Shown: piece by piece, positions 1 to 64,000 of the stretch
Numbering within the stretch: the first letter of the stretch is position 1
How the letters are laid out: the number at the start of each line of letters is the position of its first letter
Assembly: GCF_021028975.2 (NCBI RefSeq)
Contig: NC_059439.1
Location: 23,684,001 to 23,748,000, forward strand
Origin: Sphaerodactylus townsendi
Taxonomy: Eukaryota
Length of the DNA stretch: 64,000 bases
Direction of reading: 5' to 3'
Position numbers and translations under genes: made by a program
Notes under the pieces: generated by a model
What the model was told of the DNA's origin: nothing
Seen by the model: the letters and a program-made list of their open reading frames with translations, nothing else
Database searches by the model: none

Positions 1-203
1 ACAAGTAATATTACTGAATAGTGGATAATATATGAGATCTAATCAGCTTTTTGCTTATTAAAAAGAGCAGAAGAATTTTTCTTTTACTGCCCCAAAAGGA
101 TCATGGGTAAGATTACTCTCCGTGGCTTTTTGCAACAGGATGTGTTATATATTGTGAGTGCTGGGTGTGAACAAAGATTTCCAATGAGAAAATAGATTTC
201 ATT
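1..203 (+). pseudogene. Relic of a duplicated V2R gene 5' region (intergenic DNA fused to the V2R 5' leader)
   Basis: 1-114 matches ~32265-32375. 115-203 (ctctccgtggctttttgcaacaggatgtg...aaaatagatttcatt) matches 33870-33958, which ends just before the V2R ATG at 33967. Confidence 0.8.
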
Positions 204-2603
204 AAAGGAAACTTGAAGAGTTTCTTTCTTCTCCCCTCCTAACTAAACCCAGGCAAGACTTAATAGCAACAACATCACCAACCCAATTTTTAGAACAGTA
301 TGAGGCACTCTTGGAAACCATTACAGATGAAGTTGCAAGTTACTCAAGTCCCAATGAACCTCCTACTGACAAATTTCTGAACAAGGAGTTCAATAAGGAA
401 TGTAAAATGGTGAAAAATCAGATCAGAAAAATCTACAATACCTTTAAAAGCAGCAAAGCAGCAATCTTACATTGAGAATATTTTTCTCTCAGGTCCCGGC
501 TAATGCAACTACTTGTGAAAACAAACTAAAGATCATCGAATCCCTATGGAACGCTCTAATACAAGCTTCAAGGAGTAACAACACAAGAGTGTTTTGGTCA
601 TTAGTTGCTGGAGCCATGCGCACGTCAACCTTTTTAATGTCTAATATCAACCCCCAGAACTGGTTTACATATTTTCAAAGTGTATTTAAAGGAGACAATG
701 AACCGGTCTTGCAGAACGACCTGACACCTCCTCCAGTCCAGGTGGCTCCTTCCCTGGCCCCAGCATGATCTCAGTCCCTCAGAAATCAGACTATTAATTG
801 CTCAATTGAAACTGTATAAATCACCTGGCCCGGATCTAATGCCCCCAGATTTTTATAAAGCATTTCCAGACTGGTGGGCCCCCCTTCTGGCCGCTCTGTT
901 TACTTTGGTTGACAGGTCAGGTACTATCCCGGGGTCTTGGTTAAATGCAATAATAACACCAATATTCAAAAAGGGTGACCATATGTCACCAGCTAATTAC
1001 AGACCCATCAGCCTTTTATCTGTCTCTGGTAAACTTTATGCCAAACATCTGTTAAATAGGCTATGTACCTGGATCAATGATGGAAAAATTCTTTACCCCA
1101 AGCAAATAGGATTTAAAAAAGGTTGCTCTACATGATCATTGTCTGATCCTCAACCTCCTGCTATTAGAATACAAAACAAGGGGGCGATCTAAGATCTTTG
1201 CTGCCTTTCTGGACCTGAAAAGTGCCTTTGATTCAGTTGTAAGAGACTTGCTGTGGCTTAAGTTAACAGAGATGGGGATCGACGTTAGATTATTACTACT
1301 TATTAAATCTCTCTATTCAAACACAACCTGCCAGATAAAATGTACAAACTCTGGAGACCTAACTCCTAAGATTCCCGTCGTGACAGGTGTTAAGCAAGGC
1401 ATGTGTATTGGCCCCAGTCTTGTTTTAACTTTATTCATTAATGATTTGGTACAAGTGTTTGTCAGATGTTAATGCACACAGCCCAGTTCTTTCAAACAAA
1501 CCCATACCACTCCTACTTTATGCTGATGACGTGATACTGATCTCTAGATCTCAAGTGGGCCTTAAAAGGCTCCTTAGAAAAACTATGGAGTACTGTACAT
1601 CTAACTTCCTGTCCTTAAACCCAGAAAAATCAAAAATTGTCATCTTTTCTAATGTATTTAAGCCTTCTAGATGGCTTATTAATGGGGTTAAGGTTGAACA
1701 CTCCAAGTCCTTTAAATATCTAGGCCTAACCTTCCATCATAAAGCCACATGGGCCAGAGATATTGCTGTAAAAGGAAGTTATCACACTGCATCAGCAGTG
1801 GTAAAGTTTTTTCACACCAGGGGAAGGGGATATGTCCCAGCAGCTCTAAAGGTTTTCAACTCCAAGGTAGTTCAGCAACTTCTCTATGGAGTTCCCTTAT
1901 GGATAACTCCATGGAACAAGTCCGTTGAAAGAATACAATCTGGTGTCCTCTATAAAATACTCGGATTACCACACTCTGTACCATATGCTGTACTATGCTT
2001 AGAAACTGGTCAAAACCTACTTGAAACAAGAGCATGGCTGAATACATTCAAGTATTGGATCAAATTATGTTTTAACTCTGATGTGCGCAGTTTAATATAC
2101 ACCTATTTGCCTCCGAATTGTATCAACTTCTCAAATCAAAAATTTACTCAATAGGTTTATTGCTTGAAGATCTCTGTATGCTGACACCCAGAGAGATTTT
2201 CCGAACCTTAAAAAGTAGACTTCTAGAACAGGAATATCATATCTTGTTGGGGCAAGCAAATAAATCATGCTCACCCCTCTCTGTCGGAATAATACCGGAA
2301 CAGGGGCACATAGCCAAATATCTTGAATTATTAACTGAACCCCAAAAGAGATGGATTATCACAAGGGCCAGATCCAATACCTTCCCATCGGCCATTACAA
2401 AGGGTCGTTACTTATTCATCCCTCTCCAGGATCGGGTTTGTCCACACTGTAAAAATCAAGTAGAGACTCTTGCTCACATTATTCTTGACTGTCCGAGATA
2501 TGTGGGAATTAGGAATTTCTCTCCCAGGCTGGCCCTAGACAAATCTGAAAGTGACTCTGACTGTTCTGTTGTGGAGCTTCTGTTAAACAACACAAATATT
2601 TAA
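204..2603 (+). mobile_element. Degenerate non-LTR retrotransposon (RTE-X-like LINE) ORF: reverse transcriptase plus C-terminal CCHC
   Basis: Frameshifted ORF pieces with KSPGPD, PIFKKGD..NYRPISLL, QIGF, GVKQG, LLYADD, FKYLG and CPHC..ETLAHIILDC motifs. The 3' end is cut off at an aaatatt microhomology with the host flank (compare 16185). Confidence 0.85.
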
Positions 2604-2970
2604 ATCCACCAATTAATTTAAAAAAACTCCTTATTTATCTTTATGGACAGTGGGAAAGAACCACAGTAACAAGAACTGGGAGAAAGTGAGCCAAACAAAT
2701 ATCTGGCTGAATCCAACCCAAAATATTATCAGATAAACAGAGAATCAGTATCTAATAATTCCAGGAAGACTTTCCTAGGTATAAATCCCATTTAATAGAT
2801 ATGAGAAGGATTGTGCATATATCTGCTTAGGACTGCTCCCCGATAGTTGCATTATATAGCAGTTTTGTTATGTTTCAATTTAAAAAAAAGACAGAACTAG
2901 ATGGAACCAGGTGAGTTTCAAGGAGGATGGAGTGTTACTATCTTGGAACTATGATGGAATTCGAAATGGA

Positions 2971-3111
2971 GGCTCCTTCCGCACACGCAAAATAATGCAT
3001 TTTCAAACCACTTTCACAACTGTTTGCTAGTGGATTTTGCTATTCCGCACAGCTTTAAAGAGCACTGAAAGCAGTTTGAAAGTGCATTATTCTGCATGTG
3101 CGGAATGAGCC
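2971..3111. mobile_element. 141-bp palindromic MITE, PIF/Harbinger-type
   Basis: Long TIRs ggcYcYttccgcaca...tgtgcggaatgagcc; 3-bp TSD GGA; empty site at ~16555. Confidence 0.85.
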
Positions 3112-3177
3112 GGATAGATGTATACATTACTGAAACACTTTTCTCATAGTAAAATGAAGCAAGCTGAGGTTATCTTA

Positions 3178-3318
3178 GGCTCATTCCGCACATGCAGAAT
3201 AATGCCCTTTCAAACTGTTTTCAGTGCTCTTTGAAGCTGTGCGGAATTGCAAAATCCACTTGCAAACAGTTGTGAAAGTGATTTGAAAACGCATTATTTT
3301 GCGTGTGCGGAAGGGGCC
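3178..3318. mobile_element. 141-bp MITE, same family, opposite orientation
   Basis: Same TIRs; TSD TTA; empty site at ~16622. Confidence 0.88.
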
Positions 3319-4461
3319 TTAGAAAAAATGAGCAGGATATTTCAAAGTGAAATGCAACTGTTTTTTATTATTTTTGTTAACAAATGCAAGACATATGTCA
3401 TGTAAGAACAATAGCACAGCACAGCGAAACCTTTATTAGGCATAAGTTAAAATCTCTACAATCAATAATTCTGTACATAAGTACAAAATAGTCTAATATC
3501 CAGGTAGTAATAAAATACTATATATACAAAACATCGAATATATGACATATTGCTTAACGTCAGACAGTTAAAATCCATTTACATTAGGGAACGGCTCACG
3601 TTTGTCATTTTATTAAATCACATGTAAGCCCGTGTATTTGTAACTTATGCGACTACCTAAGCTCAGGTTTTTGGTAACATTTGTTGTTTATTACTTCTGC
3701 TAAGAAAGTTGCAACCTTCAGAGTTATTTCAGGGGACCAATCATTTAGTAAATAAGGTACTATGTATGTTGCAGGTAGGGTTGGTAAATGGGGAAAAAAT
3801 TCGGCCCCAGTTCGGATTTGGGCCCAATTCGGATGTATGGGGTCAGATGCCCCCATATCCAAGCCTGCCAGGCTCGGATACACCCGAATTTCCAAGATTC
3901 TCGGATGCTTTTTTATTTTTTTGCTGTTTTTCCCCATTTTGGCCTGCAGGGGGAGCATTGTTAAAGATATCGGCATGAAAATTTCAGGGAATTCATCTTC
4001 CCGAGGTACTGAAATTCTGATCATGCTAAGTTTGGTGCAGTTTGGTTCAGGGGGGCCTATGTTATGGACCCTCAAAGATAGCCCAAATCACCCATTGTTT
4101 CCAATGGGAGCCAATGGAATATAGGGGCTATATTTGAGATCCCATAACTATGGCCCCCCATGAACCAAACTGGCAACACCAAACTTCAAGTGCTATAATC
4201 AGAACAGGCTAATGTCTGAAGATAGCCTTGAAACTCTCCGAGCAGCAGCTATACCTTTAAAAATGCGTCCCCTACAGGCACCCCAGGATTTTTGCACAAG
4301 ATTCTGTGGTTTGCATTGAATTTTTTCAATTGCTTTCAATGGAGGAATTCCTGGGGTGCCTGCGGGGGCGCATTTTTAAAGGTAAGTGGGGTATCTTTTT
4401 TACTGGGGATTGGTTGGGAAACTGGGTGGCAAGGGTGGCATGGGTGGGTGGGTGCTTACAC

Positions 4462-4462
<1 letters not shown>

Positions 4463-4506
<44 letters not shown>

Positions 4507-4512
4507 CGTGCG
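4463..4512. repeat. (TG)n microsatellite
   Basis: About 20 TG units followed by cgtg repeats. Confidence 0.95.
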
Positions 4513-4609
4513 CGGGTCAGGGCTTAGAAGTGGGGGCAACTTTTGGGATGGGAAGGGGGTGCTAAGCTTGGCTGGGGGGGCTTGGACTTGTGTCACCCTC
4601 CCTCTGTGC

Positions 4610-5470
4610 CAAGCAGTTGCCACCACCTGCAGCTTCCAAGCCCTGATCTACACACACAGAGAAGTTGTGTGTGCGTGAGGATCCAGGGACTTGGGAAGCC
4701 GCATGAGGCTAATTTCTTTGGGAAAAGGGGTGTGTCGCGTCTGGATTGGGGCTTGGAGGGGTGACTTTGGGAAAGGGGGGTGTCAAGAGGGTCCAGGAAG
4801 GGTAGATGGTTGCTTGGACTTGAGTCCAAGCATCCATCTACCCTCCCTGGCCACGCTCCAGCTCCCAAGCCCCGGACTTGATCCATCTACTCTCCCTGGC
4901 CACGCTCCAGCTCCCAAGCCCCGGTCTGCACGCACACAGGAGTTGTGTGTGCGTGCAGATTGGGGCTCAGAGGGCGACTTTGGGAAAGGGGGTGTCAAGC
5001 GGGGCCAGGAAGGGTAGATGGTTGCTTGGACTTGAGTCCAAGCATCCATCTATCCTCCCTGGCCAGCTTGACTCCCCTCCAGCTCCCAAGCCCCCGCCTC
5101 GCACTTGGACAGGGCGGATTGGGGGGGCTCCGGAGGGGCGACTTTGGGGAAAGGGGGGGTGTCCAAAGCAGGGCCAGGAAGGGTAGATGGTTTGCCCGGT
5201 CTCCGGTTCAAGCATCCATCTATCCCCCCCTGGCCAGCTTGACACCCTCCAGCTCCCAAGCCCCAGTCTGCACGCTATCACAGGAGTTGTGTGTCGCGTG
5301 AGGATTAAAGGGGTCAGTTCAAGAGAGGAGCTTGACTTACTTTGGGAAAGGGGGGGTGTCAAGCAGGGCCAGGAAGGGTAGATGGTTGCTTGGACTTGAG
5401 TCCAAGCATCCATCTATCCTCCCTGGCCAGCTTGACACCCCCCCCAGCTCCCAAGCCCCAGTCTGCACGG
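4610..5470. repeat. GC-rich minisatellite (~170-210 bp unit, ~4.5 copies) inside the hAT element
   Basis: Recurrent ccaggaagggtagatggttgcttggacttgagtccaagcatccatcta and ccagctcccaagcccc at ~4795, 5005, 5173, 5369. Confidence 0.9.
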
Positions 5471-5767
5471 CGGTGTGTGCTTCCTGCAGCTGCCTGCCTC
5501 TTTAAAGTTTTCCCCCCCGGCTGGCTCGGAAGGGAAGTCCACCTTCGTCTGGAGAGAAGGGGGTGCTGTCTTCGATTGGAGAATATGTTTTAGAGGGGCG
5601 AGCTTGACGGACTCTTGGCTGTCTAAATCTCTCCGAACTAGCGGATCTCGGCCGAACTTGCAGTTCGGCCGATCCGATCCGCCATCTCTAGTTGCAGGTA
5701 GGCTAGGTTTTGTTTTAAGAAGCGGAGTAATATAAATACTTCGTAGGGATGAATAGGACTGACAGTT

Positions 5768-6474
5768 TGAGGGAAGCAGCTAATACTCTCCTGCTATTAA
5801 AAGAACTTTTACTACAACATTTCTGTGTGGTAATAAAACATTTATTAACAACATTGGTTCAAGGTAAACCGAAGCATAAGGTGCAGCATGGGGGTCTGAT
5901 CTTGTGGTATATGTACTGGGCAGCCAATAGTGCTGTCCCCCAGACACCTAAATTTTTCTCAGCACGCCTGCCGATGAAAAATTATAATGCACACTGGAGC
6001 AGCTGTGAGATTCCAGATGGGCGGTCGCCACTTCCTGAAGACTCTTTGCTGCCAGGGGCGCAAGCCATCTACGCCCACGTCTGGCCAGGTGACCCCTTGG
6101 CTTGCTCCACCCCTTGGCTTGCTCCACCCCAAACCTCATGAGGAGGTTCCACCACAGCAGGTCTTTTGCCCGCTGCCCCCCCAGCTAAAGATCAGTCCCC
6201 CATGCGCAAACCTCCGGATAACAACAATAAAGCGCATGCATTAACACAGAACAAAACAGGGAGAGGTGGGTGGGAAACGCGCCTGCTCCAACAAATGAGG
6301 AGGTGGGGAGGCCAAGCTCAGGCCTAAATAGGCCGCCTGGCCCCACCTCCCAAGCTAAAGCCTCGCGAGCCCAGAAGAGCTTGCAAGGCAGGGGGAGGGG
6401 AGAAGGAAGCCATGGAGGCTGTCCCTTCCCCATCAGCAATGGCAGCCGCGGTAAGTCATGGCTGTTCCCTGACA
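5768..6474. mobile_element. Interspersed repeat with short imperfect inverted ends (possibly DIRS-like)
   Basis: Ends gagggaagcagc...gctgttccct; homologous to 44811-45140. Confidence 0.5.
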
Positions 6475-6491
6475 GTTTAGAAGAATATGCT

Positions 6492-6810
6492 GGATTGAAT
6501 CCACTTCATTTAATGGCATGGACACCTTCTCTCTGAGGTTGGTATGCCTTGATATCGTCCTTCCATCACTTTAGAGGGGCAGGAGTTAAGCCTAGCCAGC
6601 ATAAATGCTCTGCGTTGAGATGGGTTATCAAGACTGAAAAGATATTGAGCCATCTTGCCACGAAAAAAGGTTAATTGTAACGATTCAGGCGAGCAGACGG
6701 CTGGTTGTGAGGGTTGAAGCTTTTGCTGTTCCACATCAAAGATTCTTTGTCTAAGGAGCCTAACAATGTACTCATCATTTAAGGATTCAAAGAATTCCAA
6801 TGAGAAGCCT
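6492..6810 (-). mobile_element. RTE-X-like LINE internal fragment
   Basis: ORF 6510-6800 has CSP, RRAFMLARLN..PS...GRY...RRCPC, matching the other LINE copies in the window. Confidence 0.75.
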
Positions 6811-6832
6811 AAGGTTTTATTTTAATTTCTAG

Positions 6833-6972
6833 GGCTGATTCTGCATGGGCCAAAAATAGCAGTATGAAAACGGTGTGAAAACAGTATAAACCCTTTTACA
6901 CCATTTTCAACCCTTTTACACCATTTTCACACAGTTTTCACACTGTTGTTTTTGGTCCACGCGGAATCAGCC
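6833..6972. mobile_element. 140-bp palindromic MITE (second Harbinger-type family)
   Basis: Long imperfect TIRs ggctgattctgcatggg...ccacgcggaatcagcc; TSD TAG. Confidence 0.8.
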
Positions 6973-7195
6973 TAGGTTGGTTAGCCAGGTTGTACTCAGT
7001 GGGTCAGACTTAAAGTGAGATAGGAGCGAACTTTCTTTTGCCTTAAAGAATATTTTCAGCCAGAATCTTTAAAAAGTAATCCACGCTTTTGTTTCCACAC
7101 AATGTAGACCCAGTTCCACACATATTACTGAGTTTGGGATGCATTTTGGAACTCCCAGAAGTTAACTTCCTGCTGGACTCTAACCATCAAGACTT

Positions 7196-8619
7196 CGTTG
7201 AAAGTTTTCAATGCCAAATGTGGAACCAAGCTCCTTTATGGAGCACCTATCTGGATTGAAGCGGCAAACAAAATCTTAAATAGATCTCAATCCCGCTTTT
7301 TTTATAAAATCATGGGACTACCCAACTGTGCTCCATACGCAGCCCTATGCTTAGAACTTGGGCAAATATCCCATGTCACAATGGCTTGGCTGAGGACCAT
7401 CAAATATTGGCTGCACATCCATTTTTCACAAGATCATTCTAGCTTAATCCACTCGATGCTCTCCGACTCGGTAGTTCCCAGATGGACGACGTTGGTGGAA
7501 GAAAGTAAAATTAGCTCTATCTGGCCTCCCCACTAGAGTCACTTTACTCTCTTCAACTTCTACCGGAGGCCTATAATTGCCTGGAAAATCAGGCTGCTGG
7601 AACATGAGAGTACTGCAACATGATAGCTGAAGCGAGGAAAACATGCTCTCCTCTAAATTTGCTTATCCCTTTTGAACAAGGACATACAGCCAACTACCTT
7701 TTCTGGCTTACCAATCCAAGGCACAGAAGAGCAATATCCTTGGCCCGTTTCAATTTAATGCCCTCTATGCTCCTTAAAGGCAGATACCAACGCATAGATA
7801 AACAAAAGAGGCTATGTCCATAGAGACACTGGAGCACACTCTGTTTCATTGTGCAAGATTTGCCAAGATCAGAATGACCCAGCCCATCATTGCTTCACTT
7901 TTATACAATCATTTAACTGATGCTCTTAGGATTCCGTTAATCTTAGATAATCTTGATCCTTATTTCTGTGAAAGCGTAGCAAAATATCTTTTAAAGATTA
8001 TTATAGACGCATAACGCTTAGATGGATACTTCAAGCACTAGATTGCTATCATCATAACAACAACAATGCTGCTTACATTAACTATTTGCTATTGGCACAC
8101 AGTGCCTACCTCTGCCAGCAACCTTTGGGTTCACGGTCCACGGCTCACCCAAAGTCAAATGTGGGTGATTCATTGAGGGATGTCGTAGTTTTGTTAGTGA
8201 TTGCTAGATGGAGTGAGTGACAACTGAAGGCTGTGGCAACCTATGGGAGCCAAATCAATTGTTTGCCCATTTCCTCGCCCCCTATCCCTTGCTCTGTGTT
8301 AGGGTTAGGTGCCACTCTAACAAACTCTGTGTTTTATAGTGGAGTGTTGACACTGTATGCTGTTGTGATGCCTGGGCTCTGTTGGTGGGTTTTTAGTCAG
8401 GTCTGTGGAGAGGTGTATAGGAACGGCACTTTTGATGAGTCCATTTAGACTAAACTATTGATGAGACTCTGAATGGTTGCTGTAACTATCTGTCTTTTAT
8501 GGACAATTGTTTTATTGTCTTATTGTATTTATTGTTTTATTGTATTTATTGTATTTTGGAATGCCAATAAAGGCTATCATCACATCACATCAATGCTTGT
8601 ATAAACATTAAACTAATTT
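7196..8619 (+). mobile_element. 5'-truncated RTE-X-like LINE, probably with a second element nested at ~8060-8590
   Basis: 15-bp TSD taaccatcaagactt (7181-7195 / 8620-8634); ORFs with KVFNAK..LLYGAPIW and ETLEHTLFHC; atgccaataaaggc tail at ~8561. Confidence 0.8.
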
Positions 8620-9595
8620 TAACCATCAAGACTTTCTATGTGAAATGGATGGCAAGGGCTGTCCAGCTGCAACTGTCTTATGGCAACCCCAGGAAAGGAC
8701 TTTCAAGGCAAGTCAGAAGCAGAACTGGTTTGAGAGATTCAACAGATACATGACTGAGAGGAACATTGTCTAACACTCCAAATGTTGGATGCATACTTTC
8801 TTCTAGCCAGACTACAGTTCAGGAAACAGCTAGAATGGGTGGGAATGGTTGAGGGGAAAACAACTCCAAAGCAAGAAAGAACATCAAGATAAGGCATGCC
8901 ACGGTCTGTTTTGCACAGCACAAATAAGGCATCCTGAGAGCACAAAAAAAGGCCTGTTGGGGAGGCACTCTGCACAGCCTTTCCCCCCAAGACATTCTCA
9001 GGACACCTTATTTCAGCCCAAGCAGTCTTATTCTGAAGATGCTGGAAGTCTGGACTACACACACATGCGCGGCAAATAGGCCCTACATTAGAATTCTGGG
9101 AAACGAAAGGAAAAGACACAATTTATTTCATACTGTGTTGATTTTTCAAGCAAGAACTGAGAACAGGGGTTGAAACACTTCAGATTTGGGAGGAAGGATC
9201 CCTTCCAGGGAGGGCAGCTGTTTTATTTGCCTTTCCTTTAACTTTCATGAATGGTAGGCATGTTTACCCTGAATATTTCCTTTTGTAACCCCTCCCCTTT
9301 TTAAAATTTCAAAATCATCCCCATTGGGAATATTAAAGGAAAACTATATAATTCTCTTGAGATTAAAAACAAAGATCAAAAGCCTGGGAATTAAAATCAC
9401 AGAGGTCCTTTCTGATGGGTACACAAGTGAGGGTATTTGCAGTGGCAGCTTCACGATTGTGGAACAATCTCGCCAGAAATGTGTGCTTTCAATCTTTGGA
9501 AGGCTGATGCCAGTTTTATTCAGGAAGGCATATTTTTCACCCAATCTGTTGTAAATTGTGATTTCAATTCAGGGCCTTCTATGGGTTTTATGTAT

Positions 9596-9736
9596 GGCCC
9601 CTTCTGCACGCACAAAACAATGCATTTTCAAACCACTTTCACAACTGTTTGCAAGTGGATTTTGCCATTCCGCACAGTTTCAAAGAGCACTGAAAGCAGT
9701 TTGAAAGTGCATTATTCTGCATGTGCAGAATAAGCC
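9596..9736. mobile_element. 141-bp Harbinger-type MITE in the OR 3' flank
   Basis: TIRs; TSD TAT; empty sites at ~18213 and ~29130. Confidence 0.88.
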
Positions 9737-9850
9737 TATGTTTATGTTCAGCATTCTATTTACATTGTAAAATAGTTCCATATGGTGGAAAGGTGGAGCA
9801 TAAGAGCATCATATAATGTTGGCCCTCCTTGTAATATTTGATCAAAGCTA

Positions 9851-10789
9851 TTAACCTTTTGTCGTAAGAAAGATTTTAGTACCCAGTTTCCACATTGCTG
9901 CTTTTACCTCTTTGTTCCTGAGACTATATATTATGGGGTTTAAAATAGGTGTGATGATGGAATAGAACAGAGACAACCACTTGTCAGTGTCTGAAGAGTA
10001 ACTGGACTTAGGCTGGGAATACAAGAAGAGAGCTGGGCCATAAAATAGGGTTACGACCATGAGGTGAGAGGAACAAGTGGAGAAGGTCTTGTGCCTGCTC
10101 TTGGCTGATCTCATTTTTAAGATAGCAGTGATGATATGGAGGTAAGACACCAGGATAAGAACGAAAGGAAGCATGAGCCCCACAACAGATGCCCCAATGA
10201 CTTGGACTTCATTCCAGTAGGTGTTTCCACAAACAAGCACCATCAATGGCTGAATCTCACAGAAGAAATGGTTAATGACGTTGGGCCCACAAAAAGGGAG
10301 GTTAAAAATGAAGGTGGTGTGTCCTGCTGCCACCAGGAATCCAGTAAGCCAAGATGCCAGAGATAGCTGGAGACAGGTTCTCTTGTCCATGATGACCATG
10401 TATCGCAGTGGGATGCAGATGGCCACATAGCGGTCATATGACATAACACAAAGGAAACAACACTCTGTAGCTCCAAATAGTAAGAAGAAATAGAGCTGTG
10501 TGGCACACCCAACAAAAGAGATTTTGCCTTCTGCCAAGCGGAGGTTTGCAAGCATGTTGGGTATGGTGACTGAGATGAAACATAATTCCAAGAAAGACAA
10601 GTTCCTTAGGAAAAAATACATGGGAGTCTGTAGGGTACTATCCAAACTGATAGTGAGAACAATGAGGATGTTACCAACTATTGTGAATAAGTACAGGCAT
10701 AAAAACACCACAAACAGTGAAAACTTCATTTCCGGGAGTTTTGAGAAACCCAGTATAATGAATTCAGTCACGCAGGTTTCATTTCCCAT
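9851..10789 (-). CDS. Olfactory receptor (class II, OR10-like), intact, 312 aa
   Basis: Single coding exon; N-terminal NET sequon; GN, LQTPMYFFLRNLS, MSYDRYVAIC.PLRY, HFFCE, KTFSTCSSHL, P.LNPIIYSLRNKEV motifs. Confidence 0.97.
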   Translation of the reverse strand: MGNETCVTEFIILGFSKLPEMKFSLFVVFLCLYLFTIVGNILIVLTISLDSTLQTPMYFFLRNLSFLELCFISVTIPNMLANLRLAEGKISFVGCATQLYFFLLFGATECCFLCVMSYDRYVAICIPLRYMVIMDKRTCLQLSLASWLTGFLVAAGHTTFIFNLPFCGPNVINHFFCEIQPLMVLVCGNTYWNEVQVIGASVVGLMLPFVLILVSYLHIITAILKMRSAKSRHKTFSTCSSHLMVVTLFYGPALFLYSQPKSSYSSDTDKWLSLFYSIITPILNPIIYSLRNKEVKAAMWKLGTKIFLTTKG

Positions 10790-10870
10790 GGCTTATCCTT
10801 TATCCTATTTTTCCTGACATTTATCTATTGTGATATAGTAAAATATGATGGATAGAACACTAAACACACT

Positions 10871-11374
10871 AGGGGCTTTCCGCACTTACTGAGTTGTACT
10901 GGTTTCTACTTAGGTTCAACTCAGTGTATCCGCACGGCAACCGAGCTCAACGTTGTTTTGTCTCAGTTCCCCCCCCCCCTCGGAACTGCGACATCCCTGT
11001 CGCAGTTATGAACGGCACCTTTCTACTGGAACAAGGTTGATACCGCTTCGAAGCTTTGAAGTGCAGATGCATTGAAACGACACCTCATCCGTTCAACCAA
11101 TCAGGAGCCGCTTTTGTGGCATATGCAAAACGGGAGAGTCATGGCGGGCATGTAAATGTAAACTGTAAACTGTAAAAAAAAAGAACGTTCTCATTTCCCG
11201 TGGTAACACAAGCTCCAATCATGATCAAGGAGCGAAACAGGCACCAAGATGATCCCGCCCACTTAGCTCGGTTCCAGGGGGCCAAGTAAGTTGCTGTGCG
11301 GACAGCCTGGAATCGCCCCCCACTGAAGGGAACCAAGTCGACCTTAGCTCCCTTCTGTAGTGCGGAAAGCCCCT
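10871..11374. mobile_element. ~500-bp non-autonomous DNA transposon (Harbinger-like TIRs) ~80 bp upstream of the OR ATG
   Basis: Perfect 16-bp TIR aggggctttccgcact / agtgcggaaagcccct; absent at paralogous sites ~19330 and ~30265. Confidence 0.85.
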
Positions 11375-12034
11375 CTATATACTTACTGTCAGATACCAGT
11401 GGGGAACATTTACATCCAGATGTGGGTTTTAATCCTACCCATGGTTGAACATGCTCATCATGCCCTTTTATTTCCACAGCAATCCTTGAGAGCCAAGTGT
11501 CACTTGCCTCAGATGACTGAAGGGATCATCCTTTGCTGCCCCAGATTATCCCAAGAATTTGCTTGATGTCAAAATCACAGTGGATTTAAGCATTCATTCC
11601 ATGATGAAACACATGAAGAATTGCAAGGAAAACTGTAACAGCTGATTTTTCTAGTACAGGGTGTACACATGCATGTTCCACACAGTTTTCGATTTCGTCT
11701 TACTAGATGCAAAGTGAAACTTGAGACTTACTTCTGCAATGAAATATTTTAGATGTTTTGATAGAAGTCAACTGAGTTTGTGTAGGATTACATCAATCCC
11801 TCTAGCACTGCACATCTTCTAAAACAACATGTCCTGATGCCATGTCATGAATGTAAACGACAGTATTCCAACAGCAAAGGTGCTAGAAAGAAAATCCGAT
11901 CCATTTTAGTCAATGAGACAAGTTTCACACATTCCTGGAAAAGAGAAAAAAAATAACCTCTAAAGCTAGTGACAGAGTTTCATTTTGGTGCATGGAGATT
12001 TCCTTCTGTACAAGGTTCCTTTGGATACAGTCCA

Positions 12035-13333
12035 AGATCAGGTCTCAGAAACATGCTGACTAAGTGTGGTGAATACTGTTCAAATAACAGGTTGGTCATT
12101 AACCCAATTAAGTCTAAAATTGTGTTTTTTTCCCAATGTTTTTAGTTCTTCAAGATGGTCTATCCAAGGTGCTGACATCGAGCAAGTTAAATTCTTCAAA
12201 TATCTTGGGATAATATTCCATCATAAGTCAACCTGGACTAGACACAGAGATAACACCCTTAAAGCCTGCAAAAATTTATCCGCTGCAGTACTGAAATTCT
12301 TTAATATCAATCGTGGTAGATTCATACCAGCAGCGTTGAAGGTGTTTAACGCTAAGGTGGCCCAGCACCTTTTGTATGGTATCCCCATCTGGATCCAAGC
12401 ATGGCACCAGAAATTGGAACACATTCAATCCAATTTCCTATATAAGATCTTTGGCACCCTGCATTGTGTCCCCTATGGTGCTCTTTGTTTGGACTCAGGG
12501 CAACATTTATTAGAAACAAGGGCATGGGTTGTAACTTTTAAGTTTTGGCTGCGTCTTTGTTTCTGCACTGACCCTAACAGTTTGTCCCAGTTAGAAATGA
12601 GAGAGCTTCAGCTTTCGAAATGGTGGCTACATATGGTGGCACCATTTCGAAATGGTGGCTACACAGCCCCCAGGGGATAGGGCGGTTTATAAATCGAAAC
12701 AATAAATAAAAATAAATAAATAAAAATATTGAAAAAAAGATCTTTTCCTTGGACTTCTCTTGGGAGGCCCTACAAATGCTCACCACTCCGGAGATTTACC
12801 ATCACTAAAAGTCTAGATTATTTGATCAAGAATATCAATTTCTCCTGAGCAAAGCGCAAAGCTCTTGCTCTCCAATATTCTTTGGGATTATCCCTCAGAA
12901 ATCTAGCCCTGCTATATACCTGGAACATCTTGTTAATGACAATTACAGATGGGTCATGACTAGAGCAAGGTGTAACTCTTTTCCGTCAGTACATCTTCAA
13001 GGTCGCTTCTCTAATATCCCACAAAATGAGCGTTGCTAAGCGTCGATCTCTACATCCTGATACAACTGATTCACTTACTCATATTCTGCTTCACTGTTCA
13101 AAATACAACAACATCAGAACTGATTTGAGAACTGTATTACCAACAGGATTTATGCTCCTTTCTGATAAGAAAAAGATGGCTAAGCTTCTAAATAACTCTA
13201 ATGCTGAAATCTCTGAAGCGGTTGCTACATTTTTACTCTGTGTACTGCAAGTTGTGCAATAATGATCTTTTTATTGTATTTGGAATTCATGACACACATC
13301 GGTTTTATGCCTAATAAAGGTTTTGGATTTGGA
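12035..13333 (+). mobile_element. 5'-truncated RTE-X-like LINE with (ggattt)n tail; short A-rich insertion nested at ~12665-12727
   Basis: ORFs with FKYLG, PAALKVFNAK, HILLHC; imperfect TSD tttggatacagtcca / tttggatatggtcca; empty sites at ~19975 and ~30895. Confidence 0.85.
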
Positions 13334-13802
13334 TTTGGATATGGTCCAGAGATTCTAGGCCATTGGCTGAACCATATTATGCAGTTCAAAACCCTTCCAA
13401 TTACAATGGCTTCAACAGAATTAGAATGGAGTAACTGTTGCTCAAATGCCACTGTTAGTATCACATCTAGGGAAATAAACTGTGAACTGTATTGCCACAA
13501 TTAAAATCTTCCTATGACTCTTTCAGTATTATGCAGAATGGATTTCCTTAGTAGCTTTCAAAGATGTGTTCTCAGTACACACAAATATCTGGTCATCAGA
13601 TGCTGGCAGATACCATTAAATTCCTGGAAATTGGTACTGATTTTTTCTCCCTTTGTTGCTCACTTGTAATATTTCAGGTCCATGGATGCTGCCTACGATA
13701 TCATCGGATGTCTCCTTAATTCAGACTGCTCTTCAGTCTAGTATCAACTTTATACTCCTTGCCCAGCAAGGGAATTGGCTGATTAGCAAGCAGAAACACA
13801 AA

Positions 13803-13953
13803 GGCCCCTTCCGCATATGTAGAATAATGCACTTTCAGTCCACTTTCAATGCACTTTGCAGCTGATTTTTACTGTGCGGAATAGCAAAATCTACTTGACA
13901 ACAATTTTGAACGTGGATTGAAAGTGTGTTATTCTGCATGTGCAGAAGAGGCC
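13803..13953. mobile_element. Older ~151-bp MITE shared by all three minus-strand OR units
   Basis: Same TIR family; copies at the equivalent position at 20692-20842 and 31372-31522. Confidence 0.8.
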
Positions 13954-14409
13954 ATCGTTTTAATTTTAAGAACACTGGGAAAGAAAATCCTGTCTGATTA
14001 CAGAGACACTTAACCACAAATGAAGCACGCTGACAATATTGGCCATGATTTATAGATATTTACCTTACTATGAAACATGCATAAACCCACCTCTAACATG
14101 GTGATGTGAAGTGACACCTGCATGTAGCTGCAATGAAAATGCTAGGTGATCAGTATTTTATGTTCCAAATTCAGCACCCAAGACCTTCAGACATAATACA
14201 TCATTTATAGAATTCTTCAGAATGTTAATGTAGGTATCAATTCCTCTTCTTAAAGACAATATAACAGTCCAAAATTGGGAATGCAGTGCCAGGGCCAGCA
14301 TATAAGAGAACAACATGATTTGGTCATACTTTTCTCACCAAGACAACCCTTGACTTTATCAGCACAGCTGGCAATGAAATGCTGGGTGATGTAATTCTTG
14401 GCCTTAGTT

Positions 14410-14472
14410 CAAAGGAATTAATGGTTAGAATTAATGAGGTAGTTAATGCATAACGCATGGCCCAGTGGGACA
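14410..14472. promoter_or_regulatory. Candidate OR promoter motif cluster (homeodomain TAAT sites plus degenerate O/E site)
   Basis: TAATGG, TAATGA, TAATGC followed by gcccagtggga; conserved at ~21322-21380 and 31985-32040. Confidence 0.4.
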
Positions 14473-14664
14473 AGTATGAGAACCAACATGGTGTACTGGT
14501 TAAGAGCAGCGGACTCTAATCTGTAGAACCAGGTTCAATTTCCTACTGACCAGTCACAGTTCCCTCAAGACTAAAAAAGGAATCCATAAAATGCAAATGT
14601 TAACAGAACAATAGTAACAATAATTGCTGTGGATATTGAAGGGGGGATATTTGTTAGTAGGTTT

Positions 14665-15212
14665 ATTATTTTTTATTTATTTATTGGGTTTATAGACTGC
14701 CCTCCCCCGGAGGGCTCAGGGCGGTGAACAGAATACAAATAGAGCACAATTTCAGAATAAAACCAAAGTGTCAATTTATGCAGGCTCTAATATTTTAAAA
14801 ATAAACCCTACCCCATTAAAATGCAGCAGTAAATTAATATTAATATTAAATTTAGCATTAGCACAAGAATGGCACCTGCTATCAATTACCTCTAACCCCA
14901 AAAGGGGGGGAGCGGCAGGATCCACTTGATGTTATAAGAGCAAAAAAGTGCAAGAAAAGTGCAAGAAAAGGGGGGGGCTATCAACGGCTAGTCTTCCCGA
15001 AGGCCTGGCGGAACAGCTCGGTCTTGCAGGCCCTGCGGAACTCAGTAAGATCCCACAGGGCCCGGACAGCTGGTGAAAGAGCGTTCCACCAGGCCGGGAC
15101 CAGAGCTGTAAAGGCTCTGGCCTGGGTGGAGGCCAGCCGTATCATTGAGGGGCCAGGGATCCCCAGTAGGTTGGCCTCTGCCGAGTGCAGAGACCGATTC
15201 GGGACATTATGG
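14665..15212 (-). mobile_element. L2 LINE 3' fragment
   Basis: ORF ...RAFTALVPAWWNAL..FRRACKTELFRQAF; A-rich tail; ggttt on both sides; empty site at ~21563. Confidence 0.85.
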
Positions 15213-15390
15213 GGTTTCCCTTCTGAGACCAAATAATATTATGGAATAGTGGATAATATATGAGATCTAATCAGCTTTTTGCTTGTTAAAAAGGGCAAAA
15301 TAATTTTCTTTTACTGCCCCAAAAGGATCATGGGTAAGGTTACTGTTAACTTGTTTCTGATGCCTATGGTGCATAACTCCATCCAACTCT

Positions 15391-15661
15391 AGGCTTTTCC
15401 AACAGAGGTTAAGGCTTGTTCCCTATATGACCATGCAAAAGACTTCTAAACCCAGAGATTTCACAAAGTCTGTGCATAGCCAAGACAAAGGAATGATGTT
15501 TTGACACTCCTGCTTGAGATGAGACTAGAGCTTTGCTCATCAGTCAACTAATGGGTGGAAACTTTCTTCACCTATCCTTCTCCACTGTTCTTTGGATATC
15601 ATTTCAAGGCTTCAAGCAGCATGCAGGTACAATAAAACAGATTGGCAAGCAGCATAATACT
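15391..15661 (+). pseudogene. Relic of V2R intron 2 within OR unit 1
   Basis: Matches 34927-35197 and is joined directly to sequence matching 32260-32413, so V2R exons 1-2 are deleted. Confidence 0.8.
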
Positions 15662-15664
15662 GAG

Positions 15665-15777
15665 GTGCTGGGTGGTTTCTGGGCTGTATGGCTGTGTCCT
15701 AGTGGCTAGCTGCCAGAACATGGCCATACAGCCCGGAAACCACACAGCACCCCAGTGATTCCGGCCGTGAAAACCTT
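15665..15777. mobile_element. Penelope-like element terminal relic in inverted (hairpin) arrangement, followed by a half MITE (to ~15863)
   Basis: gtggtttctgggctgtatggc...gccatacagcccggaaaccac palindrome plus gattccggccgtgaaa; copy at 22015-22128. Confidence 0.6.
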
Positions 15778-16882
15778 ACTTCTGTGCGGAATAGCAAAAT
15801 CTACTTTTAAACAATTGTGAAAGTGGATTGGAATTGGATTATTCTGCATGTGTGGAAGGGGCCAAAGATCTAAAGCATCCTCTCTACTCTTATGACCCAA
15901 TGTACAAATGATGGCTTGCCAAATGCCACCTACTGGTTATTGTCCTCTAAAGATAGCTTGCCTGAAATCAAACAGAGCCAATGCCTTCTCCTAGGCAGCG
16001 TCCACTTAGTAGGATGAGGTCCCTGAATAGGTAAAAGGAGATACAACAGATCCATTTGGTTTGTCAGGACTTTTCATTGACTAAAAGTTGCAGTTTATTT
16101 GGGGGTTTATTTTGTTGCTTTTGAGTTATGATGTTTCAATTACAATTTATAAGCTGCCTTGAACCATCAAGAAAAATGGAAAATAAATATTTAAATCCAC
16201 CAATTAATTTTTAAACACTCCTTATTTATCTTTGTGGACAGTGGGAAAGAACCACAGTAACGAGAACTGGGAGAAAGCGAGTCAAAAAAATATCTGGCTG
16301 GATCCAACCCAAAATATTATCAGATAAACAGAGAATCAGTATCTAATAATTCCAGGAAGATTTTCCTAGGTATAAATCCCATTTAATAGATATGAGGAGA
16401 ATTTGGCATATATCTGCTTAGGACTGCTCCCCGATAGTTGCGTTATATAGCAGTTTTGTTATGTTTCAGTTTTTAAAAAAAGACAGAACTAGATGGAACC
16501 AGGTGAGTTTCAAGGAGAATGGAGCGTTACTATCTTGGAGCTATGATGGAATTCGAAATGGATAGATGTCTACATTAATGAAACCCTTTTCTCATAGTAA
16601 AATGAAACAAGCTGATGGTATCTTAGAAAAAATGAGCGGGATATTTCAAAGTGAAATGTAACTGTTTTTTATTATTTTTGTTAACAAATACAAGACATAC
16701 GTCATGCAAGAACAATAGGGAAATTTAACTGCCCGCTGGACTCTAACTGTCAAGACTTTCTATGTGAAATGGAGGGCAAGGGCTGTCCAGCTGCAACTGT
16801 CTTATGGCAACCCCAGCAAAGGCAAGTCAGAAGCAGAACTGGTCTGAGAGATTCAACAGATACATGACTGATAGGAACATTG

Positions 16883-17356
16883 CGTGCAGATGGTGTAGAC
16901 CCTTCCCCGGCAAATAAACACAACAAGGACTTGGGAATAGATTGCTTACTGGCCCACCGCACCCCCAGGCCCTTCCTTAAGGGCACCAACCATGGAGAAG
17001 TCCGGCCGCCCGGCTCGGCTTCTCCCCACAGATGTTGCGATTCCGTTGCCAACCCGCTGGGCTGCGACAAAAGTACAAGTAGAACAATAAAACCATTTAC
17101 AACATGTCAACCATTAACAATTGTGACTAGGGAGGGTGGGTGGGTCATGTCGCTCTTGAGCCTCGGCTAGCAAAGAAGGCCGAGGCTCGGGGCATGGCGC
17201 TTATAAGTGCTCTGTTCTTCTCGCCTTTGCAGCTCGGGCCAATCGTTGCAGCTCCCTGCAACTGCGCCCTCAGAGCTGGCTGCCCCATCCCTTTTGCCTC
17301 GTGCTGCTCACCTCTGCCTCAATGGCTGCCACCGGTGACTCGATGGCTGCTATTTG
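16883..17356. mobile_element. GC-rich interspersed repeat (possibly DIRS-like, no clear TSD)
   Basis: Absent at paralogous site ~8768; junctions share only ttg; longer copies at 23227-23640 and 26298-26917. Confidence 0.55.
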
Positions 17357-18310
17357 TCTAAAACTCCAAATGTTGGATGCATACTTTCTTCTAGCCAGAC
17401 TACAGTTCAGGAAACAGCTAGAATGGGTGGGAATGGTTGAGGGGAAAACAACTCCAAAGCAATAAAGAACATCAAGATAAGGCATGCCACGGTCAGTTTT
17501 GCACAGCACAAATAAGGCATCCTGAGAGCACGAAAAAAAGCCTGTTGGGGAGGCACTCTGCACAGCCTTTTCCCCCAAGACATTCTCAGGACCTTATTTC
17601 AGCCCAAGCACTCTTATTCTGAAGATGCTGGAAGACTAGATCACACACACACACACACACACGACCCTACCTTAGGATTCTGGGAAAGGAAAGGAAAGGA
17701 CACAATTCATTTCATACTGTTTTAATTTTTCAAGCAAAAACTTCAGTTGTCTGTAGAACAGGGGTTAAAACACTTGAGATGTGGGAGGAAGGATCCCTAA
17801 CAGGGAGGGCAGTTGTTTTATTTGCCTTTCCTTTAATTTTCATGTATGGTAGGCATTTTCATCCTGGATATTTCCTTTCGTGACCCCTCCCCTTTTTTAA
17901 ATATGCAAAATCATCACAATTGGAAATATTAAAAGACAAACTATATAATTCTCTTAGGATTAAAAACAAAGATCAAAAGCCTGGGAATTAAAGTTACAGA
18001 GATCCTTTCCCATTAATCAAGTTTTTTTCTTTCTGATGGGTACACAAGTGAGGGTATTTTCAGTGGCAGCTTCACAATTGTGAAACAATCTCCCCAGAAA
18101 TGTTTGCTTTCAATCTTTGGAAGGCTGATGCCAGTTTTATTCAGGAAGGCATATTTTTCACCCAATCAGATGTAAATTGTGATTTCAATTCAGCACCTTC
18201 TATGGGTTTTATGTATGTTTATGTTCAGCATTCGATTCACATTGTAAAATAGTTCCATATGGTGGAAAAGTGGAGCATAAGAGCATCAGATAATGTTGGC
18301 CCTCCTTGTA

Positions 18311-19249
18311 TTAACTTTTTGTCGTAAGAAAGATTTTAGTACCCAGTTTCCACATTGCTCCTTTTACCTCTTTGTTCCTGAGACTATATATTATGGGGTT
18401 TAAAACAGGTGTGATGATGCAATAGGACAGAGACAACCACTTGTCAGTGTCCAAAGAGTAACTGGACTTAGGCCGGGAATACATGAAGAGGGCTGGGCCA
18501 TAAAGTAGGGTTACGACCATGAGGTGAGAGGAACAAGTGGAGAAGGTCTTGTGCCTGCTCTTGGCTGATTTCATTTTTAAGATAGCAGTGATGATATGGA
18601 GGTAAGACACCAGGATGAGAATGAAAGGAAGCATGAGCCCCAAAACAGCTACGCCAATGACTTGGACTTCATTCCAGTAGGTGTTTCCACAAACAAGCAC
18701 CATCAGTGGCTGAATCTCACAGAAGAAATGGTTAATGATGTTGGGCCCACAAAAAGGGAGGTTAAAAATGAAGGTGGTGTGTCCTGCTGCCACCAGGAAT
18801 CCAGTAAGCCAAGATGCCAGACACAGCAGGAGACAGGTTCTCTTGTCCATGATGACCATGTATCGCAGTGGGATGCAGATGGCCACGTAGCGGTCGTATG
18901 ACATAACACAAAGGAAATAACACTCTGTAGCTCCAAATAGTAAGAAGAAATAGAGCTGTGTGGCACACCCAACAAAAGAGATTTTGCCTTCTGCCAAGCG
19001 GAGGTTTGCAAGCATGTTGGGTATGGTGACTGAGATGAAACATAATTCCAAGAAAGACAAGTTCCTTAGGAAAAAATACATGGGAGTCTGTAGGGTGCTA
19101 TCCAAACTGATCGTGACAACAATGAGGATGTTACCAACTATTGTGAATAAGTACAGGCATAAAAACAACACAAACAGTAAAAACTTCATTTCCGGGAGTT
19201 TTGAGAAACCCAGTATAATGAATTCAGTCACACAGGTTTCATTTCCCAT
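18311..19249 (-). CDS. Olfactory receptor (OR10-like), intact, 312 aa
   Basis: All OR motifs present; near-identical paralog of 9851-10789. Confidence 0.97.
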   Translation of the reverse strand: MGNETCVTEFIILGFSKLPEMKFLLFVLFLCLYLFTIVGNILIVVTISLDSTLQTPMYFFLRNLSFLELCFISVTIPNMLANLRLAEGKISFVGCATQLYFFLLFGATECYFLCVMSYDRYVAICIPLRYMVIMDKRTCLLLCLASWLTGFLVAAGHTTFIFNLPFCGPNIINHFFCEIQPLMVLVCGNTYWNEVQVIGVAVLGLMLPFILILVSYLHIITAILKMKSAKSRHKTFSTCSSHLMVVTLLYGPALFMYSRPKSSYSLDTDKWLSLSYCIITPVLNPIIYSLRNKEVKGAMWKLGTKIFLTTKS

Positions 19250-20188
19250 GGCTTATCCTTTATCCTATTTTTCCTGAAATTTATCTATTATGATATAGTA
19301 AAATATGATGGCTAGAACACTAAACACACTATATATACTTATTGTCAGATACCAATGTGGAACATTTAAATCCAGATGTGGGTTTTATTCCTACCCATGG
19401 TTGAAGATGCTCATCATGCTTTTTTATTTTCACAGCAATCCTTGTGAGCCAGGATGTTCTGAGAATGTCACTTGCCTCAGATCACTGAAGGGATCATCCT
19501 TTGCTGTCCCCGATAATCACAAGAATTTGCTTGATGTCAAAATCACAGTGGATTTGAACATTCATTCCATGATGAAACACCTGAAGAATTTCAAGGAAAA
19601 CTGTTAACAGCTGATTCTTCTAGTACAGGGTGTACACATGCATGTTCCACACAGTTTTCGATTTCGTCTTACTAGATGCACACTTGAGACTTACTTCTGC
19701 AATGAAATATTTGAGACATTTTGAGGGAAGTCAACAATTGATTGCATCAATCCCTCTAGGACTACACATCTTCTAAAACACCACATCCTGATGCCAGGTC
19801 ATAAACGTAAACGACAGTGTTCCAACAGCAAAGGTGCTAGAAAGAAAATCCGATCCATTTTTGTCAATGATACAAGTTTCACACATTCCTGGAAAAGAGA
19901 ACAAATAACCTCTAAAGCTAGTGATAGAGTTTCATTTTGGTGCATGGAGATTTCGTTCTGTACAAGGTTCCTTAGGATACAGTCCAGAGATTCTAGGCCA
20001 TTGGCTGAGGAATATTATGCAGTTCAAAACCCTACCAATTACAGTGGCTTCAACAGAATCAGAATGGAGTAACTGTTGTTCAAATGCCACTGTTAGTATC
20101 ACATCTAGGGAAATAAACTGTGAACCGTATTACCACACTTAAAATCTTATGACTGTTTCAGTATCATGCAGAATGGATTTCCTTAGTA

Positions 20189-20428
20189 CATACATAAAAC
20201 CTTTATTAGGCATAAACCCAATATAACAACCAGCATTATCCAGAGAAATGTTCCATACATAAAACCATCACAGGTATTATTCCAAAGTTCCTACAAGGAA
20301 CCTAGCTACAGAATTTAAAATCACAGAAGAAAAGTTGTTTAGTAGGAATGCAACCTTCCCAGCAACAGAGTATTCCTTAAACTTAGCAGGAAGAAAAGTC
20401 AAAAGCCTAGTCCTAGCTTCTTTGTATC
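20189..20428 (-). mobile_element. Short 3' end of an RTE-X-like LINE, (tatg)n tail
   Basis: 14-bp TSD ggatttccttagta; empty sites at ~13540 and ~31100. Confidence 0.85.
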
Positions 20429-20691
20429 GGATTTCCTTAGTAACTTTCAAAAATGTGTTCTTAGTACAAACAAATATCTGGCCATCAGATGCTGGCAGAT
20501 ACCATTAAATTCCTGGAAATTGGTACTGGATTTTTTTCTCTTTGTTGCTCACTTGTAATATTTCAGGTCCATGGATGCTGCCTACGATATCATTGGATGT
20601 CTCCTTAATTCAGCCTGCTCTTCAGTCTAGTATCAACTTCACACTCCTTACCCAATGAGGGAATTGGCTGATTAGCAAGCAGAAACACAAT

Positions 20692-20842
20692 GACCCCTTC
20701 CGCATATGTAGAATAATGCACTTTCAGTGCACTTTCAATGCTCTTTGCAGCTGATTTTTACTGTGCGGAATAGCAAAATCCACTTGATAACAATTTTGAA
20801 CATGGATTGAAAGTGTGTTATTCTGCATGTGCAGAAGAGGCC
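20692..20842. mobile_element. MITE (shared copy, unit 2)
   Basis: Equivalent position and sequence to 13803-13953. Confidence 0.8.
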
Positions 20843-21740
20843 ATCGTTTTAATTTTAAGAACACTGGGAAAGAAAATCCTGTCTGATTACAGAGACATTT
20901 AACCACAAATGAAGCAAACTGACAATATTGGCCATGATTTATAGATATTTACCTTACTATGAAACATGCATAAACCCAGCCGTAACATTGTGATGTGAAG
21001 TGACAGTTGCATGTAGCTGCAATGAAAATGCTATGTGATCAGTAGATATTCCAAAGGACAGCTGTTTTATGTTCCAAATTCGGCACCTAAAACCTTCAGA
21101 CATAATACATCATTTATGGAATTCTTCAGAATGTTAATGTACGTATCAATTCCTCTACTTAAAGAAAATCTAACAGTCCAAAAATGGGAATGCAGCACCA
21201 GGGCCAGCATATAAGAGAACAACATGATTTGGTCATGCTTTTCCCACAAAGACAATCCTTGACTTTATAAGCACAGCTGGCAATGAAATGCTGGGTGATG
21301 TAATTCTGGGCCTTAGCTCAAAAAAATTAATGGTTAGAATTAATGAGGTAGTTAATACATAACGCATGGCCCAATGGGACAAGTATGAGAACCAACATGG
21401 TGTACTGGTTAAGAGCAGCGGACTCTAATCTGTAGAAGCAGGTTCAATTTCCTACTGACCATTCACAGTTCCCTCAAGACTAAAAAAGGAATCCATAACA
21501 TGCAAATGTTAATGGTTGCTGTGGATATTGCTGTGGATATTGAAGGGGGATATTTGTTAGTAGGTTTCCCTTCTGAGAATAAATAATATTATTGAATACT
21601 GGATAATATATGAGATCTAATCAGCTTTTTGCTTGTTAAAAAGGACAAAATAATTTTCTTTTACTGCTCCAAAAGGATCATAGGTAAGGTTACTGTTAAC
21701 TTGTTTCTGATGCCTATGGTGCATAACTCCATCCAACTCT

Positions 21741-22012
21741 AGGCTTTTCCAAAAGAGGTTATGGCTTGTTCCCTATATGACCATGCAAAAAGACTTCTAA
21801 ACCCAGAGATTTCACAAAGTCTGTGCATAGCCAATACAAAGGAATGATGTTTTGACACTCCTGCCTGAGATGAGACTAGAGCTTTGCTCATCAGTCGGCT
21901 AATGGGTGGACACTTTCTTCATCTATCCTTCTCAACTGCTCTTTGGATATCATTTCCAGGCTTCAAGCAGCATGCAGGTACAATAAAACAGATTGGCAAG
22001 CAACATAATACT
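21741..22012 (+). pseudogene. Relic of V2R intron 2 within OR unit 2
   Basis: Matches 34927-35197 with the same deletion junction as 15391. Confidence 0.8.
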
Positions 22013-22969
22013 TGGGTGCTGTGTGGTTTCTGGGCTGTATGGCTGTGTACTAGTGGCTAGCTGCCAGAACATGGCCATACAGCCCGGAAACCACACAGCA
22101 CCCCAGTGATTCCGGCCGTGAAAGCCTTACTTCTGTGCGGAATAGCAAAATCCACTTTTAAACAATTGTGAAAGTGGATTGAATGTGGATTATTCTGCAT
22201 GTGCGGAAGGGGCCAAAGATCTCAAGCACCCTCTCCACTCTTATGACCCAATGTGCAAATGATGGCTTGCCAAATGCCACCTACTGGTTATTCTCCTCTA
22301 AAGATAGCTTGCCTGAAATCAAACAGAACCAATGCGTCCACTTAGTAGAATGAGGTCCCTGAATAGGTGAAAGGAGATACAACAGATCCATTTGGTTTGT
22401 CAGGACTTTTCATTGATTAAAAGTTGCAGTTTATTTGGGGGTTTATTTTGTTGCTTTTGAGTTATGATGTTTCAATTACAATTTATAAGCTGCCTTGAAC
22501 CATCAAGAAAAATGGAAAATAAATATTTAAATCGGCCAATTAATTTTTTAAAACTCCTTATTTATCTCTGTGGACAGTGGGAAAGAACCACAGTAACGAG
22601 AACTGGGAGAAAGCAAGTCAAAAAAATATCTGGCTGGATCCAACCCAAAATATTATCAGATAAACAGAGAATCAGTATCTAATAATTCCAAAAAGACTTT
22701 CCTAGGTATAAATCCCAATTAATAGGTATGAGGAGGATTGTGCATATATCTGCTTAGGACTGCTCCCCGATAGTTGCATTATATAGCAGTTTTGTTATGT
22801 TTCAATTAAAAAAAAGACAGAACTAGATGGAACCAGGTAAGTTTCAAGGACGATCAAGTGTTACTAGCTTGGAGCTATGATGGAATTCGAAATGGATAGA
22901 TGTCTACATTAATTAAACATTTTTCTCATAGCAAAATGAAACAAGCTGATGGTATCTTAGAAAAATGAG

Positions 22970-25900
22970 CGGGATATTTCAAAGTGAAATGTAACTGTTT
23001 ATTATTATTTTTGTTAACAAATGCAATACATATGTCATGCAGGAACGATAGGGAAAGTTAACTGCCCACTGGACTCTAACTGTCAAGACTTTCTATTTGA
23101 AATGAATGGCAAGGGCTGTCCAGCTGCAATTGTCTTAGGGCAACCCCAGCAAAGGACTTTCAAGGCAAGGCAGAAGCAGAACTGGTTTGAGAGATTCAAC
23201 AGATACATGACTGAGAGGAACATTGCGTGCAGATGGTGTAGACCCTTCCCCGGCAAATAAACACAATAAGGACTTGGAAATAGATTGGGCCGCAGCCCAA
23301 TTTATTAATTAACAAACATAACACTTAAGAAGCTGGGAGACCAATGGATTGCAACATCAGCTGGTCAGCACTGTTGGTGACCCGACCATGCTGTCCCCAA
23401 TCCCTATTGGGGCATTGGCAGGAAGCAGGGAGCCACCGGGTTGGATACCCTTGGTGTCAACCCTTCCTGCTGGGGTGGCGGGCACCAACTAAGCCTACCG
23501 GCTTGCTTACCAGCCTGTCCCACCCCCAGGCCCTTCCTTAAGGGCACCAACCATGGAGAAGACCGGCCGCCTGGCTCAGCTTCTCCCCACAGATGTTGCG
23601 ATTCCGTTGCCAACCCGCCGGGCTGCGACAAAAGTACGTGGGATATTTCAATGTGAAATGTAACTGTTTATTATTATTTTTGTTAACAAATGCAAGACAT
23701 ATATCATGCAAGAACAATAGGGAAAGTTAACTGCCTGCTAGACTCTAACCGTCAAGACTTTCTATGTGAAATGGATGGCAAGGGCTGTCCAGCTTCAACT
23801 GAAGAACCCCAGCAAAGGACTTTCAAGGCAAGTCAGAAGCAGAACTGGTTTGATAGATTCAACAGATACATGACTGATAGGAACATTGCGTGCAGATGGT
23901 GTAGACCCTTCCCCGCAAATAAACACAATAAGGACTTGGAAATAGATTGGGAGAGCTGGGACACTGGGCTCTCTGAAGCCGTCGACGGTATCGCTCCAAA
24001 GCGTCCTCTCCGTACCCGCATCAACCCGGCTCCTTGGTACCCCGAGGAGCTGAGGAAGATGAAAAGGGAACTGAGACGGCTTGAGCGAGGGTGGCGGCGG
24101 GTACTTGACGAGGGATCAAGACACTCATATCGATCGTTTATGAAGTCCTATGAGAGTGCTGTGAAGGAGACAAAGCAGGCATATTTTGCTTCCGCTATTG
24201 AATCTGCTAGTTCGCGCCCAGCACAATTGTTTCGTGTAATTCGGACGTTGATCGCACCTCTTCGAGTAGGTCCAAAAGAGACTGATTTGGCATTAGGGCT
24301 GTGAGGCTTTTGCTAACTACTTCACAATAACAAAGTCCTGACCCTCCGCCAATCCTCCCTGCCACTATTGATAACGGTATGTGAACTAGAGGCCCCCGTG
24401 GGCCATCTTTGGAAGTCCCTTTCTTGGACCACTTCCAGCTTACTTGACCCAACGAATAAGTTGACAGGGATCCCTGGATGCTGTAACGATCTACCACTTG
24501 TCCTTTGACCCGTGCTCCCTTCCTGGTTAGTGTAAGCCGGCAGGGAGTAGCTTCGAAGCGACCTGTTGGATATAGTCAACTGCTCCCCTTTGAGCAAGGA
24601 GTTTTCCCAATTGGTCGGCTTAAAGAGGCAGTGGTCCGCTCCGGCTTCCTAAAAGACGCGGCAGCATCTTAGATCCTGGAGATCCGGCCAATTACCACCA
24701 GTTTCCAATCTACCATTCTTGGGCAAGGTAATTGAGCTTGGAGCAGTGGCGGCTCAGCTCCAGCGATTCCTGAATGACACAAAACATACTGGATCCCTTC
24801 CAGTCTGAAGCTTCCACGCTGGTCATGGGACCGAGGAGCGGTGCTGTGGTCACTGTTGTGGATGACCTCCGGACTACACTTGGACAGGGCGGTTCAAGCG
24901 CTGTTGGTGTTGTTAGATCTCACCGCAGCATTCGATATGGTAGACCACGACCTTTTGGTCCACCCGCTTACCGCTGGTATCGGGGTTCGAGATTCAGCTC
25001 TTAAATTGGCTGGATCTACGTTCCTCTGAGATCAGGGGACAGCAAGTGGCATCGAGTGAGATCTCCAAGCCGTCGCTTCCCCCATTATGTGTGGGGTACG
25101 CGCAAGGAGCCGCATACTCTCCCCGATGCTTTTTAATATCTACATACCCCCCCCCTGGCGCAGTCCTAGTTCAGAGTTTTGGGTCATGCGGTGTCATCAA
25201 TGCAGCTGGATGACACCCAGCTCTTTGTTCACAATGGAGGGGGCAACCCGACCTCGGCCCCTGATGCTCTCCAGCATTGTCTCTTGATGCTGTGGCTGGT
25301 TGGTTGAGTGCAAGTTGGCTGGAAGTTGAATCCCCACTAAGACGGAGGTCCTGTGGCTGGAGCCGGGGGGAGTGTCTGAGTGGTCTTTGGCCTGCCTACC
25401 CTTCTTGGCGCAGACGTTAAAATTAACTTTGTTCACCAAAGCAGCCTCTGGGTGACTCTGGATACATCTCTATCATTGGTGGTACAGGTCACCCAGACAA
25501 GTCTGAGGTAGCTTTTTTACCATCTGTGGCAGGCCACGGCAACTGGCTCCCGATATCTCTCCCGTTCTGATCCTGGCCACTGTGATCCACATTGCCACGG
25601 TCAACCTCTAGATTAGACTACTGCAACTCGCTCTACGCGGGCTTACCTTTGGCCATGATCCGGAAACTGAAACTTCGTACAGAATGCGGCAGCCAGACTC
25701 CTTTCCGGAGCAACAGCAAGGGACTGGATTACCTCTGGTCCCTATACCACCAACTGCGCACTGGCTGCCGATTGAGTACCGGGTCATGTTTAAAGTTTTG
25801 GTTTTGACCTTTAAAGCCATTCGCGGCCTTGGCCCTGCATATCTAAGGGACCGTCTCTCCCTATATCGCCCTTCTAGGCCCCTCCGTTCATCGGAGGCGG

Positions 25901-26640
25901 ACCTACTGGTGATCCCTGGCCCCAAGGCGATCTGGCTGGCCTCTACAAGGGCCAGGGCTTTTACGGCTCTGGCCCCTACCTGGTGGAACAGGCTCTGTGG
26001 TGAGATCAGGGCCCTGCGGGATTTACAAAGTTTCTGCAGGGCCTGTAAAACGGACCTGTTCCGCCAGGCGTTTGGCCAGCCAGGATGATATCAACTGCAA
26101 TAAAAAGCAAACATCTGGCATCCCGTGGGTTCATAAAAGGGGGAATAGAATAGCTGAAGCCATCTTTAGTCTAATGTTTTATGTATTTTTAATTAACTTA
26201 TATATATGATGTTTTAAATTTTTATTTTGTTGGAAACCACCCTGAGCCTTCGAGGAGGGCGGTGTACAAATACAATAAATAAAATAAATAAAATAAATTT
26301 ATTAATTAACAAACACAACACTCAAGAAGCTGGGAGACCAATGGATTGCAACATCAGCTGGTCAGCACCATTGCTGACCCGACCATGCTGTCCCCAATCC
26401 CTATTGGGGCATTGGCGGGAAGCAGGGAGCCACCGGGGTGGATACCCTTGGTGTCAACGCTTCCTGCTGGGGTTGGGGGGCACCAGCTAAGCCTACCAGC
26501 TTGCTTACCAGCCTGCCCCACCCCCAGGCCCTTCCTTAAGGGCACCAACCATGGAGAAAACCGGCCGCCTGGCTCGGCTTCTCCCCACAGATGTTGCGAT
26601 TCCGTTGCCAACCCGCCAGGCTGCGACAAAAGTACAAGTA
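22970..26640. repeat. ~670-bp local tandem duplication (22970-23640 and 23640-26640, second copy interrupted by an L2)
   Basis: gggatatttcaa...gctgcgacaaaagtac occurs twice in tandem. Confidence 0.85.
23951..26297 (+). mobile_element. L2 LINE, 5'-truncated, heavily frameshifted
   Basis: APKRPLR..APWY, LVLLDLTAAFDMVDH, SRLDYCNSLYAGLP, HWLPIEYR motifs; (aaata)n tail; ~12-bp target deletion relative to ~23290. Confidence 0.9.
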
Positions 26641-27176
26641 TAACAATACAACCATTTTACAACATGTCAACAATTAACAATTGTAACAAGGGAGGGTGGG
26701 TGGGTCACGTCACTCTTGAGCCTCGGCTAGCCAAGAAGGCCGAGGCTCGGGGCGTGGTGCTTATAAGCGCTCTGCTGTTCCCGCCTTTGCAGCTCGGGCC
26801 AATCATTGCAGCTCCCTGCAACTGCGCCCTCAGAGCTGGCTACCCCATCCCTTTTTCCTCGTGCTACTCACCTCTGCCGCAATGGCTGCCACCAGTGACT
26901 CGATGGCTGCTACTTGTCTAAAACTCCAAATGTTTGATGCATACTTTCTTCTAGCCAGACTACAGTTCAGGAAACAGGTAGAAAAGGTGGGAATGGTTGC
27001 GGGGGAAACAACTCCAAAGCAATAAAGAACATCAAGATAAGGCATGCCATTGTCTGTTTTGCACAGCACAAATAAGGCATCCTGAGAGCACAAAAAAAGG
27101 CCTGTTGGGGAGGCACTCTGCACAGCCTTTTCCCCCCAAGACATTCTCAGGACACCTTATTTCAGCCCAAGCAGTC

Positions 27177-28531
27177 AACAACACAAGCCTTTATTGGCAT
27201 ATAAAACAGGACAAAAATTTTTTTAAACAAAACAAGGTTAAGAAATGCAGTTAAAATTATTAATTTCCAGTATAAAATTTGCAACAGTTTCACAAAAGAG
27301 CACATCAGAGCTGTTCAGGAGATTGGGTATCTTATAACACTCATGCCACTGAGAACATTGCAATAAAATTGAATTCATGTATTTCATGCATATCTTGTTA
27401 TATTTAGGGCATAGAAACAAAGAATGGTCAAGTGTTTCAACCGTAGTCATATCACATGAACAAACTCTTTTAGAACATTCCATATTCTTAAATCTTCCCT
27501 CCAGCAGAGCTGATGGCAGCACATTACATCTTGCAGTAGATAAGGCTCTCCTCTGGGTGGGATTAATCAGCAGACGAAGATATGCTGCCATAATTCCACT
27601 CTCGCATGGGATTAATAATGTAGTCGGAGAACAGGTTGTCTTGGCAGTAAGAGTCAAATTATGAAAATCAAGATCCAAGAGCCTATTCTTAACTAGTCTG
27701 AAGGCTTCCACCTTTGTGAACATAAGGAATGATTCCAAGGGGAAACCAATAGCTTCAACCTTTCTAAAGATCAAAGTATACCATTCTAAAATAAAGTGAT
27801 CTGATAACAGAGAGGGAATATAGCTATTGGATCCCACTAGAAAATGTATGTGCAGCCAATATTTTATGGCCCTTATCCATGCCAAGGTTTCTAGAGTTGT
27901 TTGGCCCATCTCAATGCACAACGCAGCATAAGGCACACATCTAGGGAGCCCCATTAGTTTCCGAAGGAATTCGGAATGTAATAAATTAAATGATTTATTT
28001 ATTGCCGAAATCCAAATGGGGGAACCGTACAGTAGCAAGGAGCCAATCCTAGCCTCAAAAACCTTCAAAGCCGCAGGAATGTATTGATTGCCTTTACTGT
28101 AAAAAAAAGTGATATATTGCTGTCATGTTGGTATGTGCCAAGGTAGTTACTGCTAGTTGCTGTGAGGACCATGACAAATTATATCTATAGTAAATGCCAA
28201 GGTATCGGAAATATTTGACCTGCTCAATTTTGTGGCCCTTAATTCGCCAGGACGTGGGCTTCCAACTCTTAGCAAAAATGAGAACTTTAGTTTTAGCATA
28301 GTTAATTTCCAGTCTGTTCTCTTCGCAATAATTAGAAAAACTGTACATTAGGCGTTTAAGGCCAATTCTGGACAAGGACAATAACACTGCATCGTCTGCA
28401 TACAACAGTAAAGGAAGGTGGGTAAGATGTAATTTAGGACTATACCCATTCACAGACACCAAAGCATGAGGTAAATCATTGAGGAATAAATTGAATAAAG
28501 TAGGAGCCAGTGTGCAATCTTGTTTAACCTG
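27177..28531 (-). mobile_element. 5'-truncated RTE-X-like LINE
   Basis: 12-bp TSD gcccaagcagtc (27165-27176 / 28532-28543); LLYADD, YFRYLG, ETLDHSLFLC motifs; atgccaataaaggc tail. Confidence 0.9.
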
Positions 28532-29243
28532 GCCCAAGCAGTCTTATTCTGAAGATGCTAGAAGACTGGACCACACACACATGGATGGCAAATAGACCCT
28601 ACCTTAGGATTCTGGGAAACAAAAGGAAAAGACACCATTCATTTCATACTGTGTTGATTTTTCAAGCAAGAACTGAGAACAGGGGTTAAAACACTTCAGA
28701 TTTGGGAGGGAGGATCCCTTACAGGGAGGGCAGTTGTTTTATTTGCCTTTCCTTTAATTTACATGAATAGTAGGCATTTTTACCCTGAATATTTCCTTTC
28801 GTAACCCCTCCCTTTTTTAAAATTTCAAAATCATCCCCATTGGAAATATTAAAGGAAAACTATATAATTCTCTTAAGATTAAAAACAAAGATCAAAAGCC
28901 TGGGAATTAAAATCACAGAGATCCTTTCCCATTAATCAAGCTTTTTTTCTGATGGGTACACAAGTGAGGGTATTTTCAGTGGCAGCTTCATGATTGTGGA
29001 ACAATCTCCCCAGAAATGTGTGCTTTCAATCTTTGGAAGGCTGATGCCAGCTTTATTCAGGAAGGCATATTTTTCACCCAATCAGTTGTAAATTGTGATT
29101 TCAATTCAGCGCCTTCTATGGGTTTTATGTATGTTTATGTTCAGCATTCGATTTACATTGTAAAATAGTTCCGTATGGTGGAAAAGTGGAGCATAAGAGC
29201 AACAGATAATGTTGGCCCTCCTTGTAACATTTGATCAAAGTTA

Positions 29244-30183
29244 TTAACCTTTTGTCGTAAGAAAGATTTTAGTACCCAGTTTCCACATTGCTCCTTTTAC
29301 CTCTTTGTTCCTGAGACTATATATTATGGGGTTTAAAATAGGTGTGATGATGGAATAGGACAGAGACAACCACTTGTCAGTGTCCGAAGAGTAACTGGAC
29401 TTAGGCTGGGAATACAAGAAGAGAGCTGGGCCATAAAATAGGGTTACAACCATGAGGTGAGAGGAACAAGTGGAGAAGGTCTTGTACCTGCTCTTGGCTG
29501 ATCTCATTTTTAAGATAGCAGTGATGATATGGAGGTAAGACACCAGGATAAGAACGAAAGGAAGCATGAGCACCAAAACAGCTACCCCAATGACTTGGAC
29601 TTCATTCCAGTAGGTGTTTCCACAAACAAGCACCATCAGTGGCTGAATCTCACAGAAGAAATGGTTAATGATGTTGGGCCCACAAAAAGGGAGGTTAAAA
29701 ATGAAGGTGGTGTGTCCTGCTGCCACCAGGAATCCAGTAAGCCAAGATGCCAGAGACAGCTGGAGACAAGTTCTCTTGTCCATGATAACCATGTATCGCA
29801 GTGGGATGCAGATGGCCACGTAGCGGTCGTATGACATAACACAAAGGATACAACACTCTGTAGCTCCAAATAGTAAGAAGAAATAGAGCTGTGTGGCACA
29901 CCCAACAAAAGAGATTTTGCCTTCTGCCAAGCGGAGGTTTGCAAGCATGTTGGGTATGGTGACTGAGATGAAACATAATTCCAAGAAAGACAAGTTCCTT
30001 AGGAAAAAATACATGGGAGTCTGTAGGGTGCTATCCAAACTGATCGTGACAACAAATGAGGATGTTACCAACTATTGTGAATAAGTACAGGCATAAAAAC
30101 AACACAAACAGTAAAAACTTCATTTCCGGGAGTTTTGAGAAACCCAGTATAATGAATTCAGTCACACAGGTTTCATTTCCCAT
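29244..30183 (-). pseudogene. Olfactory receptor (OR10-like) with a single +1 frameshift after the TM1 GN motif; pseudogene or assembly error
   Basis: ATG at 30183; 940 bp versus 939 bp in paralogs; extra A at 30054-30056 (aacaaatg vs aacaatg); otherwise open. Confidence 0.85.
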
Positions 30184-31371
30184 GGCTTATCCTTTATCCT
30201 ATTTTTCCTGAAATTTATCTATTATGATATAGTAAAATATGATGGATAGAACACTAAACACACTATATATACTTATTGTCAGATACCAATGAGGAACATT
30301 TACATCCAGATGTGGCGTTTAATCCTACCCATGGTTGGAGATGCTCATCATGCCCTTTTATTTTCACAGCAATCCTTGTGAGCTGAGTGTTACTTGCCAC
30401 AGATCACTGAAGGGATCATCCTTTGCAGTCCCAGATTATCACAAGAATTTGCTTGATGTCAAAATCACAGTGGATTTGAACATTCATTCCATGAATTTCA
30501 AGGAAAACTGTAATAGCTGATTTTTCTAGAACAGGATGTACACATGCATGTTCCACACAGTTTTCGATTTCGTCTTACTAGATGCAAAGTGAAACTTGAG
30601 ACTTACTTCTGCAATGAAATATTTGAGATGTTTTGAGAGAAGTCAAGTGAGTTTGTGTCGGATTACATCAATCCTTCTAGGACTGCACATCTTCTAAAAC
30701 ACCACATCCTGATGCCATGTCATAAATGTAAACGACAGTGTTCCAACAGCAAAGGTGCTGGAAAGAAAATCCGATCCATTTTAGTCAATGATACAAGTTT
30801 CACACATTCCAGGAAAAGAGAAAAAAATAACCTCTAAAGCTAGTGACAGAGTTTCATTTTGATGCACGGAGATTTCCTTCTGTACAAGGTTCCTTTGGAT
30901 ACAGTCCAGAGATTATAGGCAATTGGCAGAGCCATATTATGCCGTTCAAGACCCTTCCAATTACAGTGGCTTCAACAAAATTAGAATGGAGTAACTGTTG
31001 TTCAAATGCCACTGTTAGTATCACATCTAGGGAAATAAACTGTGAACTGTATTACCACAATTAAAATCTTCCTATGACTCTTTCAGTATTATGCAGAATG
31101 GATTTCCTTAGTAGCTTTCAAAGATGTGTTCTCAGTACACACAAATATTTGGCCATAAGATGCTGGCAGATACCATTAAATTCCTGGAAATTGGTACTGG
31201 ATTTTTTTTCTCTTTGCTGCTCACTAGCAAGCCTTGTAATGTTTCAGGTCCATGGATGCTGCCTACCATATCATCGGATGTCTCCTTAATTCAGCCTGCT
31301 CAACATCTAGTATCAACTTTGCACTCCTTGCCCAGCGAGGGAATTTGCTGATTAGCAAGCAGAAACACAAT

Positions 31372-31522
31372 GACCCCTTCCGCACATGTAGAATAATGCA
31401 CTTTCATTCCATTTTCAATGCACTTTGCAGCTGATTTTTACTGTGTGGAATAGCAAAATCCACTTGACAACAATTTTGAAAGTGGATTGAAAGTGTGTTA
31501 TTCTGCTTGTGCAGAAGAGGCC
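31372..31522. mobile_element. MITE (shared copy, unit 3)
   Basis: Equivalent position and sequence to 13803-13953. Confidence 0.8.
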
Positions 31523-31984
31523 ATGGTTTTAATTTTAAGAACACTGGGAAAGAAAACCTTGTCAGATTACAGAGACACTTAACCACAAATGAAGCAAACT
31601 GACAATATTGGCCATGATTTATAGATATTTACCTTACTGTGAAACATGCATAAACCCAGCTATAACATTGTGATGTGAAGTGACACCTGCATGTAGCTGC
31701 AATGAAAATGCTAGGTGATCAGTATTTTATGTTCCAAATTCAGCACCCAAGACCTTCAGACATTATATATCATTTATGGAATTCTTCAGAATGTTAATGT
31801 AGGTATCAATTCCTCTTCCTAAAAAAAATATTTCAGTCCAAAAATGGGAATGCAGTACCAGGGCCAGCATATAAGAGAACAACATGATTTGGTCATGCTT
31901 TTCCCACAAAGACAACCCTTGACTTTATCAGCACAGCTGGCAATGAAATGCTGGGTGATGTAATTCTTGGCCTTAGCTCAGAGG

Positions 31985-32040
31985 AATTAATGATTAGAAT
32001 TAATGAGGTAGTGAATGTATAATTCATGGCCCATGGGACA
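31985..32040. promoter_or_regulatory. Candidate Lhx2/EBF-type promoter between the divergent OR and V2R genes
   Basis: TAATGA at 31988 and 32001, TAATTC at 32020, CCCATGGGA (EBF CCCNNGGGA) at 32030. Confidence 0.45.
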
Positions 32041-32666
32041 AGTATGAGAACCAACATGGTGTACTGGTTAAGAGCACAGGACTCTAATCTGTAGAACCAG
32101 GTTTAATTTCCTACTGAGCCAGTCAAAGTTCCCTCAAGACTAAAAAAGGAATCCATAACATGCAAATGTTAACAGAACAATGGTAACAATAATTACTGTG
32201 GATATTGAAATTACGGTTTTCAAAAAAAGGGGGAGATATTTGTTAGTAGGTTTCCTTCTGAGAACAAATAATATTATTGAATAGTGGGTAATATATGAGA
32301 TCTAATCAGCTTTGCTTGTTAGAAAGAGCAGAAGAATTTTCTTTTACTGCCCCAAAAGGATCATGGGTAAGATTGCTGTTAACTTGTTTCTGATGCCTAT
32401 GGTGCATAACTCCCAAGAGATGTCCAATGTAGATGAAAGGAGAAATATGAGGGAAAGTGGCATCAAGTCATATCTGGATATTACTGACCGCTTTGGAATA
32501 GGAAGTATTTTTCAAATAGTAGAAACTTGCTCTTCCACCACACATGCTCTGACATTATTTCAGAAAGATTTTCTCACCCTGTTCTTTGACCTCACTGGAA
32601 AAATGTGAAAGACTGATTCGCATGCTGCTAGATGCCTGCATCTGCCTTGTACAAAAGAGAAATTCG

Positions 32667-33328
32667 TGGTGCGTGGTGCGACCGCACTGGAGTCCTGTGT
32701 TCAGTTCTGGTCGCCACATATCAAAAAGGATATTGAAGAGATAGAAAAAGTGCAGAGAGGGGCAACGAGGATGATTGAGGAACTGGAGCACCTTCCTTAT
32801 GAGGAGAGGCTGCAGCGTTTGGGGCTCTTTAGTTTGGAGAGGAGACGTCTGAGGGGGGATATGATTGAAGTCTATAAAATTATGCCTGGGGTAGAAAATG
32901 TTGACAGAGAAATTTTTCTCTCTTTCTCACAATACTAGAACCAGGGGGCATTCATTGAAAATGCTGGGGGGAAGAATTAGGACTAATAAAAGGAAACATT
33001 TCTTCACGCAATGTGTGATTGGTGTTTGGAATATGCTGCCACGGGCGGTGGTGATAGCCACTAACCGGGATAGCTTTAAAAAGGGCTTGGACAGATTTAT
33101 GGAGGAGAAGTCGATCTATGGCTACCAATCTTGATCCTCCTTGATCTCAGATTGCAAATGCCTTAGCAGACCAGGTGCTCAGGAGCAGCAGCAGCACAAG
33201 GCCATTGTTTTTACATCCTGCATGGGAGCTCCCAAAGGCACCTAGTGGGCCCCTGCGAGTAGCAGAGTGCTGGACTAGATGGACTAGATGGACTCAGCAG
33301 GCTTGTTCTTAAGTTCTTATGTTCTTAT
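32667..33328 (+). mobile_element. CR1 LINE 3' fragment
   Basis: [11 protein letters not shown]...[10 protein letters not shown]...[28 protein letters not shown]; gttcttat-type tail. Confidence 0.92.
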
Positions 33329-33966
33329 TGCCTCTAAAACAAGAAGGTTCGCTACCAAATCTCCTATCGGCAAGTGCCTTGCTCCAGTCTTGCAAACTGA
33401 AGGCCATGGCGTCCTTTATTGGTCCATGCATCTCATGTTGGCTTGAAATGACCGAACCTAAAAGAAAAAAAGAAGTAGTTTCCATTTTTGTGTATTGTAA
33501 AATGTCATAGCATGCTTGTTTACCTACCAAAGAGTATAAAGAGTATAAAGAACTGTTTACCTACCAAAGAGTATAAAGAACACAACAAGTGTTATGCTGC
33601 TATTAAAGCAGAGAAAGTAAAAAAGAAAAGCAAAGCTAGAGGGGAGTGATTATCTCCCCTGTTATTATCGAACAAGGTAATCATTGAGTCTTCTACATGG
33701 ACAAGCCCTGGGGATTTTCAAAAGGAACTTTCAGAATCACCAAACAAGCCATTTGCAGAACTCAACAAAATCTCATTGATAAACTTTGAAGTCTCTTATA
33801 AATGCTGAAACCTGTGCTGAGTCAGATATCGAGAGAAGTTAGAATTGAAGACTGGGAGTGGAATGTGCAACTCTCGATGGCTTTTTACAACAGGATGTGT
33901 TACATATTGTGAATGCTGGGTGTGAACAAAGATTTCCAATGTGAAAATAGATTTCATTGACCAAAG

Positions 33967-36900
33967 ATGCTGCTGCTGCTCTTTCTTCTGTTTCTGCCTC
34001 AAGCTGTCAGCAAGAATTTGAAGGAACTTTGTAGGGCAACCACTCATCGATATAAAGATGATTATTTAAAGTCAGGAAATCATGTTATTGGTGCAATTTC
34101 ATCTCTGCGTGTGGCGGTTGGTCCAGAAGAGAAGTTTAAGTCTTTGCCCCAGAGTTTCAATAAATATATATACCAGTACGTGAGTATGCAGTTTAAATAA
34201 ACTACAGGCAGTCAGATCTTAAGGATCTTTGCCACAGCATGAGTATCTCAGTGTACATGCTAATATTAAGAGTAGTCCAACCTTATCCCACAATGGTCAA
34301 ACCCTCAAGGCAAAGTGCAGTTTCATCTCAGCATATCATTGTCTGATCAGAAGATATGTTCACATCTTTGCCCCCGAGTTTATATACACACATCATGTTA
34401 TTTAGTTGTTTCTTGTGTTTGATCTTTTCTTCTGCTAATTTGGAGTTCTGGAAATAGAGATGGGAGATTGGAAAAGGCTGTCAATACAAAGAGATGAATG
34501 AAACCTTTACTTCCATTTTAGGTTTGTGAGGAAGAATTATCAGCATGTCCTCACCTTCATTTTTACTGTTGATGAAATCAACAAGGATCCAGATCTCTTA
34601 CCCAATGTCACACTGGGCTTCCGCCTCTATGACAGCCTCTTACGAGGAAGATCAGATTATGACATCACTCTGTCCTTGCTGTCCTCACCAAAAGTAAACA
34701 TCCCTAATTTCAACTGTGCAAAGCAATACAATATGTCAGCAGTTGTTGGAGGACTTAGCTCTGAAGCTTCCATCCAGATGGCTACCATCTTTGACCTCTA
34801 CAAGATCCCTCAGGTATGGATGTACAGTGTACAAAGTCCTAACACAAAATAACAGTCGACATTTTTTCATGTTATTCCATGCTAACAGTGATGTAGTAAA
34901 TAAATTCTGACAACTTAGCACCGTCCAGGCTTTTCCAAAAGAGGCTATGGCTTGTTCCCTATATGACCATGCAAACAGACTACTAAGCCCAGAGATTTCT
35001 CAAAGTCTGTGCATAGCCATGACAAAGGTGTGATGTTTTGACACTCCTGCCTGAGATGAGACTAGGGCTTTGCTCATCAGTCAGCTAATAGGTGGAGAAT
35101 TTCTTCATCTGTCCTTTTCAACTGCTCTTTGGATATCATTTGCAGGCTTCAAGCAGCATGCAGGTACAAGAAAACAGATTGGCAAGCAACGTAACACTCT
35201 TGGTACCCATACTGGGAAGGAGTTGGTCTAAGCAATGCCTTGCTTAACTTCTAATCTAGTGGTTTCCTTACATATCTGTTGTTTAATGGTGAAATAAAGG
35301 CTCCACATGATGGTGCAGGAATGGCAGTAACAGAGCTTATAATGTTTGAATGTAGATATGAACGTTCACCACTAGTAGCAAAATTTCTTTTACAAGTGAC
35401 AGAACTTTCTAAGTAACGTCCAGTGCTAGATATAATCCTGTCTGTGTTTTGAATGTATTCTTGATTTGTACTTCACAAATGTCTGGCAATGCTCTGGAGC
35501 CTATTTTATATACCTAATAAAGGTTGTTGTTAATATTTCCAACCTATATTATTGGAAAAATATTTTTGACCGTTGCACTATTATTACAAGAATTATCCAT
35601 GGCCCTGTCCACAGAAAATCCAAAAAAAAAAATATTTTCAATCCCTCATATCATGATTAATGTCTGCACTCACCCTCTCAAAACAAATACTGAACACATT
35701 TTAAAAACCTTTCAGCCTCAAGGATTATTTGAAAAGGGGATTCATTTAAAACATGTTGAGGCTGGAAATAAAACATTTGAGGGTAAAAACAATGCCGAAG
35801 TCCATGAAGGAAACAGAAGATGGGAGCATTCTAATCAAGGACCCTTGAGGATAATCTCAGCAAAACAGAGTTCCACAGCTGCGTGAAACTCACAGTAAAT
35901 ACTGGTTGTGGTTGGTTTTCCAGGCTGTGTGGCTGTGATCTGATGGATCTTGTCCCTAACATTTCACTGGCATCTGTGGCTAACATCTTCAGAGGTGTAT
36001 CACAGAGGGAAGTCTGTTACACACTGTGTCCAGTGAGAAGGAAATGTTTAGTGGGGTATATATTGTCCATGTTCCAGGGTGGGGAACCAATCAGTAAGTA
36101 TTTGGGTGGAACTTGCTATGCACAGATGTGGTTGATGGTACTGTACTGCAGGTGGGGTTTTTCAGTCCAGGGAGTGATTTACATTTGCAGGCTTTCGACA
36201 ATACATTGCAGTAAATACTACTTTTCTGACATAAAGATTGCACAGGTTTAGCAACAATGTTCCTGTAGTTCTTCTAATAATAGCAGCAGTAATTATTTTA
36301 CTATCACTCTTAAGAGTGGTAGTACCAGTAGTAGCAGGAACAGTGGTAAAGTGGTAATAGTATTAGCAAATCATTCCTACCACTCAAAACATTCTGGCCC
36401 CTTCCGCACACGCAAAATAATGAGTTTTCAAACCACTTTCACAACTGTTTGCAAGTGGATTTTGCTATTCCGCACAGCTTTAAAGAGCACGGAAAGCAGT
36501 TTGAAAGTGCATTATTCTGCATGTGCGGAATGAGCCTCTGTAATTTGTTTTTCATTAATGCTTCCAGGATGCCCTGTCTGAAGATCCTGCATGTTTTCAG
36601 CATGTCTGAAGTCAGGAAACTGGAGAGCTATTCTCAATATGCATAATTTCAGGGAGACAATTGTCAGGTTGTAATAAAATGCCTGTTGTTTTTCTACAGC
36701 TCCCTTATGCTCACCCCTCACTGAGTAATAAAATTCAGTTCCCCTTTTTTTACCAAATGGTTCCAAAGGAAGCTGCTCAGTTAGAAGGAATAGTGGAATT
36801 GATCGGATATTTCAAATGGACGTGGATTGGCCTCGTCGTTTCTGACAATGACAATGGAGAACTGTTTGCTCAAACTATTACCCTCTCACTCAGTAGACGG

Positions 36901-39900
36901 GGAATATGTATTGCCTTCACAGAAAAGGTCCCAGTACCCTTGCATGATTCCTATACTGAATATGGTCAAAAAATATTTTTTATGGGAAATATTTTAAGGA
37001 CATTGTTTGCCACAAAAGCCAATGTGATTATTGCATATGGAGACACTTACTCCATGCATAGTTTACAAATACTTGTATACACCAATGAAGAAATAACAAA
37101 GCGACAGATGCAGAGGAGGATTTGGATCACAACAGCCCAGTGGGACTTATCTTCAAGGATTGTTCGAACAGACTGGAATACCAGGTTCTTCCACGGCACC
37201 TTGTCTATAGCAGACCACAGAAATGATGTACCAGGATTTCAGAGCTTCCTCCGGGGGTTTAAGCTTTACCAACACCCAACCTCTTTAATGCGACAGTTCT
37301 GGGATTTTGTATTTTCCTGTAGAAGCTCAAAACCTGAAAGCTCTGTACAAAATGTAAGGAAATGCACAGGAGAGGAAAAGCTGGAGAGTCTTGGAGGGGA
37401 TGTGTTTGAAATGCACATGTCTGGTCAGAGCTACAGCATCTACAATGCAGTCTATGCCTTTGCACATGCTTTAAATGCTTCTTCCACATTCAGATACCAA
37501 ACGATGAGCAAAAACCCAATTCTGGACCATCGCACAAAGCAGCCCTGGGAGGTAATGTTTGACTTTTAATGTCTGACTTTTCCTTCTCAGCAATGTGCCA
37601 GTGAGAAAGATCACAGTGCTGTGAACAAAAATCAAAAATGTACTGAATCTTTGGTATCTCTTTCTCTCTCTGTTATGCATATGTAACCTCAGCTTGTGGG
37701 TTCTGTGGGCAGTACTTGGAAGGAGTTGCAAAGAACCAAATTTAAACAAAACAGTTTACTTTTCTTTACAAATAACATTAAACATCAACATTTAACATTA
37801 CAATTCAAGGTCCTGTTCAGGTTGCATTTCAAGTCCTTCTAGTTACAGTCTACTGATACTGCCAAGTCCAATTCTTCTTTGCAAGTGGGTTGGCTCCTGA
37901 AGACTCCAAGGGCTTGATGAACAGGATGCAACATGAATGAAGGTTTCCAGGAGAACTCTCACCCATTACAACCACAAAAAGAAACCCTTAACAAGGTGTT
38001 AAGGGCTTATAGAAATCAAGGTCCAAGTCTGGTAGCCTTGTCTTCTCCAAAGAGCTCTGCAGCCTTTCTGCTGCTCTGAGTCTCCACCCCCTTACTGGTT
38101 CAACCCATTCTGGGCATGGGGGTTACACATACGCTATTGCCTTTAATAATTCCCCCTAGTGTTTTTAATTTTCATTTTTGTAGATCGTTGCGGCTTTTCA
38201 GAAAATAATATATGAGCTCCATTTATGTAGTTGAGAAGAGCATTTAGTCAAAATAGCAAAATGAAGTTCATGAAGGATGCTCCACGGCAGAGTGGGAATT
38301 CAAAAGTGGGTCTCACAGATTCTAGTTTGGCACAGTATTCACCAGAAAATGCTGGTTCACACTTTCTAATAAACCAATTCAAGAGTCAGAATATTTCAAG
38401 CTCTTGGAATTCTGTGGCATCCAGCGTGGTTTAGTATTTAAGAGCTGATGGCTACTAATCTGGAGAACCAGGTTTTATTCTCCACTACTCCACTTGAGTG
38501 GCTGAGACTTATCTGGTGAACCAGATGCATATCACACTCCTACATACCTGCTGGGTGATACTGGACTAGTCACAATTCTTCGGAACTCTCTCAGCTTCAC
38601 CTACCTCACAAGGTGTCTGCTGCGGGGAGAGGAAGTGAAAGGAGCTTGTAAGTCATCTTGACTCTCCTAACAGGAGAGAAAGGTGGGGTATAAATCCAAA
38701 CTCCTCCTCCTCTGCTCTTGCTCCTCCTCCTTCTCTTCCTCTTCTTCTTCTTGAGGAACGATGCTGGATTCATACTTGAGGAATGATACTGGATTCATAC
38801 TCAGATTCACAGTACATGAATGCACTGGATACTGCATTCATGTTTGTAGCTTCTGAAGTTTTGCCTTCCCATTTAGCTTCATCCATGTCTGCAAAAACTG
38901 CATTTCAACAACAGTGTTGGGGAGGAGGTATATTTCAATGAACAACAGGAATGGCCAATTGGATATGACATCGTAAACTGGGTCAATTTCCCCAATAAGT
39001 CCTTCATCCCTGTAAGAGTTGGAATGGTGAATCCCTGGACTTCAACTAAACAAAGATTTACCATCAAGAGTGATGCTATCATATGGCCTAAAAGATTTAA
39101 CCAGGTGAGCTCCCTATATTTTAACATCTTTGGACTTACTGTTCTTTTTTCACCAACCATTATTATTATAATTCTCATTGCCATTAGTGTCATCATCAAC
39201 AATTTCTTCATCATTGTTACTATTATAGTTGTTGTTGTTGTTGTTGTTAAGGATAAGAGCCCCATGGCATGGAATGGTAAGCTGCAGTACTGCAGTCAAA
39301 GCTCTGTTCATGACCTCTGTTTGATACTGATGGGAATTGGTTTCAGGTAGCCAGCTCAAGGTTGACTCAGCCTTCCAAGTTCAGTGAACTGAGTACCCAG
39401 ATTGCTGGGAGTAAAGCAAAGATGACTGGGCAAACCACCCCATAATCAAAGTCTGCCTAATAAATATTGCAATGGGACATTACCCCATGGGTCAATAGTG
39501 GTATTCCACAAAATGAGCGTCGCTGTCGTTTTTGTCCTGATACAACTGATACACTTTCTCATATGCTGCTTCATTGTTCAAAGTACAACAACATCAGAAC
39601 CGATTTGAGAACTGTGTTACCAACAGGATTTATGCTCCTTTCTGATAAAATAAAAATGGCTAAGCTTCTAAATAGCTCTAGTGTTGAAAACTCTGAAGCT
39701 GTTGCTAGGTTTTTGCTCTGTGTACTGCAAGTTGAGCAATAATGATCTTTTTATTGTATTTGAAATTATTGGCACTGGTTTTATGCCTAATAAAGGTTTT
39801 GGATTTGGATTTGGGTCAATAGTGACTCAGACCTTGCACAGAGGACAATCTTCAGATGGTTTCATTATTTCTCTTGGGAACTGGTTTCCATTTTGAAGCT

Positions 39901-42671
39901 ATTAGGGCCAAGGAGATCCAGCACTACTAAACTGCAAAATAAACCCAAAAGCAAACCACTTCTTGCGTCAGATTGTGCTGTTATACACTGAGCTTATTAT
40001 CTGGCAACACGCAGCTAAGACTCATGAAACTCAGCCCTTGCTTCTCCATTCCTCTACACCAGTGGTGGCGAACCTTTGGCACTCCAGATGTTATGGACTA
40101 CAATTCCCATCAGCCCCTGCCAGCATTGGCAATTGGCCATACTGGCAGGGACTGATGGGAATTGTAGTCCATAACATCTGGAGTGCCAAAGGTTTGCCAC
40201 CACGGCTCTACACAATGTAGAATGTATACCAATGATTCAATTAATGTACATTGTATGTTTTTGTATTATGTGCTGTTACGTTGCTTCTGACTTATGGCAA
40301 CTTTCTAAACTAATGACCATTAAAATGTCCTACCTTTGCCTGGAAATCTCAGGTTAGTCCAATCTCATCAGATAGCAGAATCTAAAAAGACTTGGCCCTC
40401 GCTACAATTTGGATGGTATACAATTAAGGAATATAAGGGTCATGCCTTGGAGGCTTGGAATGGCAAGCCACCTCTGAACATCTCCTGCCTTTAAAACCCT
40501 ACGATGACAGTATATCTGAGCTGTGACATGATGGTCAAAAAAGCCCTATCCGTAGTATGGATGGCCATTACTAGCTTTTTTTCATCTGAGCTTCCAGGGC
40601 AAACAGGTTTGGCCATGGCTAGGACTTGGATGGGAGACCACTACAGAAATCCAGGGTTGCTATCCAGAGGCAGGTAACAGTGAACCACCTGTTTGTATTG
40701 TCTTAAAAACCCTCAGCTTCATTGAAATACTCAAATCCCCTCACCACATTGAGATGAGTATCCAGGAAGGCACAAGAATATCCTAGTCATTACCTTAAAT
40801 GAAACCATATTTCTTTGCATTATGATTAGACCTTGCCTCATTCCCTGTGTACTGAGAGATGCCATCCTGGATACAGCAGAAAAGTTCTCAGGGGAAAAAA
40901 TTCATCTTGCTGCTATGATTGTTCTCAGTGCCCAGAAGGGACAATTTCAAACCAGACAGGTATGTGGTTTCCATGTTTATAATAATAAAAATTTTTGTTG
41001 TCCATCTGTCCAAAAAACCCCATCTGTGACAAGAAATCCAACAAATACAGCACCTTATACAACAAAACACAAACAATGTTAGCAACATCATATATTGAAC
41101 TAGAAAAACAGAAATAGAAGCTGATATTGGCTGTAAGTTAAATAAACTCAACAGGAATACAATGCAGATTTTATGTGCAGCCTATAAAATCTTTTAAAAA
41201 TGGACTCCAATCTGGAGAACTAGTTTTGATTCCCAACTCTTCCCCATGAATGGTGGACTCTAATCTGATGAACCAGGTATGTTTCCCAACATGAAGCCTT
41301 CTGGGTTACTCTGGACTAGTCACAGTTGTCTTTGATCATTCTCATCCTCACCTACTTCATAAGATGTCTGTTGAGGAGACAGAAAGGGAAGGAGGTTGTA
41401 ATCTGCTTTGAGACTCCTTACAGGACAGAAAAACTGGATATAAATCCAAAGTAGTCTTCTTATTGTTCCTTTAAAATACTGGTGGAAAGGTAGGGCAGCT
41501 ATTTCAGAGTAAAGAAACCAAACTGATGTTGAAGGGTCCTCTTTCTACAGAGGATCATAAGGCAAATTGAACAGACTTGACATTTGAATTTTTTGGATGG
41601 ACAGAGAAGCATTGTCTTCATCACATCTATATCTTCTCTCAGGCAGTAAATCTGCTCTCTTTTCCAGTACCACTTTGCCAGCAAACACAGAGTATATATC
41701 AGGGATGTACTGTTGGCAGGATTTACCTGCTTTTTAAGCTGATCTCCCATTCCTTTTCTGTTCAGATGCATATCAATGTATCCTGTGCCCAGATGATGAG
41801 CATCCAAATGAGAACCAAAATGGATGCATCCCTAAAGTTATAACTCATCTTGCCTACAGTGAGCCATTGGGAATCAGTTTGGCTTTTGCTTCTCTCTCCT
41901 TTTCTCTACTCGCCATTGTTGTCCTTGGAACCTTTGTGAAATATAAAAACACACCCATTGTCAGAGCCAACAACCGGGATCTTACCTACCTCCTCCTGAT
42001 TTCCATCTTGCTTTGCTTGCTTTGCATTTTTTTGTTCATGGGACAACCCAACCAGGTGACCTGCCTTCTTCAACAGGCGGCTTTTGGTAGTGCATTTTCT
42101 TTTGTAATGTCTTGTGTCTTGGCCAAAACCATCACCGTGGTTCTGGCATTCATGGCCACAAGCCCAGGAAACACAGCAAGGAAATGGCTGGGGAAATACA
42201 CAATTACATTATCCTGGTTTGCTCTCTTGATTCAAGTTGGCATCTGGTACTCGATCTGGCTCAGTACTTCTCCAAGCACCATTCCCAGACCTTGACAAGT
42301 TCTCGCAATCTGGACAAATCATAGTGGAGTGCAATGAAGGCTCAGTCACCATGTTTTACATTGTCTTGGGTTACATGGGCTTTCAGGCCAGCGTCAGCTT
42401 CTTGGTGGCCTTCCTGGCCAGGAAGCTGCCAGATACTTTCAATGAAGCCAAGTTCATCACCTTCAGCATGTTGGTGTTCTGCAGTGTCTGGATCTCCTTT
42501 GTTCCAACCTACCTGAGCACCAAAGGGAAATACATGGTGGCTGTGGAGATCTTTTCTATCTTGGCTTCCAGTGCTGGATTGTTGGGTTGCATATTTGCCC
42601 CTAAAATGTATATCATTTTGCTCAGGCCAGACATAAACACAAGAGACCAGTTCTTTAGGAAAAAAAGATAA
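33967..42671 (+). CDS. Vomeronasal type-2 receptor (V2R, class C GPCR), six exons: 33967-34175, 34522-34813, 36700-37551, 38877-39104, 40830-40959, 41766-42671; indel cluster at ~42190-42285 (possible pseudogene)
   Basis: Signal peptide [12 protein letters not shown]; [14 protein letters not shown]; FKWTWIGL; [11 protein letters not shown]; YDIVNW; Cys-rich CHPG..CCYDC..CPEG; [14 protein letters not shown]; [24 protein letters not shown] sites give consistent phases 2,0,0,0,1. Confidence 0.93.
35903..36207 (-). mobile_element. Penelope-like retroelement relic with a degenerate minimal hammerhead motif
   Basis: Minus strand 35955-35995 reads cct-CTGAAGA-tgttagccacagatgccagt-GAAA-tgtt-agg; the relic ends gctttcgacaatacatt. 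Confidence 0.6.
36396..36536. mobile_element. 141-bp Harbinger-type MITE in V2R intron 2
   Basis: TIRs; TSD TCT. Confidence 0.88.
37682..38127 (-). mobile_element. Solo LTR (446 bp) in V2R intron 3
   Basis: tgtaacc...ggttaca termini; 4-bp TSD cata (37678-37681 / 38128-38131). Confidence 0.8.
38420..38752 (+). mobile_element. tRNA-derived squamate SINE
   Basis: A/B-box-like head, gctgggtga..ctagtcac core, taaatccaaa followed by a (ctc/ctt)n tail; same family at 41200-41460, 48368-48660(-) and 51765-52052. Confidence 0.75.
39501..39811 (+). mobile_element. RTE-X-like LINE 3' end nested in a Sauria-type SINE relic (~39270-39850)
   Basis: 13-bp TSD tgggtcaatagtg; near-identical to 13015-13333; [13 protein letters not shown] motif. 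Confidence 0.88.
40060..40205. mobile_element. 146-bp palindromic hAT MITE
   Basis: Near-perfect hairpin cagtggtggcgaacc...ggtttgccaccacgg; 8-bp TSD ctctacac. Confidence 0.9.
40352..40715 (+). mobile_element. Two degenerate 5S rRNA-derived SINE relics
   Basis: aggacttggatgggagacc and atctcatcagat..gaatctaa resemble the 5S internal control region, followed by an RTE-like ggcaagccacctctg tail. Confidence 0.6.
41200..41460 (+). mobile_element. tRNA-derived SINE
   Basis: ggactc..atctggagaac head; same body as 38420. Confidence 0.7.
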
Positions 42672-42854
42672 CATAGAATAACTCAATGGCAATGTTCTGT
42701 GAGAATACCCATTGTTTACTATGAAAAGTAGGCTGCATAACCAATTCCAGTTATGATATCCCATATTTGCACAGCTCTATAATTTTCATGGCATCCAATG
42801 TGTATATCTGAGTACACTGTATGACAGATAAGACAAATCATCATGGCATAGCAG

Positions 42855-43127
42855 CTTGTAGATGGTTTTCTGAATCTTTCTTATTCAAACCAAGAGAAAT
42901 TTGGTACAACTGGCCAGAAGTCTGAAATGTTATGTTGAACTCTCTTCTGGTACATGGACTCTTTTCTGGCACATGAGGATGTTTACATCTACCTTGAAGC
43001 AATACACTAATATTAAATGTGGGACCTAGCACTTCTTAATATGTTATTAAGTTTCAGTGAATCCTAGGGTAGATATTCGGACTGCTTAAAACTCTTAAAC
43101 TGAATCTGATGCAACTTTCAAATGTGA
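42855..43127 (-). repeat. Inverted copy of an OR upstream segment
   Basis: Reverse complement matches 54955-55217 and, in part, 44645-44762. Confidence 0.85.
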
Positions 43128-43389
43128 GAGAACTACTGACAACTTGACAGGGGTCTTGGCCATGTCTGTCATCAGCAACACAGAGCATATTCTACTTGGA
43201 TGAGGAGGCTGGGTACCAGGGCTGCCCAATCCACCCATAATCCTTTGGCCTGTGCTACAGGTAGAGCATGAGCTGAGAAAGGGCTGTTGGCCACCACTCC
43301 CCTTGCTGCATTGTGACCTGGGGTGAGGGCTAAAACAAACTTTGCAAAGATTGTCAAACCTGTAATTGGGTTGCCGACACAGAATCTAG

Positions 43390-43831
43390 AGGGTTAATCC
43401 ATCAATTAAGCAATGGAATCACCAGAAGAAACAATACTTCCTGTGTATAAGAATAAGCAATGGTTCTCATATGATGCCCTTTGCCACCTATGGTTTTTAT
43501 CATATCCAAAAGGGTGTTTTTGGAAATGTGTTGGATCCAAAGTACCCTCCCTCCCTTCCTCTGTAGGCCACAGTATCCCCCTCCAACACTTTGTGGAAAA
43601 TGATGGTAAAGTATCTGTTCACTCAGCCAGTTCAACTTTGTGATAAGCTTACAGCAGAAGTTCCCAGAGGAGATTGCCCAGGAGCATAAACCATGTCAAT
43701 TGTGCCCGGTGAACAGACAGGACTCAGAACCAAGATCACTCCTTTCTACATGAAGGTGACGAAGAAACCATTAGCACTGCTGATGAACCAGTACGAAAGA
43801 GGCTGTGTAAACATTAGAAATTCCAGTGAGT
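43390..43831 (+). promoter_or_regulatory. Conserved upstream block of the plus-strand ORs: candidate promoter plus 5' non-coding exon
   Basis: Repeated at ~49360-49782, ~53900-54358 and ~60870/61330-61760; O/E-like ttcccagag and cccaggag sites; conserved donor ca|gtragt at 43826, 49777, 54353, 61755. Confidence 0.5.
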
Positions 43832-44001
43832 ACAAATCTATTTTATTTGAAACCTTTGTTAGCATTCTGAAGGCGCTTGTGTGTGTAAAGTGCTTTGAAG
43901 TTGAAGATTCATCCTTGAAGGTTGTCCTTCCAAGTAACAACCTTGCTTAGCTTCCAAGATCTGAGAGGACTGGACTGAACCATCAGATTTTAAACAGTCT
44001 T

Positions 44002-44700
44002 AATACCTTGAAGGTTGCACTTCCAAGTAACAACTTTGCTTAGCTTTCAAGATCTGAGAGGACTGGACTGAACCATGCTCCCTTCTGAAAAAGTAGACAA
44101 GGTGAATTTTCAGAAATTATTACTAACAATAACAAATAGTACATTTTATAAGGAGCATTATTTCAGTCTAAGCTCATTCATTTCAATGGGCATAGAGCAA
44201 CTCTGCATAGGATTGCCCTGTAAGACATTTTTAGAGCACGTTTATTTGGCAAGGATGTTGTCTTTTAAGGACAATACTTAAATACTAAAGTCCCACATTT
44301 GAAAGGTGAATCAGATTCAGTTTAGGAGTTTTAAGCAGTCTCAATACCTTGAAGGTTGCACTTCCAAGTAACAACTTTGCTTAGATTTGAAAAGATTGGG
44401 CTGAACCATGCTCCCTTCCCTCTTTCTGAAAAAATAGACAAAGTAAATTTTCAGAAATTATTACTATTCAGAAATTATTACTAACAATAACAAACAGTAC
44501 AGCTCAAAGGAGCGTTACTTCAGTCCAAGCTCATTCATTTCAGTTGGGATAGAGTGGAGCAACTCTGCATAGGATTGCCCTGTAAGCCATTTTTAGAGCA
44601 GGTTTAGAGTTGTTGTCTTTTAAGACAATACTTGAATACCAAAGTCCCACATTTGAAAGTTGCATCAGATTCAGTTTAGGAGTTTTAAGCAGTCTCAATA
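44002..44700. repeat. ~340-bp tandem duplication including a 5S-derived SINE relic (minus strand)
   Basis: aataccttgaaggttgcacttccaagtaacaac at ~44002 and ~44343; single copy in the paralogous unit (~54510-55005). Confidence 0.8.
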
Positions 44701-44810
44701 TCTACCCTAGGATTCACTAGAACTTATTTACATATTAAGAAGTGATAGATCCTACATTTAAATATTTTCATTTAAACTCCTTACGAGATCCCCAATATAT
44801 CATTGCTGCT

Positions 44811-45140
44811 TGAGTGAAGCAGCTGATGACCTTCCCGGACCTTATAATTAAGCTAAACAAAATACAATGGAGTGATTTTATTGGTGGTAAAAGTTGGCCG
44901 TAGCTATTTATTAATAATTATTGATTCAAGGTAAAAGAAACATAGGGTGCAGCATGGGGGTCCGATCTGCGTGCTGGGCAGCCCATGGGCTGTCTCCCAG
45001 TCACTTAAATTATCCTCCAGCCCATCTGCTGAGGAAAATTAACACAAGTTGGAGCAGCTTTTGAGATTCCCAGCCCTGCCATGAGGCTGTCCCTTCCTCT
45101 TTGATAAATGGTGGCCGTGGTAAGTCACGGCTGCTCCTTT
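44811..45140. mobile_element. Interspersed repeat (family of 5768-6474) inserted just upstream of an OR
   Basis: Absent at paralogous site ~55640. Confidence 0.6.
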
Positions 45141-45242
45141 CTTTTTACTCTAACCCTCAGTCTTACATGTGAAAGGGTCCCTTCCACATACTAGTTGTCT
45201 TTTCAACTCTTTGCTTTATATGTATTTCTTTTATTTTCCAGG

Positions 45243-46196
45243 ATGTTGACTAAGAAAGAAAATATTCCACAGAATAGCACAGCACCAATTGAATTCATCC
45301 TCCTGGGTCTTTCTGATGAGCCCAACTTGCAAAGTATATTGTTTTCTATCTTTCTAATGATCTATATCATCATTCTGGCAGGAAATCTTCTCATCATTCT
45401 CCTCACATTGCTGGATCCTGCCCTTCACACACCCATGTATTTCTTCCTAAGAAACCTGTCCTTCTTGGAGATCTGTTATTCATCAGTCAATATACCCAAG
45501 ATGCTCGAGGATCTTCTGTTTGGAAATAAATCCATCTCTTTCCTAGGATGTGCTGTACAGACCTATTTTACATTCCTCCTTGGTGGCTCCGAGTGTTTCC
45601 TTTTGGCCTCAATGGCCTATGATCGCTATGTCGCCATTTGTAAGCCTCTTCACTACCATGTGCTCATGAACAGGAAGGTATGCTTGGGTCTAGCAGTGGG
45701 ACCTTGGTTAAGTGGCCTATTAATGGCCTTTGGTCACACCAGTATGGTTTTTACCATGTCCTTTTGTGGCTCCCATGAAATCAACCATTTCTTTTGTGAC
45801 ATCCCCCCATTAATAAAATTGGCTTGTGGGGACACTTCCAGGATCAAAATCGCTGTATTAGTGATGACTACGATTTTTGGGATTCTTCCTTTTCTCCTGA
45901 TCTTAATGTCTTATACTGGTATCATAATCACTATTCTAGGGATTTCTTCTGCTGAGGGCCGGAAAAAGACTTTCTCCACCTGCTCTTCGCACCTCATTGT
46001 GGTGACTTTGTTCTATGGTTCAGCTTGTATTACCTACTTGAAGCCCAGTTCCACTTACTCACCCAATACTGACAAATATCTGTCTCTCCTCTACACAGTT
46101 GTTGGTCCTGTACTGAATCCTATCATATACAGCTTTCGGAATAAAGATTTTAAAAATGCCCTCAAGAAAATCTGGGAGAGAAAAGCTTTTGGATGA
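45243..46196 (+). CDS. Olfactory receptor (OR10-like, type A), intact, 317 aa
   Basis: ATG directly after acceptor ttttccag|g; LHTPMYFFLRNLS, MAYDRYVAIC, KTFSTCSSHL, PVLNPIIYSFRNK. Confidence 0.97.
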   Translation: MLTKKENIPQNSTAPIEFILLGLSDEPNLQSILFSIFLMIYIIILAGNLLIILLTLLDPALHTPMYFFLRNLSFLEICYSSVNIPKMLEDLLFGNKSISFLGCAVQTYFTFLLGGSECFLLASMAYDRYVAICKPLHYHVLMNRKVCLGLAVGPWLSGLLMAFGHTSMVFTMSFCGSHEINHFFCDIPPLIKLACGDTSRIKIAVLVMTTIFGILPFLLILMSYTGIIITILGISSAEGRKKTFSTCSSHLIVVTLFYGSACITYLKPSSTYSPNTDKYLSLLYTVVGPVLNPIIYSFRNKDFKNALKKIWERKAFG

Positions 46197-46462
46197 GAAA
46201 ACAGCATGGTAATATGGTGTAATATCCAGAATGAGTAAGGCAACATTTGTTCCTGCTTATCACTAATTAATAGACAAATCTATTTCACCAAAGTGGGTGG
46301 ATGAAATATCTTTTTCTAGCCAGCCTAATTTATATTCTTTATCACTCTGAAACATAAAGAATGTCTAAAAAAGAACAAACCGATTTGCAGGAATATGCCA
46401 GGTCAGGTTTTGTGCGTTAGAATTTGCATCCTGGCTTGTGTTTCCCAGACAACTTTCTTTGC

Positions 46463-46499
46463 TTTATGCCTAATAAAGGTTTTATGTATGTATGTATGT
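46463..46499 (+). mobile_element. 37-bp extreme 3' stub of an RTE-X-like LINE
   Basis: tttatgcctaataaaggtt(tatg)n flanked by 12-bp TSD aactttctttgc; empty site at ~51540. Confidence 0.85.
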
Positions 46500-46933
46500 A
46501 ACTTTCTTTGCAGCACTTTTTGATAATACTATGGCAATGTACATACTCTAGCACACTCTTATCTGGGCTTTATTCCTGATCTAAACAAGAGTTTAATGTA
46601 CACAAGCATTTGTTGAATTAAAGCAAGATCTAAGCAGCTTTTTGCAGGGGGAAAAAGGAGGAGTCGTCTTCCTTAACCACTCACAAAGGCTATGGTGGGG
46701 CTCATGTGTTCTGTATTGAAAAAATTTCATGTGTGATGGGGAAACACTGGATGAGATTAAGTGGGAAAATGATCAAATGATGCAGCAGGTTTCCAGATTT
46801 TGCTCTCAAGTCTGCAAGTATAGAAAACCTGTACAAATTAACAAAGATTGGATTCAGAAATTTTTGAATTTTGGTTTTTCTGGTTGTAATTTTAAAATTC
46901 TTTTAACTAAATTATGTAGATTCATGTTGAGTA

Positions 46934-47854
46934 AGCAAAGCCAAGCAAAGACAAGCCTTTATTGGCATAAATAGAACAACAGCAACAAAATGCAGCAAAC
47001 ATAAAATTTTTAAAGGCAAAAAGGATAACCTCAGATAAATACATATTGTTTCTGGCTCTGAATTATTTCAATAACAAAGCTTGCAACCTCTTCACAAAAA
47101 AAAAAAACAGAATCAGAGTTATTCAACAAGAGAAATAATCTAATCAAATCTGTTAACTCAGATTGGAAGAGAGGGTGTAGATTGACATATTTAGATCTAA
47201 TTTTAGCAAATTTAATGCAATGTAATAGCTGGTGAGCCAATGTTTCAACTACATTAGAATTACAGCTACATAACCTTTTAGATTTTTCCAGGTTATTAAA
47301 CCTGCCATGTAGTAAAGCAGATGGCATGACATTGAATCTAGCAATTGTGAAGGCTCTCCTTGAGCAGGGGTTAGTTAGAAAATGTAAGTAGTGGGCCATG
47401 TGACCCTGCTTAAATGGGATTAAAAATTGTGAAGGAGAGCAAGTTCTTTTAGCTGCTAGATATAGTTCTGCAAATTCCCAACTGGTCTTTGAGTAGTTGG
47501 TGCGCTTCTGAGCAGGAAAGAGAGTAGAGTGATTTGAGAGACAATCCAATAGATACAATTTTATTTTCGATCAGAGAAAACCAGGGGTTAGCCTGTGTGT
47601 CTGGGAGTATTAGGGAAACAAGGGAATGTTCAGATGGAAGATAATGAAGACACAGCCAAAATCTAAAGGCTCTAAGCCAGGCTTTAAGTTCCAAGGAATT
47701 TTGCCCAAGTTCCAAACATAGGGCTGCATAGGGGACACAGTTAGGTAATCCCATAATTTTATGGAAAATATGGATTGGAGAGAATTGAGTGAATGGTTGA
47801 CAGCCTGCATCCAGATTGGAGCCCATAAAGTAATTGGGATTCAATCTTGGCATT
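46934..47854 (-). mobile_element. 5'-truncated RTE-X-like LINE
   Basis: 14-bp TSD attYatgttgagta; RRAFTIARFN..PS, ETLAHQLLHC motifs; empty site at ~52270. Confidence 0.88.
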
Positions 47855-48367
47855 ATTTATGTTGAGTAGCTGATCTGTTTGAACATGTATTCTTATGCAT
47901 GTAACTACTGTTCAAACACTGAAATAAAGCATATTTGTACAGGGGTCCTGTTTTGTATTCAGAATCCTTTTGAGCAATGAGCATCCAGATAACTGATCAA
48001 ATCATGCTTCACATTTCTATATCAGCATATGCCAAATGAAACACTTGCACGACTTTCAGATGGGGCGCTTACTTACATACATACATTTGTGCTAACAACC
48101 CCATTTTTAACTAATATTTTCGACAACCCAAAGAACAATTGCCAAAGCTTGAAAACCATCACATTTTCATGGAATTGAATCAAGGACTACATTTCACACT
48201 AATAAAAACCATAGCTAATGTCTTTTCCAGCTTCCTCAACTTTTTGTTCAGCTCAGAGGAAGGGAGTTATAAAATCTAGGAAGTAGTTTGTCGTTGCCTG
48301 CCTCTGCATGTTCTGAGAGTTCTGAGACAACTGTGGTTGGCCCAAAAACAACCATCAGGCTTCAGGT

Positions 48368-48660
48368 GGAGGAGGAGGAGTTTGGATTTATATCCCCCTT
48401 TCTCTCCTGTAGGAGTCTCAAAGGAGCTTACAATCTCCTTGCCCTTCCCCCCTCACAACAAACACCCTGTGAGGTAGGTGGGGCTGAGAGAGCTCCGAGA
48501 AGCTGTGACTAGCCCAAGGTAACCCAGCTGGCGTGTGTGGGAATGTTCAGGCTAATCTGAATTCCCCAGACAAGCCTCCACAGCTCAGGCGGCAGAGGAG
48601 AGAATCAAACCCGGTTCCTCCAGATTAGATACACAAGCTCTTAACCTCCTACGCCACTGC
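48368..48660 (-). mobile_element. tRNA-derived SINE nested in an older SINE relic
   Basis: Reverse complement of the 38420 family; empty site at ~58315. Confidence 0.75.
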
Positions 48661-50078
48661 TGGGGAATAGAGCCTCATTCTCCACATAAGATTCCACCAC
48701 TCGTAATTACTACACCCCACTGGCCCTTGATGAAAGTTATATTTAATGTATTCCCATTTGTGTTTATGCTTGCACTCCTGGCTAGGAAACCCTAATCTAA
48801 TTGGTACTTGTTTGTTTGTTTTCTTGCCCATCCTCCAAGGAGGTCAAAATGATAGCAACCTTGACAGATCACAGAAATACGGGATGATAAAACATCAGGA
48901 TGTTTTAAGAAATGATATTGTGATAACTTGTATATTTCTTAATAATCAGAGATGACCCCAAAGGTTAAATTTCTTGGCTTAGGCTCCAGCCCTTTTGAAG
49001 AAAAATTCAAAGGTTGGTTCTTAAAAGTCATTTGTACCGCTGTGAACTATTGTTGTATATTATTATTCTACTAAGGAGAAGAGCATCTCTTAAAGTCACA
49101 GAAGCCTTATTTGAAGAAGCTGTCAGTTATCCAAATAAGGCATTTCACAACATGAGCATCAAAAATATCCAAAGATTAAATATGTACAACTTGAAGCACA
49201 AGAGGAAATATGATTCCCCTTAGCCTCCCTAATTGATCCTGATCCATGCGGCCCGGTTTTTTTCCCTGGTTAGGTTTACCATTATGTAGGTACTTCTCCA
49301 ATGATTAATGGTATTGATAGAGGAATTAACAGTTTAGTCACATTGATTTGAGATTGTTTATCAATCAACTAAGCAATGAAATCACCAGAAGAGATAATGC
49401 TTTCTGTGTATAAGAAGAAGGAATGCTTTTCTTATGATGGCCCTTGCTAACTGCCGTTTTCATAATTACCAGAAATTTAAAAGATGGGTTGGATCCAAAG
49501 CAACACAAGAGGACCTCCCTCCCTTCCTTTGTAGACAACAGGTCCGCCCCCTGGTGTCCCCCCCCCAAATGATGGTAATGTATCTGTGGTATGCTCACTT
49601 CAGAAGTTCCCAGAGGTGATCACCCAGGAGCATAAACCATGTTAATTGCATTTGGTGAACAGACAGGACTCAGAATCGAGATCACTCCTTCCTGCATGAA
49701 TGTGACTCCGAAACCATTAGTGCTGCGGATGAATCAGTAACAGAAGGGGCTGACTATGTAAACATTAGAGATGCCAGTAAGTTCAGATTTATTTTACTTG
49801 AAAACTTCTGTTGGTATTCTGAAAGAGAAAACTAAGAGAATTTCTAGAAGTTCTTACTAATGCTGAGCCATTTTAGAATTGGATTATTTGGCAAGATTGT
49901 TGCATTTTAACAACAATTCTTGAATGCCATAGTTCCAAGTATGCAAACTGCATTAGATTCAGTTTGAGAGTTTTAACTAACTAGCAAGAAAGATGGTTGG
50001 ACACAGCCCTATGTTTAACTATACAATTATTGTCTCTTTAATTCTTAATTTTGTGTGTATTTGCTATTATTTTCCAGG

Positions 50079-51029
50079 ATGTTGACTAAGAAAGAACATA
50101 TTCCACAGAATAGCACAGTACTGTTTGAATTCATCCTTCTGGGTCTTTCTGATGAGCCCAACATACAAAGCATATTATTTTCCATTTTTCTAGTGATCTA
50201 TATCATCATTCTGGCAGGAAATCTCCTCATCATTCTCCTCACATTGCTGGATCCAGCCCTTCACACACCCATGTATTTCTTCCTAAGAAACCTGTCCTTC
50301 TTGGAGATCTGTTACACATCAGTCAATGTCCCAAAGATGCTTGAGAATCTTATGTCTGGGAACAAGTCCATCTCTTTTCTAGGATGTGCTGCACAGACTT
50401 ATTTTACATTTTTTCTTGGTGGTTCAGAATCTTTCCTCTTGGCTACAATGGCCTACGATCGCTATGTTGCCATATGTAAGCCCCTTCACTACCATGACCT
50501 CATGAACGACAAAGTGTGCACGGGTCTAGTTATGGCATCTTGGTTCAGTGGCTTTTTGTCCTTTGGTCTCACCAGTATGGTGTTTACCTTGTCCTTTTGT
50601 GGGTCCAATGAGATTAACCACTTCATTTGTGACATCCCCCCCTTACTGAAGTTGGCTTGTGGGGACACTTCCTGGACTGAAACAGCTGTGTTTGTATTAG
50701 CGATTATATTTGTAACTTTTCCATTTGTCTTGATCTTAATGTCTTATGCTGGTATCATTGCCACCATTCTGGGAATTTCTTCCTCTGAGGGCCGAAAAAA
50801 GACTTTCTCCACCTGCTCATCACACCTCATTGTGGTTACTTTGTTCTATGGGTCAGCTTGTATTACCTACTTGAAGCCCAGTTCCACTTATTCACCTAAT
50901 ACTGACAAATATCTCTCTCTCCTCTACACAGTTGTTGTTCCTGTACTGAATCCTATCATATACAGCTTTCGGAATAAAGATTTTAAAAGTGCCCTTAAGA
51001 AAATTTGGGGGAGAAAAGCTTTTGGATGA
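50079..51029 (+). CDS. Olfactory receptor (OR10-like, type B), intact, 316 aa
   Basis: OR motifs; ATG after ttttccag|g; one-codon TM4 deletion shared with the 63202 gene. Confidence 0.96.
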   Translation: MLTKKEHIPQNSTVLFEFILLGLSDEPNIQSILFSIFLVIYIIILAGNLLIILLTLLDPALHTPMYFFLRNLSFLEICYTSVNVPKMLENLMSGNKSISFLGCAAQTYFTFFLGGSESFLLATMAYDRYVAICKPLHYHDLMNDKVCTGLVMASWFSGFLSFGLTSMVFTLSFCGSNEINHFICDIPPLLKLACGDTSWTETAVFVLAIIFVTFPFVLILMSYAGIIATILGISSSEGRKKTFSTCSSHLIVVTLFYGSACITYLKPSSTYSPNTDKYLSLLYTVVVPVLNPIIYSFRNKDFKSALKKIWGRKAFG

Positions 51030-51212
51030 CCAAAGAGCACAGCATTGTTAATGGATATATGGTGTAATATCCAGAATGCGTAGGGCAACATTTGTGCCTG
51101 CTTATCACAAATTTATTTCACCAAAGGAGCTGGAACAATTATTTTTCTTCCAGCCAGCCTAATTTATATTCTTTATCACTCTGAAAATCACGAATATCTA
51201 GAAGAGAGCAAT

Positions 51213-51455
51213 CCAAGTATGCGAATCTTACTCCTTTACATTTACCCCATCTCCCCGATTTAATGAGATTACACTACTTGTTGGACAATCCTGATCCTTC
51301 TCTCTGTATGATAGTGGCAGACTTTCTCCTGGAAATTACTAAACACCAGTAGATTTCCTGCGACCTAACATTTATTTCCTGTATTGTATATGCTTTTTAA
51401 TCCGTTTTTATTATTGTTGTACTGTTGTCTATGCCAATAAAGGCTTGCTTGCTGC
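51213..51455 (+). mobile_element. RTE-X-like LINE 3' stub with (gctt)n tail
   Basis: 12-bp TSD gaagagagcaat. Confidence 0.85.
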
Positions 51456-51764
51456 GAAGAGAGCAATGTGATTTGCAGAAATATGCTAGGTCAGGTTTTC
51501 AGTGTTCAGAATTTGTGTCCTGGGCTGTATTCCCAGTCAACTTTCTTTGCAGCACTTTTTGATAATATTATGGCAATGTACATACTCTAGCACACTGTTA
51601 CCTGGGTTTTTATTGCTAATCTAATCAAGAGATTAATTACACATGCATTTGTTGAATTTAGGTACACAAGCATTTCCTGATTTAAAGTGACACCCAAGCG
51701 GTGTTTTGCAGGAGAAAAGGGGAGGAGTCATCCCGCTTCACCACTCACAAAGTATATGGTGGGG

Positions 51765-52052
51765 AGCAGAAGTGGCATAGTGGGTAAGACCAGGTGCACT
51801 CTAATCTGGTGAACCGGGTTTGATTTCCCACTCTGCCGCTTGAGCTGTGGAGGCTTATCGGGGAACTATATTAAACTGTGCACTCCAAAACACTCTAGCT
51901 GGGTGATGTTGGGCTAGTGACAGCTCTTCGGAGCTCTGTCAGCCCCATCTACTTCACAGGGTGGGGGAGGAAAGGGAAAGGAGATTGTAAGCCCTTTGAG
52001 TCTTCTTACAGGAGAGATAGGGTGGGTGTATAAATCAAAACTCTTGTTCTTC
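51765..52052 (+). mobile_element. tRNA-derived SINE
   Basis: agtggcatagtgg A box and ggtttgattt B-box-like head; empty site at ~57615. Confidence 0.78.
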
Positions 52053-52837
52053 TTATGTATTCTGTAAACACAAATGTCATATGTGATGGGGAACACTGGA
52101 TGAGATATCGTGGGAAAACCATCAAATGATGCAACAGGTTTCCAGATTTTGCTCTCACGTCTGCAAGTATCGAAAACCCGTATGAAGTAACAACGATTGG
52201 ATTCAGATATTTTTGAATTTTGGTTTTTATGGCTGGAATGTTTAAATTCTTTTAGCTAAAGTGTGTAGATTTATGTCGAGTAGCTGATCTGTATGAACAT
52301 ATATTCCTATGCACGTAACTACTGCTCAAACACTGTTATGAAACATATTTGGATTTGGAAAGGGGTCCTGTTTTGTATTCAGAATCTTTTTGAGCAGTGA
52401 GCATCCAAATAACTGATCCAATCATGATTCATATGTCTATATCAGCATACACCAAATGAAACATTTGCACCAGTTGCAGAGGGAGCACCTACCGACATAC
52501 ATACATTTGTGCTAACAGCCTCATTTTCAACCAATATGTTCCCCAGTCCTAAGAACAAGTGCCAAAACTTGAGAACCATCACATTTGCATGAGATTGAAC
52601 AGAGGACTTCATTCCACCCAGATAAAAGCCCCAGTTAATGTCTTTCCCAACTTCTCCAATGTTTTATTTAACTCGAAGGAAGGGAGTTATAGAATCTAGG
52701 AAGTAGTTTGTTATTGCCTGTCTCTACATGGTCTGAGAGTTCTGAGAAAACTGTGACTGGCCCAAGGCCACCCAGCAGGCTTCAGGTGCAGTTATGAGTT
52801 TTAAAAAATGTGTTCATCACTAGAAGTGATGTCAGTT

Positions 52838-53650
52838 TTTAACAGAGTTTGTGGCCTAATACCATCCGCAGTGACAAGAAGGTGTCACTTCTAATGTGTG
52901 TGGCTTTGCTGTGAGCCTCGGCCTTCCCTTGCTGCCAATAAGTCCCCCCCACCAACCTGCTGAGCAATAGTGGGGGGTAAGGTCTGGTAGGGGGGATTTC
53001 CAAGCCCAGTGGACACTTGGCAGTTCCAGGCAGTAGGCCTGTGCATACCTGAGATAACACCCATGCATACAAATTAAGAACTGTTCCTTCTACCAAAGGT
53101 GGTAGAAACCCATTAAAATCTACCAAAAAAGCTAGGCAAATGCAAGTCATTCTACTTGATTATCTATTAATATGCAGGATGCTTTGCTACAGCCTAACAA
53201 CTGAAGGAGAATGGTGGAAAGTGTGAAAATAAAATTACATAAAGGAGAACAATCTGAATGTGGACCAGGGCACATGATTTCACAAGCCTAATGGTGTGGT
53301 CAAGCAAAATATAGAGCATTAACCATATGCCTGATTCAGTGGCATCAATGATGGAAGAACTTTTAGAAAACGAGAGGCAGTTAATAAGCCTGAATTCACC
53401 TGGTGCCTTGTTGGAGACCTCTCCAAGGGGAGAGACCATCAAGTTAAACAGTGGAGGAGTATCAAATAGGAGAGTGATCCTCCCCTCAAAGAATTCCTTT
53501 AAATTTTTGACATTACTGTCTGAGGGGGGTCTCTGGCTGACCAAAGGTTTTTGCAGTCACTGGAGACCCTCTAGGAACCCCCCTCTCCTGGGTCAGACAG
53601 AATGTGGCCTGCCTCTTTCAAGAAAGACCCCAATAGTGGGAGCAATGCTG
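52838..53650 (-). mobile_element. DIRS/Ngaro-type tyrosine-recombinase retrotransposon relic (RT N-terminal region)
   Basis: ORF 53194-53544 has VSPLG.V..KAPGEFRLI..LS....SI.D, as in DIRS/Ngaro RTs. Confidence 0.7.
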
Positions 53651-54414
53651 AAAACTTGACAGGGGTCTTGGCCAGGTCTGTCATCAGCAGGATGGAGCAG
53701 AGGTTACTTGGATGAGGAGGCTGAGTACCAGGACTGCCCAACCCACCTGCAATCCTTTGGCCTGCACTGGAAGTGAGGCATGGGCTGAAAAAGAGCTGCT
53801 GCCCACCACTCCCTTTGCTGCATTCTGACCTGGGGTGAGGGCCAAAGCAAATTTTGCAAAGATGGCCAAATCTGTATTTGAGGTGCCGACACAGAATCTA
53901 GAGGGATAATCCACCAATTAAGCAATGGAATCACCAGAAGAAACAATACTTCCTGTGTATAAGAATAAGCAATGGTACTCATATGGTGCCAATTGCCACC
54001 TACGGTTTTTATCATATTCAAAAGGGTGTTTTTGGAAATGTGTTGGATCCAAAGTACCCTCCCTCCCTTCCTCTGTAGGCCACAGTATCTCCCCCCCCCC
54101 CACCCCCAATAACACTTTGTGGAAAATGATGGTAAAGTATCTGTTCACTCAGCCAGTTCAACTTTGTGATAAGCTTACTGCAGAAGTTCCCAGAGGAGAT
54201 TGCCCAGGAGCATAAACCATGTCAATTGTGCCCGGTGAACAGACAGGACTCAGAACCAAGATCACTCCATACTACATGAAGGTGACTAAGAAACCATCAG
54301 TGCTGCTTATGAACCAGTTACAAAGGGGGCTGAGTAAATATTAGAAACTCCAGTAAGTACAAATTTATTTTATTTGAAACCTCCGTTAGCATTCTGAAGG
54401 AGCTTCTGTGTGTA

Positions 54415-54578
54415 GTAAAGTGCTATCAAGTTGAAGCCGACTTATGGCAACTCCAGCAAAGGACTTTCAAGGCAAGTGGTTTGCCATTGCCTTCCTCTGC
54501 AGACTCATCCTTGAAAGTTGCACTTTCAAGTAACAATCTTGCTTAGCTTGCAAGGTCTGACAGGACTGGGCTGAACCA
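54415..54578 (-). mobile_element. 5S-derived SINE relic with RTE-like tail
   Basis: Reverse complement contains tcagaccttgcaagctaagcaag and gcagaggaaggcaatggcaaaccac. Confidence 0.6.
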
Positions 54579-54612
54579 TGCTCCCTTCCCTCCTTCGAAA
54601 AAAATAGACAAA

Positions 54613-54763
54613 GGTCCCTTCCGCACATGCAGAATAATGCACTTTCAATCCACTTTCAATGCACTTTGCAGCTGGATTTTACTGTGCGGAATAGCCAAAT
54701 CCACTTGCAAACAACTGTGGAAGTGGATTGAAAGTGCATTATTCTGCATGTGCGGAAGGGGCC
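54613..54763. mobile_element. 151-bp Harbinger-type MITE
   Basis: TIRs; absent at ~44100 and ~44440. Confidence 0.85.
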
Positions 54764-55469
54764 CTAGTGAATTTTCAGAAATTATTACTAACAGTAACAA
54801 ACAGTACGGTTCTAAGGAGCGTTACTTCAGTCCAAGCTCATTCATTTCAATGGGGATAGAGTGGAGCAACTCGGCATAGGATTGCCCTGTAAGCCATTTT
54901 TAGAGCAGGTTTAGAGTTGTTGTCTTTTAAGGACCATACTTGAATACCAAAGTCCCACATTTGAAAGTTGCATCAGATTCAGTTTAGGAGTTTTAAGCAG
55001 TCTCAATATCTACCCTAGGATTCACTAGAACTTATTAACATACTGATCCAACATTTAGCATTTGTGTATTGCTTCAGGGTAGATGTAAAAATTCTCATGT
55101 ACCAGAAAAGAGTCCATGTATCGGAAGAGAGTTCAACATAAAATTTCAGACCTCAGGTCAGTTGTACCAAATTTCTATTGGTTTGAACAAGAAAGATTCA
55201 GAAAACTATCTACAAAGCAGATGTAAGCACTAGAGTCTAGTCCAGTAGGTATGTGTGCACATACGGACAGACAGGTACCCCCATCCATCTCAATAGAGGC
55301 TATAGGTCTGCATATATTTGCCCATTCACCACTTTTGCATTTAGGCATAGTTCTCCTATGTTTCTCATCCAGAATTCCTGAAGTGCAAAACTTGCTTAGC
55401 TTCCAAAGTAGAACTGCATCTTAGCCCTCCAGAACATGGTTTGTGCCTGGAATCTAAACAGCGTAAATT

Positions 55470-55565
55470 GATTAGGGTGTTGTGGGTTTTCTGGGTTATA
55501 TGGCCGTGTTCCAGAGGCCTTATCTCCTGTCATTTCATGTGCATCTGTGGCTGGCATCTTAAGAA
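55470..55565 (-). mobile_element. Penelope-like terminal relic with a broken hammerhead core
   Basis: Minus strand cttaaga-tgccagccacagatgcacat-gaaa-tgacagg. Confidence 0.5.
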
Positions 55566-55772
55566 TCTATTGATTGTCTTGAAAATTTGGAGCCATCTAA
55601 CATTTTCACTTGAACTCCTTAGTAGATCCCCAATAGAGCGTTCTCTCTACCAAATCCCCCAATCTTACATGTGAAAGGGTTCCTTCCGCATACTAGTTGT
55701 ATTTTCAACACTTTGATTTATATGTATTTTTTTCCAGGATTATTTCCATATATTTTTATTTTATTTTCCAGG

Positions 55773-56726
55773 ATGTCGACTAAGAAAGAAAATATTCCAC
55801 AGAATAGTACAGCACCAATTGAATTCATCCTCCTGGGTCTTTCTGATGAGCCCAACTTGCAAAGTATATTGTTTTCTATTTTTCTAATGATCTATATCAT
55901 CATTCTGGCAGGAAATCTTCTCATCATTCTCCTCACATTGCTGGATCCTGCCCTACACACACCCATGTATTTCTTCCTAAGAAACCTGTCCTTCTTGGAG
56001 ATCTGTTATGCATCAGTCAATATACCCAAGATGCTTGAGGATCTTCTGTTTGGAAATAAGTCCATCTCTTTCCTAGGATGTGCTATACAGACCTATTTTA
56101 CATTCCTTCTTGGCGGCTCAGAGTGTTTCCTTTTGGCCTCAATGGCCTACGATCGCTATGTCGCCATTTGTAAGCCTCTTCATTACCATGTGCTCATGAA
56201 CAGGAAGGTATGCTTGGGTCTAGCAGTGGGTCCTTGGTTAAGTGGCCTTTTAACGGCATTTGGTCATACTAGTAATGTGTTTACCATGTCCTTTTGTGGC
56301 TCCCATGAAATCAACCATTTCTTTTGTGACATCCCCCCATTAATAAAATTGGCATGTGGGGACACATCCAGGGTCAAAATCGCTGTATTAGTGATGGCTA
56401 CGATTTTTGGGATTCTTCCTTTTCTCCTGATCTTAATGTCTTATACTGGTATCATAATCACTATTCTAGGGATTTCTTCTGCTGAGGGCCGGAAAAAGAC
56501 TTTCTCCACCTGCTCGTCGCACCTCACTGTGGTGACTTTATTCTATAGTTCAGCTTGTATTACTTACTTGAAGCCCAATTCCACTTACTCACCCCAAACT
56601 GACAAATATCTGTCTCTCCTCTACACAGTTGTTGGTCCTGTACTGAATCCTATTATATACAGCTTTCGGAATAAAGATTTTAAAAATGCCCTTAAGAAAA
56701 TCTGGGAGAGAAAAGCTTTTGGATGA
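55773..56726 (+). CDS. Olfactory receptor (OR10-like, type A), intact, 317 aa
   Basis: Close paralog of 45243-46196; all OR motifs present. Confidence 0.97.
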   Translation: MSTKKENIPQNSTAPIEFILLGLSDEPNLQSILFSIFLMIYIIILAGNLLIILLTLLDPALHTPMYFFLRNLSFLEICYASVNIPKMLEDLLFGNKSISFLGCAIQTYFTFLLGGSECFLLASMAYDRYVAICKPLHYHVLMNRKVCLGLAVGPWLSGLLTAFGHTSNVFTMSFCGSHEINHFFCDIPPLIKLACGDTSRVKIAVLVMATIFGILPFLLILMSYTGIIITILGISSAEGRKKTFSTCSSHLTVVTLFYSSACITYLKPNSTYSPQTDKYLSLLYTVVGPVLNPIIYSFRNKDFKNALKKIWERKAFG

Positions 56727-57090
56727 GAAAACAGCATGGTAATATGGTGTAATATCCAGAATGAGTAGGGCAACATTTGTTCCTGCTTATCACTAATGGA
56801 CAAATCTATTTCACCAAAGGGGCTCGATGAAATGTCTTTTTCTAGCCAGCCTAATTTATATTCTTTATCACTCTGAAACATAAAGAATGTCTTAAAAAGA
56901 ACAAACTGGTTTGCAGGAATATGCCAGGTCAGGTTTTGTGCGTTAGAATTTGCATTCTGGGTTGTGTTTCCTAGACAACTTTCTTTGTTGCACTTTTTGA
57001 TAATACTATGGCAATGTACATGCTGTAGCATACTGTTATCTGGGTTTTATTCCTGGTCTGAACAAGTGTTTAATGTACGTAAGCATTTGC

Positions 57091-57165
57091 TGTTGGTCCT
57101 GCTTTCGGAATAAAGATTTTAAAAATGCCCTCAAGGAAATCTGGAACAGAAAAGCTTTTGGATGA
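57091..57165 (+). pseudogene. OR C-terminal fragment (FRNKDFKNALKEIWNRKAFG*) with a duplicated 3' flank to ~57530
   Basis: Matches 56630-57090 with an internal ~21-bp deletion. Confidence 0.85.
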
Positions 57166-58642
57166 GAAAACAGCATGGTAATATGGTGTAATATCCAGAA
57201 TGAGCAAGGCAACGTTTGTTCCTGCTTGTCACTAATAGACAAATCTATTTCACCAAAGGAGCTGGAGCTATTAACTTTTTTTCTAGACAGCCTAATTTAT
57301 ATCTTTTATTACTCTGAAACATAAATAACGTCTAGAACATTACAAACTGATTAACAGGAATGTGCTAGGTCAGGTTTTGTGTGTACAGAATTTGTGTACT
57401 GGGCTGTATTTCCCAGGCAACTTTCTGTGCAGAACTTTTGATAATGCCATGGCAATGTACAGGCTGTAGCACACTGTTATCTGGGTTTTATTCCTGGTCT
57501 AAACAAGAGTTTAATGTACCCAAGCATTTGCTGAATTAAAGTGAGATCCAAGCACCTTTTTGCAGGGGAAAAAGGAAGGAGTCGTCCCCCTTAACCACTC
57601 ACACAGGATATGGTGGGGCTTATGTATTCTGTATAGACAAATGTCATATGTGATGGGGAACACTGGATGAGATTAAGTTGTAAAACCATCAAATGATGCA
57701 ACAGGTTTCCAGATTTTGCTCTCGGGTCTGCAAGTTTGATACGAAGTAACAAATGTTGGATTCAGAAATTTTTGAATTTTACTTTTTATGGTTAGAATTT
57801 TTAAATTCTTTTAGCTAGATTGTGTAGATTTATGTTTGAGTAGCTGATCTGAACGGACATGCATTTCAACACACGAAACTACTGGTCAAACACTATAATA
57901 AAACCTATTTGGATTTGAACAGGTGTCCTGTTTTTATTCAGAATCCTTTTGAGCTATGAGCATCCAGATAACTCATTATTCATATTTCTATATCAGCACT
58001 TCTTGCAGAGGGGGCACTTATACATACATACATTTGTGCTAACTACCCCCATTTTCCACCAGCATTTTCGCCAACCCTAAGATCAAGTGCCAAAGCTTGA
58101 AAATCATCACAGTTGCATGAGATTGAGCAGAGGACTTCATTCCACTCAGATAAAAGCCCCAGTTAATGTCTTCTCCAACTTGCCCCTTTTGTTTCACTTG
58201 GAAGAAGGGAGTTATAGAATCTAGGAAGTAGTTTGTAATTGTCTGGCCGCTGCATGGTCTGAGAGTTCCGAAACAATGGTGACTGACCCAAAACCACCCA
58301 ATAGGCTTCAGGTGGAGAAGTGGGGAATCAAACTTGGTTCTCCAGATAAGGTACTACCACTCATAACCACTACACCCCACGAGCCCTTGTAGTAAATTAT
58401 ATTCATTGTATCCTCATTTATGTCTCTGCTCACACAAGATTTTGTGAAACCAGTTTCATGGCATTATAGCGTAAAGAGAGGAAATGGTTGATTATTGCAA
58501 GATCTTGTCCAAGTGCAATTGAACTAATGCTGTTTATGTTTTCTCTTGGAAATCACTGGAGCCAACCTCCTGTGATATCTTGGCTTTGCAAACAAGTTTG
58601 TTAGATCTAACAAAGTCATATTGGAAGCCCTTTCCTGCAGAC

Positions 58643-59817
58643 CAGAGGTGTACCTAGGCAAACTGGAGCCCTGGGCAAAACCTGAGTTTGATACCCCCCC
58701 CCCCCCCGCCATGGGTGACCACCCTTCCCCACCATGACCAAACAATGATTTTTTTCCACCAGGTTGTTTCAAAGTCACCATACATTATAGAACATCCCCC
58801 AACTCACAAATCTGAACACAGCAATGAGCCATGCCAAACAGCAGAAATAATTTTTGGAAAATATTTTCAAAATGTTTTATTACTGCTATGAAAACATGTT
58901 ATGGTGTTGTATCCAGTCCCCCCAATTGGGGGACAGCATCACTTTCAATGTTATTTAAACTGGGAACCCCAGATTCTCCTTTTAAAAGGAGAATCTGGGC
59001 TCCCTAGTTTAAACAAGTGATGCTGGAATCCACCCCCAAACAGCATTATTTTCAATGATGTTTAAACGAGGGAGCCCAGATTCTCCTTTTAAATCCACCT
59101 TAAAGGGAGAATCTGGGGTCCCCAGTTTAAACAACATTGAACGTGATGCTATTTTGGGGTGGATTCTCCCCCACCCTGAAACAGCATCCCTTTCAATGTG
59201 AAAACTGGGGACCTCAGATTCTCTCTTTAAATCCATGCCAAAGGGGGTGGATTTAATAACAACAACAACAACAACCTTTATTAGTAATTGAGAGTATAAA
59301 AGAAAGAATGAAAACAAGCATTGGCAAGAAGGGAGTGGATTTAAAAAGAGAATCTGGGGAAATTTAGGGGTGCCTGTTGTCAGGGGTGCAATTATTAAGA
59401 TATCAGCACCAAAAATTTCAGAGTGTCTTCCTGAAACCCTACTGATGAAACCACACAGGTTTGGTGAAGTTTGGCTCAGGGGGTCAAAAGTTATGGACCC
59501 TCAAATGTGTACCCCCCATCTCCTATTAGCTCCCATTGGAAACAATGGGGGATGGGGGCACTCCCTTTGGGAGTCCATAACTTTGGACTCCCTAAACTAA
59601 ACCTCACCAAACCCAGGTCATATCATCAGGAGAATCTCCCAAAAAATCCCAGAATTTTTGGTGCTGCTAGCCTAAAAATTGTGCCCCCTGCAGGCCAAAA
59701 ACAGAAAAAACACTGAAAATACAAAATCCCCCACAAACGAACCTGCATTTTTGTCGCCCACCAGAAGGTGGCGCCCTGGGCAGCTGCCCACTTTGCCCAA
59801 TGGGAAGAACGCCTCTG
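58643..59817. mobile_element. Non-autonomous hAT element (1175 bp)
   Basis: 8-bp TSD ctgcagac; TIR cagaggYgt; internal palindromic repeats ccagattctcc..ggagaatctgg. Confidence 0.88.
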
Positions 59818-60453
59818 CTGCAGACCCTCCTTGTCCCCACTTCACCCAAGGTAAGTTATGTTGATAAAAGGAGGTAAATGGCATCAAGGATTTGTTGCAG
59901 CATGGTGAGGTTGGTTTGACTTGGCCTGGAGGAAGCTCGAAGAAAGGTGAGACATCTGAACTGGATATATTCAATGTCAACCCTTTTTCCTCACTTGCAG
60001 TCTTCACCACCATCACTAAATAGGTATATGTAAGCCCAGATGGTCATGGCTTCTTAAGGACCTTAGCGTGCATTACATTATTGAGATCTTCCTCTGAAAT
60101 GGTTTCTTGGTACTAGTATTGAGAATTTTGCCCTGATTGTGGAGGTTAATTTTAGTCACCATGCTCATAATCTCCGAATGATTTATCCTCAATAACTTAG
60201 TTTGACATTTCATAATATAAGCAGGGGGAAATTCAAAGGTTGGTTTTTAAAGTCATTCGTACCTCTATAAACTACTGCTGGGCCTGATGATTCTACAAAG
60301 GAGAAGAGCATCTCTTAAAGACACAGAAGCCTTATTCGGAGAAGCGGTCAGTCATCCAAATAAGGCATTTCATGGCATCAGTATCAAAAACATTCAAAGT
60401 TTAAAAAAAATATACAACTTGAAGCACAAGAGGAAATTCGATTGTCTCCCTAA

Positions 60454-60746
60454 GGCCCCTTCCACACATGCAGAATAATGCACTTTCAATACACTTTCAA
60501 TGCCCTTTGAAGCTTTGGGTCATTCCGCACATGCAGAATAATGCACTTTCAAACTGCTTTCAGTGCTCTTTGAAGCTGTGCGGAATGGCAAAATCCACTT
60601 GCAAACAGTTGTGAAAGTGGTTTGAAAACGCATTATTTTGTGTGTGCGGAAGGGGCCAGTTTTACTGTGCAGAATAGCAAAATCCACTTTCAAACAATAG
60701 TGAAAGTGGGTTGAATGTGCATTATTCTGCAGGTGTGGAAGGGACC
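60454..60746. mobile_element. MITE (TSD TAA) containing a nested 141-bp MITE (60517-60657)
   Basis: Two nested TIR pairs; empty site at ~49228. Confidence 0.88.
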
Positions 60747-63201
60747 TAAGTGATCCTGACCCAAGTGCCCTGTTTTTTTTCCATATCTACCATTATGTAC
60801 ATACTTCTCCAATGATGAATGGTATTGCCAGAGGAATTAACAGTTTAATCACATGTATTTGATATGGTTTATCCATCAGTTAAGCAATGAAATTGCCAGG
60901 ATGTGCTCCTTCCTTCCATCAACATGCCATGAGGTGGGATATTCACACCTAATCAGGGAGGGAGATGCATTCTTCCCCTCTGCTACGTGAATGGACTTCC
61001 TTTCTCTCCCTTTGATGCTGGCCACTTAGATAAGTAGAAACGGCTCTGGTGCCAGCTCTGAAGGATTATCAGGGGGCTAGATTATCATTTCTCTGGCCTT
61101 GGGAAACTCGCCTCCCCAAAGGCTCTTTCTTTCAGCTGTGTCTTTCTCACATTCCATGGGGGATGGGAAGAGGGAGATAGAGGCATGACAAGGGGATAAA
61201 ATCAAGTACTATTGTAAGCAAGATCAGAACTGTCTTTTGCAAAGCCAGGTGCGTGCTGCTGTTATCCATAAACGCTTCTGATCCTGAATCCAGAGTCTCA
61301 CATGGACTTCAGTCATAGAACCTGATAGAAATCACCAGATGAGACAATGCTTTCTGTGTATAAGAGGAAGAAATGCTTCTCTTAGGATGGCCCTTGGAAA
61401 CTGCAGTTTCGAAAATTATCGGTATTTGAAAAGATAGGTTGGATCCAAAGCACCACAGGAGGACCTCTCTCCCTTCCATTGTAGATCACAGCTCCCTCCG
61501 CCCCCCAAAAAACCTTATGGAAAATGATGGTAATATATCTGTTCACTCAGCCAGATCAACTTTGCAGTATTCTCACACCAGAAGTTCCCAGAAGAGATCA
61601 CCCAGCAGCATAAACCACGTCAACTGTGTTTGGTGAACAGACAGGACTCAGAAGCAAGATCACTCCTTCCTATATGAATGTGACTAAGAAACCATTTGTA
61701 CTGCTGATGAACGAGTAACAGAAGGGGCTGACTATGTAAACGTTAGAGATGCCAGTAAGTTCAGATTTATTTTATTTGAAAACTTCTGTTGGTATTCTGA
61801 AGGAGAGGGTAAGAGAATGTCTAGAAGTTCTTACTAATGCTAAGCCATTTTTAGAGCTGGATTATTCGTCAAGATTGTTGAATTTTAACAACACAACTTG
61901 AATTCATGCATCTTGCATTGGATTCAGTTTGACAGTTTTAAGAAGGAGCTAAGATCTGCCTTAGGAATCAATGGGACATGAAAAAGTGGTAGATCCTGTA
62001 GTTAGCTTCACATAGTACTTTACAGTACATCTGGACATTTTCTCATACCAGAAAAGAACCTTGATCTCTAAGCAAATATTTCAGGCCTTTGATCACTTGG
62101 TTCATTTGTACAGAAGTTTGTTTGTTGTTGGGTATTTTGTTTTGTTTTTGCACCACTTTTCATTGAGACAGAAGTAAGCACCATAGTCCAGTCCTAACTA
62201 TATGTATGTACATCTGCATAAGTGGATGGATGTCCCCATTGATATCAGAAAAGATTGTTGATGTCCGTGTGCTATGTTTCTTGTGTTTAATGTTGGGTTT
62301 AGGTATTGTTACTCAAAATGGTGAGAATTTGTCCTTTTAGAGTTGGGGAATTAGCGAGAGCAGGTTCTTGGCAGGGGTTGGGCAAAAGTGGAATTTTTGT
62401 TGCCTGTATTGACTATAGGAAGGGTTGCTTTGACAAAGAATCCACAGGCAAGCAAAGTAAGTTTAACTTTTTTTTAAAAAAAGAAACAATAATAAACATA
62501 CAAGCACACAATAATCAATGCAGCAGAACATACACAGCCCTAGAATAAAAACAGTTTAAATGGGATAAGTTGGGAATAGCGGAGGCATTGGAGGATATAT
62601 GTAATAGTCACCGGATCTTGGAGCAGAATGGTCCAATGAGCAGATCTGAGAAATCTGCGCTAACTTTGGTAGAGGCAAGGACAATACGTTGGGGACAATA
62701 TCAGCAGATAGAGAGGTGTCCAGAGATATTGAACACTGGGTGGTGGGACAGGGAGCATCTTATAGGGAAAGAGGACCTTCCAGCTTTCTTCAAAGTGACC
62801 CTTAAGCTCCCAACACAAAAGGGAAGTTCAACTTTTCAGGGAAAGAAAAGAGTGAAGTGATCCACTGGAGTGGACAATACTCAAGTTGATGAGTGAAGTA
62901 CTTAAAATAATATTTGGCAGTTAGCATTGATGGGCTAGGCAAGGGAGTGACTCAATCATGGCTGCAAAACAATGAGAATGTAAATAAGGTGGTCCTTTGG
63001 AGAGAAAGTAGAAATTAGAAAAGAGGACGTTTAAGGTTAGTGCAGTGCTGGCAGGTACATTTGGGGCAATTACATTTGCAAGTCTTTCTTTGAGTGAAGA
63101 GGATAGACAAGGGCTGAAGATGGGAAATGAGGCTCCAAGGCAGAGGTATTGCTTTTGGGTATAATTCTTCATTTTATGTGTATTTTCTTTTATTTTCCAG
63201 G

Positions 63202-64000
63202 ATGTCAACTGAGAAAGAAAATATTCTACAGAATAGCACAGCACAGTTTGAATTCATCCTTCTGGGTCTTTCTGATAAGCCCAACGTGCAAAGCATATTA
63301 TTTGCCATTTTTCTAGTGACCTATATCATCATTCTGGCAGGAAATCTCCTCATCATTCTCCTCACGTTGCTGGATCCAGCCCTTCACACACCCATGTATT
63401 TCTTCTTGAGAAACCTGTCCTTCTTAGAGATCTGTTACACATCAGCCAATATCCCAAAAATGCTTCGGAATCTTATGTCTGGGAACAAGTCCATCTCTTT
63501 CCTCGGATGTGCTGCACAGAATTATTTTACACTCTTTCTTGGTGGTTCAGAATGTTTCCTCTTGGCTTCAATGGCCTACGATCGCTATGTTGCTATATGT
63601 AAGCCCCTTCACTACCATGACTTCATGAACAGCAAAGTGTGCATGGGGCTAGCTGTGGCATCTTGGTTAAGTGGCTTTATGTCCTTTGGTCTCACCAGTA
63701 TGGTGTTTACCTTGTCCTTTTGTGGGTCCAATGAGATTAACCACTTCATTTGTGACATCCCCCCATTACTGAAATTGGCTTGTGGGGACACTTCCAGGAC
63801 AGAAATAGCTGTGTTTGTATTAGCAATTATATTTATAACTTTTCCATTTGTCTTGATCTTCATGTCTTATGCTGGAATCATTGCTGCCATTCTGGGAATT
63901 TCTTCTGCGGAGGGCCGAAAAAAGGCTTTCTCCACCTGCTCATCACACCTCACTGTGGTGATCTTATTCTATGGTTCAGCTTGTATTACTTACTTGAATC
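63202..64000 (+). CDS. Olfactory receptor (OR10-like, type B), cut by the window end
   Basis: ATG after ttttccag|g; MSTEKENILQNSTAQFEFILLGLS..., MAYDRYVAIC, KAFSTCSSHL; no stop noticed before 64000. Confidence 0.92.
   Translation, partial: MSTEKENILQNSTAQFEFILLGLSDKPNVQSILFAIFLVTYIIILAGNLLIILLTLLDPALHTPMYFFLRNLSFLEICYTSANIPKMLRNLMSGNKSISFLGCAAQNYFTLFLGGSECFLLASMAYDRYVAICKPLHYHDFMNSKVCMGLAVASWLSGFMSFGLTSMVFTLSFCGSNEINHFICDIPPLLKLACGDTSRTEIAVFVLAIIFITFPFVLIFMSYAGIIAAILGISSAEGRKKAFSTCSSHLTVVILFYGSACITYLN

What the first reader, a model, noticed from the sequence alone, without database searches (positions are those of the whole stretch)
1..42671. The tandemly duplicated module was an OR+V2R head-to-head cassette; V2R relics survive in each OR unit
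Seen: 115-203 copies the V2R leader (33870-33958). 15391-15661 and 21741-22012 copy V2R intron 2 (34927-35197). Each relic is fused to sequence matching the OR-V2R spacer (32260-32413). There are two different deletion junctions (unit 0 versus units 1/2), and in unit 0 a LINE starts right where the V2R ATG region would be. Known: ORs (class A, main olfactory epithelium) and V2Rs (class C, vomeronasal) usually expand in separate clusters. Inference: at least the 5' part of the V2R was amplified together with the OR and was then lost by at least two independent events, while the ORs were kept.
Basis: partly seen in the sequence, partly recalled or inferred. Interest (0 to 1): 0.8.

Follow-up and report, generated by a model that had tools for sequence, protein, structure and literature searches.

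The report
V2R scraps inside gecko OR repeats
In Townsend's dwarf gecko, a smell-receptor gene was copied in tandem several times, and each copy carries a short non-coding scrap of the neighbouring vomeronasal receptor gene. This shows that the copied block ran into that neighbour, which is a real but ordinary by-product of segmental duplication.

Summary
Three minus-strand OR10C1-like units lie in the window, and a fourth spacer starts upstream of it. Each unit ends in spacer homologous to 32249-32413. That spacer is fused either to 89 bp of the V2R 5' flank (115-203) or to 275 bp of V2R intron 2 (15388-15661 and 21738-22012).

The pieces are low-copy in public contigs, whereas true repeats nearby are 100 to 100,000 times deeper. 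They are as diverged as the spacer beside them. The 32413|34927 joint also occurs in a second sample and in a related organism. So they are neither dispersed repeats nor haplotype artefacts.

No V2R exon survives in any unit. The simplest history is one tandem duplication whose right breakpoint fell in V2R intron 2. That gave a truncated, non-functional V2R head, which unequal crossing-over propagated and deletions plus a LINE then trimmed. A junction made by template switching, which never copied any exon, is not excluded.

"ORs kept" is only partly true. OR2 carries a 1-nt frameshift. The V2R itself is frameshifted in exon 6 and is not annotated. Gekko and Eublepharis have no V2R at the orthologous site.

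The scan noted OR-V2R adjacency elsewhere in this genome (s1-753600, s1-748464); I did not test those notes.

The parts
1..117 (.). End of the spacer of the unit whose OR lies upstream of the window (S-1). Homologous to 32264-32377.
   Evidence: Homology continues 149 nt upstream of the window in L001.
115..203 (+). Relic a: a copy of the V2R 5' flank from -97 to -9 (33870-33958). It is joined to the spacer with a 3-nt overlap (ACT).
   Evidence: K2P 0.071 against the V2R copy.
204..2593 (+). LINE ORF2 fragment (reverse-transcriptase domain to CCHC knuckle), truncated at both ends. It has several frameshifts and no 3' UTR or tail, so its right edge is a deletion breakpoint.
   Evidence: RVT_1 match, open frames, junction sequence at 2593|2594.
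2594..9850 (.). X0: 3' flank of OR0, with insertions at 2971-3111, 3174-3318, 3414-8620 and 9596-9736. Homology to the other units starts at their positions 16185 and 22521.
9851..10789 (-). OR0, an intact OR10C1-like olfactory receptor of 312 aa.
   Evidence: 7tm_4 match, E 8e-51. Annotated gene in GCA_021028975.2. Named homologues.
15213..15380 (.). End of spacer S0, homologous to 32249-32413.
15388..15661 (+). Relic J1: a copy of V2R intron 2 (34924-35198).
   Evidence: K2P 0.106 to J3 and 0.045 to J2.
15662..15864 (.). Repeat elements directly after J1: a palindromic element (15662-15756) and half of a dispersed ~147-bp element (15782-15864).
18311..19249 (-). OR1, intact, 312 aa, 93.6% identical to OR0.
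21563..21730 (.). End of spacer S1, homologous to 32249-32413.
21738..22012 (+). Relic J2: a copy of V2R intron 2 (34924-35198).
29244..30183 (-). OR2, otherwise full length but with a 1-nt insertion (TT to TTT) near codon 43. It is an apparent pseudogene, or an assembly indel.
   Evidence: 7tm_4 match on the 275-aa open frame.
30184..32413 (.). Spacer S2 between OR2 and the V2R. It is orthologous to the OR upstream region of Gekko and Eublepharis up to about 32042.
32655..33326 (+). 5'-truncated CR1-type LINE with an 8-mer repeat tail, inserted only in this copy. Public contigs from other copies lack it.
   Evidence: Word depth of 10^6-10^7 and the joint 32654->33326. Sequence. Similar copy at L003 435-888. 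The CR1 family name is my own recognition and was not tested.
33967..42671 (+). V2R (vomeronasal type-2 receptor 26-like). Exons: 33967-34179, 34535-34813, 36700-37551, 38877-39104, 40830-40959, 41766-42671. Splice sites are canonical. There is one frameshift in exon 6 near 42255-42275. It is not called as a gene.
   Evidence: ANF_receptor and 7tm_3 matches split over two frames. Cysteine-rich exon. Splice sites. Homologues. No gene call.
34924..35198 (+). J3: the parent copy of relics J1 and J2, lying 111-385 nt into V2R intron 2. Homology ends at 35198, which is the right-hand breakpoint of the duplicated block.

Best explanation
The window comes from Sphaerodactylus townsendi, chromosome record CM037628.2, about 23.684-23.748 Mb.

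A V2R came to lie head-to-head with an OR10C1-like gene, about 3 kb away before a CR1 element inserted. A non-homologous tandem duplication then copied a block running from the OR's distal 3' flank, through the OR and the spacer, into the V2R. It stopped in intron 2 at 35198.

The new unit therefore carried a V2R head: promoter, exons 1-2 and 385 bp of intron 2. That head could never encode a receptor. Unequal crossing-over between units multiplied the array. The useless V2R heads then decayed along two paths.

- In one lineage a deletion of about 1.8-2.5 kb joined spacer position 32413 to about 34924. This junction was duplicated again, giving J1 and J2.
- In another lineage a deletion joined 32377 to 33870. 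A LINE landed 8 nt before the ATG. A further deletion then removed the LINE's 3' end and everything up to position 16185-equivalent of the next unit.

Shown: the homologies, the junctions, the low copy number, the equal divergence, and the truncation of the LINE at both ends. Inferred: that exons 1-2 once lay between the surviving pieces, and the order of events.
For: - Matches and junctions.
- Relics diverge like the adjoining spacer. J1-J2 is 0.045 against 0.043 for the S0 and S1 spacer ends. J1-J3 and J2-J3 are 0.106 and 0.081 against 0.070 and 0.091 for the spacer ends. Relic a is 0.071 against 0.056.
- Low copy number. Summed word depth in run X12 is 136-380 over J3 and 425 over 33824-33937. 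Single perfect-match contigs have 60-86, and real repeats have 10^4-10^7.
- The joint 32413->34927 is present in two samples of the window's organism and in a related organism.
- The relics occur nowhere else in the window or in the gecko loci L002 and L003.
- Homology to the V2R ends at 35198, although the next 107 bp of the intron are low-copy.
- The LINE's open frame runs to the junction at 2593 with no 3' end. At least one deletion therefore did act at this junction.
- The a-type junction holds sequence that the J-type lacks, and the reverse is also true. Both must derive from a fuller common ancestor, unless two independent non-homologous duplications had nearly the same end points.
- All three ORs are co-orthologues of one Gekko gene: 87% nucleotide identity, against 78% to its neighbour. 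Synonymous divergence is 0.03-0.05 among the copies and 0.33-0.47 to the orthologues.
Against: - No V2R coding sequence survives in any unit, so the presence of exons 1-2 is inferred only.
- The two supposed deletions start just 36 bp apart in the spacer (32377 and 32413), which is an unexplained coincidence.
- The a-type junction is seen only in the assembly. It was not among the joints listed.
- The unit upstream of the window could not be read beyond 149 nt.
- Depth from contigs is only a rough guide to copy number.
Confidence: 0.6

Rival explanations
1. Complex junctions made by replication template switching (FoSTeS/MMBIR type). While the OR block was being duplicated, the polymerase copied a short nearby stretch (275 bp of V2R intron 2, or 89 bp of the V2R 5' flank) before resuming at the start of the unit. 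V2R exons were never part of the repeat.
For: - The relics are short, non-coding, in direct orientation and taken from within 1.5-2.5 kb of the spacer breakpoint.
- There is microhomology at the junctions: ACT at 115-117, and an AACT-like motif at 15380-15390.
- No exon relic exists.
- It would explain why both junctions leave the spacer within 36 bp of each other, if that site is a fork-stalling spot.
Against: - It needs two independent non-homologous duplications with almost the same unit limits on both sides. Once one duplication exists, unequal crossing-over is the expected route, and it copies the existing junction.
- The a-type junction also holds a LINE truncated at its 3' end. A deletion, or capture of a LINE piece, must be added anyway.
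Confidence: 0.2
2. A complete OR+V2R cassette, with a full-length and possibly functional V2R, was the amplified unit. Each extra V2R was later removed almost entirely.
For: - Earlier notes of this scan report an OR and a V2R duplicated together 556 kb away (s1-753600, not tested here).
- Public contigs show further copies, 82-87% alike, of 32137-32619 and of 33777-34108 outside the window. Related spacer and V2R-head sequences therefore exist elsewhere.
Against: - There is no trace of exons 3-6 or of the V2R 3' flank in any unit.
- Homology stops at the same intron-2 base (35198) in both J copies and then passes into the OR 3' flank.
- It needs at least one more large deletion per lineage than the best explanation.
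Confidence: 0.1
3. The matches are dispersed repeats that inserted independently, or the units are haplotypes assembled in tandem by mistake.
For: The region is rich in real repeats: CR1, LINE fragments and a ~147-bp palindromic element with about ten copies in the window.
Against: - The relic segments have 2-6 times single-copy word depth, against 10^2-10^5 times for real repeats.
- They occur only at homologous positions.
- Units differ by 4-10% and by kilobase-sized insertions, far more than alleles would.
- The J-type joint and the intact V2R version coexist in each of three runs from two organisms.
Confidence: 0.03

Closest known systems
Tandem olfactory receptor arrays that grow by segmental duplication and unequal crossing-over
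   Same: The units are 6-15 kb and share one orientation, with one single-exon OR per unit. Non-coding divergence is 4-10% and coding divergence is lower. Similarity between units is mosaic, as expected from recombination. Intact genes and pseudogenes are mixed.
   Different: The repeat unit reaches into a neighbouring gene of another receptor class, so every junction carries a scrap of that gene.
Partial gene copies at segmental duplication breakpoints (truncated gene relics that are non-functional from the start)
   Same: The breakpoint lies inside an intron of the neighbour. Only the 5' part could have been copied, and it decayed by deletion and retroelement insertion.
   Different: The decay has gone so far that only 89 bp and 275 bp of non-coding sequence remain and no exon is left. 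The former presence of exons is therefore inferred.
Chromosomal arrays in squamates that hold both OR and V2R genes (rattlesnake, PMC12400810, figure 1 legend)
   Same: Both receptor families sit in large tandem arrays on the same chromosomes. Here a V2R lies between two OR arrays.
   Different: That paper considers only full-length genes and, in the text I read, does not describe an OR repeat unit containing V2R sequence. Whether its array is truly interleaved was not verified.
Duplication junctions with templated insertions (FoSTeS/MMBIR)
   Same: Short pieces from nearby sequence sit at duplication junctions with microhomology.
   Different: Two different junctions would need two independent events with near-identical limits. 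One junction also holds a LINE fragment truncated at both ends.

Membership tests
Olfactory receptor (class A GPCR, Pfam 7tm_4) | A single-exon open frame of about 310 aa that matches 7tm_4 and 7tm_1 over its full length | tested here: met
   OR0 E 8e-51 and OR1 E 7e-50. The best named homologues are OR10C1-like proteins of geckos at 84-85% identity. OR2 matches but has a 1-nt frameshift.
V2R (class C GPCR, vomeronasal type 2) | Six-exon gene with an ANF_receptor ligand-binding domain, a cysteine-rich (NCD3G) exon and a 7tm_3 last exon | tested here: met
   ANF_receptor in exons 2 and 3. Cysteine pattern in exon 5 found by eye and by regular expression; this exon was not scanned against Pfam in its own frame. 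7tm_3 positions 1-142 and 139-251 lie in two frames of exon 6. Canonical splice sites. Exon 3 homologues are named vomeronasal type-2 receptor 26-like.
V2R (class C GPCR, vomeronasal type 2) | An uninterrupted reading frame, meaning a functional gene | tested here: not met
   The exon lengths sum to 2608 nt, which is not a multiple of 3. The frame changes near 42255-42275. No gene is called there in the record. An assembly error is not excluded.
Tandem segmental duplication array | Head-to-tail units with colinear homology across the gene, both flanks and a shared junction | tested here: met
   One search gives the homology chains for units 2594-15380, 15388-21730 and 21738-32413. The two J-type junctions are alike apart from point differences. 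A fourth spacer lies at -149..117.
   tblastn of all V2R exon peptides against the window at E<=10 finds only the parent gene. Only non-coding pieces are shared.
   Low copy number, divergence equal to the flanks, conserved order, and absence elsewhere.
   There is no V2R exon within 10 kb upstream of the orthologous OR in Eublepharis macularius (L002) or Gekko japonicus (L003). The OR spacer is conserved up to window position ~32042.
Dispersed repeat (transposable element) | Many copies at unrelated loci | tested here: not met
   This concerns the relic segments only. See (depth; no other copies). The contig depths are semi-quantitative.

The most novel reading that the evidence does not exclude
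Head-to-head OR-V2R pairs that share a spacer are a recurrent, once-functional unit of amplification across this gecko's mixed chemoreceptor region. That would couple the growth of main-olfactory and vomeronasal receptor repertoires, perhaps through a shared bidirectional control region. The relics here would then be the decayed end of that process.
Probability: 0.1. Interest if true: 0.65.

Novelty: new member of a known kind. Interest (0 to 1): 0.3.

Why it matters
The relics act as a time-stamp. The V2R was already next to the OR before the OR array grew. The pair is absent at the orthologous site of two other gecko families, so it is most likely a gain in the Sphaerodactylus lineage.

This gives a worked example of how mixed OR/V2R neighbourhoods arise and decay in squamates. 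It also provides junction markers (32413|34924 and 32377|33870) that can date the array across Sphaerodactylus species.

It does not show that receptors of the two classes are amplified as working pairs. The mechanism is ordinary segmental duplication with collateral damage to a neighbouring gene.

Tried and rejected
- **Dispersed-repeat reading:** rejected by contig depth and by the absence of other copies.
- **Haplotype mis-assembly:** rejected by 4-10% divergence, by large structural differences, and by the J-type joint coexisting with the intact version in three runs.
- **The 275-bp piece as an old part of the OR 3' flank later captured by the V2R intron:** rejected. It is absent from the Gekko and Eublepharis OR flanks. 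It would also require V2R exons 1-2 to have been inserted exactly between the spacer and the piece.
- **The a-type junction as simply the empty site of a later insertion in the V2R-proximal copy:** rejected. Only 32655-33326 is a repeat (CR1). 32414-32654 and 33422-33869 are low-copy, and units 1 and 2 share 32378-32413.
- **V2R exon or 3'-flank relics in the units or in the second OR array:** searched for and none found.
- **Reading the flank upstream of the window:** looking up the OR genes yielded only 149 extra bases. No other close paralogue of OR0 is on record: the 90% cluster holds two sequences, and OR0 and OR1 are 93.6% identical.
- **Fetching close V2R paralogues:** the exon-3 search can only see proteins of 166-528 aa. 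Its best hits were 64-66% identical fragments from short contigs.
- **Literature searches for OR-V2R cassette duplication in geckos or squamates:** no such description found.
- **Joined V2R model:** Exons were handled one by one.
Full report
**Source.** Looking up OR0 places the window on GenBank assembly GCA_021028975.2, record CM037628.2, at about 23,684,001-23,748,000. A paper identifies that accession as Townsend's dwarf gecko, Sphaerodactylus townsendi (PMC11797025).

**Gene content.** Three OR10C1-like olfactory receptor genes lie on the minus strand.
- OR0 (9851-10789) and OR1 (18311-19249) are intact 312-aa genes, 93.6% identical to each other.
- OR2 (29244-30183) is full length except for one extra T near codon 43.

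A six-exon V2R lies on the plus strand, head-to-head with OR2.
- Its ATG is at 33967. The exons are 33967-34179, 34535-34813, 36700-37551, 38877-39104, 40830-40959 and 41766-42671, all with canonical splice sites.
- Exons 2-3 match ANF_receptor. Exon 5 has the cysteine-rich pattern. Exon 6 matches 7tm_3, but in two frames, with profile positions 1-142 and 139-251.
- The exon lengths sum to 2608 nt, so there is a single frameshift, near 42255-42275.
- The record has no gene call there.
- Exon 3 finds proteins named vomeronasal type-2 receptor 26-like.
- I searched the exons one by one and did not build or search a joined model.

A second, unrelated OR array follows on the plus strand from 45195 onward.

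**The observation.** Alignments show the following.
- All four spacer ends are colinear up to 32377.
- The copy at the window start then jumps to 33870-33958. This is the V2R 5' flank from -97 to -9, not the signal-peptide leader.
- The copies at 15213 and 21563 continue to 32413 and then jump to about 34924-35198, which lies 111-385 nt into V2R intron 2.
- The 149 bases upstream of the window continue the spacer homology. The first relic therefore belongs to a real unit whose OR lies outside the window.
- The LINE fragment begins at 204-206, equivalent to 8 nt before the V2R ATG.

**Repeat or artefact?** I laid public Logan contigs from four runs on 32000-35400 at 80% or greater likeness. Two samples were of the organism that holds 81% of the sampled words, and two were related organisms holding 46% and 30%.

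| Stretch (run X12) | Summed word depth |
|---|---|
| Single perfect-match contigs | 60-86 |
| Intron-2 piece (34850-35191) | 136-380 |
| Bin covering most of the 5'-flank piece (33824-33937) | 425 |
| 32000-32113 | about 43,000 |
| 35306-35400 | about 40,000 |
| CR1 at 32684-33367 | 5 to 19 million |

- Contig depth is a rough measure, but the contrast spans several orders of magnitude.
- A contig with the joint 32413->34927 is present in both samples of the window's organism and in one related organism, alongside perfect-match contigs of the intact V2R version.
- Within the window and in the gecko loci L002 and L003, the relic sequences occur only at the homologous positions.
- The units differ by 4-10% and by kilobase-sized insertions. 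They are neither alleles nor dispersed repeats.
- The a-type joint (32377->33870) was not among the joints listed, so it rests on the assembly alone.

**Age.** Kimura distances show that the relics diverge like the spacer next to them.

| Relic comparison | K2P | Matching spacer comparison | K2P |
|---|---|---|---|
| J1-J2 | 0.045 | S0 end - S1 end | 0.043 |
| J1-J3 | 0.106 | S0 end - S2 end | 0.070 |
| J2-J3 | 0.081 | S1 end - S2 end | 0.091 |
| Relic a - V2R flank | 0.071 | S-1 - S2 end | 0.056 |

- The pieces therefore travelled with the unit.
- Similarity between units is mosaic. OR-proximal parts group units 0 and 2, while junction parts group the two J-type junctions. This is what unequal crossing-over produces.
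- Among the ORs, dS is 0.03-0.05 and dN/dS is 0.3-0.7. Against the Gekko and Eublepharis orthologues, dS is 0.33-0.47. The array is young relative to the split between gecko families.
- The J-type joint predates the split from the related organism, which I estimate at about 2.5% divergence from its 46% share of 31-mers. That figure is my own calculation.

**What was copied.**
- No V2R exon relic exists anywhere else in the window (tblastn, E<=10).
- Homology to the V2R stops at 35198, although the next 107 bp of the intron are low-copy.
- After the J pieces come two repeat elements, and then the OR 3' flank. That flank is orthologous to the Gekko OR flank from about 16095.
- So the right end of the duplicated block lay in V2R intron 2. 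At most a V2R head (promoter, exons 1-2, 385 bp of intron 2) was copied, and it could never have made a receptor.
- The CR1 at 32655-33326 has a typical 8-mer tail, and contigs from other copies lack it. The deletions were therefore probably about 0.8 kb and 1.8 kb when they occurred.
- The LINE at 204-2593 has its open frame running into the junction, with no 3' UTR or tail. Its right edge is a deletion breakpoint, which shows that deletion did act at this junction.

**Weighing the models.**
- The a-type junction contains 33870-33958, which the J-type lacks. The J-type contains 32378-32413 and the intron piece, which the a-type lacks. Neither can derive from the other.
- Either both derive from a fuller junction (spacer, V2R head, J, then the next unit) that unequal crossing-over spread and deletions later trimmed, or two independent non-homologous duplications with nearly identical limits each picked up a short templated piece.
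- I keep the template-switching model at about 0.2. Reasons are that no exon survives and that the two spacer breakpoints lie only 36 bp apart, which is odd for independent deletions.
- A full-length V2R in each unit (about 0.1) has no positive evidence in the window.

**Other geckos.**
- The orthologous OR of Eublepharis macularius (L002) and Gekko japonicus (L003) shares non-coding sequence with the window's units. This covers the 3' flank through the OR and up to spacer position ~32042.
- Neither locus has any V2R exon within 10 kb upstream. Eublepharis has another OR head-to-head at 9.4 kb.
- From the accepted family tree (my own knowledge), a gain of the V2R neighbour in the Sphaerodactylus lineage is more parsimonious than two losses.
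- Contigs 82-87% alike covering 32137-32619 and 33777-34108 show that further, older copies of the spacer end and of the V2R head exist elsewhere in the genome. I could not fetch them.
- Earlier notes of this scan report OR-V2R neighbours 73 kb upstream and a co-duplicated OR+V2R 556 kb upstream. These are leads that I did not test.

**Verdict.**
- The inference that V2R-derived sequence was amplified with the OR is supported.
- The stronger reading of an OR+V2R gene cassette is not supported.
- The claim that ORs were kept while V2Rs were lost is weakened for three reasons. The copied V2R part was non-functional from the start. OR2 is frameshifted. The parent V2R is itself frameshifted.
- This is an ordinary outcome of segmental duplication in a chemoreceptor region. 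It is useful as an evolutionary marker but is not a new mechanism.

Noticed in passing
window 41766-42671 (about 42255-42275): The V2R is intact in exons 1-5 and at all splice sites, but has one frameshift in the 7TM exon. The record has no gene call for it. It is either a very recent pseudogene or an assembly indel.
   Followed up: partly
window 30050-30060 (OR2, minus strand): OR2 differs from OR0 and OR1 by a single extra T (TT to TTT) near codon 43 and is otherwise open. Both members of the head-to-head OR2-V2R pair therefore carry a single frameshift.
   Followed up: partly
window 2971-3111, 3174-3318, 9596-9736, 13798-13954, 20698-20843, 31378-31523, 36396-36536, 54613-54763, 60517-60657: A palindromic element of about 147 bp with about ten copies in the window matches in both orientations. 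It sometimes occurs as an inverted pair around a short unit segment (2971-3318). It looks like a MITE.
   Followed up: no
window 32655-33326: A CR1-type LINE 3' fragment with an 8-mer repeat tail has inserted between OR2 and the V2R promoter. Contigs in three runs join 32654 to 33326, so other copies of this spacer lack it.
   Followed up: partly
window 23299-23637 and 26296-26635; also 4001-6000: A 340-bp direct repeat (95% identical) brackets a GC-rich (0.54) insert of about 2.7 kb in the 3' flank of OR2. A related GC-rich piece lies inverted at 14654-15212. Another GC-rich insert with internal tandem repeats lies at 4730-5470.
   Followed up: no
window 45195-64000: A second OR array on the plus strand has at least four genes, about 50-60% identical to OR10-type proteins, in units of about 5-5.6 kb. 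It includes a 441-bp tandem duplication of the 3' end of the third gene (56662-57533). No V2R 3'-flank relic is seen in it.
   Followed up: partly
L002 1-10000 and L003 1-10000: Eublepharis and Gekko japonicus have no V2R exon within 10 kb upstream of the orthologous OR10C1-like gene. Eublepharis has another OR head-to-head at 9.4 kb, and Gekko has a tandem paralogue 8.8 kb downstream.
   Followed up: yes
window 15662-15756 and 22013-22107: A 95-bp near-perfect hairpin element sits exactly at the right edge of both intron-2 relics. Whether it inserted at the duplication junction or helped to create it is unknown.
   Followed up: no

What the first reader, a model, noticed from the sequence alone, without database searches (positions are those of the whole stretch)
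30183..33967. V2R embedded in an OR cluster, divergent from an OR across 3.8 kb, with a central HD + O/E motif cluster (possible shared promoter)
Seen: TAATGA twice, TAATTC and CCCATGGGA at 31988-32038, about 1.8 kb from the OR ATG and 1.9 kb from the V2R ATG. A minus-strand donor-like sequence (gtaaggtaaat, ~31627-31637) is conserved in all three units. A second EBF-like site, gccctgggga, lies at ~33705 near the V2R start. Only this unit has the canonical 2-nt EBF spacer; units 1 and 2 have 3 nt (cccagtggga, cccaatggga). Known: Lhx2 homeodomain plus O/E(EBF) sites define OR promoters. Inference: this V2R could be driven by OR-type regulation and expressed in the main olfactory epithelium, or the OR could be expressed in the vomeronasal organ.
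Basis: partly seen in the sequence, partly recalled or inferred. Interest (0 to 1): 0.7.

Follow-up and report, generated by a model that had tools for sequence, protein, structure and literature searches.

The report
Lizard OR–V2R back-to-back gene pair
In a gecko smell-gene cluster, an odorant-receptor gene and a vomeronasal-receptor gene point away from each other across 3.8 kb; the binding-site cluster between them is likely the odorant receptor's own promoter, and the vomeronasal gene has a separate conserved, likely promoter next to its start, so a shared switch is unlikely.

Summary
In detail: all motifs lie where stated. The cluster is unusual (two or more TAATGA near an O/E core in 0.25% of shuffles), and the allele is in the contigs of a read set. 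A shared promoter is not favoured.
- The segment has six copies. Four sit upstream of OR10C1-like genes, three of which lost the V2R start. Two sit upstream of OR-less V2R paralogs and lack the O/E-like site.
- The one V2R paralog with an intact frame lacks the segment.
- The V2R has its own conserved block at 33640-33830 with a TATA box.
- The cluster looks central only because a young repeat inserted into this copy.
- Head-to-head V2R/OR pairs recur on this contig (3 of 6 other V2Rs examined); the scan noted one in another lizard genome.
- Both genes are frameshifted in the assembly, possibly by error.
Against this reading: V2R-only copies keep TAATTA words, and no RNA was available. What remains of interest: this V2R lineage is lizard-wide and seems to have stayed inside this OR cluster (accession adjacency in 7 of 9 species).

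The parts
29247..30183 (-). OR3 coding exon (OR10C1-like); 1-nt insertion in a T run near 30053 breaks the frame as assembled
   Evidence: best named relatives of its paralog OR2 are gecko OR10C1-like proteins at 84-85%
30184..30207 (-). Predicted 5' UTR part of the coding exon, behind a TTTCAG|G acceptor 24 nt before the ATG
   Evidence: sequence, kept in OR0-OR3; splicing inferred
31366..31541 (.). MITE-like inverted-repeat element in the predicted OR intron
   Evidence: dispersed copies in the window; only sub-threshold hairpin matches in Rfam
31627..31637 (-). Donor-like GTAAGGTAAAT, predicted end of the OR non-coding exon
   Evidence: in 4 of 4 OR-attached copies, outside the homology of both V2R-only copies
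31728..32050 (.). Six-copy segment; 31728 is the edge of homology with the V2R tandem copies A and C
31923..31939 (-). TATA-like word (TATAAAG in U0, U2, VA, VC; GATAAAG in U1 and this copy) next to an E-box CAGCTG (6 of 6); points toward the OR
31988..32038 (.). HD + O/E-like cluster (TAATGA x2, TAATTC, GCCCATGGGA); likely OR3 proximal promoter
32055..32150 (+). Short high-copy repeat (SINE-like) starting 17 nt after the O/E site
   Evidence: contig depth 6,000-90,000 vs a few hundred beside it, many loose ends at 32055-32057; class recalled
32664..33325 (+). Young high-copy repeat (CR1-like by recall), absent at this place in V2R paralogs A, C, D
   Evidence: 8059 candidates, best copies 93-94%; paralog alignments jump from 32663 to 33326; no Pfam match
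33640..33830 (+). Conserved V2R proximal block, likely V2R core promoter: GCCCTGGGGA at 33705, TATAAA at 33797 (170 nt before the ATG)
   Evidence: 92.5% vs 85.9% baseline; TATA in all paralogs; found only at this V2R clade
33967..42671 (+). V2R-E, six exons (33967-34175, 34522-34813, 36700-37551, 38877-39104, 40830-40959, 41766-42671), AG/GT ends; frame open for 746 codons, four indels at about 42196-42280 in exon 6

Best explanation
The motif cluster at 31988-32038 is likely the proximal promoter of the OR10C1-like gene on the minus strand, and the V2R is likely transcribed from its own conserved block at 33640-33830, so the two genes would be regulated separately. Shown: gene layout, motif states in six copies, paralog conservation, repeat insertions, recurrence of head-to-head pairs. 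[quoted passage not shown] History (inferred): an old head-to-head OR/V2R pair was copied two ways. V2R tandem copies took a cut-off piece of the OR promoter. OR tandem copies took the V2R 5' end and then lost it.
For: (1) The O/E-like site is 1, 1, 1 and 2 mismatches from YCCCNNGGGR in the four OR-attached copies, and 3 at best in both V2R-only copies. 7 of the 16 fixed differences between the two groups fall in the 54-nt cluster (P 0.010). (2) OR1 and OR2 are intact, keep cluster and donor, and lack 32413-34924, which holds V2R exons 1-2; OR0 lacks 32377-33870 and the V2R ATG. (3) V2R-D (862 codons, open) and V2R-B lack the segment. (4) The V2R proximal block is 92.5% identical to paralogs A, C, D (530 of 573) vs 85.9% for introns and flank; 7 of the 12 least-diverged of 152 non-exonic A-vs-C windows lie there. 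(5) The ancestral TATA-like word and the donor face the OR. (6) 3 of 6 other V2Rs examined on C15 are head-to-head with an OR at 2.2-4.0 kb; in 2 of these 3 the HD + relaxed O/E pair lies 0.7-0.9 kb from the OR ATG. (7) In corn snake, five V2R probes labelled the VNO and not the MOE, and one OR probe the reverse (PMC3590772, passages).
Against: No start site or expression data. This copy and U1 have lost the minus-strand TATA. The V2R-only copies keep TAATTA (2 in VA, 1 in VC), the E-box and the TATA-like word; VA and VC differ by only 2 substitutions and one 7-nt gap over 31972-32044 against 85% overall. The loss of O/E cannot be polarised without an outgroup. The four OR-attached copies are 92-96% alike with no conservation peak at the cluster. 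The older paralog OR-x shows no homology to this upstream region. The Fisher test treats related paralogs as independent, so its P is inflated.
Confidence: 0.62

Rival explanations
1. The cluster is a shared element (bidirectional promoter or short-range enhancer) that also drives this V2R lineage, possibly in the main olfactory epithelium.
For: The co-occurrence is rare. Only the copy that still has the V2R has the canonical core and two TAATGA. V2R-only copies keep HD words, and 31908-31997 is 91-94% identical to them. The lineage appears to have stayed beside the same ORs across lizards. Mouse V2R transcripts occur in the MOE (PMC3927265, passages).
Against: V2R-B and intact V2R-D lack the segment. 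The V2R has its own TATA block. A SINE-like and a 0.66-kb repeat lie between cluster and V2R. TAATTC is absent from all contigs of organisms B and D at that place. The unit-3 changes are not a significant burst (5 vs 2.0 expected, P 0.052; best-window permutation P 0.97). A similarly low A-vs-C divergence patch lies over the SINE-like repeat, so conversion or chance can give it.
Confidence: 0.13
2. The cluster is a chance set of words in AT-rich DNA, and the OR promoter lies elsewhere.
For: HD words are not enriched in the interval. Two TAATGA come from a near-tandem repeat. TAATTC and the canonical core are private, recent changes. No conservation peak among OR copies. The OR4-7 upstream regions show no HD + O/E pair under the same scan.
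Against: A relaxed HD + O/E pair, the E-box and the donor persist in the intact OR1 and OR2 units. The layout O/E, HD, TATA, exon, donor is in the expected order. 1 of 36 cores in 264 kb has TAATGA nearby.
Confidence: 0.18
3. Both genes of this unit are true pseudogenes and the promoter is decaying, so the question of expression is moot for this copy.
For: OR3 has a 1-nt insertion, V2R-E has four indels in exon 6, and this copy has lost the TATA word.
Against: The indels look like unpolished long-read error. They cluster in near-identical exon 6 copies of A, C and E. V2R-B is riddled with indels while contig C394, colinear with B at 90%, has an open exon 3. V2R-E exons 1-5 are open with AG/GT ends. 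Neither break was tested with reads.
Confidence: 0.07

Closest known systems
Mammalian class II OR proximal promoter (O/E + homeodomain sites, TATA in a subset; PMC3247239, PMC12547500, passages)
   Same: HD words beside an O/E-like site, AT-rich, TATA-like word, predicted non-coding exon and intron before a single coding exon
   Different: Gecko; no mapped start; canonical O/E core in 1 of 4 OR copies; TATA lost in this copy; a V2R lies 1.9 kb behind it
Rodent vomeronasal Fpr promoter capture (Fpr-rs3 from a V1R, Fpr-rs1 from a V2R; PMC7873101, passages)
   Same: Receptor families mixed in one cluster; duplication moves promoter pieces between families (V2R copies A and C carry a piece of the likely OR promoter)
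   Different: No coding exon sits downstream of a foreign promoter in sense orientation; the V2R keeps its own exon 1 and proximal block
Squamate non-C V2R expansion (PMC3590772; 'V2R26-like' models)
   Same: Six-exon family-C GPCR with ANF_receptor and 7tm_3 domains; groups with lizard V2R26-like proteins
   Different: A distinct low-copy lineage: exon 3 is 83-86% identical within it and at most 42% to the other 132 scored matches in the genome; it lies inside an OR cluster
OR enhancers / Greek Islands (PMC12547500, passages)
   Same: HD and O/E words in an OR cluster
   Different: No side-by-side composite (nearest TAATGA is 28 nt from the O/E site; TAATTC is 9 nt away but private to this copy); duplicated with single genes, not a cluster-level element

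Membership tests
OR-type proximal promoter | O/E site and homeodomain sites close together | tested here: met
OR-type proximal promoter | Sites retained in paralogous or orthologous promoters | tested here: inconclusive
   relaxed site and one TAATGA in 4 of 4 OR copies; canonical core in 1 of 4; no homology upstream of OR-x
OR-type proximal promoter | Lies within about 200 nt upstream of the OR start site; active in olfactory neurons | not testable with these tools
   no RNA holder listed
Bidirectional / shared OR-V2R promoter | Element kept by every functional copy of both genes | tested here: not met
   absent from V2R-B and intact V2R-D; O/E lost in A and C
Bidirectional / shared OR-V2R promoter | Second gene has no separate promoter | tested here: not met
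   conserved TATA-bearing block at 33640-33830; its function is inferred
Bidirectional / shared OR-V2R promoter | Divergent start sites within about 1 kb (recalled definition); co-expression | not testable with these tools
   no RNA
V2R (squamate non-C type) | Six-exon structure, ANF_receptor, NCD3G and 7tm_3 domains | tested here: met
   exon map; Pfam PF01094 and PF00003; PF07562 seen only on relatives
V2R (squamate non-C type) | Groups with squamate V2Rs | tested here: met
   16-row clade of 59, SH-aLRT 100, with gecko, cordylid, skink, anole, lacertid and amphisbaenian proteins; no family-C or CaSR outgroup in the tree
V2R (squamate non-C type) | Intact reading frame | tested here: inconclusive
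   exon 6 indels as assembled; may be error
Olfactory receptor (class II, OR10C1-like) | Single-exon 7tm_4 GPCR with intact frame | tested here: inconclusive
   7tm_4 met; 1-nt insertion as assembled
OR enhancer (Greek Island type) | Composite HD-O/E motif and deep conservation | tested here: not met
   no side-by-side composite shared by the copies; six local copies only; other species' genomes could not be searched

The most novel reading that the evidence does not exclude
A lizard-wide V2R lineage has stayed between OR6M1-like and OR10C1-like genes since geckos split from other lizards because it uses OR-type regulation. An HD-rich element shared with the neighbouring OR (with O/E in the OR-attached copies, HD-only in the V2R copies) would drive these V2Rs in the main olfactory epithelium, or switch organ as the O/E site is gained or lost. 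That would give a natural test of what sets organ choice for chemoreceptor genes.
Probability: 0.1. Interest if true: 0.72.

Novelty: new member of a known kind. Interest (0 to 1): 0.3.

Why it matters
As read here it is ordinary: an OR promoter and a V2R promoter back to back in a mixed cluster. Its value is as test material. Six natural variants of one element are attached to ORs, to V2Rs or to both. Gene-by-gene OR/V2R interleaving on this contig, with apparently old synteny, means organ choice must be set locally by promoters rather than by cluster. If the V2R lineage were expressed in the main olfactory epithelium, it would be a clear case of cross-family regulation in an amniote.

Tried and rejected
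- RNA: no RNA holder was listed for 29200-37600; this is no evidence on expression.
- Idea that the canonical O/E core is an assembly error: rejected.
- Idea of accelerated motif gain in unit 3: not significant.
- Homology of the OR3 upstream region to OR-x or other ORs in 264 kb: none by blastn word 7 or nhmmer.
- AP-2 reading of 33705: GCCNNNGGG is kept in E, A, C, D and C394 (5 of 5 readable copies) while the EBF core is kept in 4 of 5. But it is one mismatch from GCCN3-5GGC (PMC9877354, listing only), the pattern occurs 0.31 times per 600 nt, and 0 of 6 other V2Rs have it in 600 nt upstream. It is a lead only.
- Rfam: six sub-threshold hairpin hits on the MITE-like element, none real.
- Pfam on the repeat's frame: no family.
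- Earlier scan notes near this place: none.
- The OR3 and V2R exon 6 frameshifts were not tested with reads.
Full report
Setting. The window is G000:C15:23684001-23748000. It is a lizard, most likely a gecko: the closest named relatives of V2R exon 3 are Paroedura and Eublepharis proteins at 65-67%, and those of the OR are gecko OR10C1-like proteins at 84-85%. I added 100 kb on each side. Coordinates below are window coordinates, negative to the left.

Observation. All motifs are present as described. In 1000 dinucleotide shuffles of the 3783-nt interval, TAATGA (2 vs 3.7) and broad HD words (12 vs 13.4) are not enriched; CCCNNGGG is marginal (2 vs 0.33, P 0.044). Two or more TAATGA within 50 nt of a core occurred in 0.25% of 2000 shuffles, and 1 of 36 cores in 264 kb has any TAATGA that close. 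The test is post hoc and the two TAATGA lie in a 13-nt near-tandem repeat. Contigs of run X1 match 31947-32062 without a difference, and X3 has about 30x depth with the unit-3 letters, so the allele is real. Organisms B and D show C at 32018 and 32023 in all contigs, so TAATTC is absent there (4 of the 9 listed runs were laid, and paralogs cross-map).

The genes. V2R-E has six exons with AG/GT ends and an open frame of 746 codons, broken by four indels in exon 6. OR3 has a 1-nt insertion; OR1 and OR2 are intact; OR0 is broken in several places. Four close V2R paralogs (A-D) lie on the minus strand at -74 to -24 kb, and D is open for 862 codons. The indels resemble long-read error: B is full of them while contig C394, colinear with B, has an open exon 3. 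This is inference; neither break was tested with reads.

Where the element travels. The genome search found six copies of 31550-32060, all at this locus. Four are attached to OR10C1-like genes (U0-U3). U1 and U2 lack 32413-34924, which contains V2R exons 1-2; U0 lacks 32377-33870 and the V2R ATG. Two copies, from 31728 on, lie upstream of V2R-A and V2R-C with no OR beside them and without the donor. V2R-B and V2R-D lack the segment (homology ends at 33463 and 32143). The O/E-like site is 1, 1, 1 and 2 mismatches from consensus in U3, U1, U2, U0 and 3 at best in VA and VC. Seven of 16 fixed differences between the groups fall in the 54-nt cluster (P 0.010). A minus-strand TATAAAG at 31923-31929 is in 4 of 6 copies, though not in this one, and an E-box is in 6 of 6. 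Read toward the OR the order is O/E, HD, E-box, TATA, about 250 nt, donor. That is the layout expected of an OR promoter with a non-coding first exon (PMC3247239 and PMC12547500, passages). Against a clean split: VA and VC keep TAATTA words and are very alike across 31972-32044; the OR copies show no conservation peak; OR-x, the 75% paralog, shares no upstream homology.

The V2R's own block. 33640-33830 is 92.5% identical to paralogs A, C, D (530 of 573 positions) against 85.9% over 4727 intron and flank positions (paralogs are not independent). It holds 7 of the 12 least-diverged of 152 non-exonic A-vs-C windows. TATAAA at 33797 is kept in all five paralogs and in C394. The 33705 site keeps the EBF core in 4 of 5 readable copies and GCCNNNGGG in 5 of 5. 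AP-2epsilon marks V2R neurons in mouse, and its peaks are enriched for Ebf and Lhx motifs (PMC9525060, passages); the AP-2 reading here is only a lead. Between cluster and V2R lie a SINE-like repeat and a 0.66-kb young repeat absent from paralogs A, C, D. Without the latter the cluster would be 1.3 kb from the V2R ATG, so its central position is incidental.

How common. At least 137 V2R exon-3 matches were scored in the genome, and OR matches interleave with them on C15 at 22.0-23.8 Mb. I fetched 6 of the 8 other V2R hits at 22.0-23.5 Mb. Three are head-to-head with an OR at about 2.2, 3.7 and 4.0 kb. V2R-D and OR-x are also divergent, at 8 kb. In two of the three pairs a relaxed HD + O/E pair lies 0.7-0.9 kb from the OR ATG; none has a perfect core with HD nearby. 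An earlier scan note reports a head-to-head pair in another lizard genome (e1-10286672; not checked by me).

Age. The V2R falls in a 16-row clade (SH-aLRT 100; 59 rows, made of E, D and 57 of the 120 listed hits; quick tree, midpoint root) with gecko, cordylid, skink, anole, lacertid and amphisbaenian proteins. RefSeq accession numbers, a proxy for position and not a map, put clade members within 8 numbers of OR6M1-like or OR10C1-like proteins in 7 of 9 species where both were looked up: Podarcis muralis, P. raffonei, Zootoca, Lacerta, Rhineura, Hemicordylus, Tiliqua. They do not in Eublepharis or Paroedura, where the proteins share a contig only. A 1239-aa Lacerta model fuses the V2R to an OR6M1-like gene, the same order and strand as V2R-A and the OR at -84 kb here. 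Head-to-head orientation in other species is unknown. The gecko split at about 190 million years is recalled.

Literature seen. [quoted passage not shown] PMC12400810: passages and parts 3-4 of 8. PMC3590772, PMC3247239, PMC7873101, PMC3927265, PMC12547500, PMC9525060: passages only. PMC9877354: search listing only. No supplements or figures were seen; the rattlesnake paper's Fig. 1 and gene tables may already show OR/V2R interleaving. Searches for interspersed OR and V2R genes in lizards and for gecko VNO transcriptomes gave no paper. A search for head-to-head or bidirectional OR/VR promoters gave four papers, unrelated by title and abstract start. The library lacks most subscription papers.

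Verdict. Real motifs, likely an ordinary OR promoter back to back with a V2R that has its own promoter (0.62). Shared regulation is not excluded (0.13). Novelty: new member of a known kind. Interest 0.3, mainly for the conserved V2R-in-OR lineage and the six natural element variants.

Noticed in passing
G000:C15 22.0-23.8 Mb (L027-L042, L045-L046): V2Rs and ORs alternate almost gene by gene, with at least five divergent V2R/OR pairs; no paper describing this turned up.
   Followed up: partly
window -74000 to -24000 (L009-L014) and 33967-42671: Five-copy V2R lineage, at most 42% identical in exon 3 to all other scored V2Rs of the genome; low-copy relatives across lizards with apparent synteny to OR6M1-like and OR10C1-like genes; none of the five snake proteins in the tree falls in the clade.
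   Followed up: partly
window 33705-33714: The V2R proximal site varies between paralogs only in the three middle letters of GCCNNNGGG, which fits an AP-2-like reading slightly better than EBF.
   Followed up: partly
window 115-203, 15388-15661, 21738-22012: OR units 0-2 carry leftovers of the V2R 5' flank or intron 2, showing that the OR duplications once included the V2R start.
   Followed up: yes
L011-L012 (V2R-B) and G000:C394: V2R-B is full of small indels while unplaced contig C394 is a cleaner colinear version; pseudogene calls in this region of the assembly are unreliable.
   Followed up: partly
window 43390-43880 and homologs at 49356, 61330, 66191, 73225, 81280, 89071: A block of about 480 nt is kept upstream of the plus-strand OR4-family genes, with a conserved TTCCCAGAGG O/E-like word and a donor-like CAGTAAGT; a likely promoter and non-coding exon.
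   Followed up: no
window 94729-96689 (L020, L021): Isolated V2R exon 6 fragments on the minus strand among ORs; an exon 5 remnant also lies at -21561 to -21408.
   Followed up: no
P0241 (Lacerta agilis model): A 1239-aa RefSeq model fuses a V2R and an OR; probably a gene-prediction join of neighbours, but useful as synteny evidence.
   Followed up: partly
window 40042-40222: A 180-nt palindromic element in V2R intron 4, with copies at -3471 and 154810; MITE-like.
   Followed up: no
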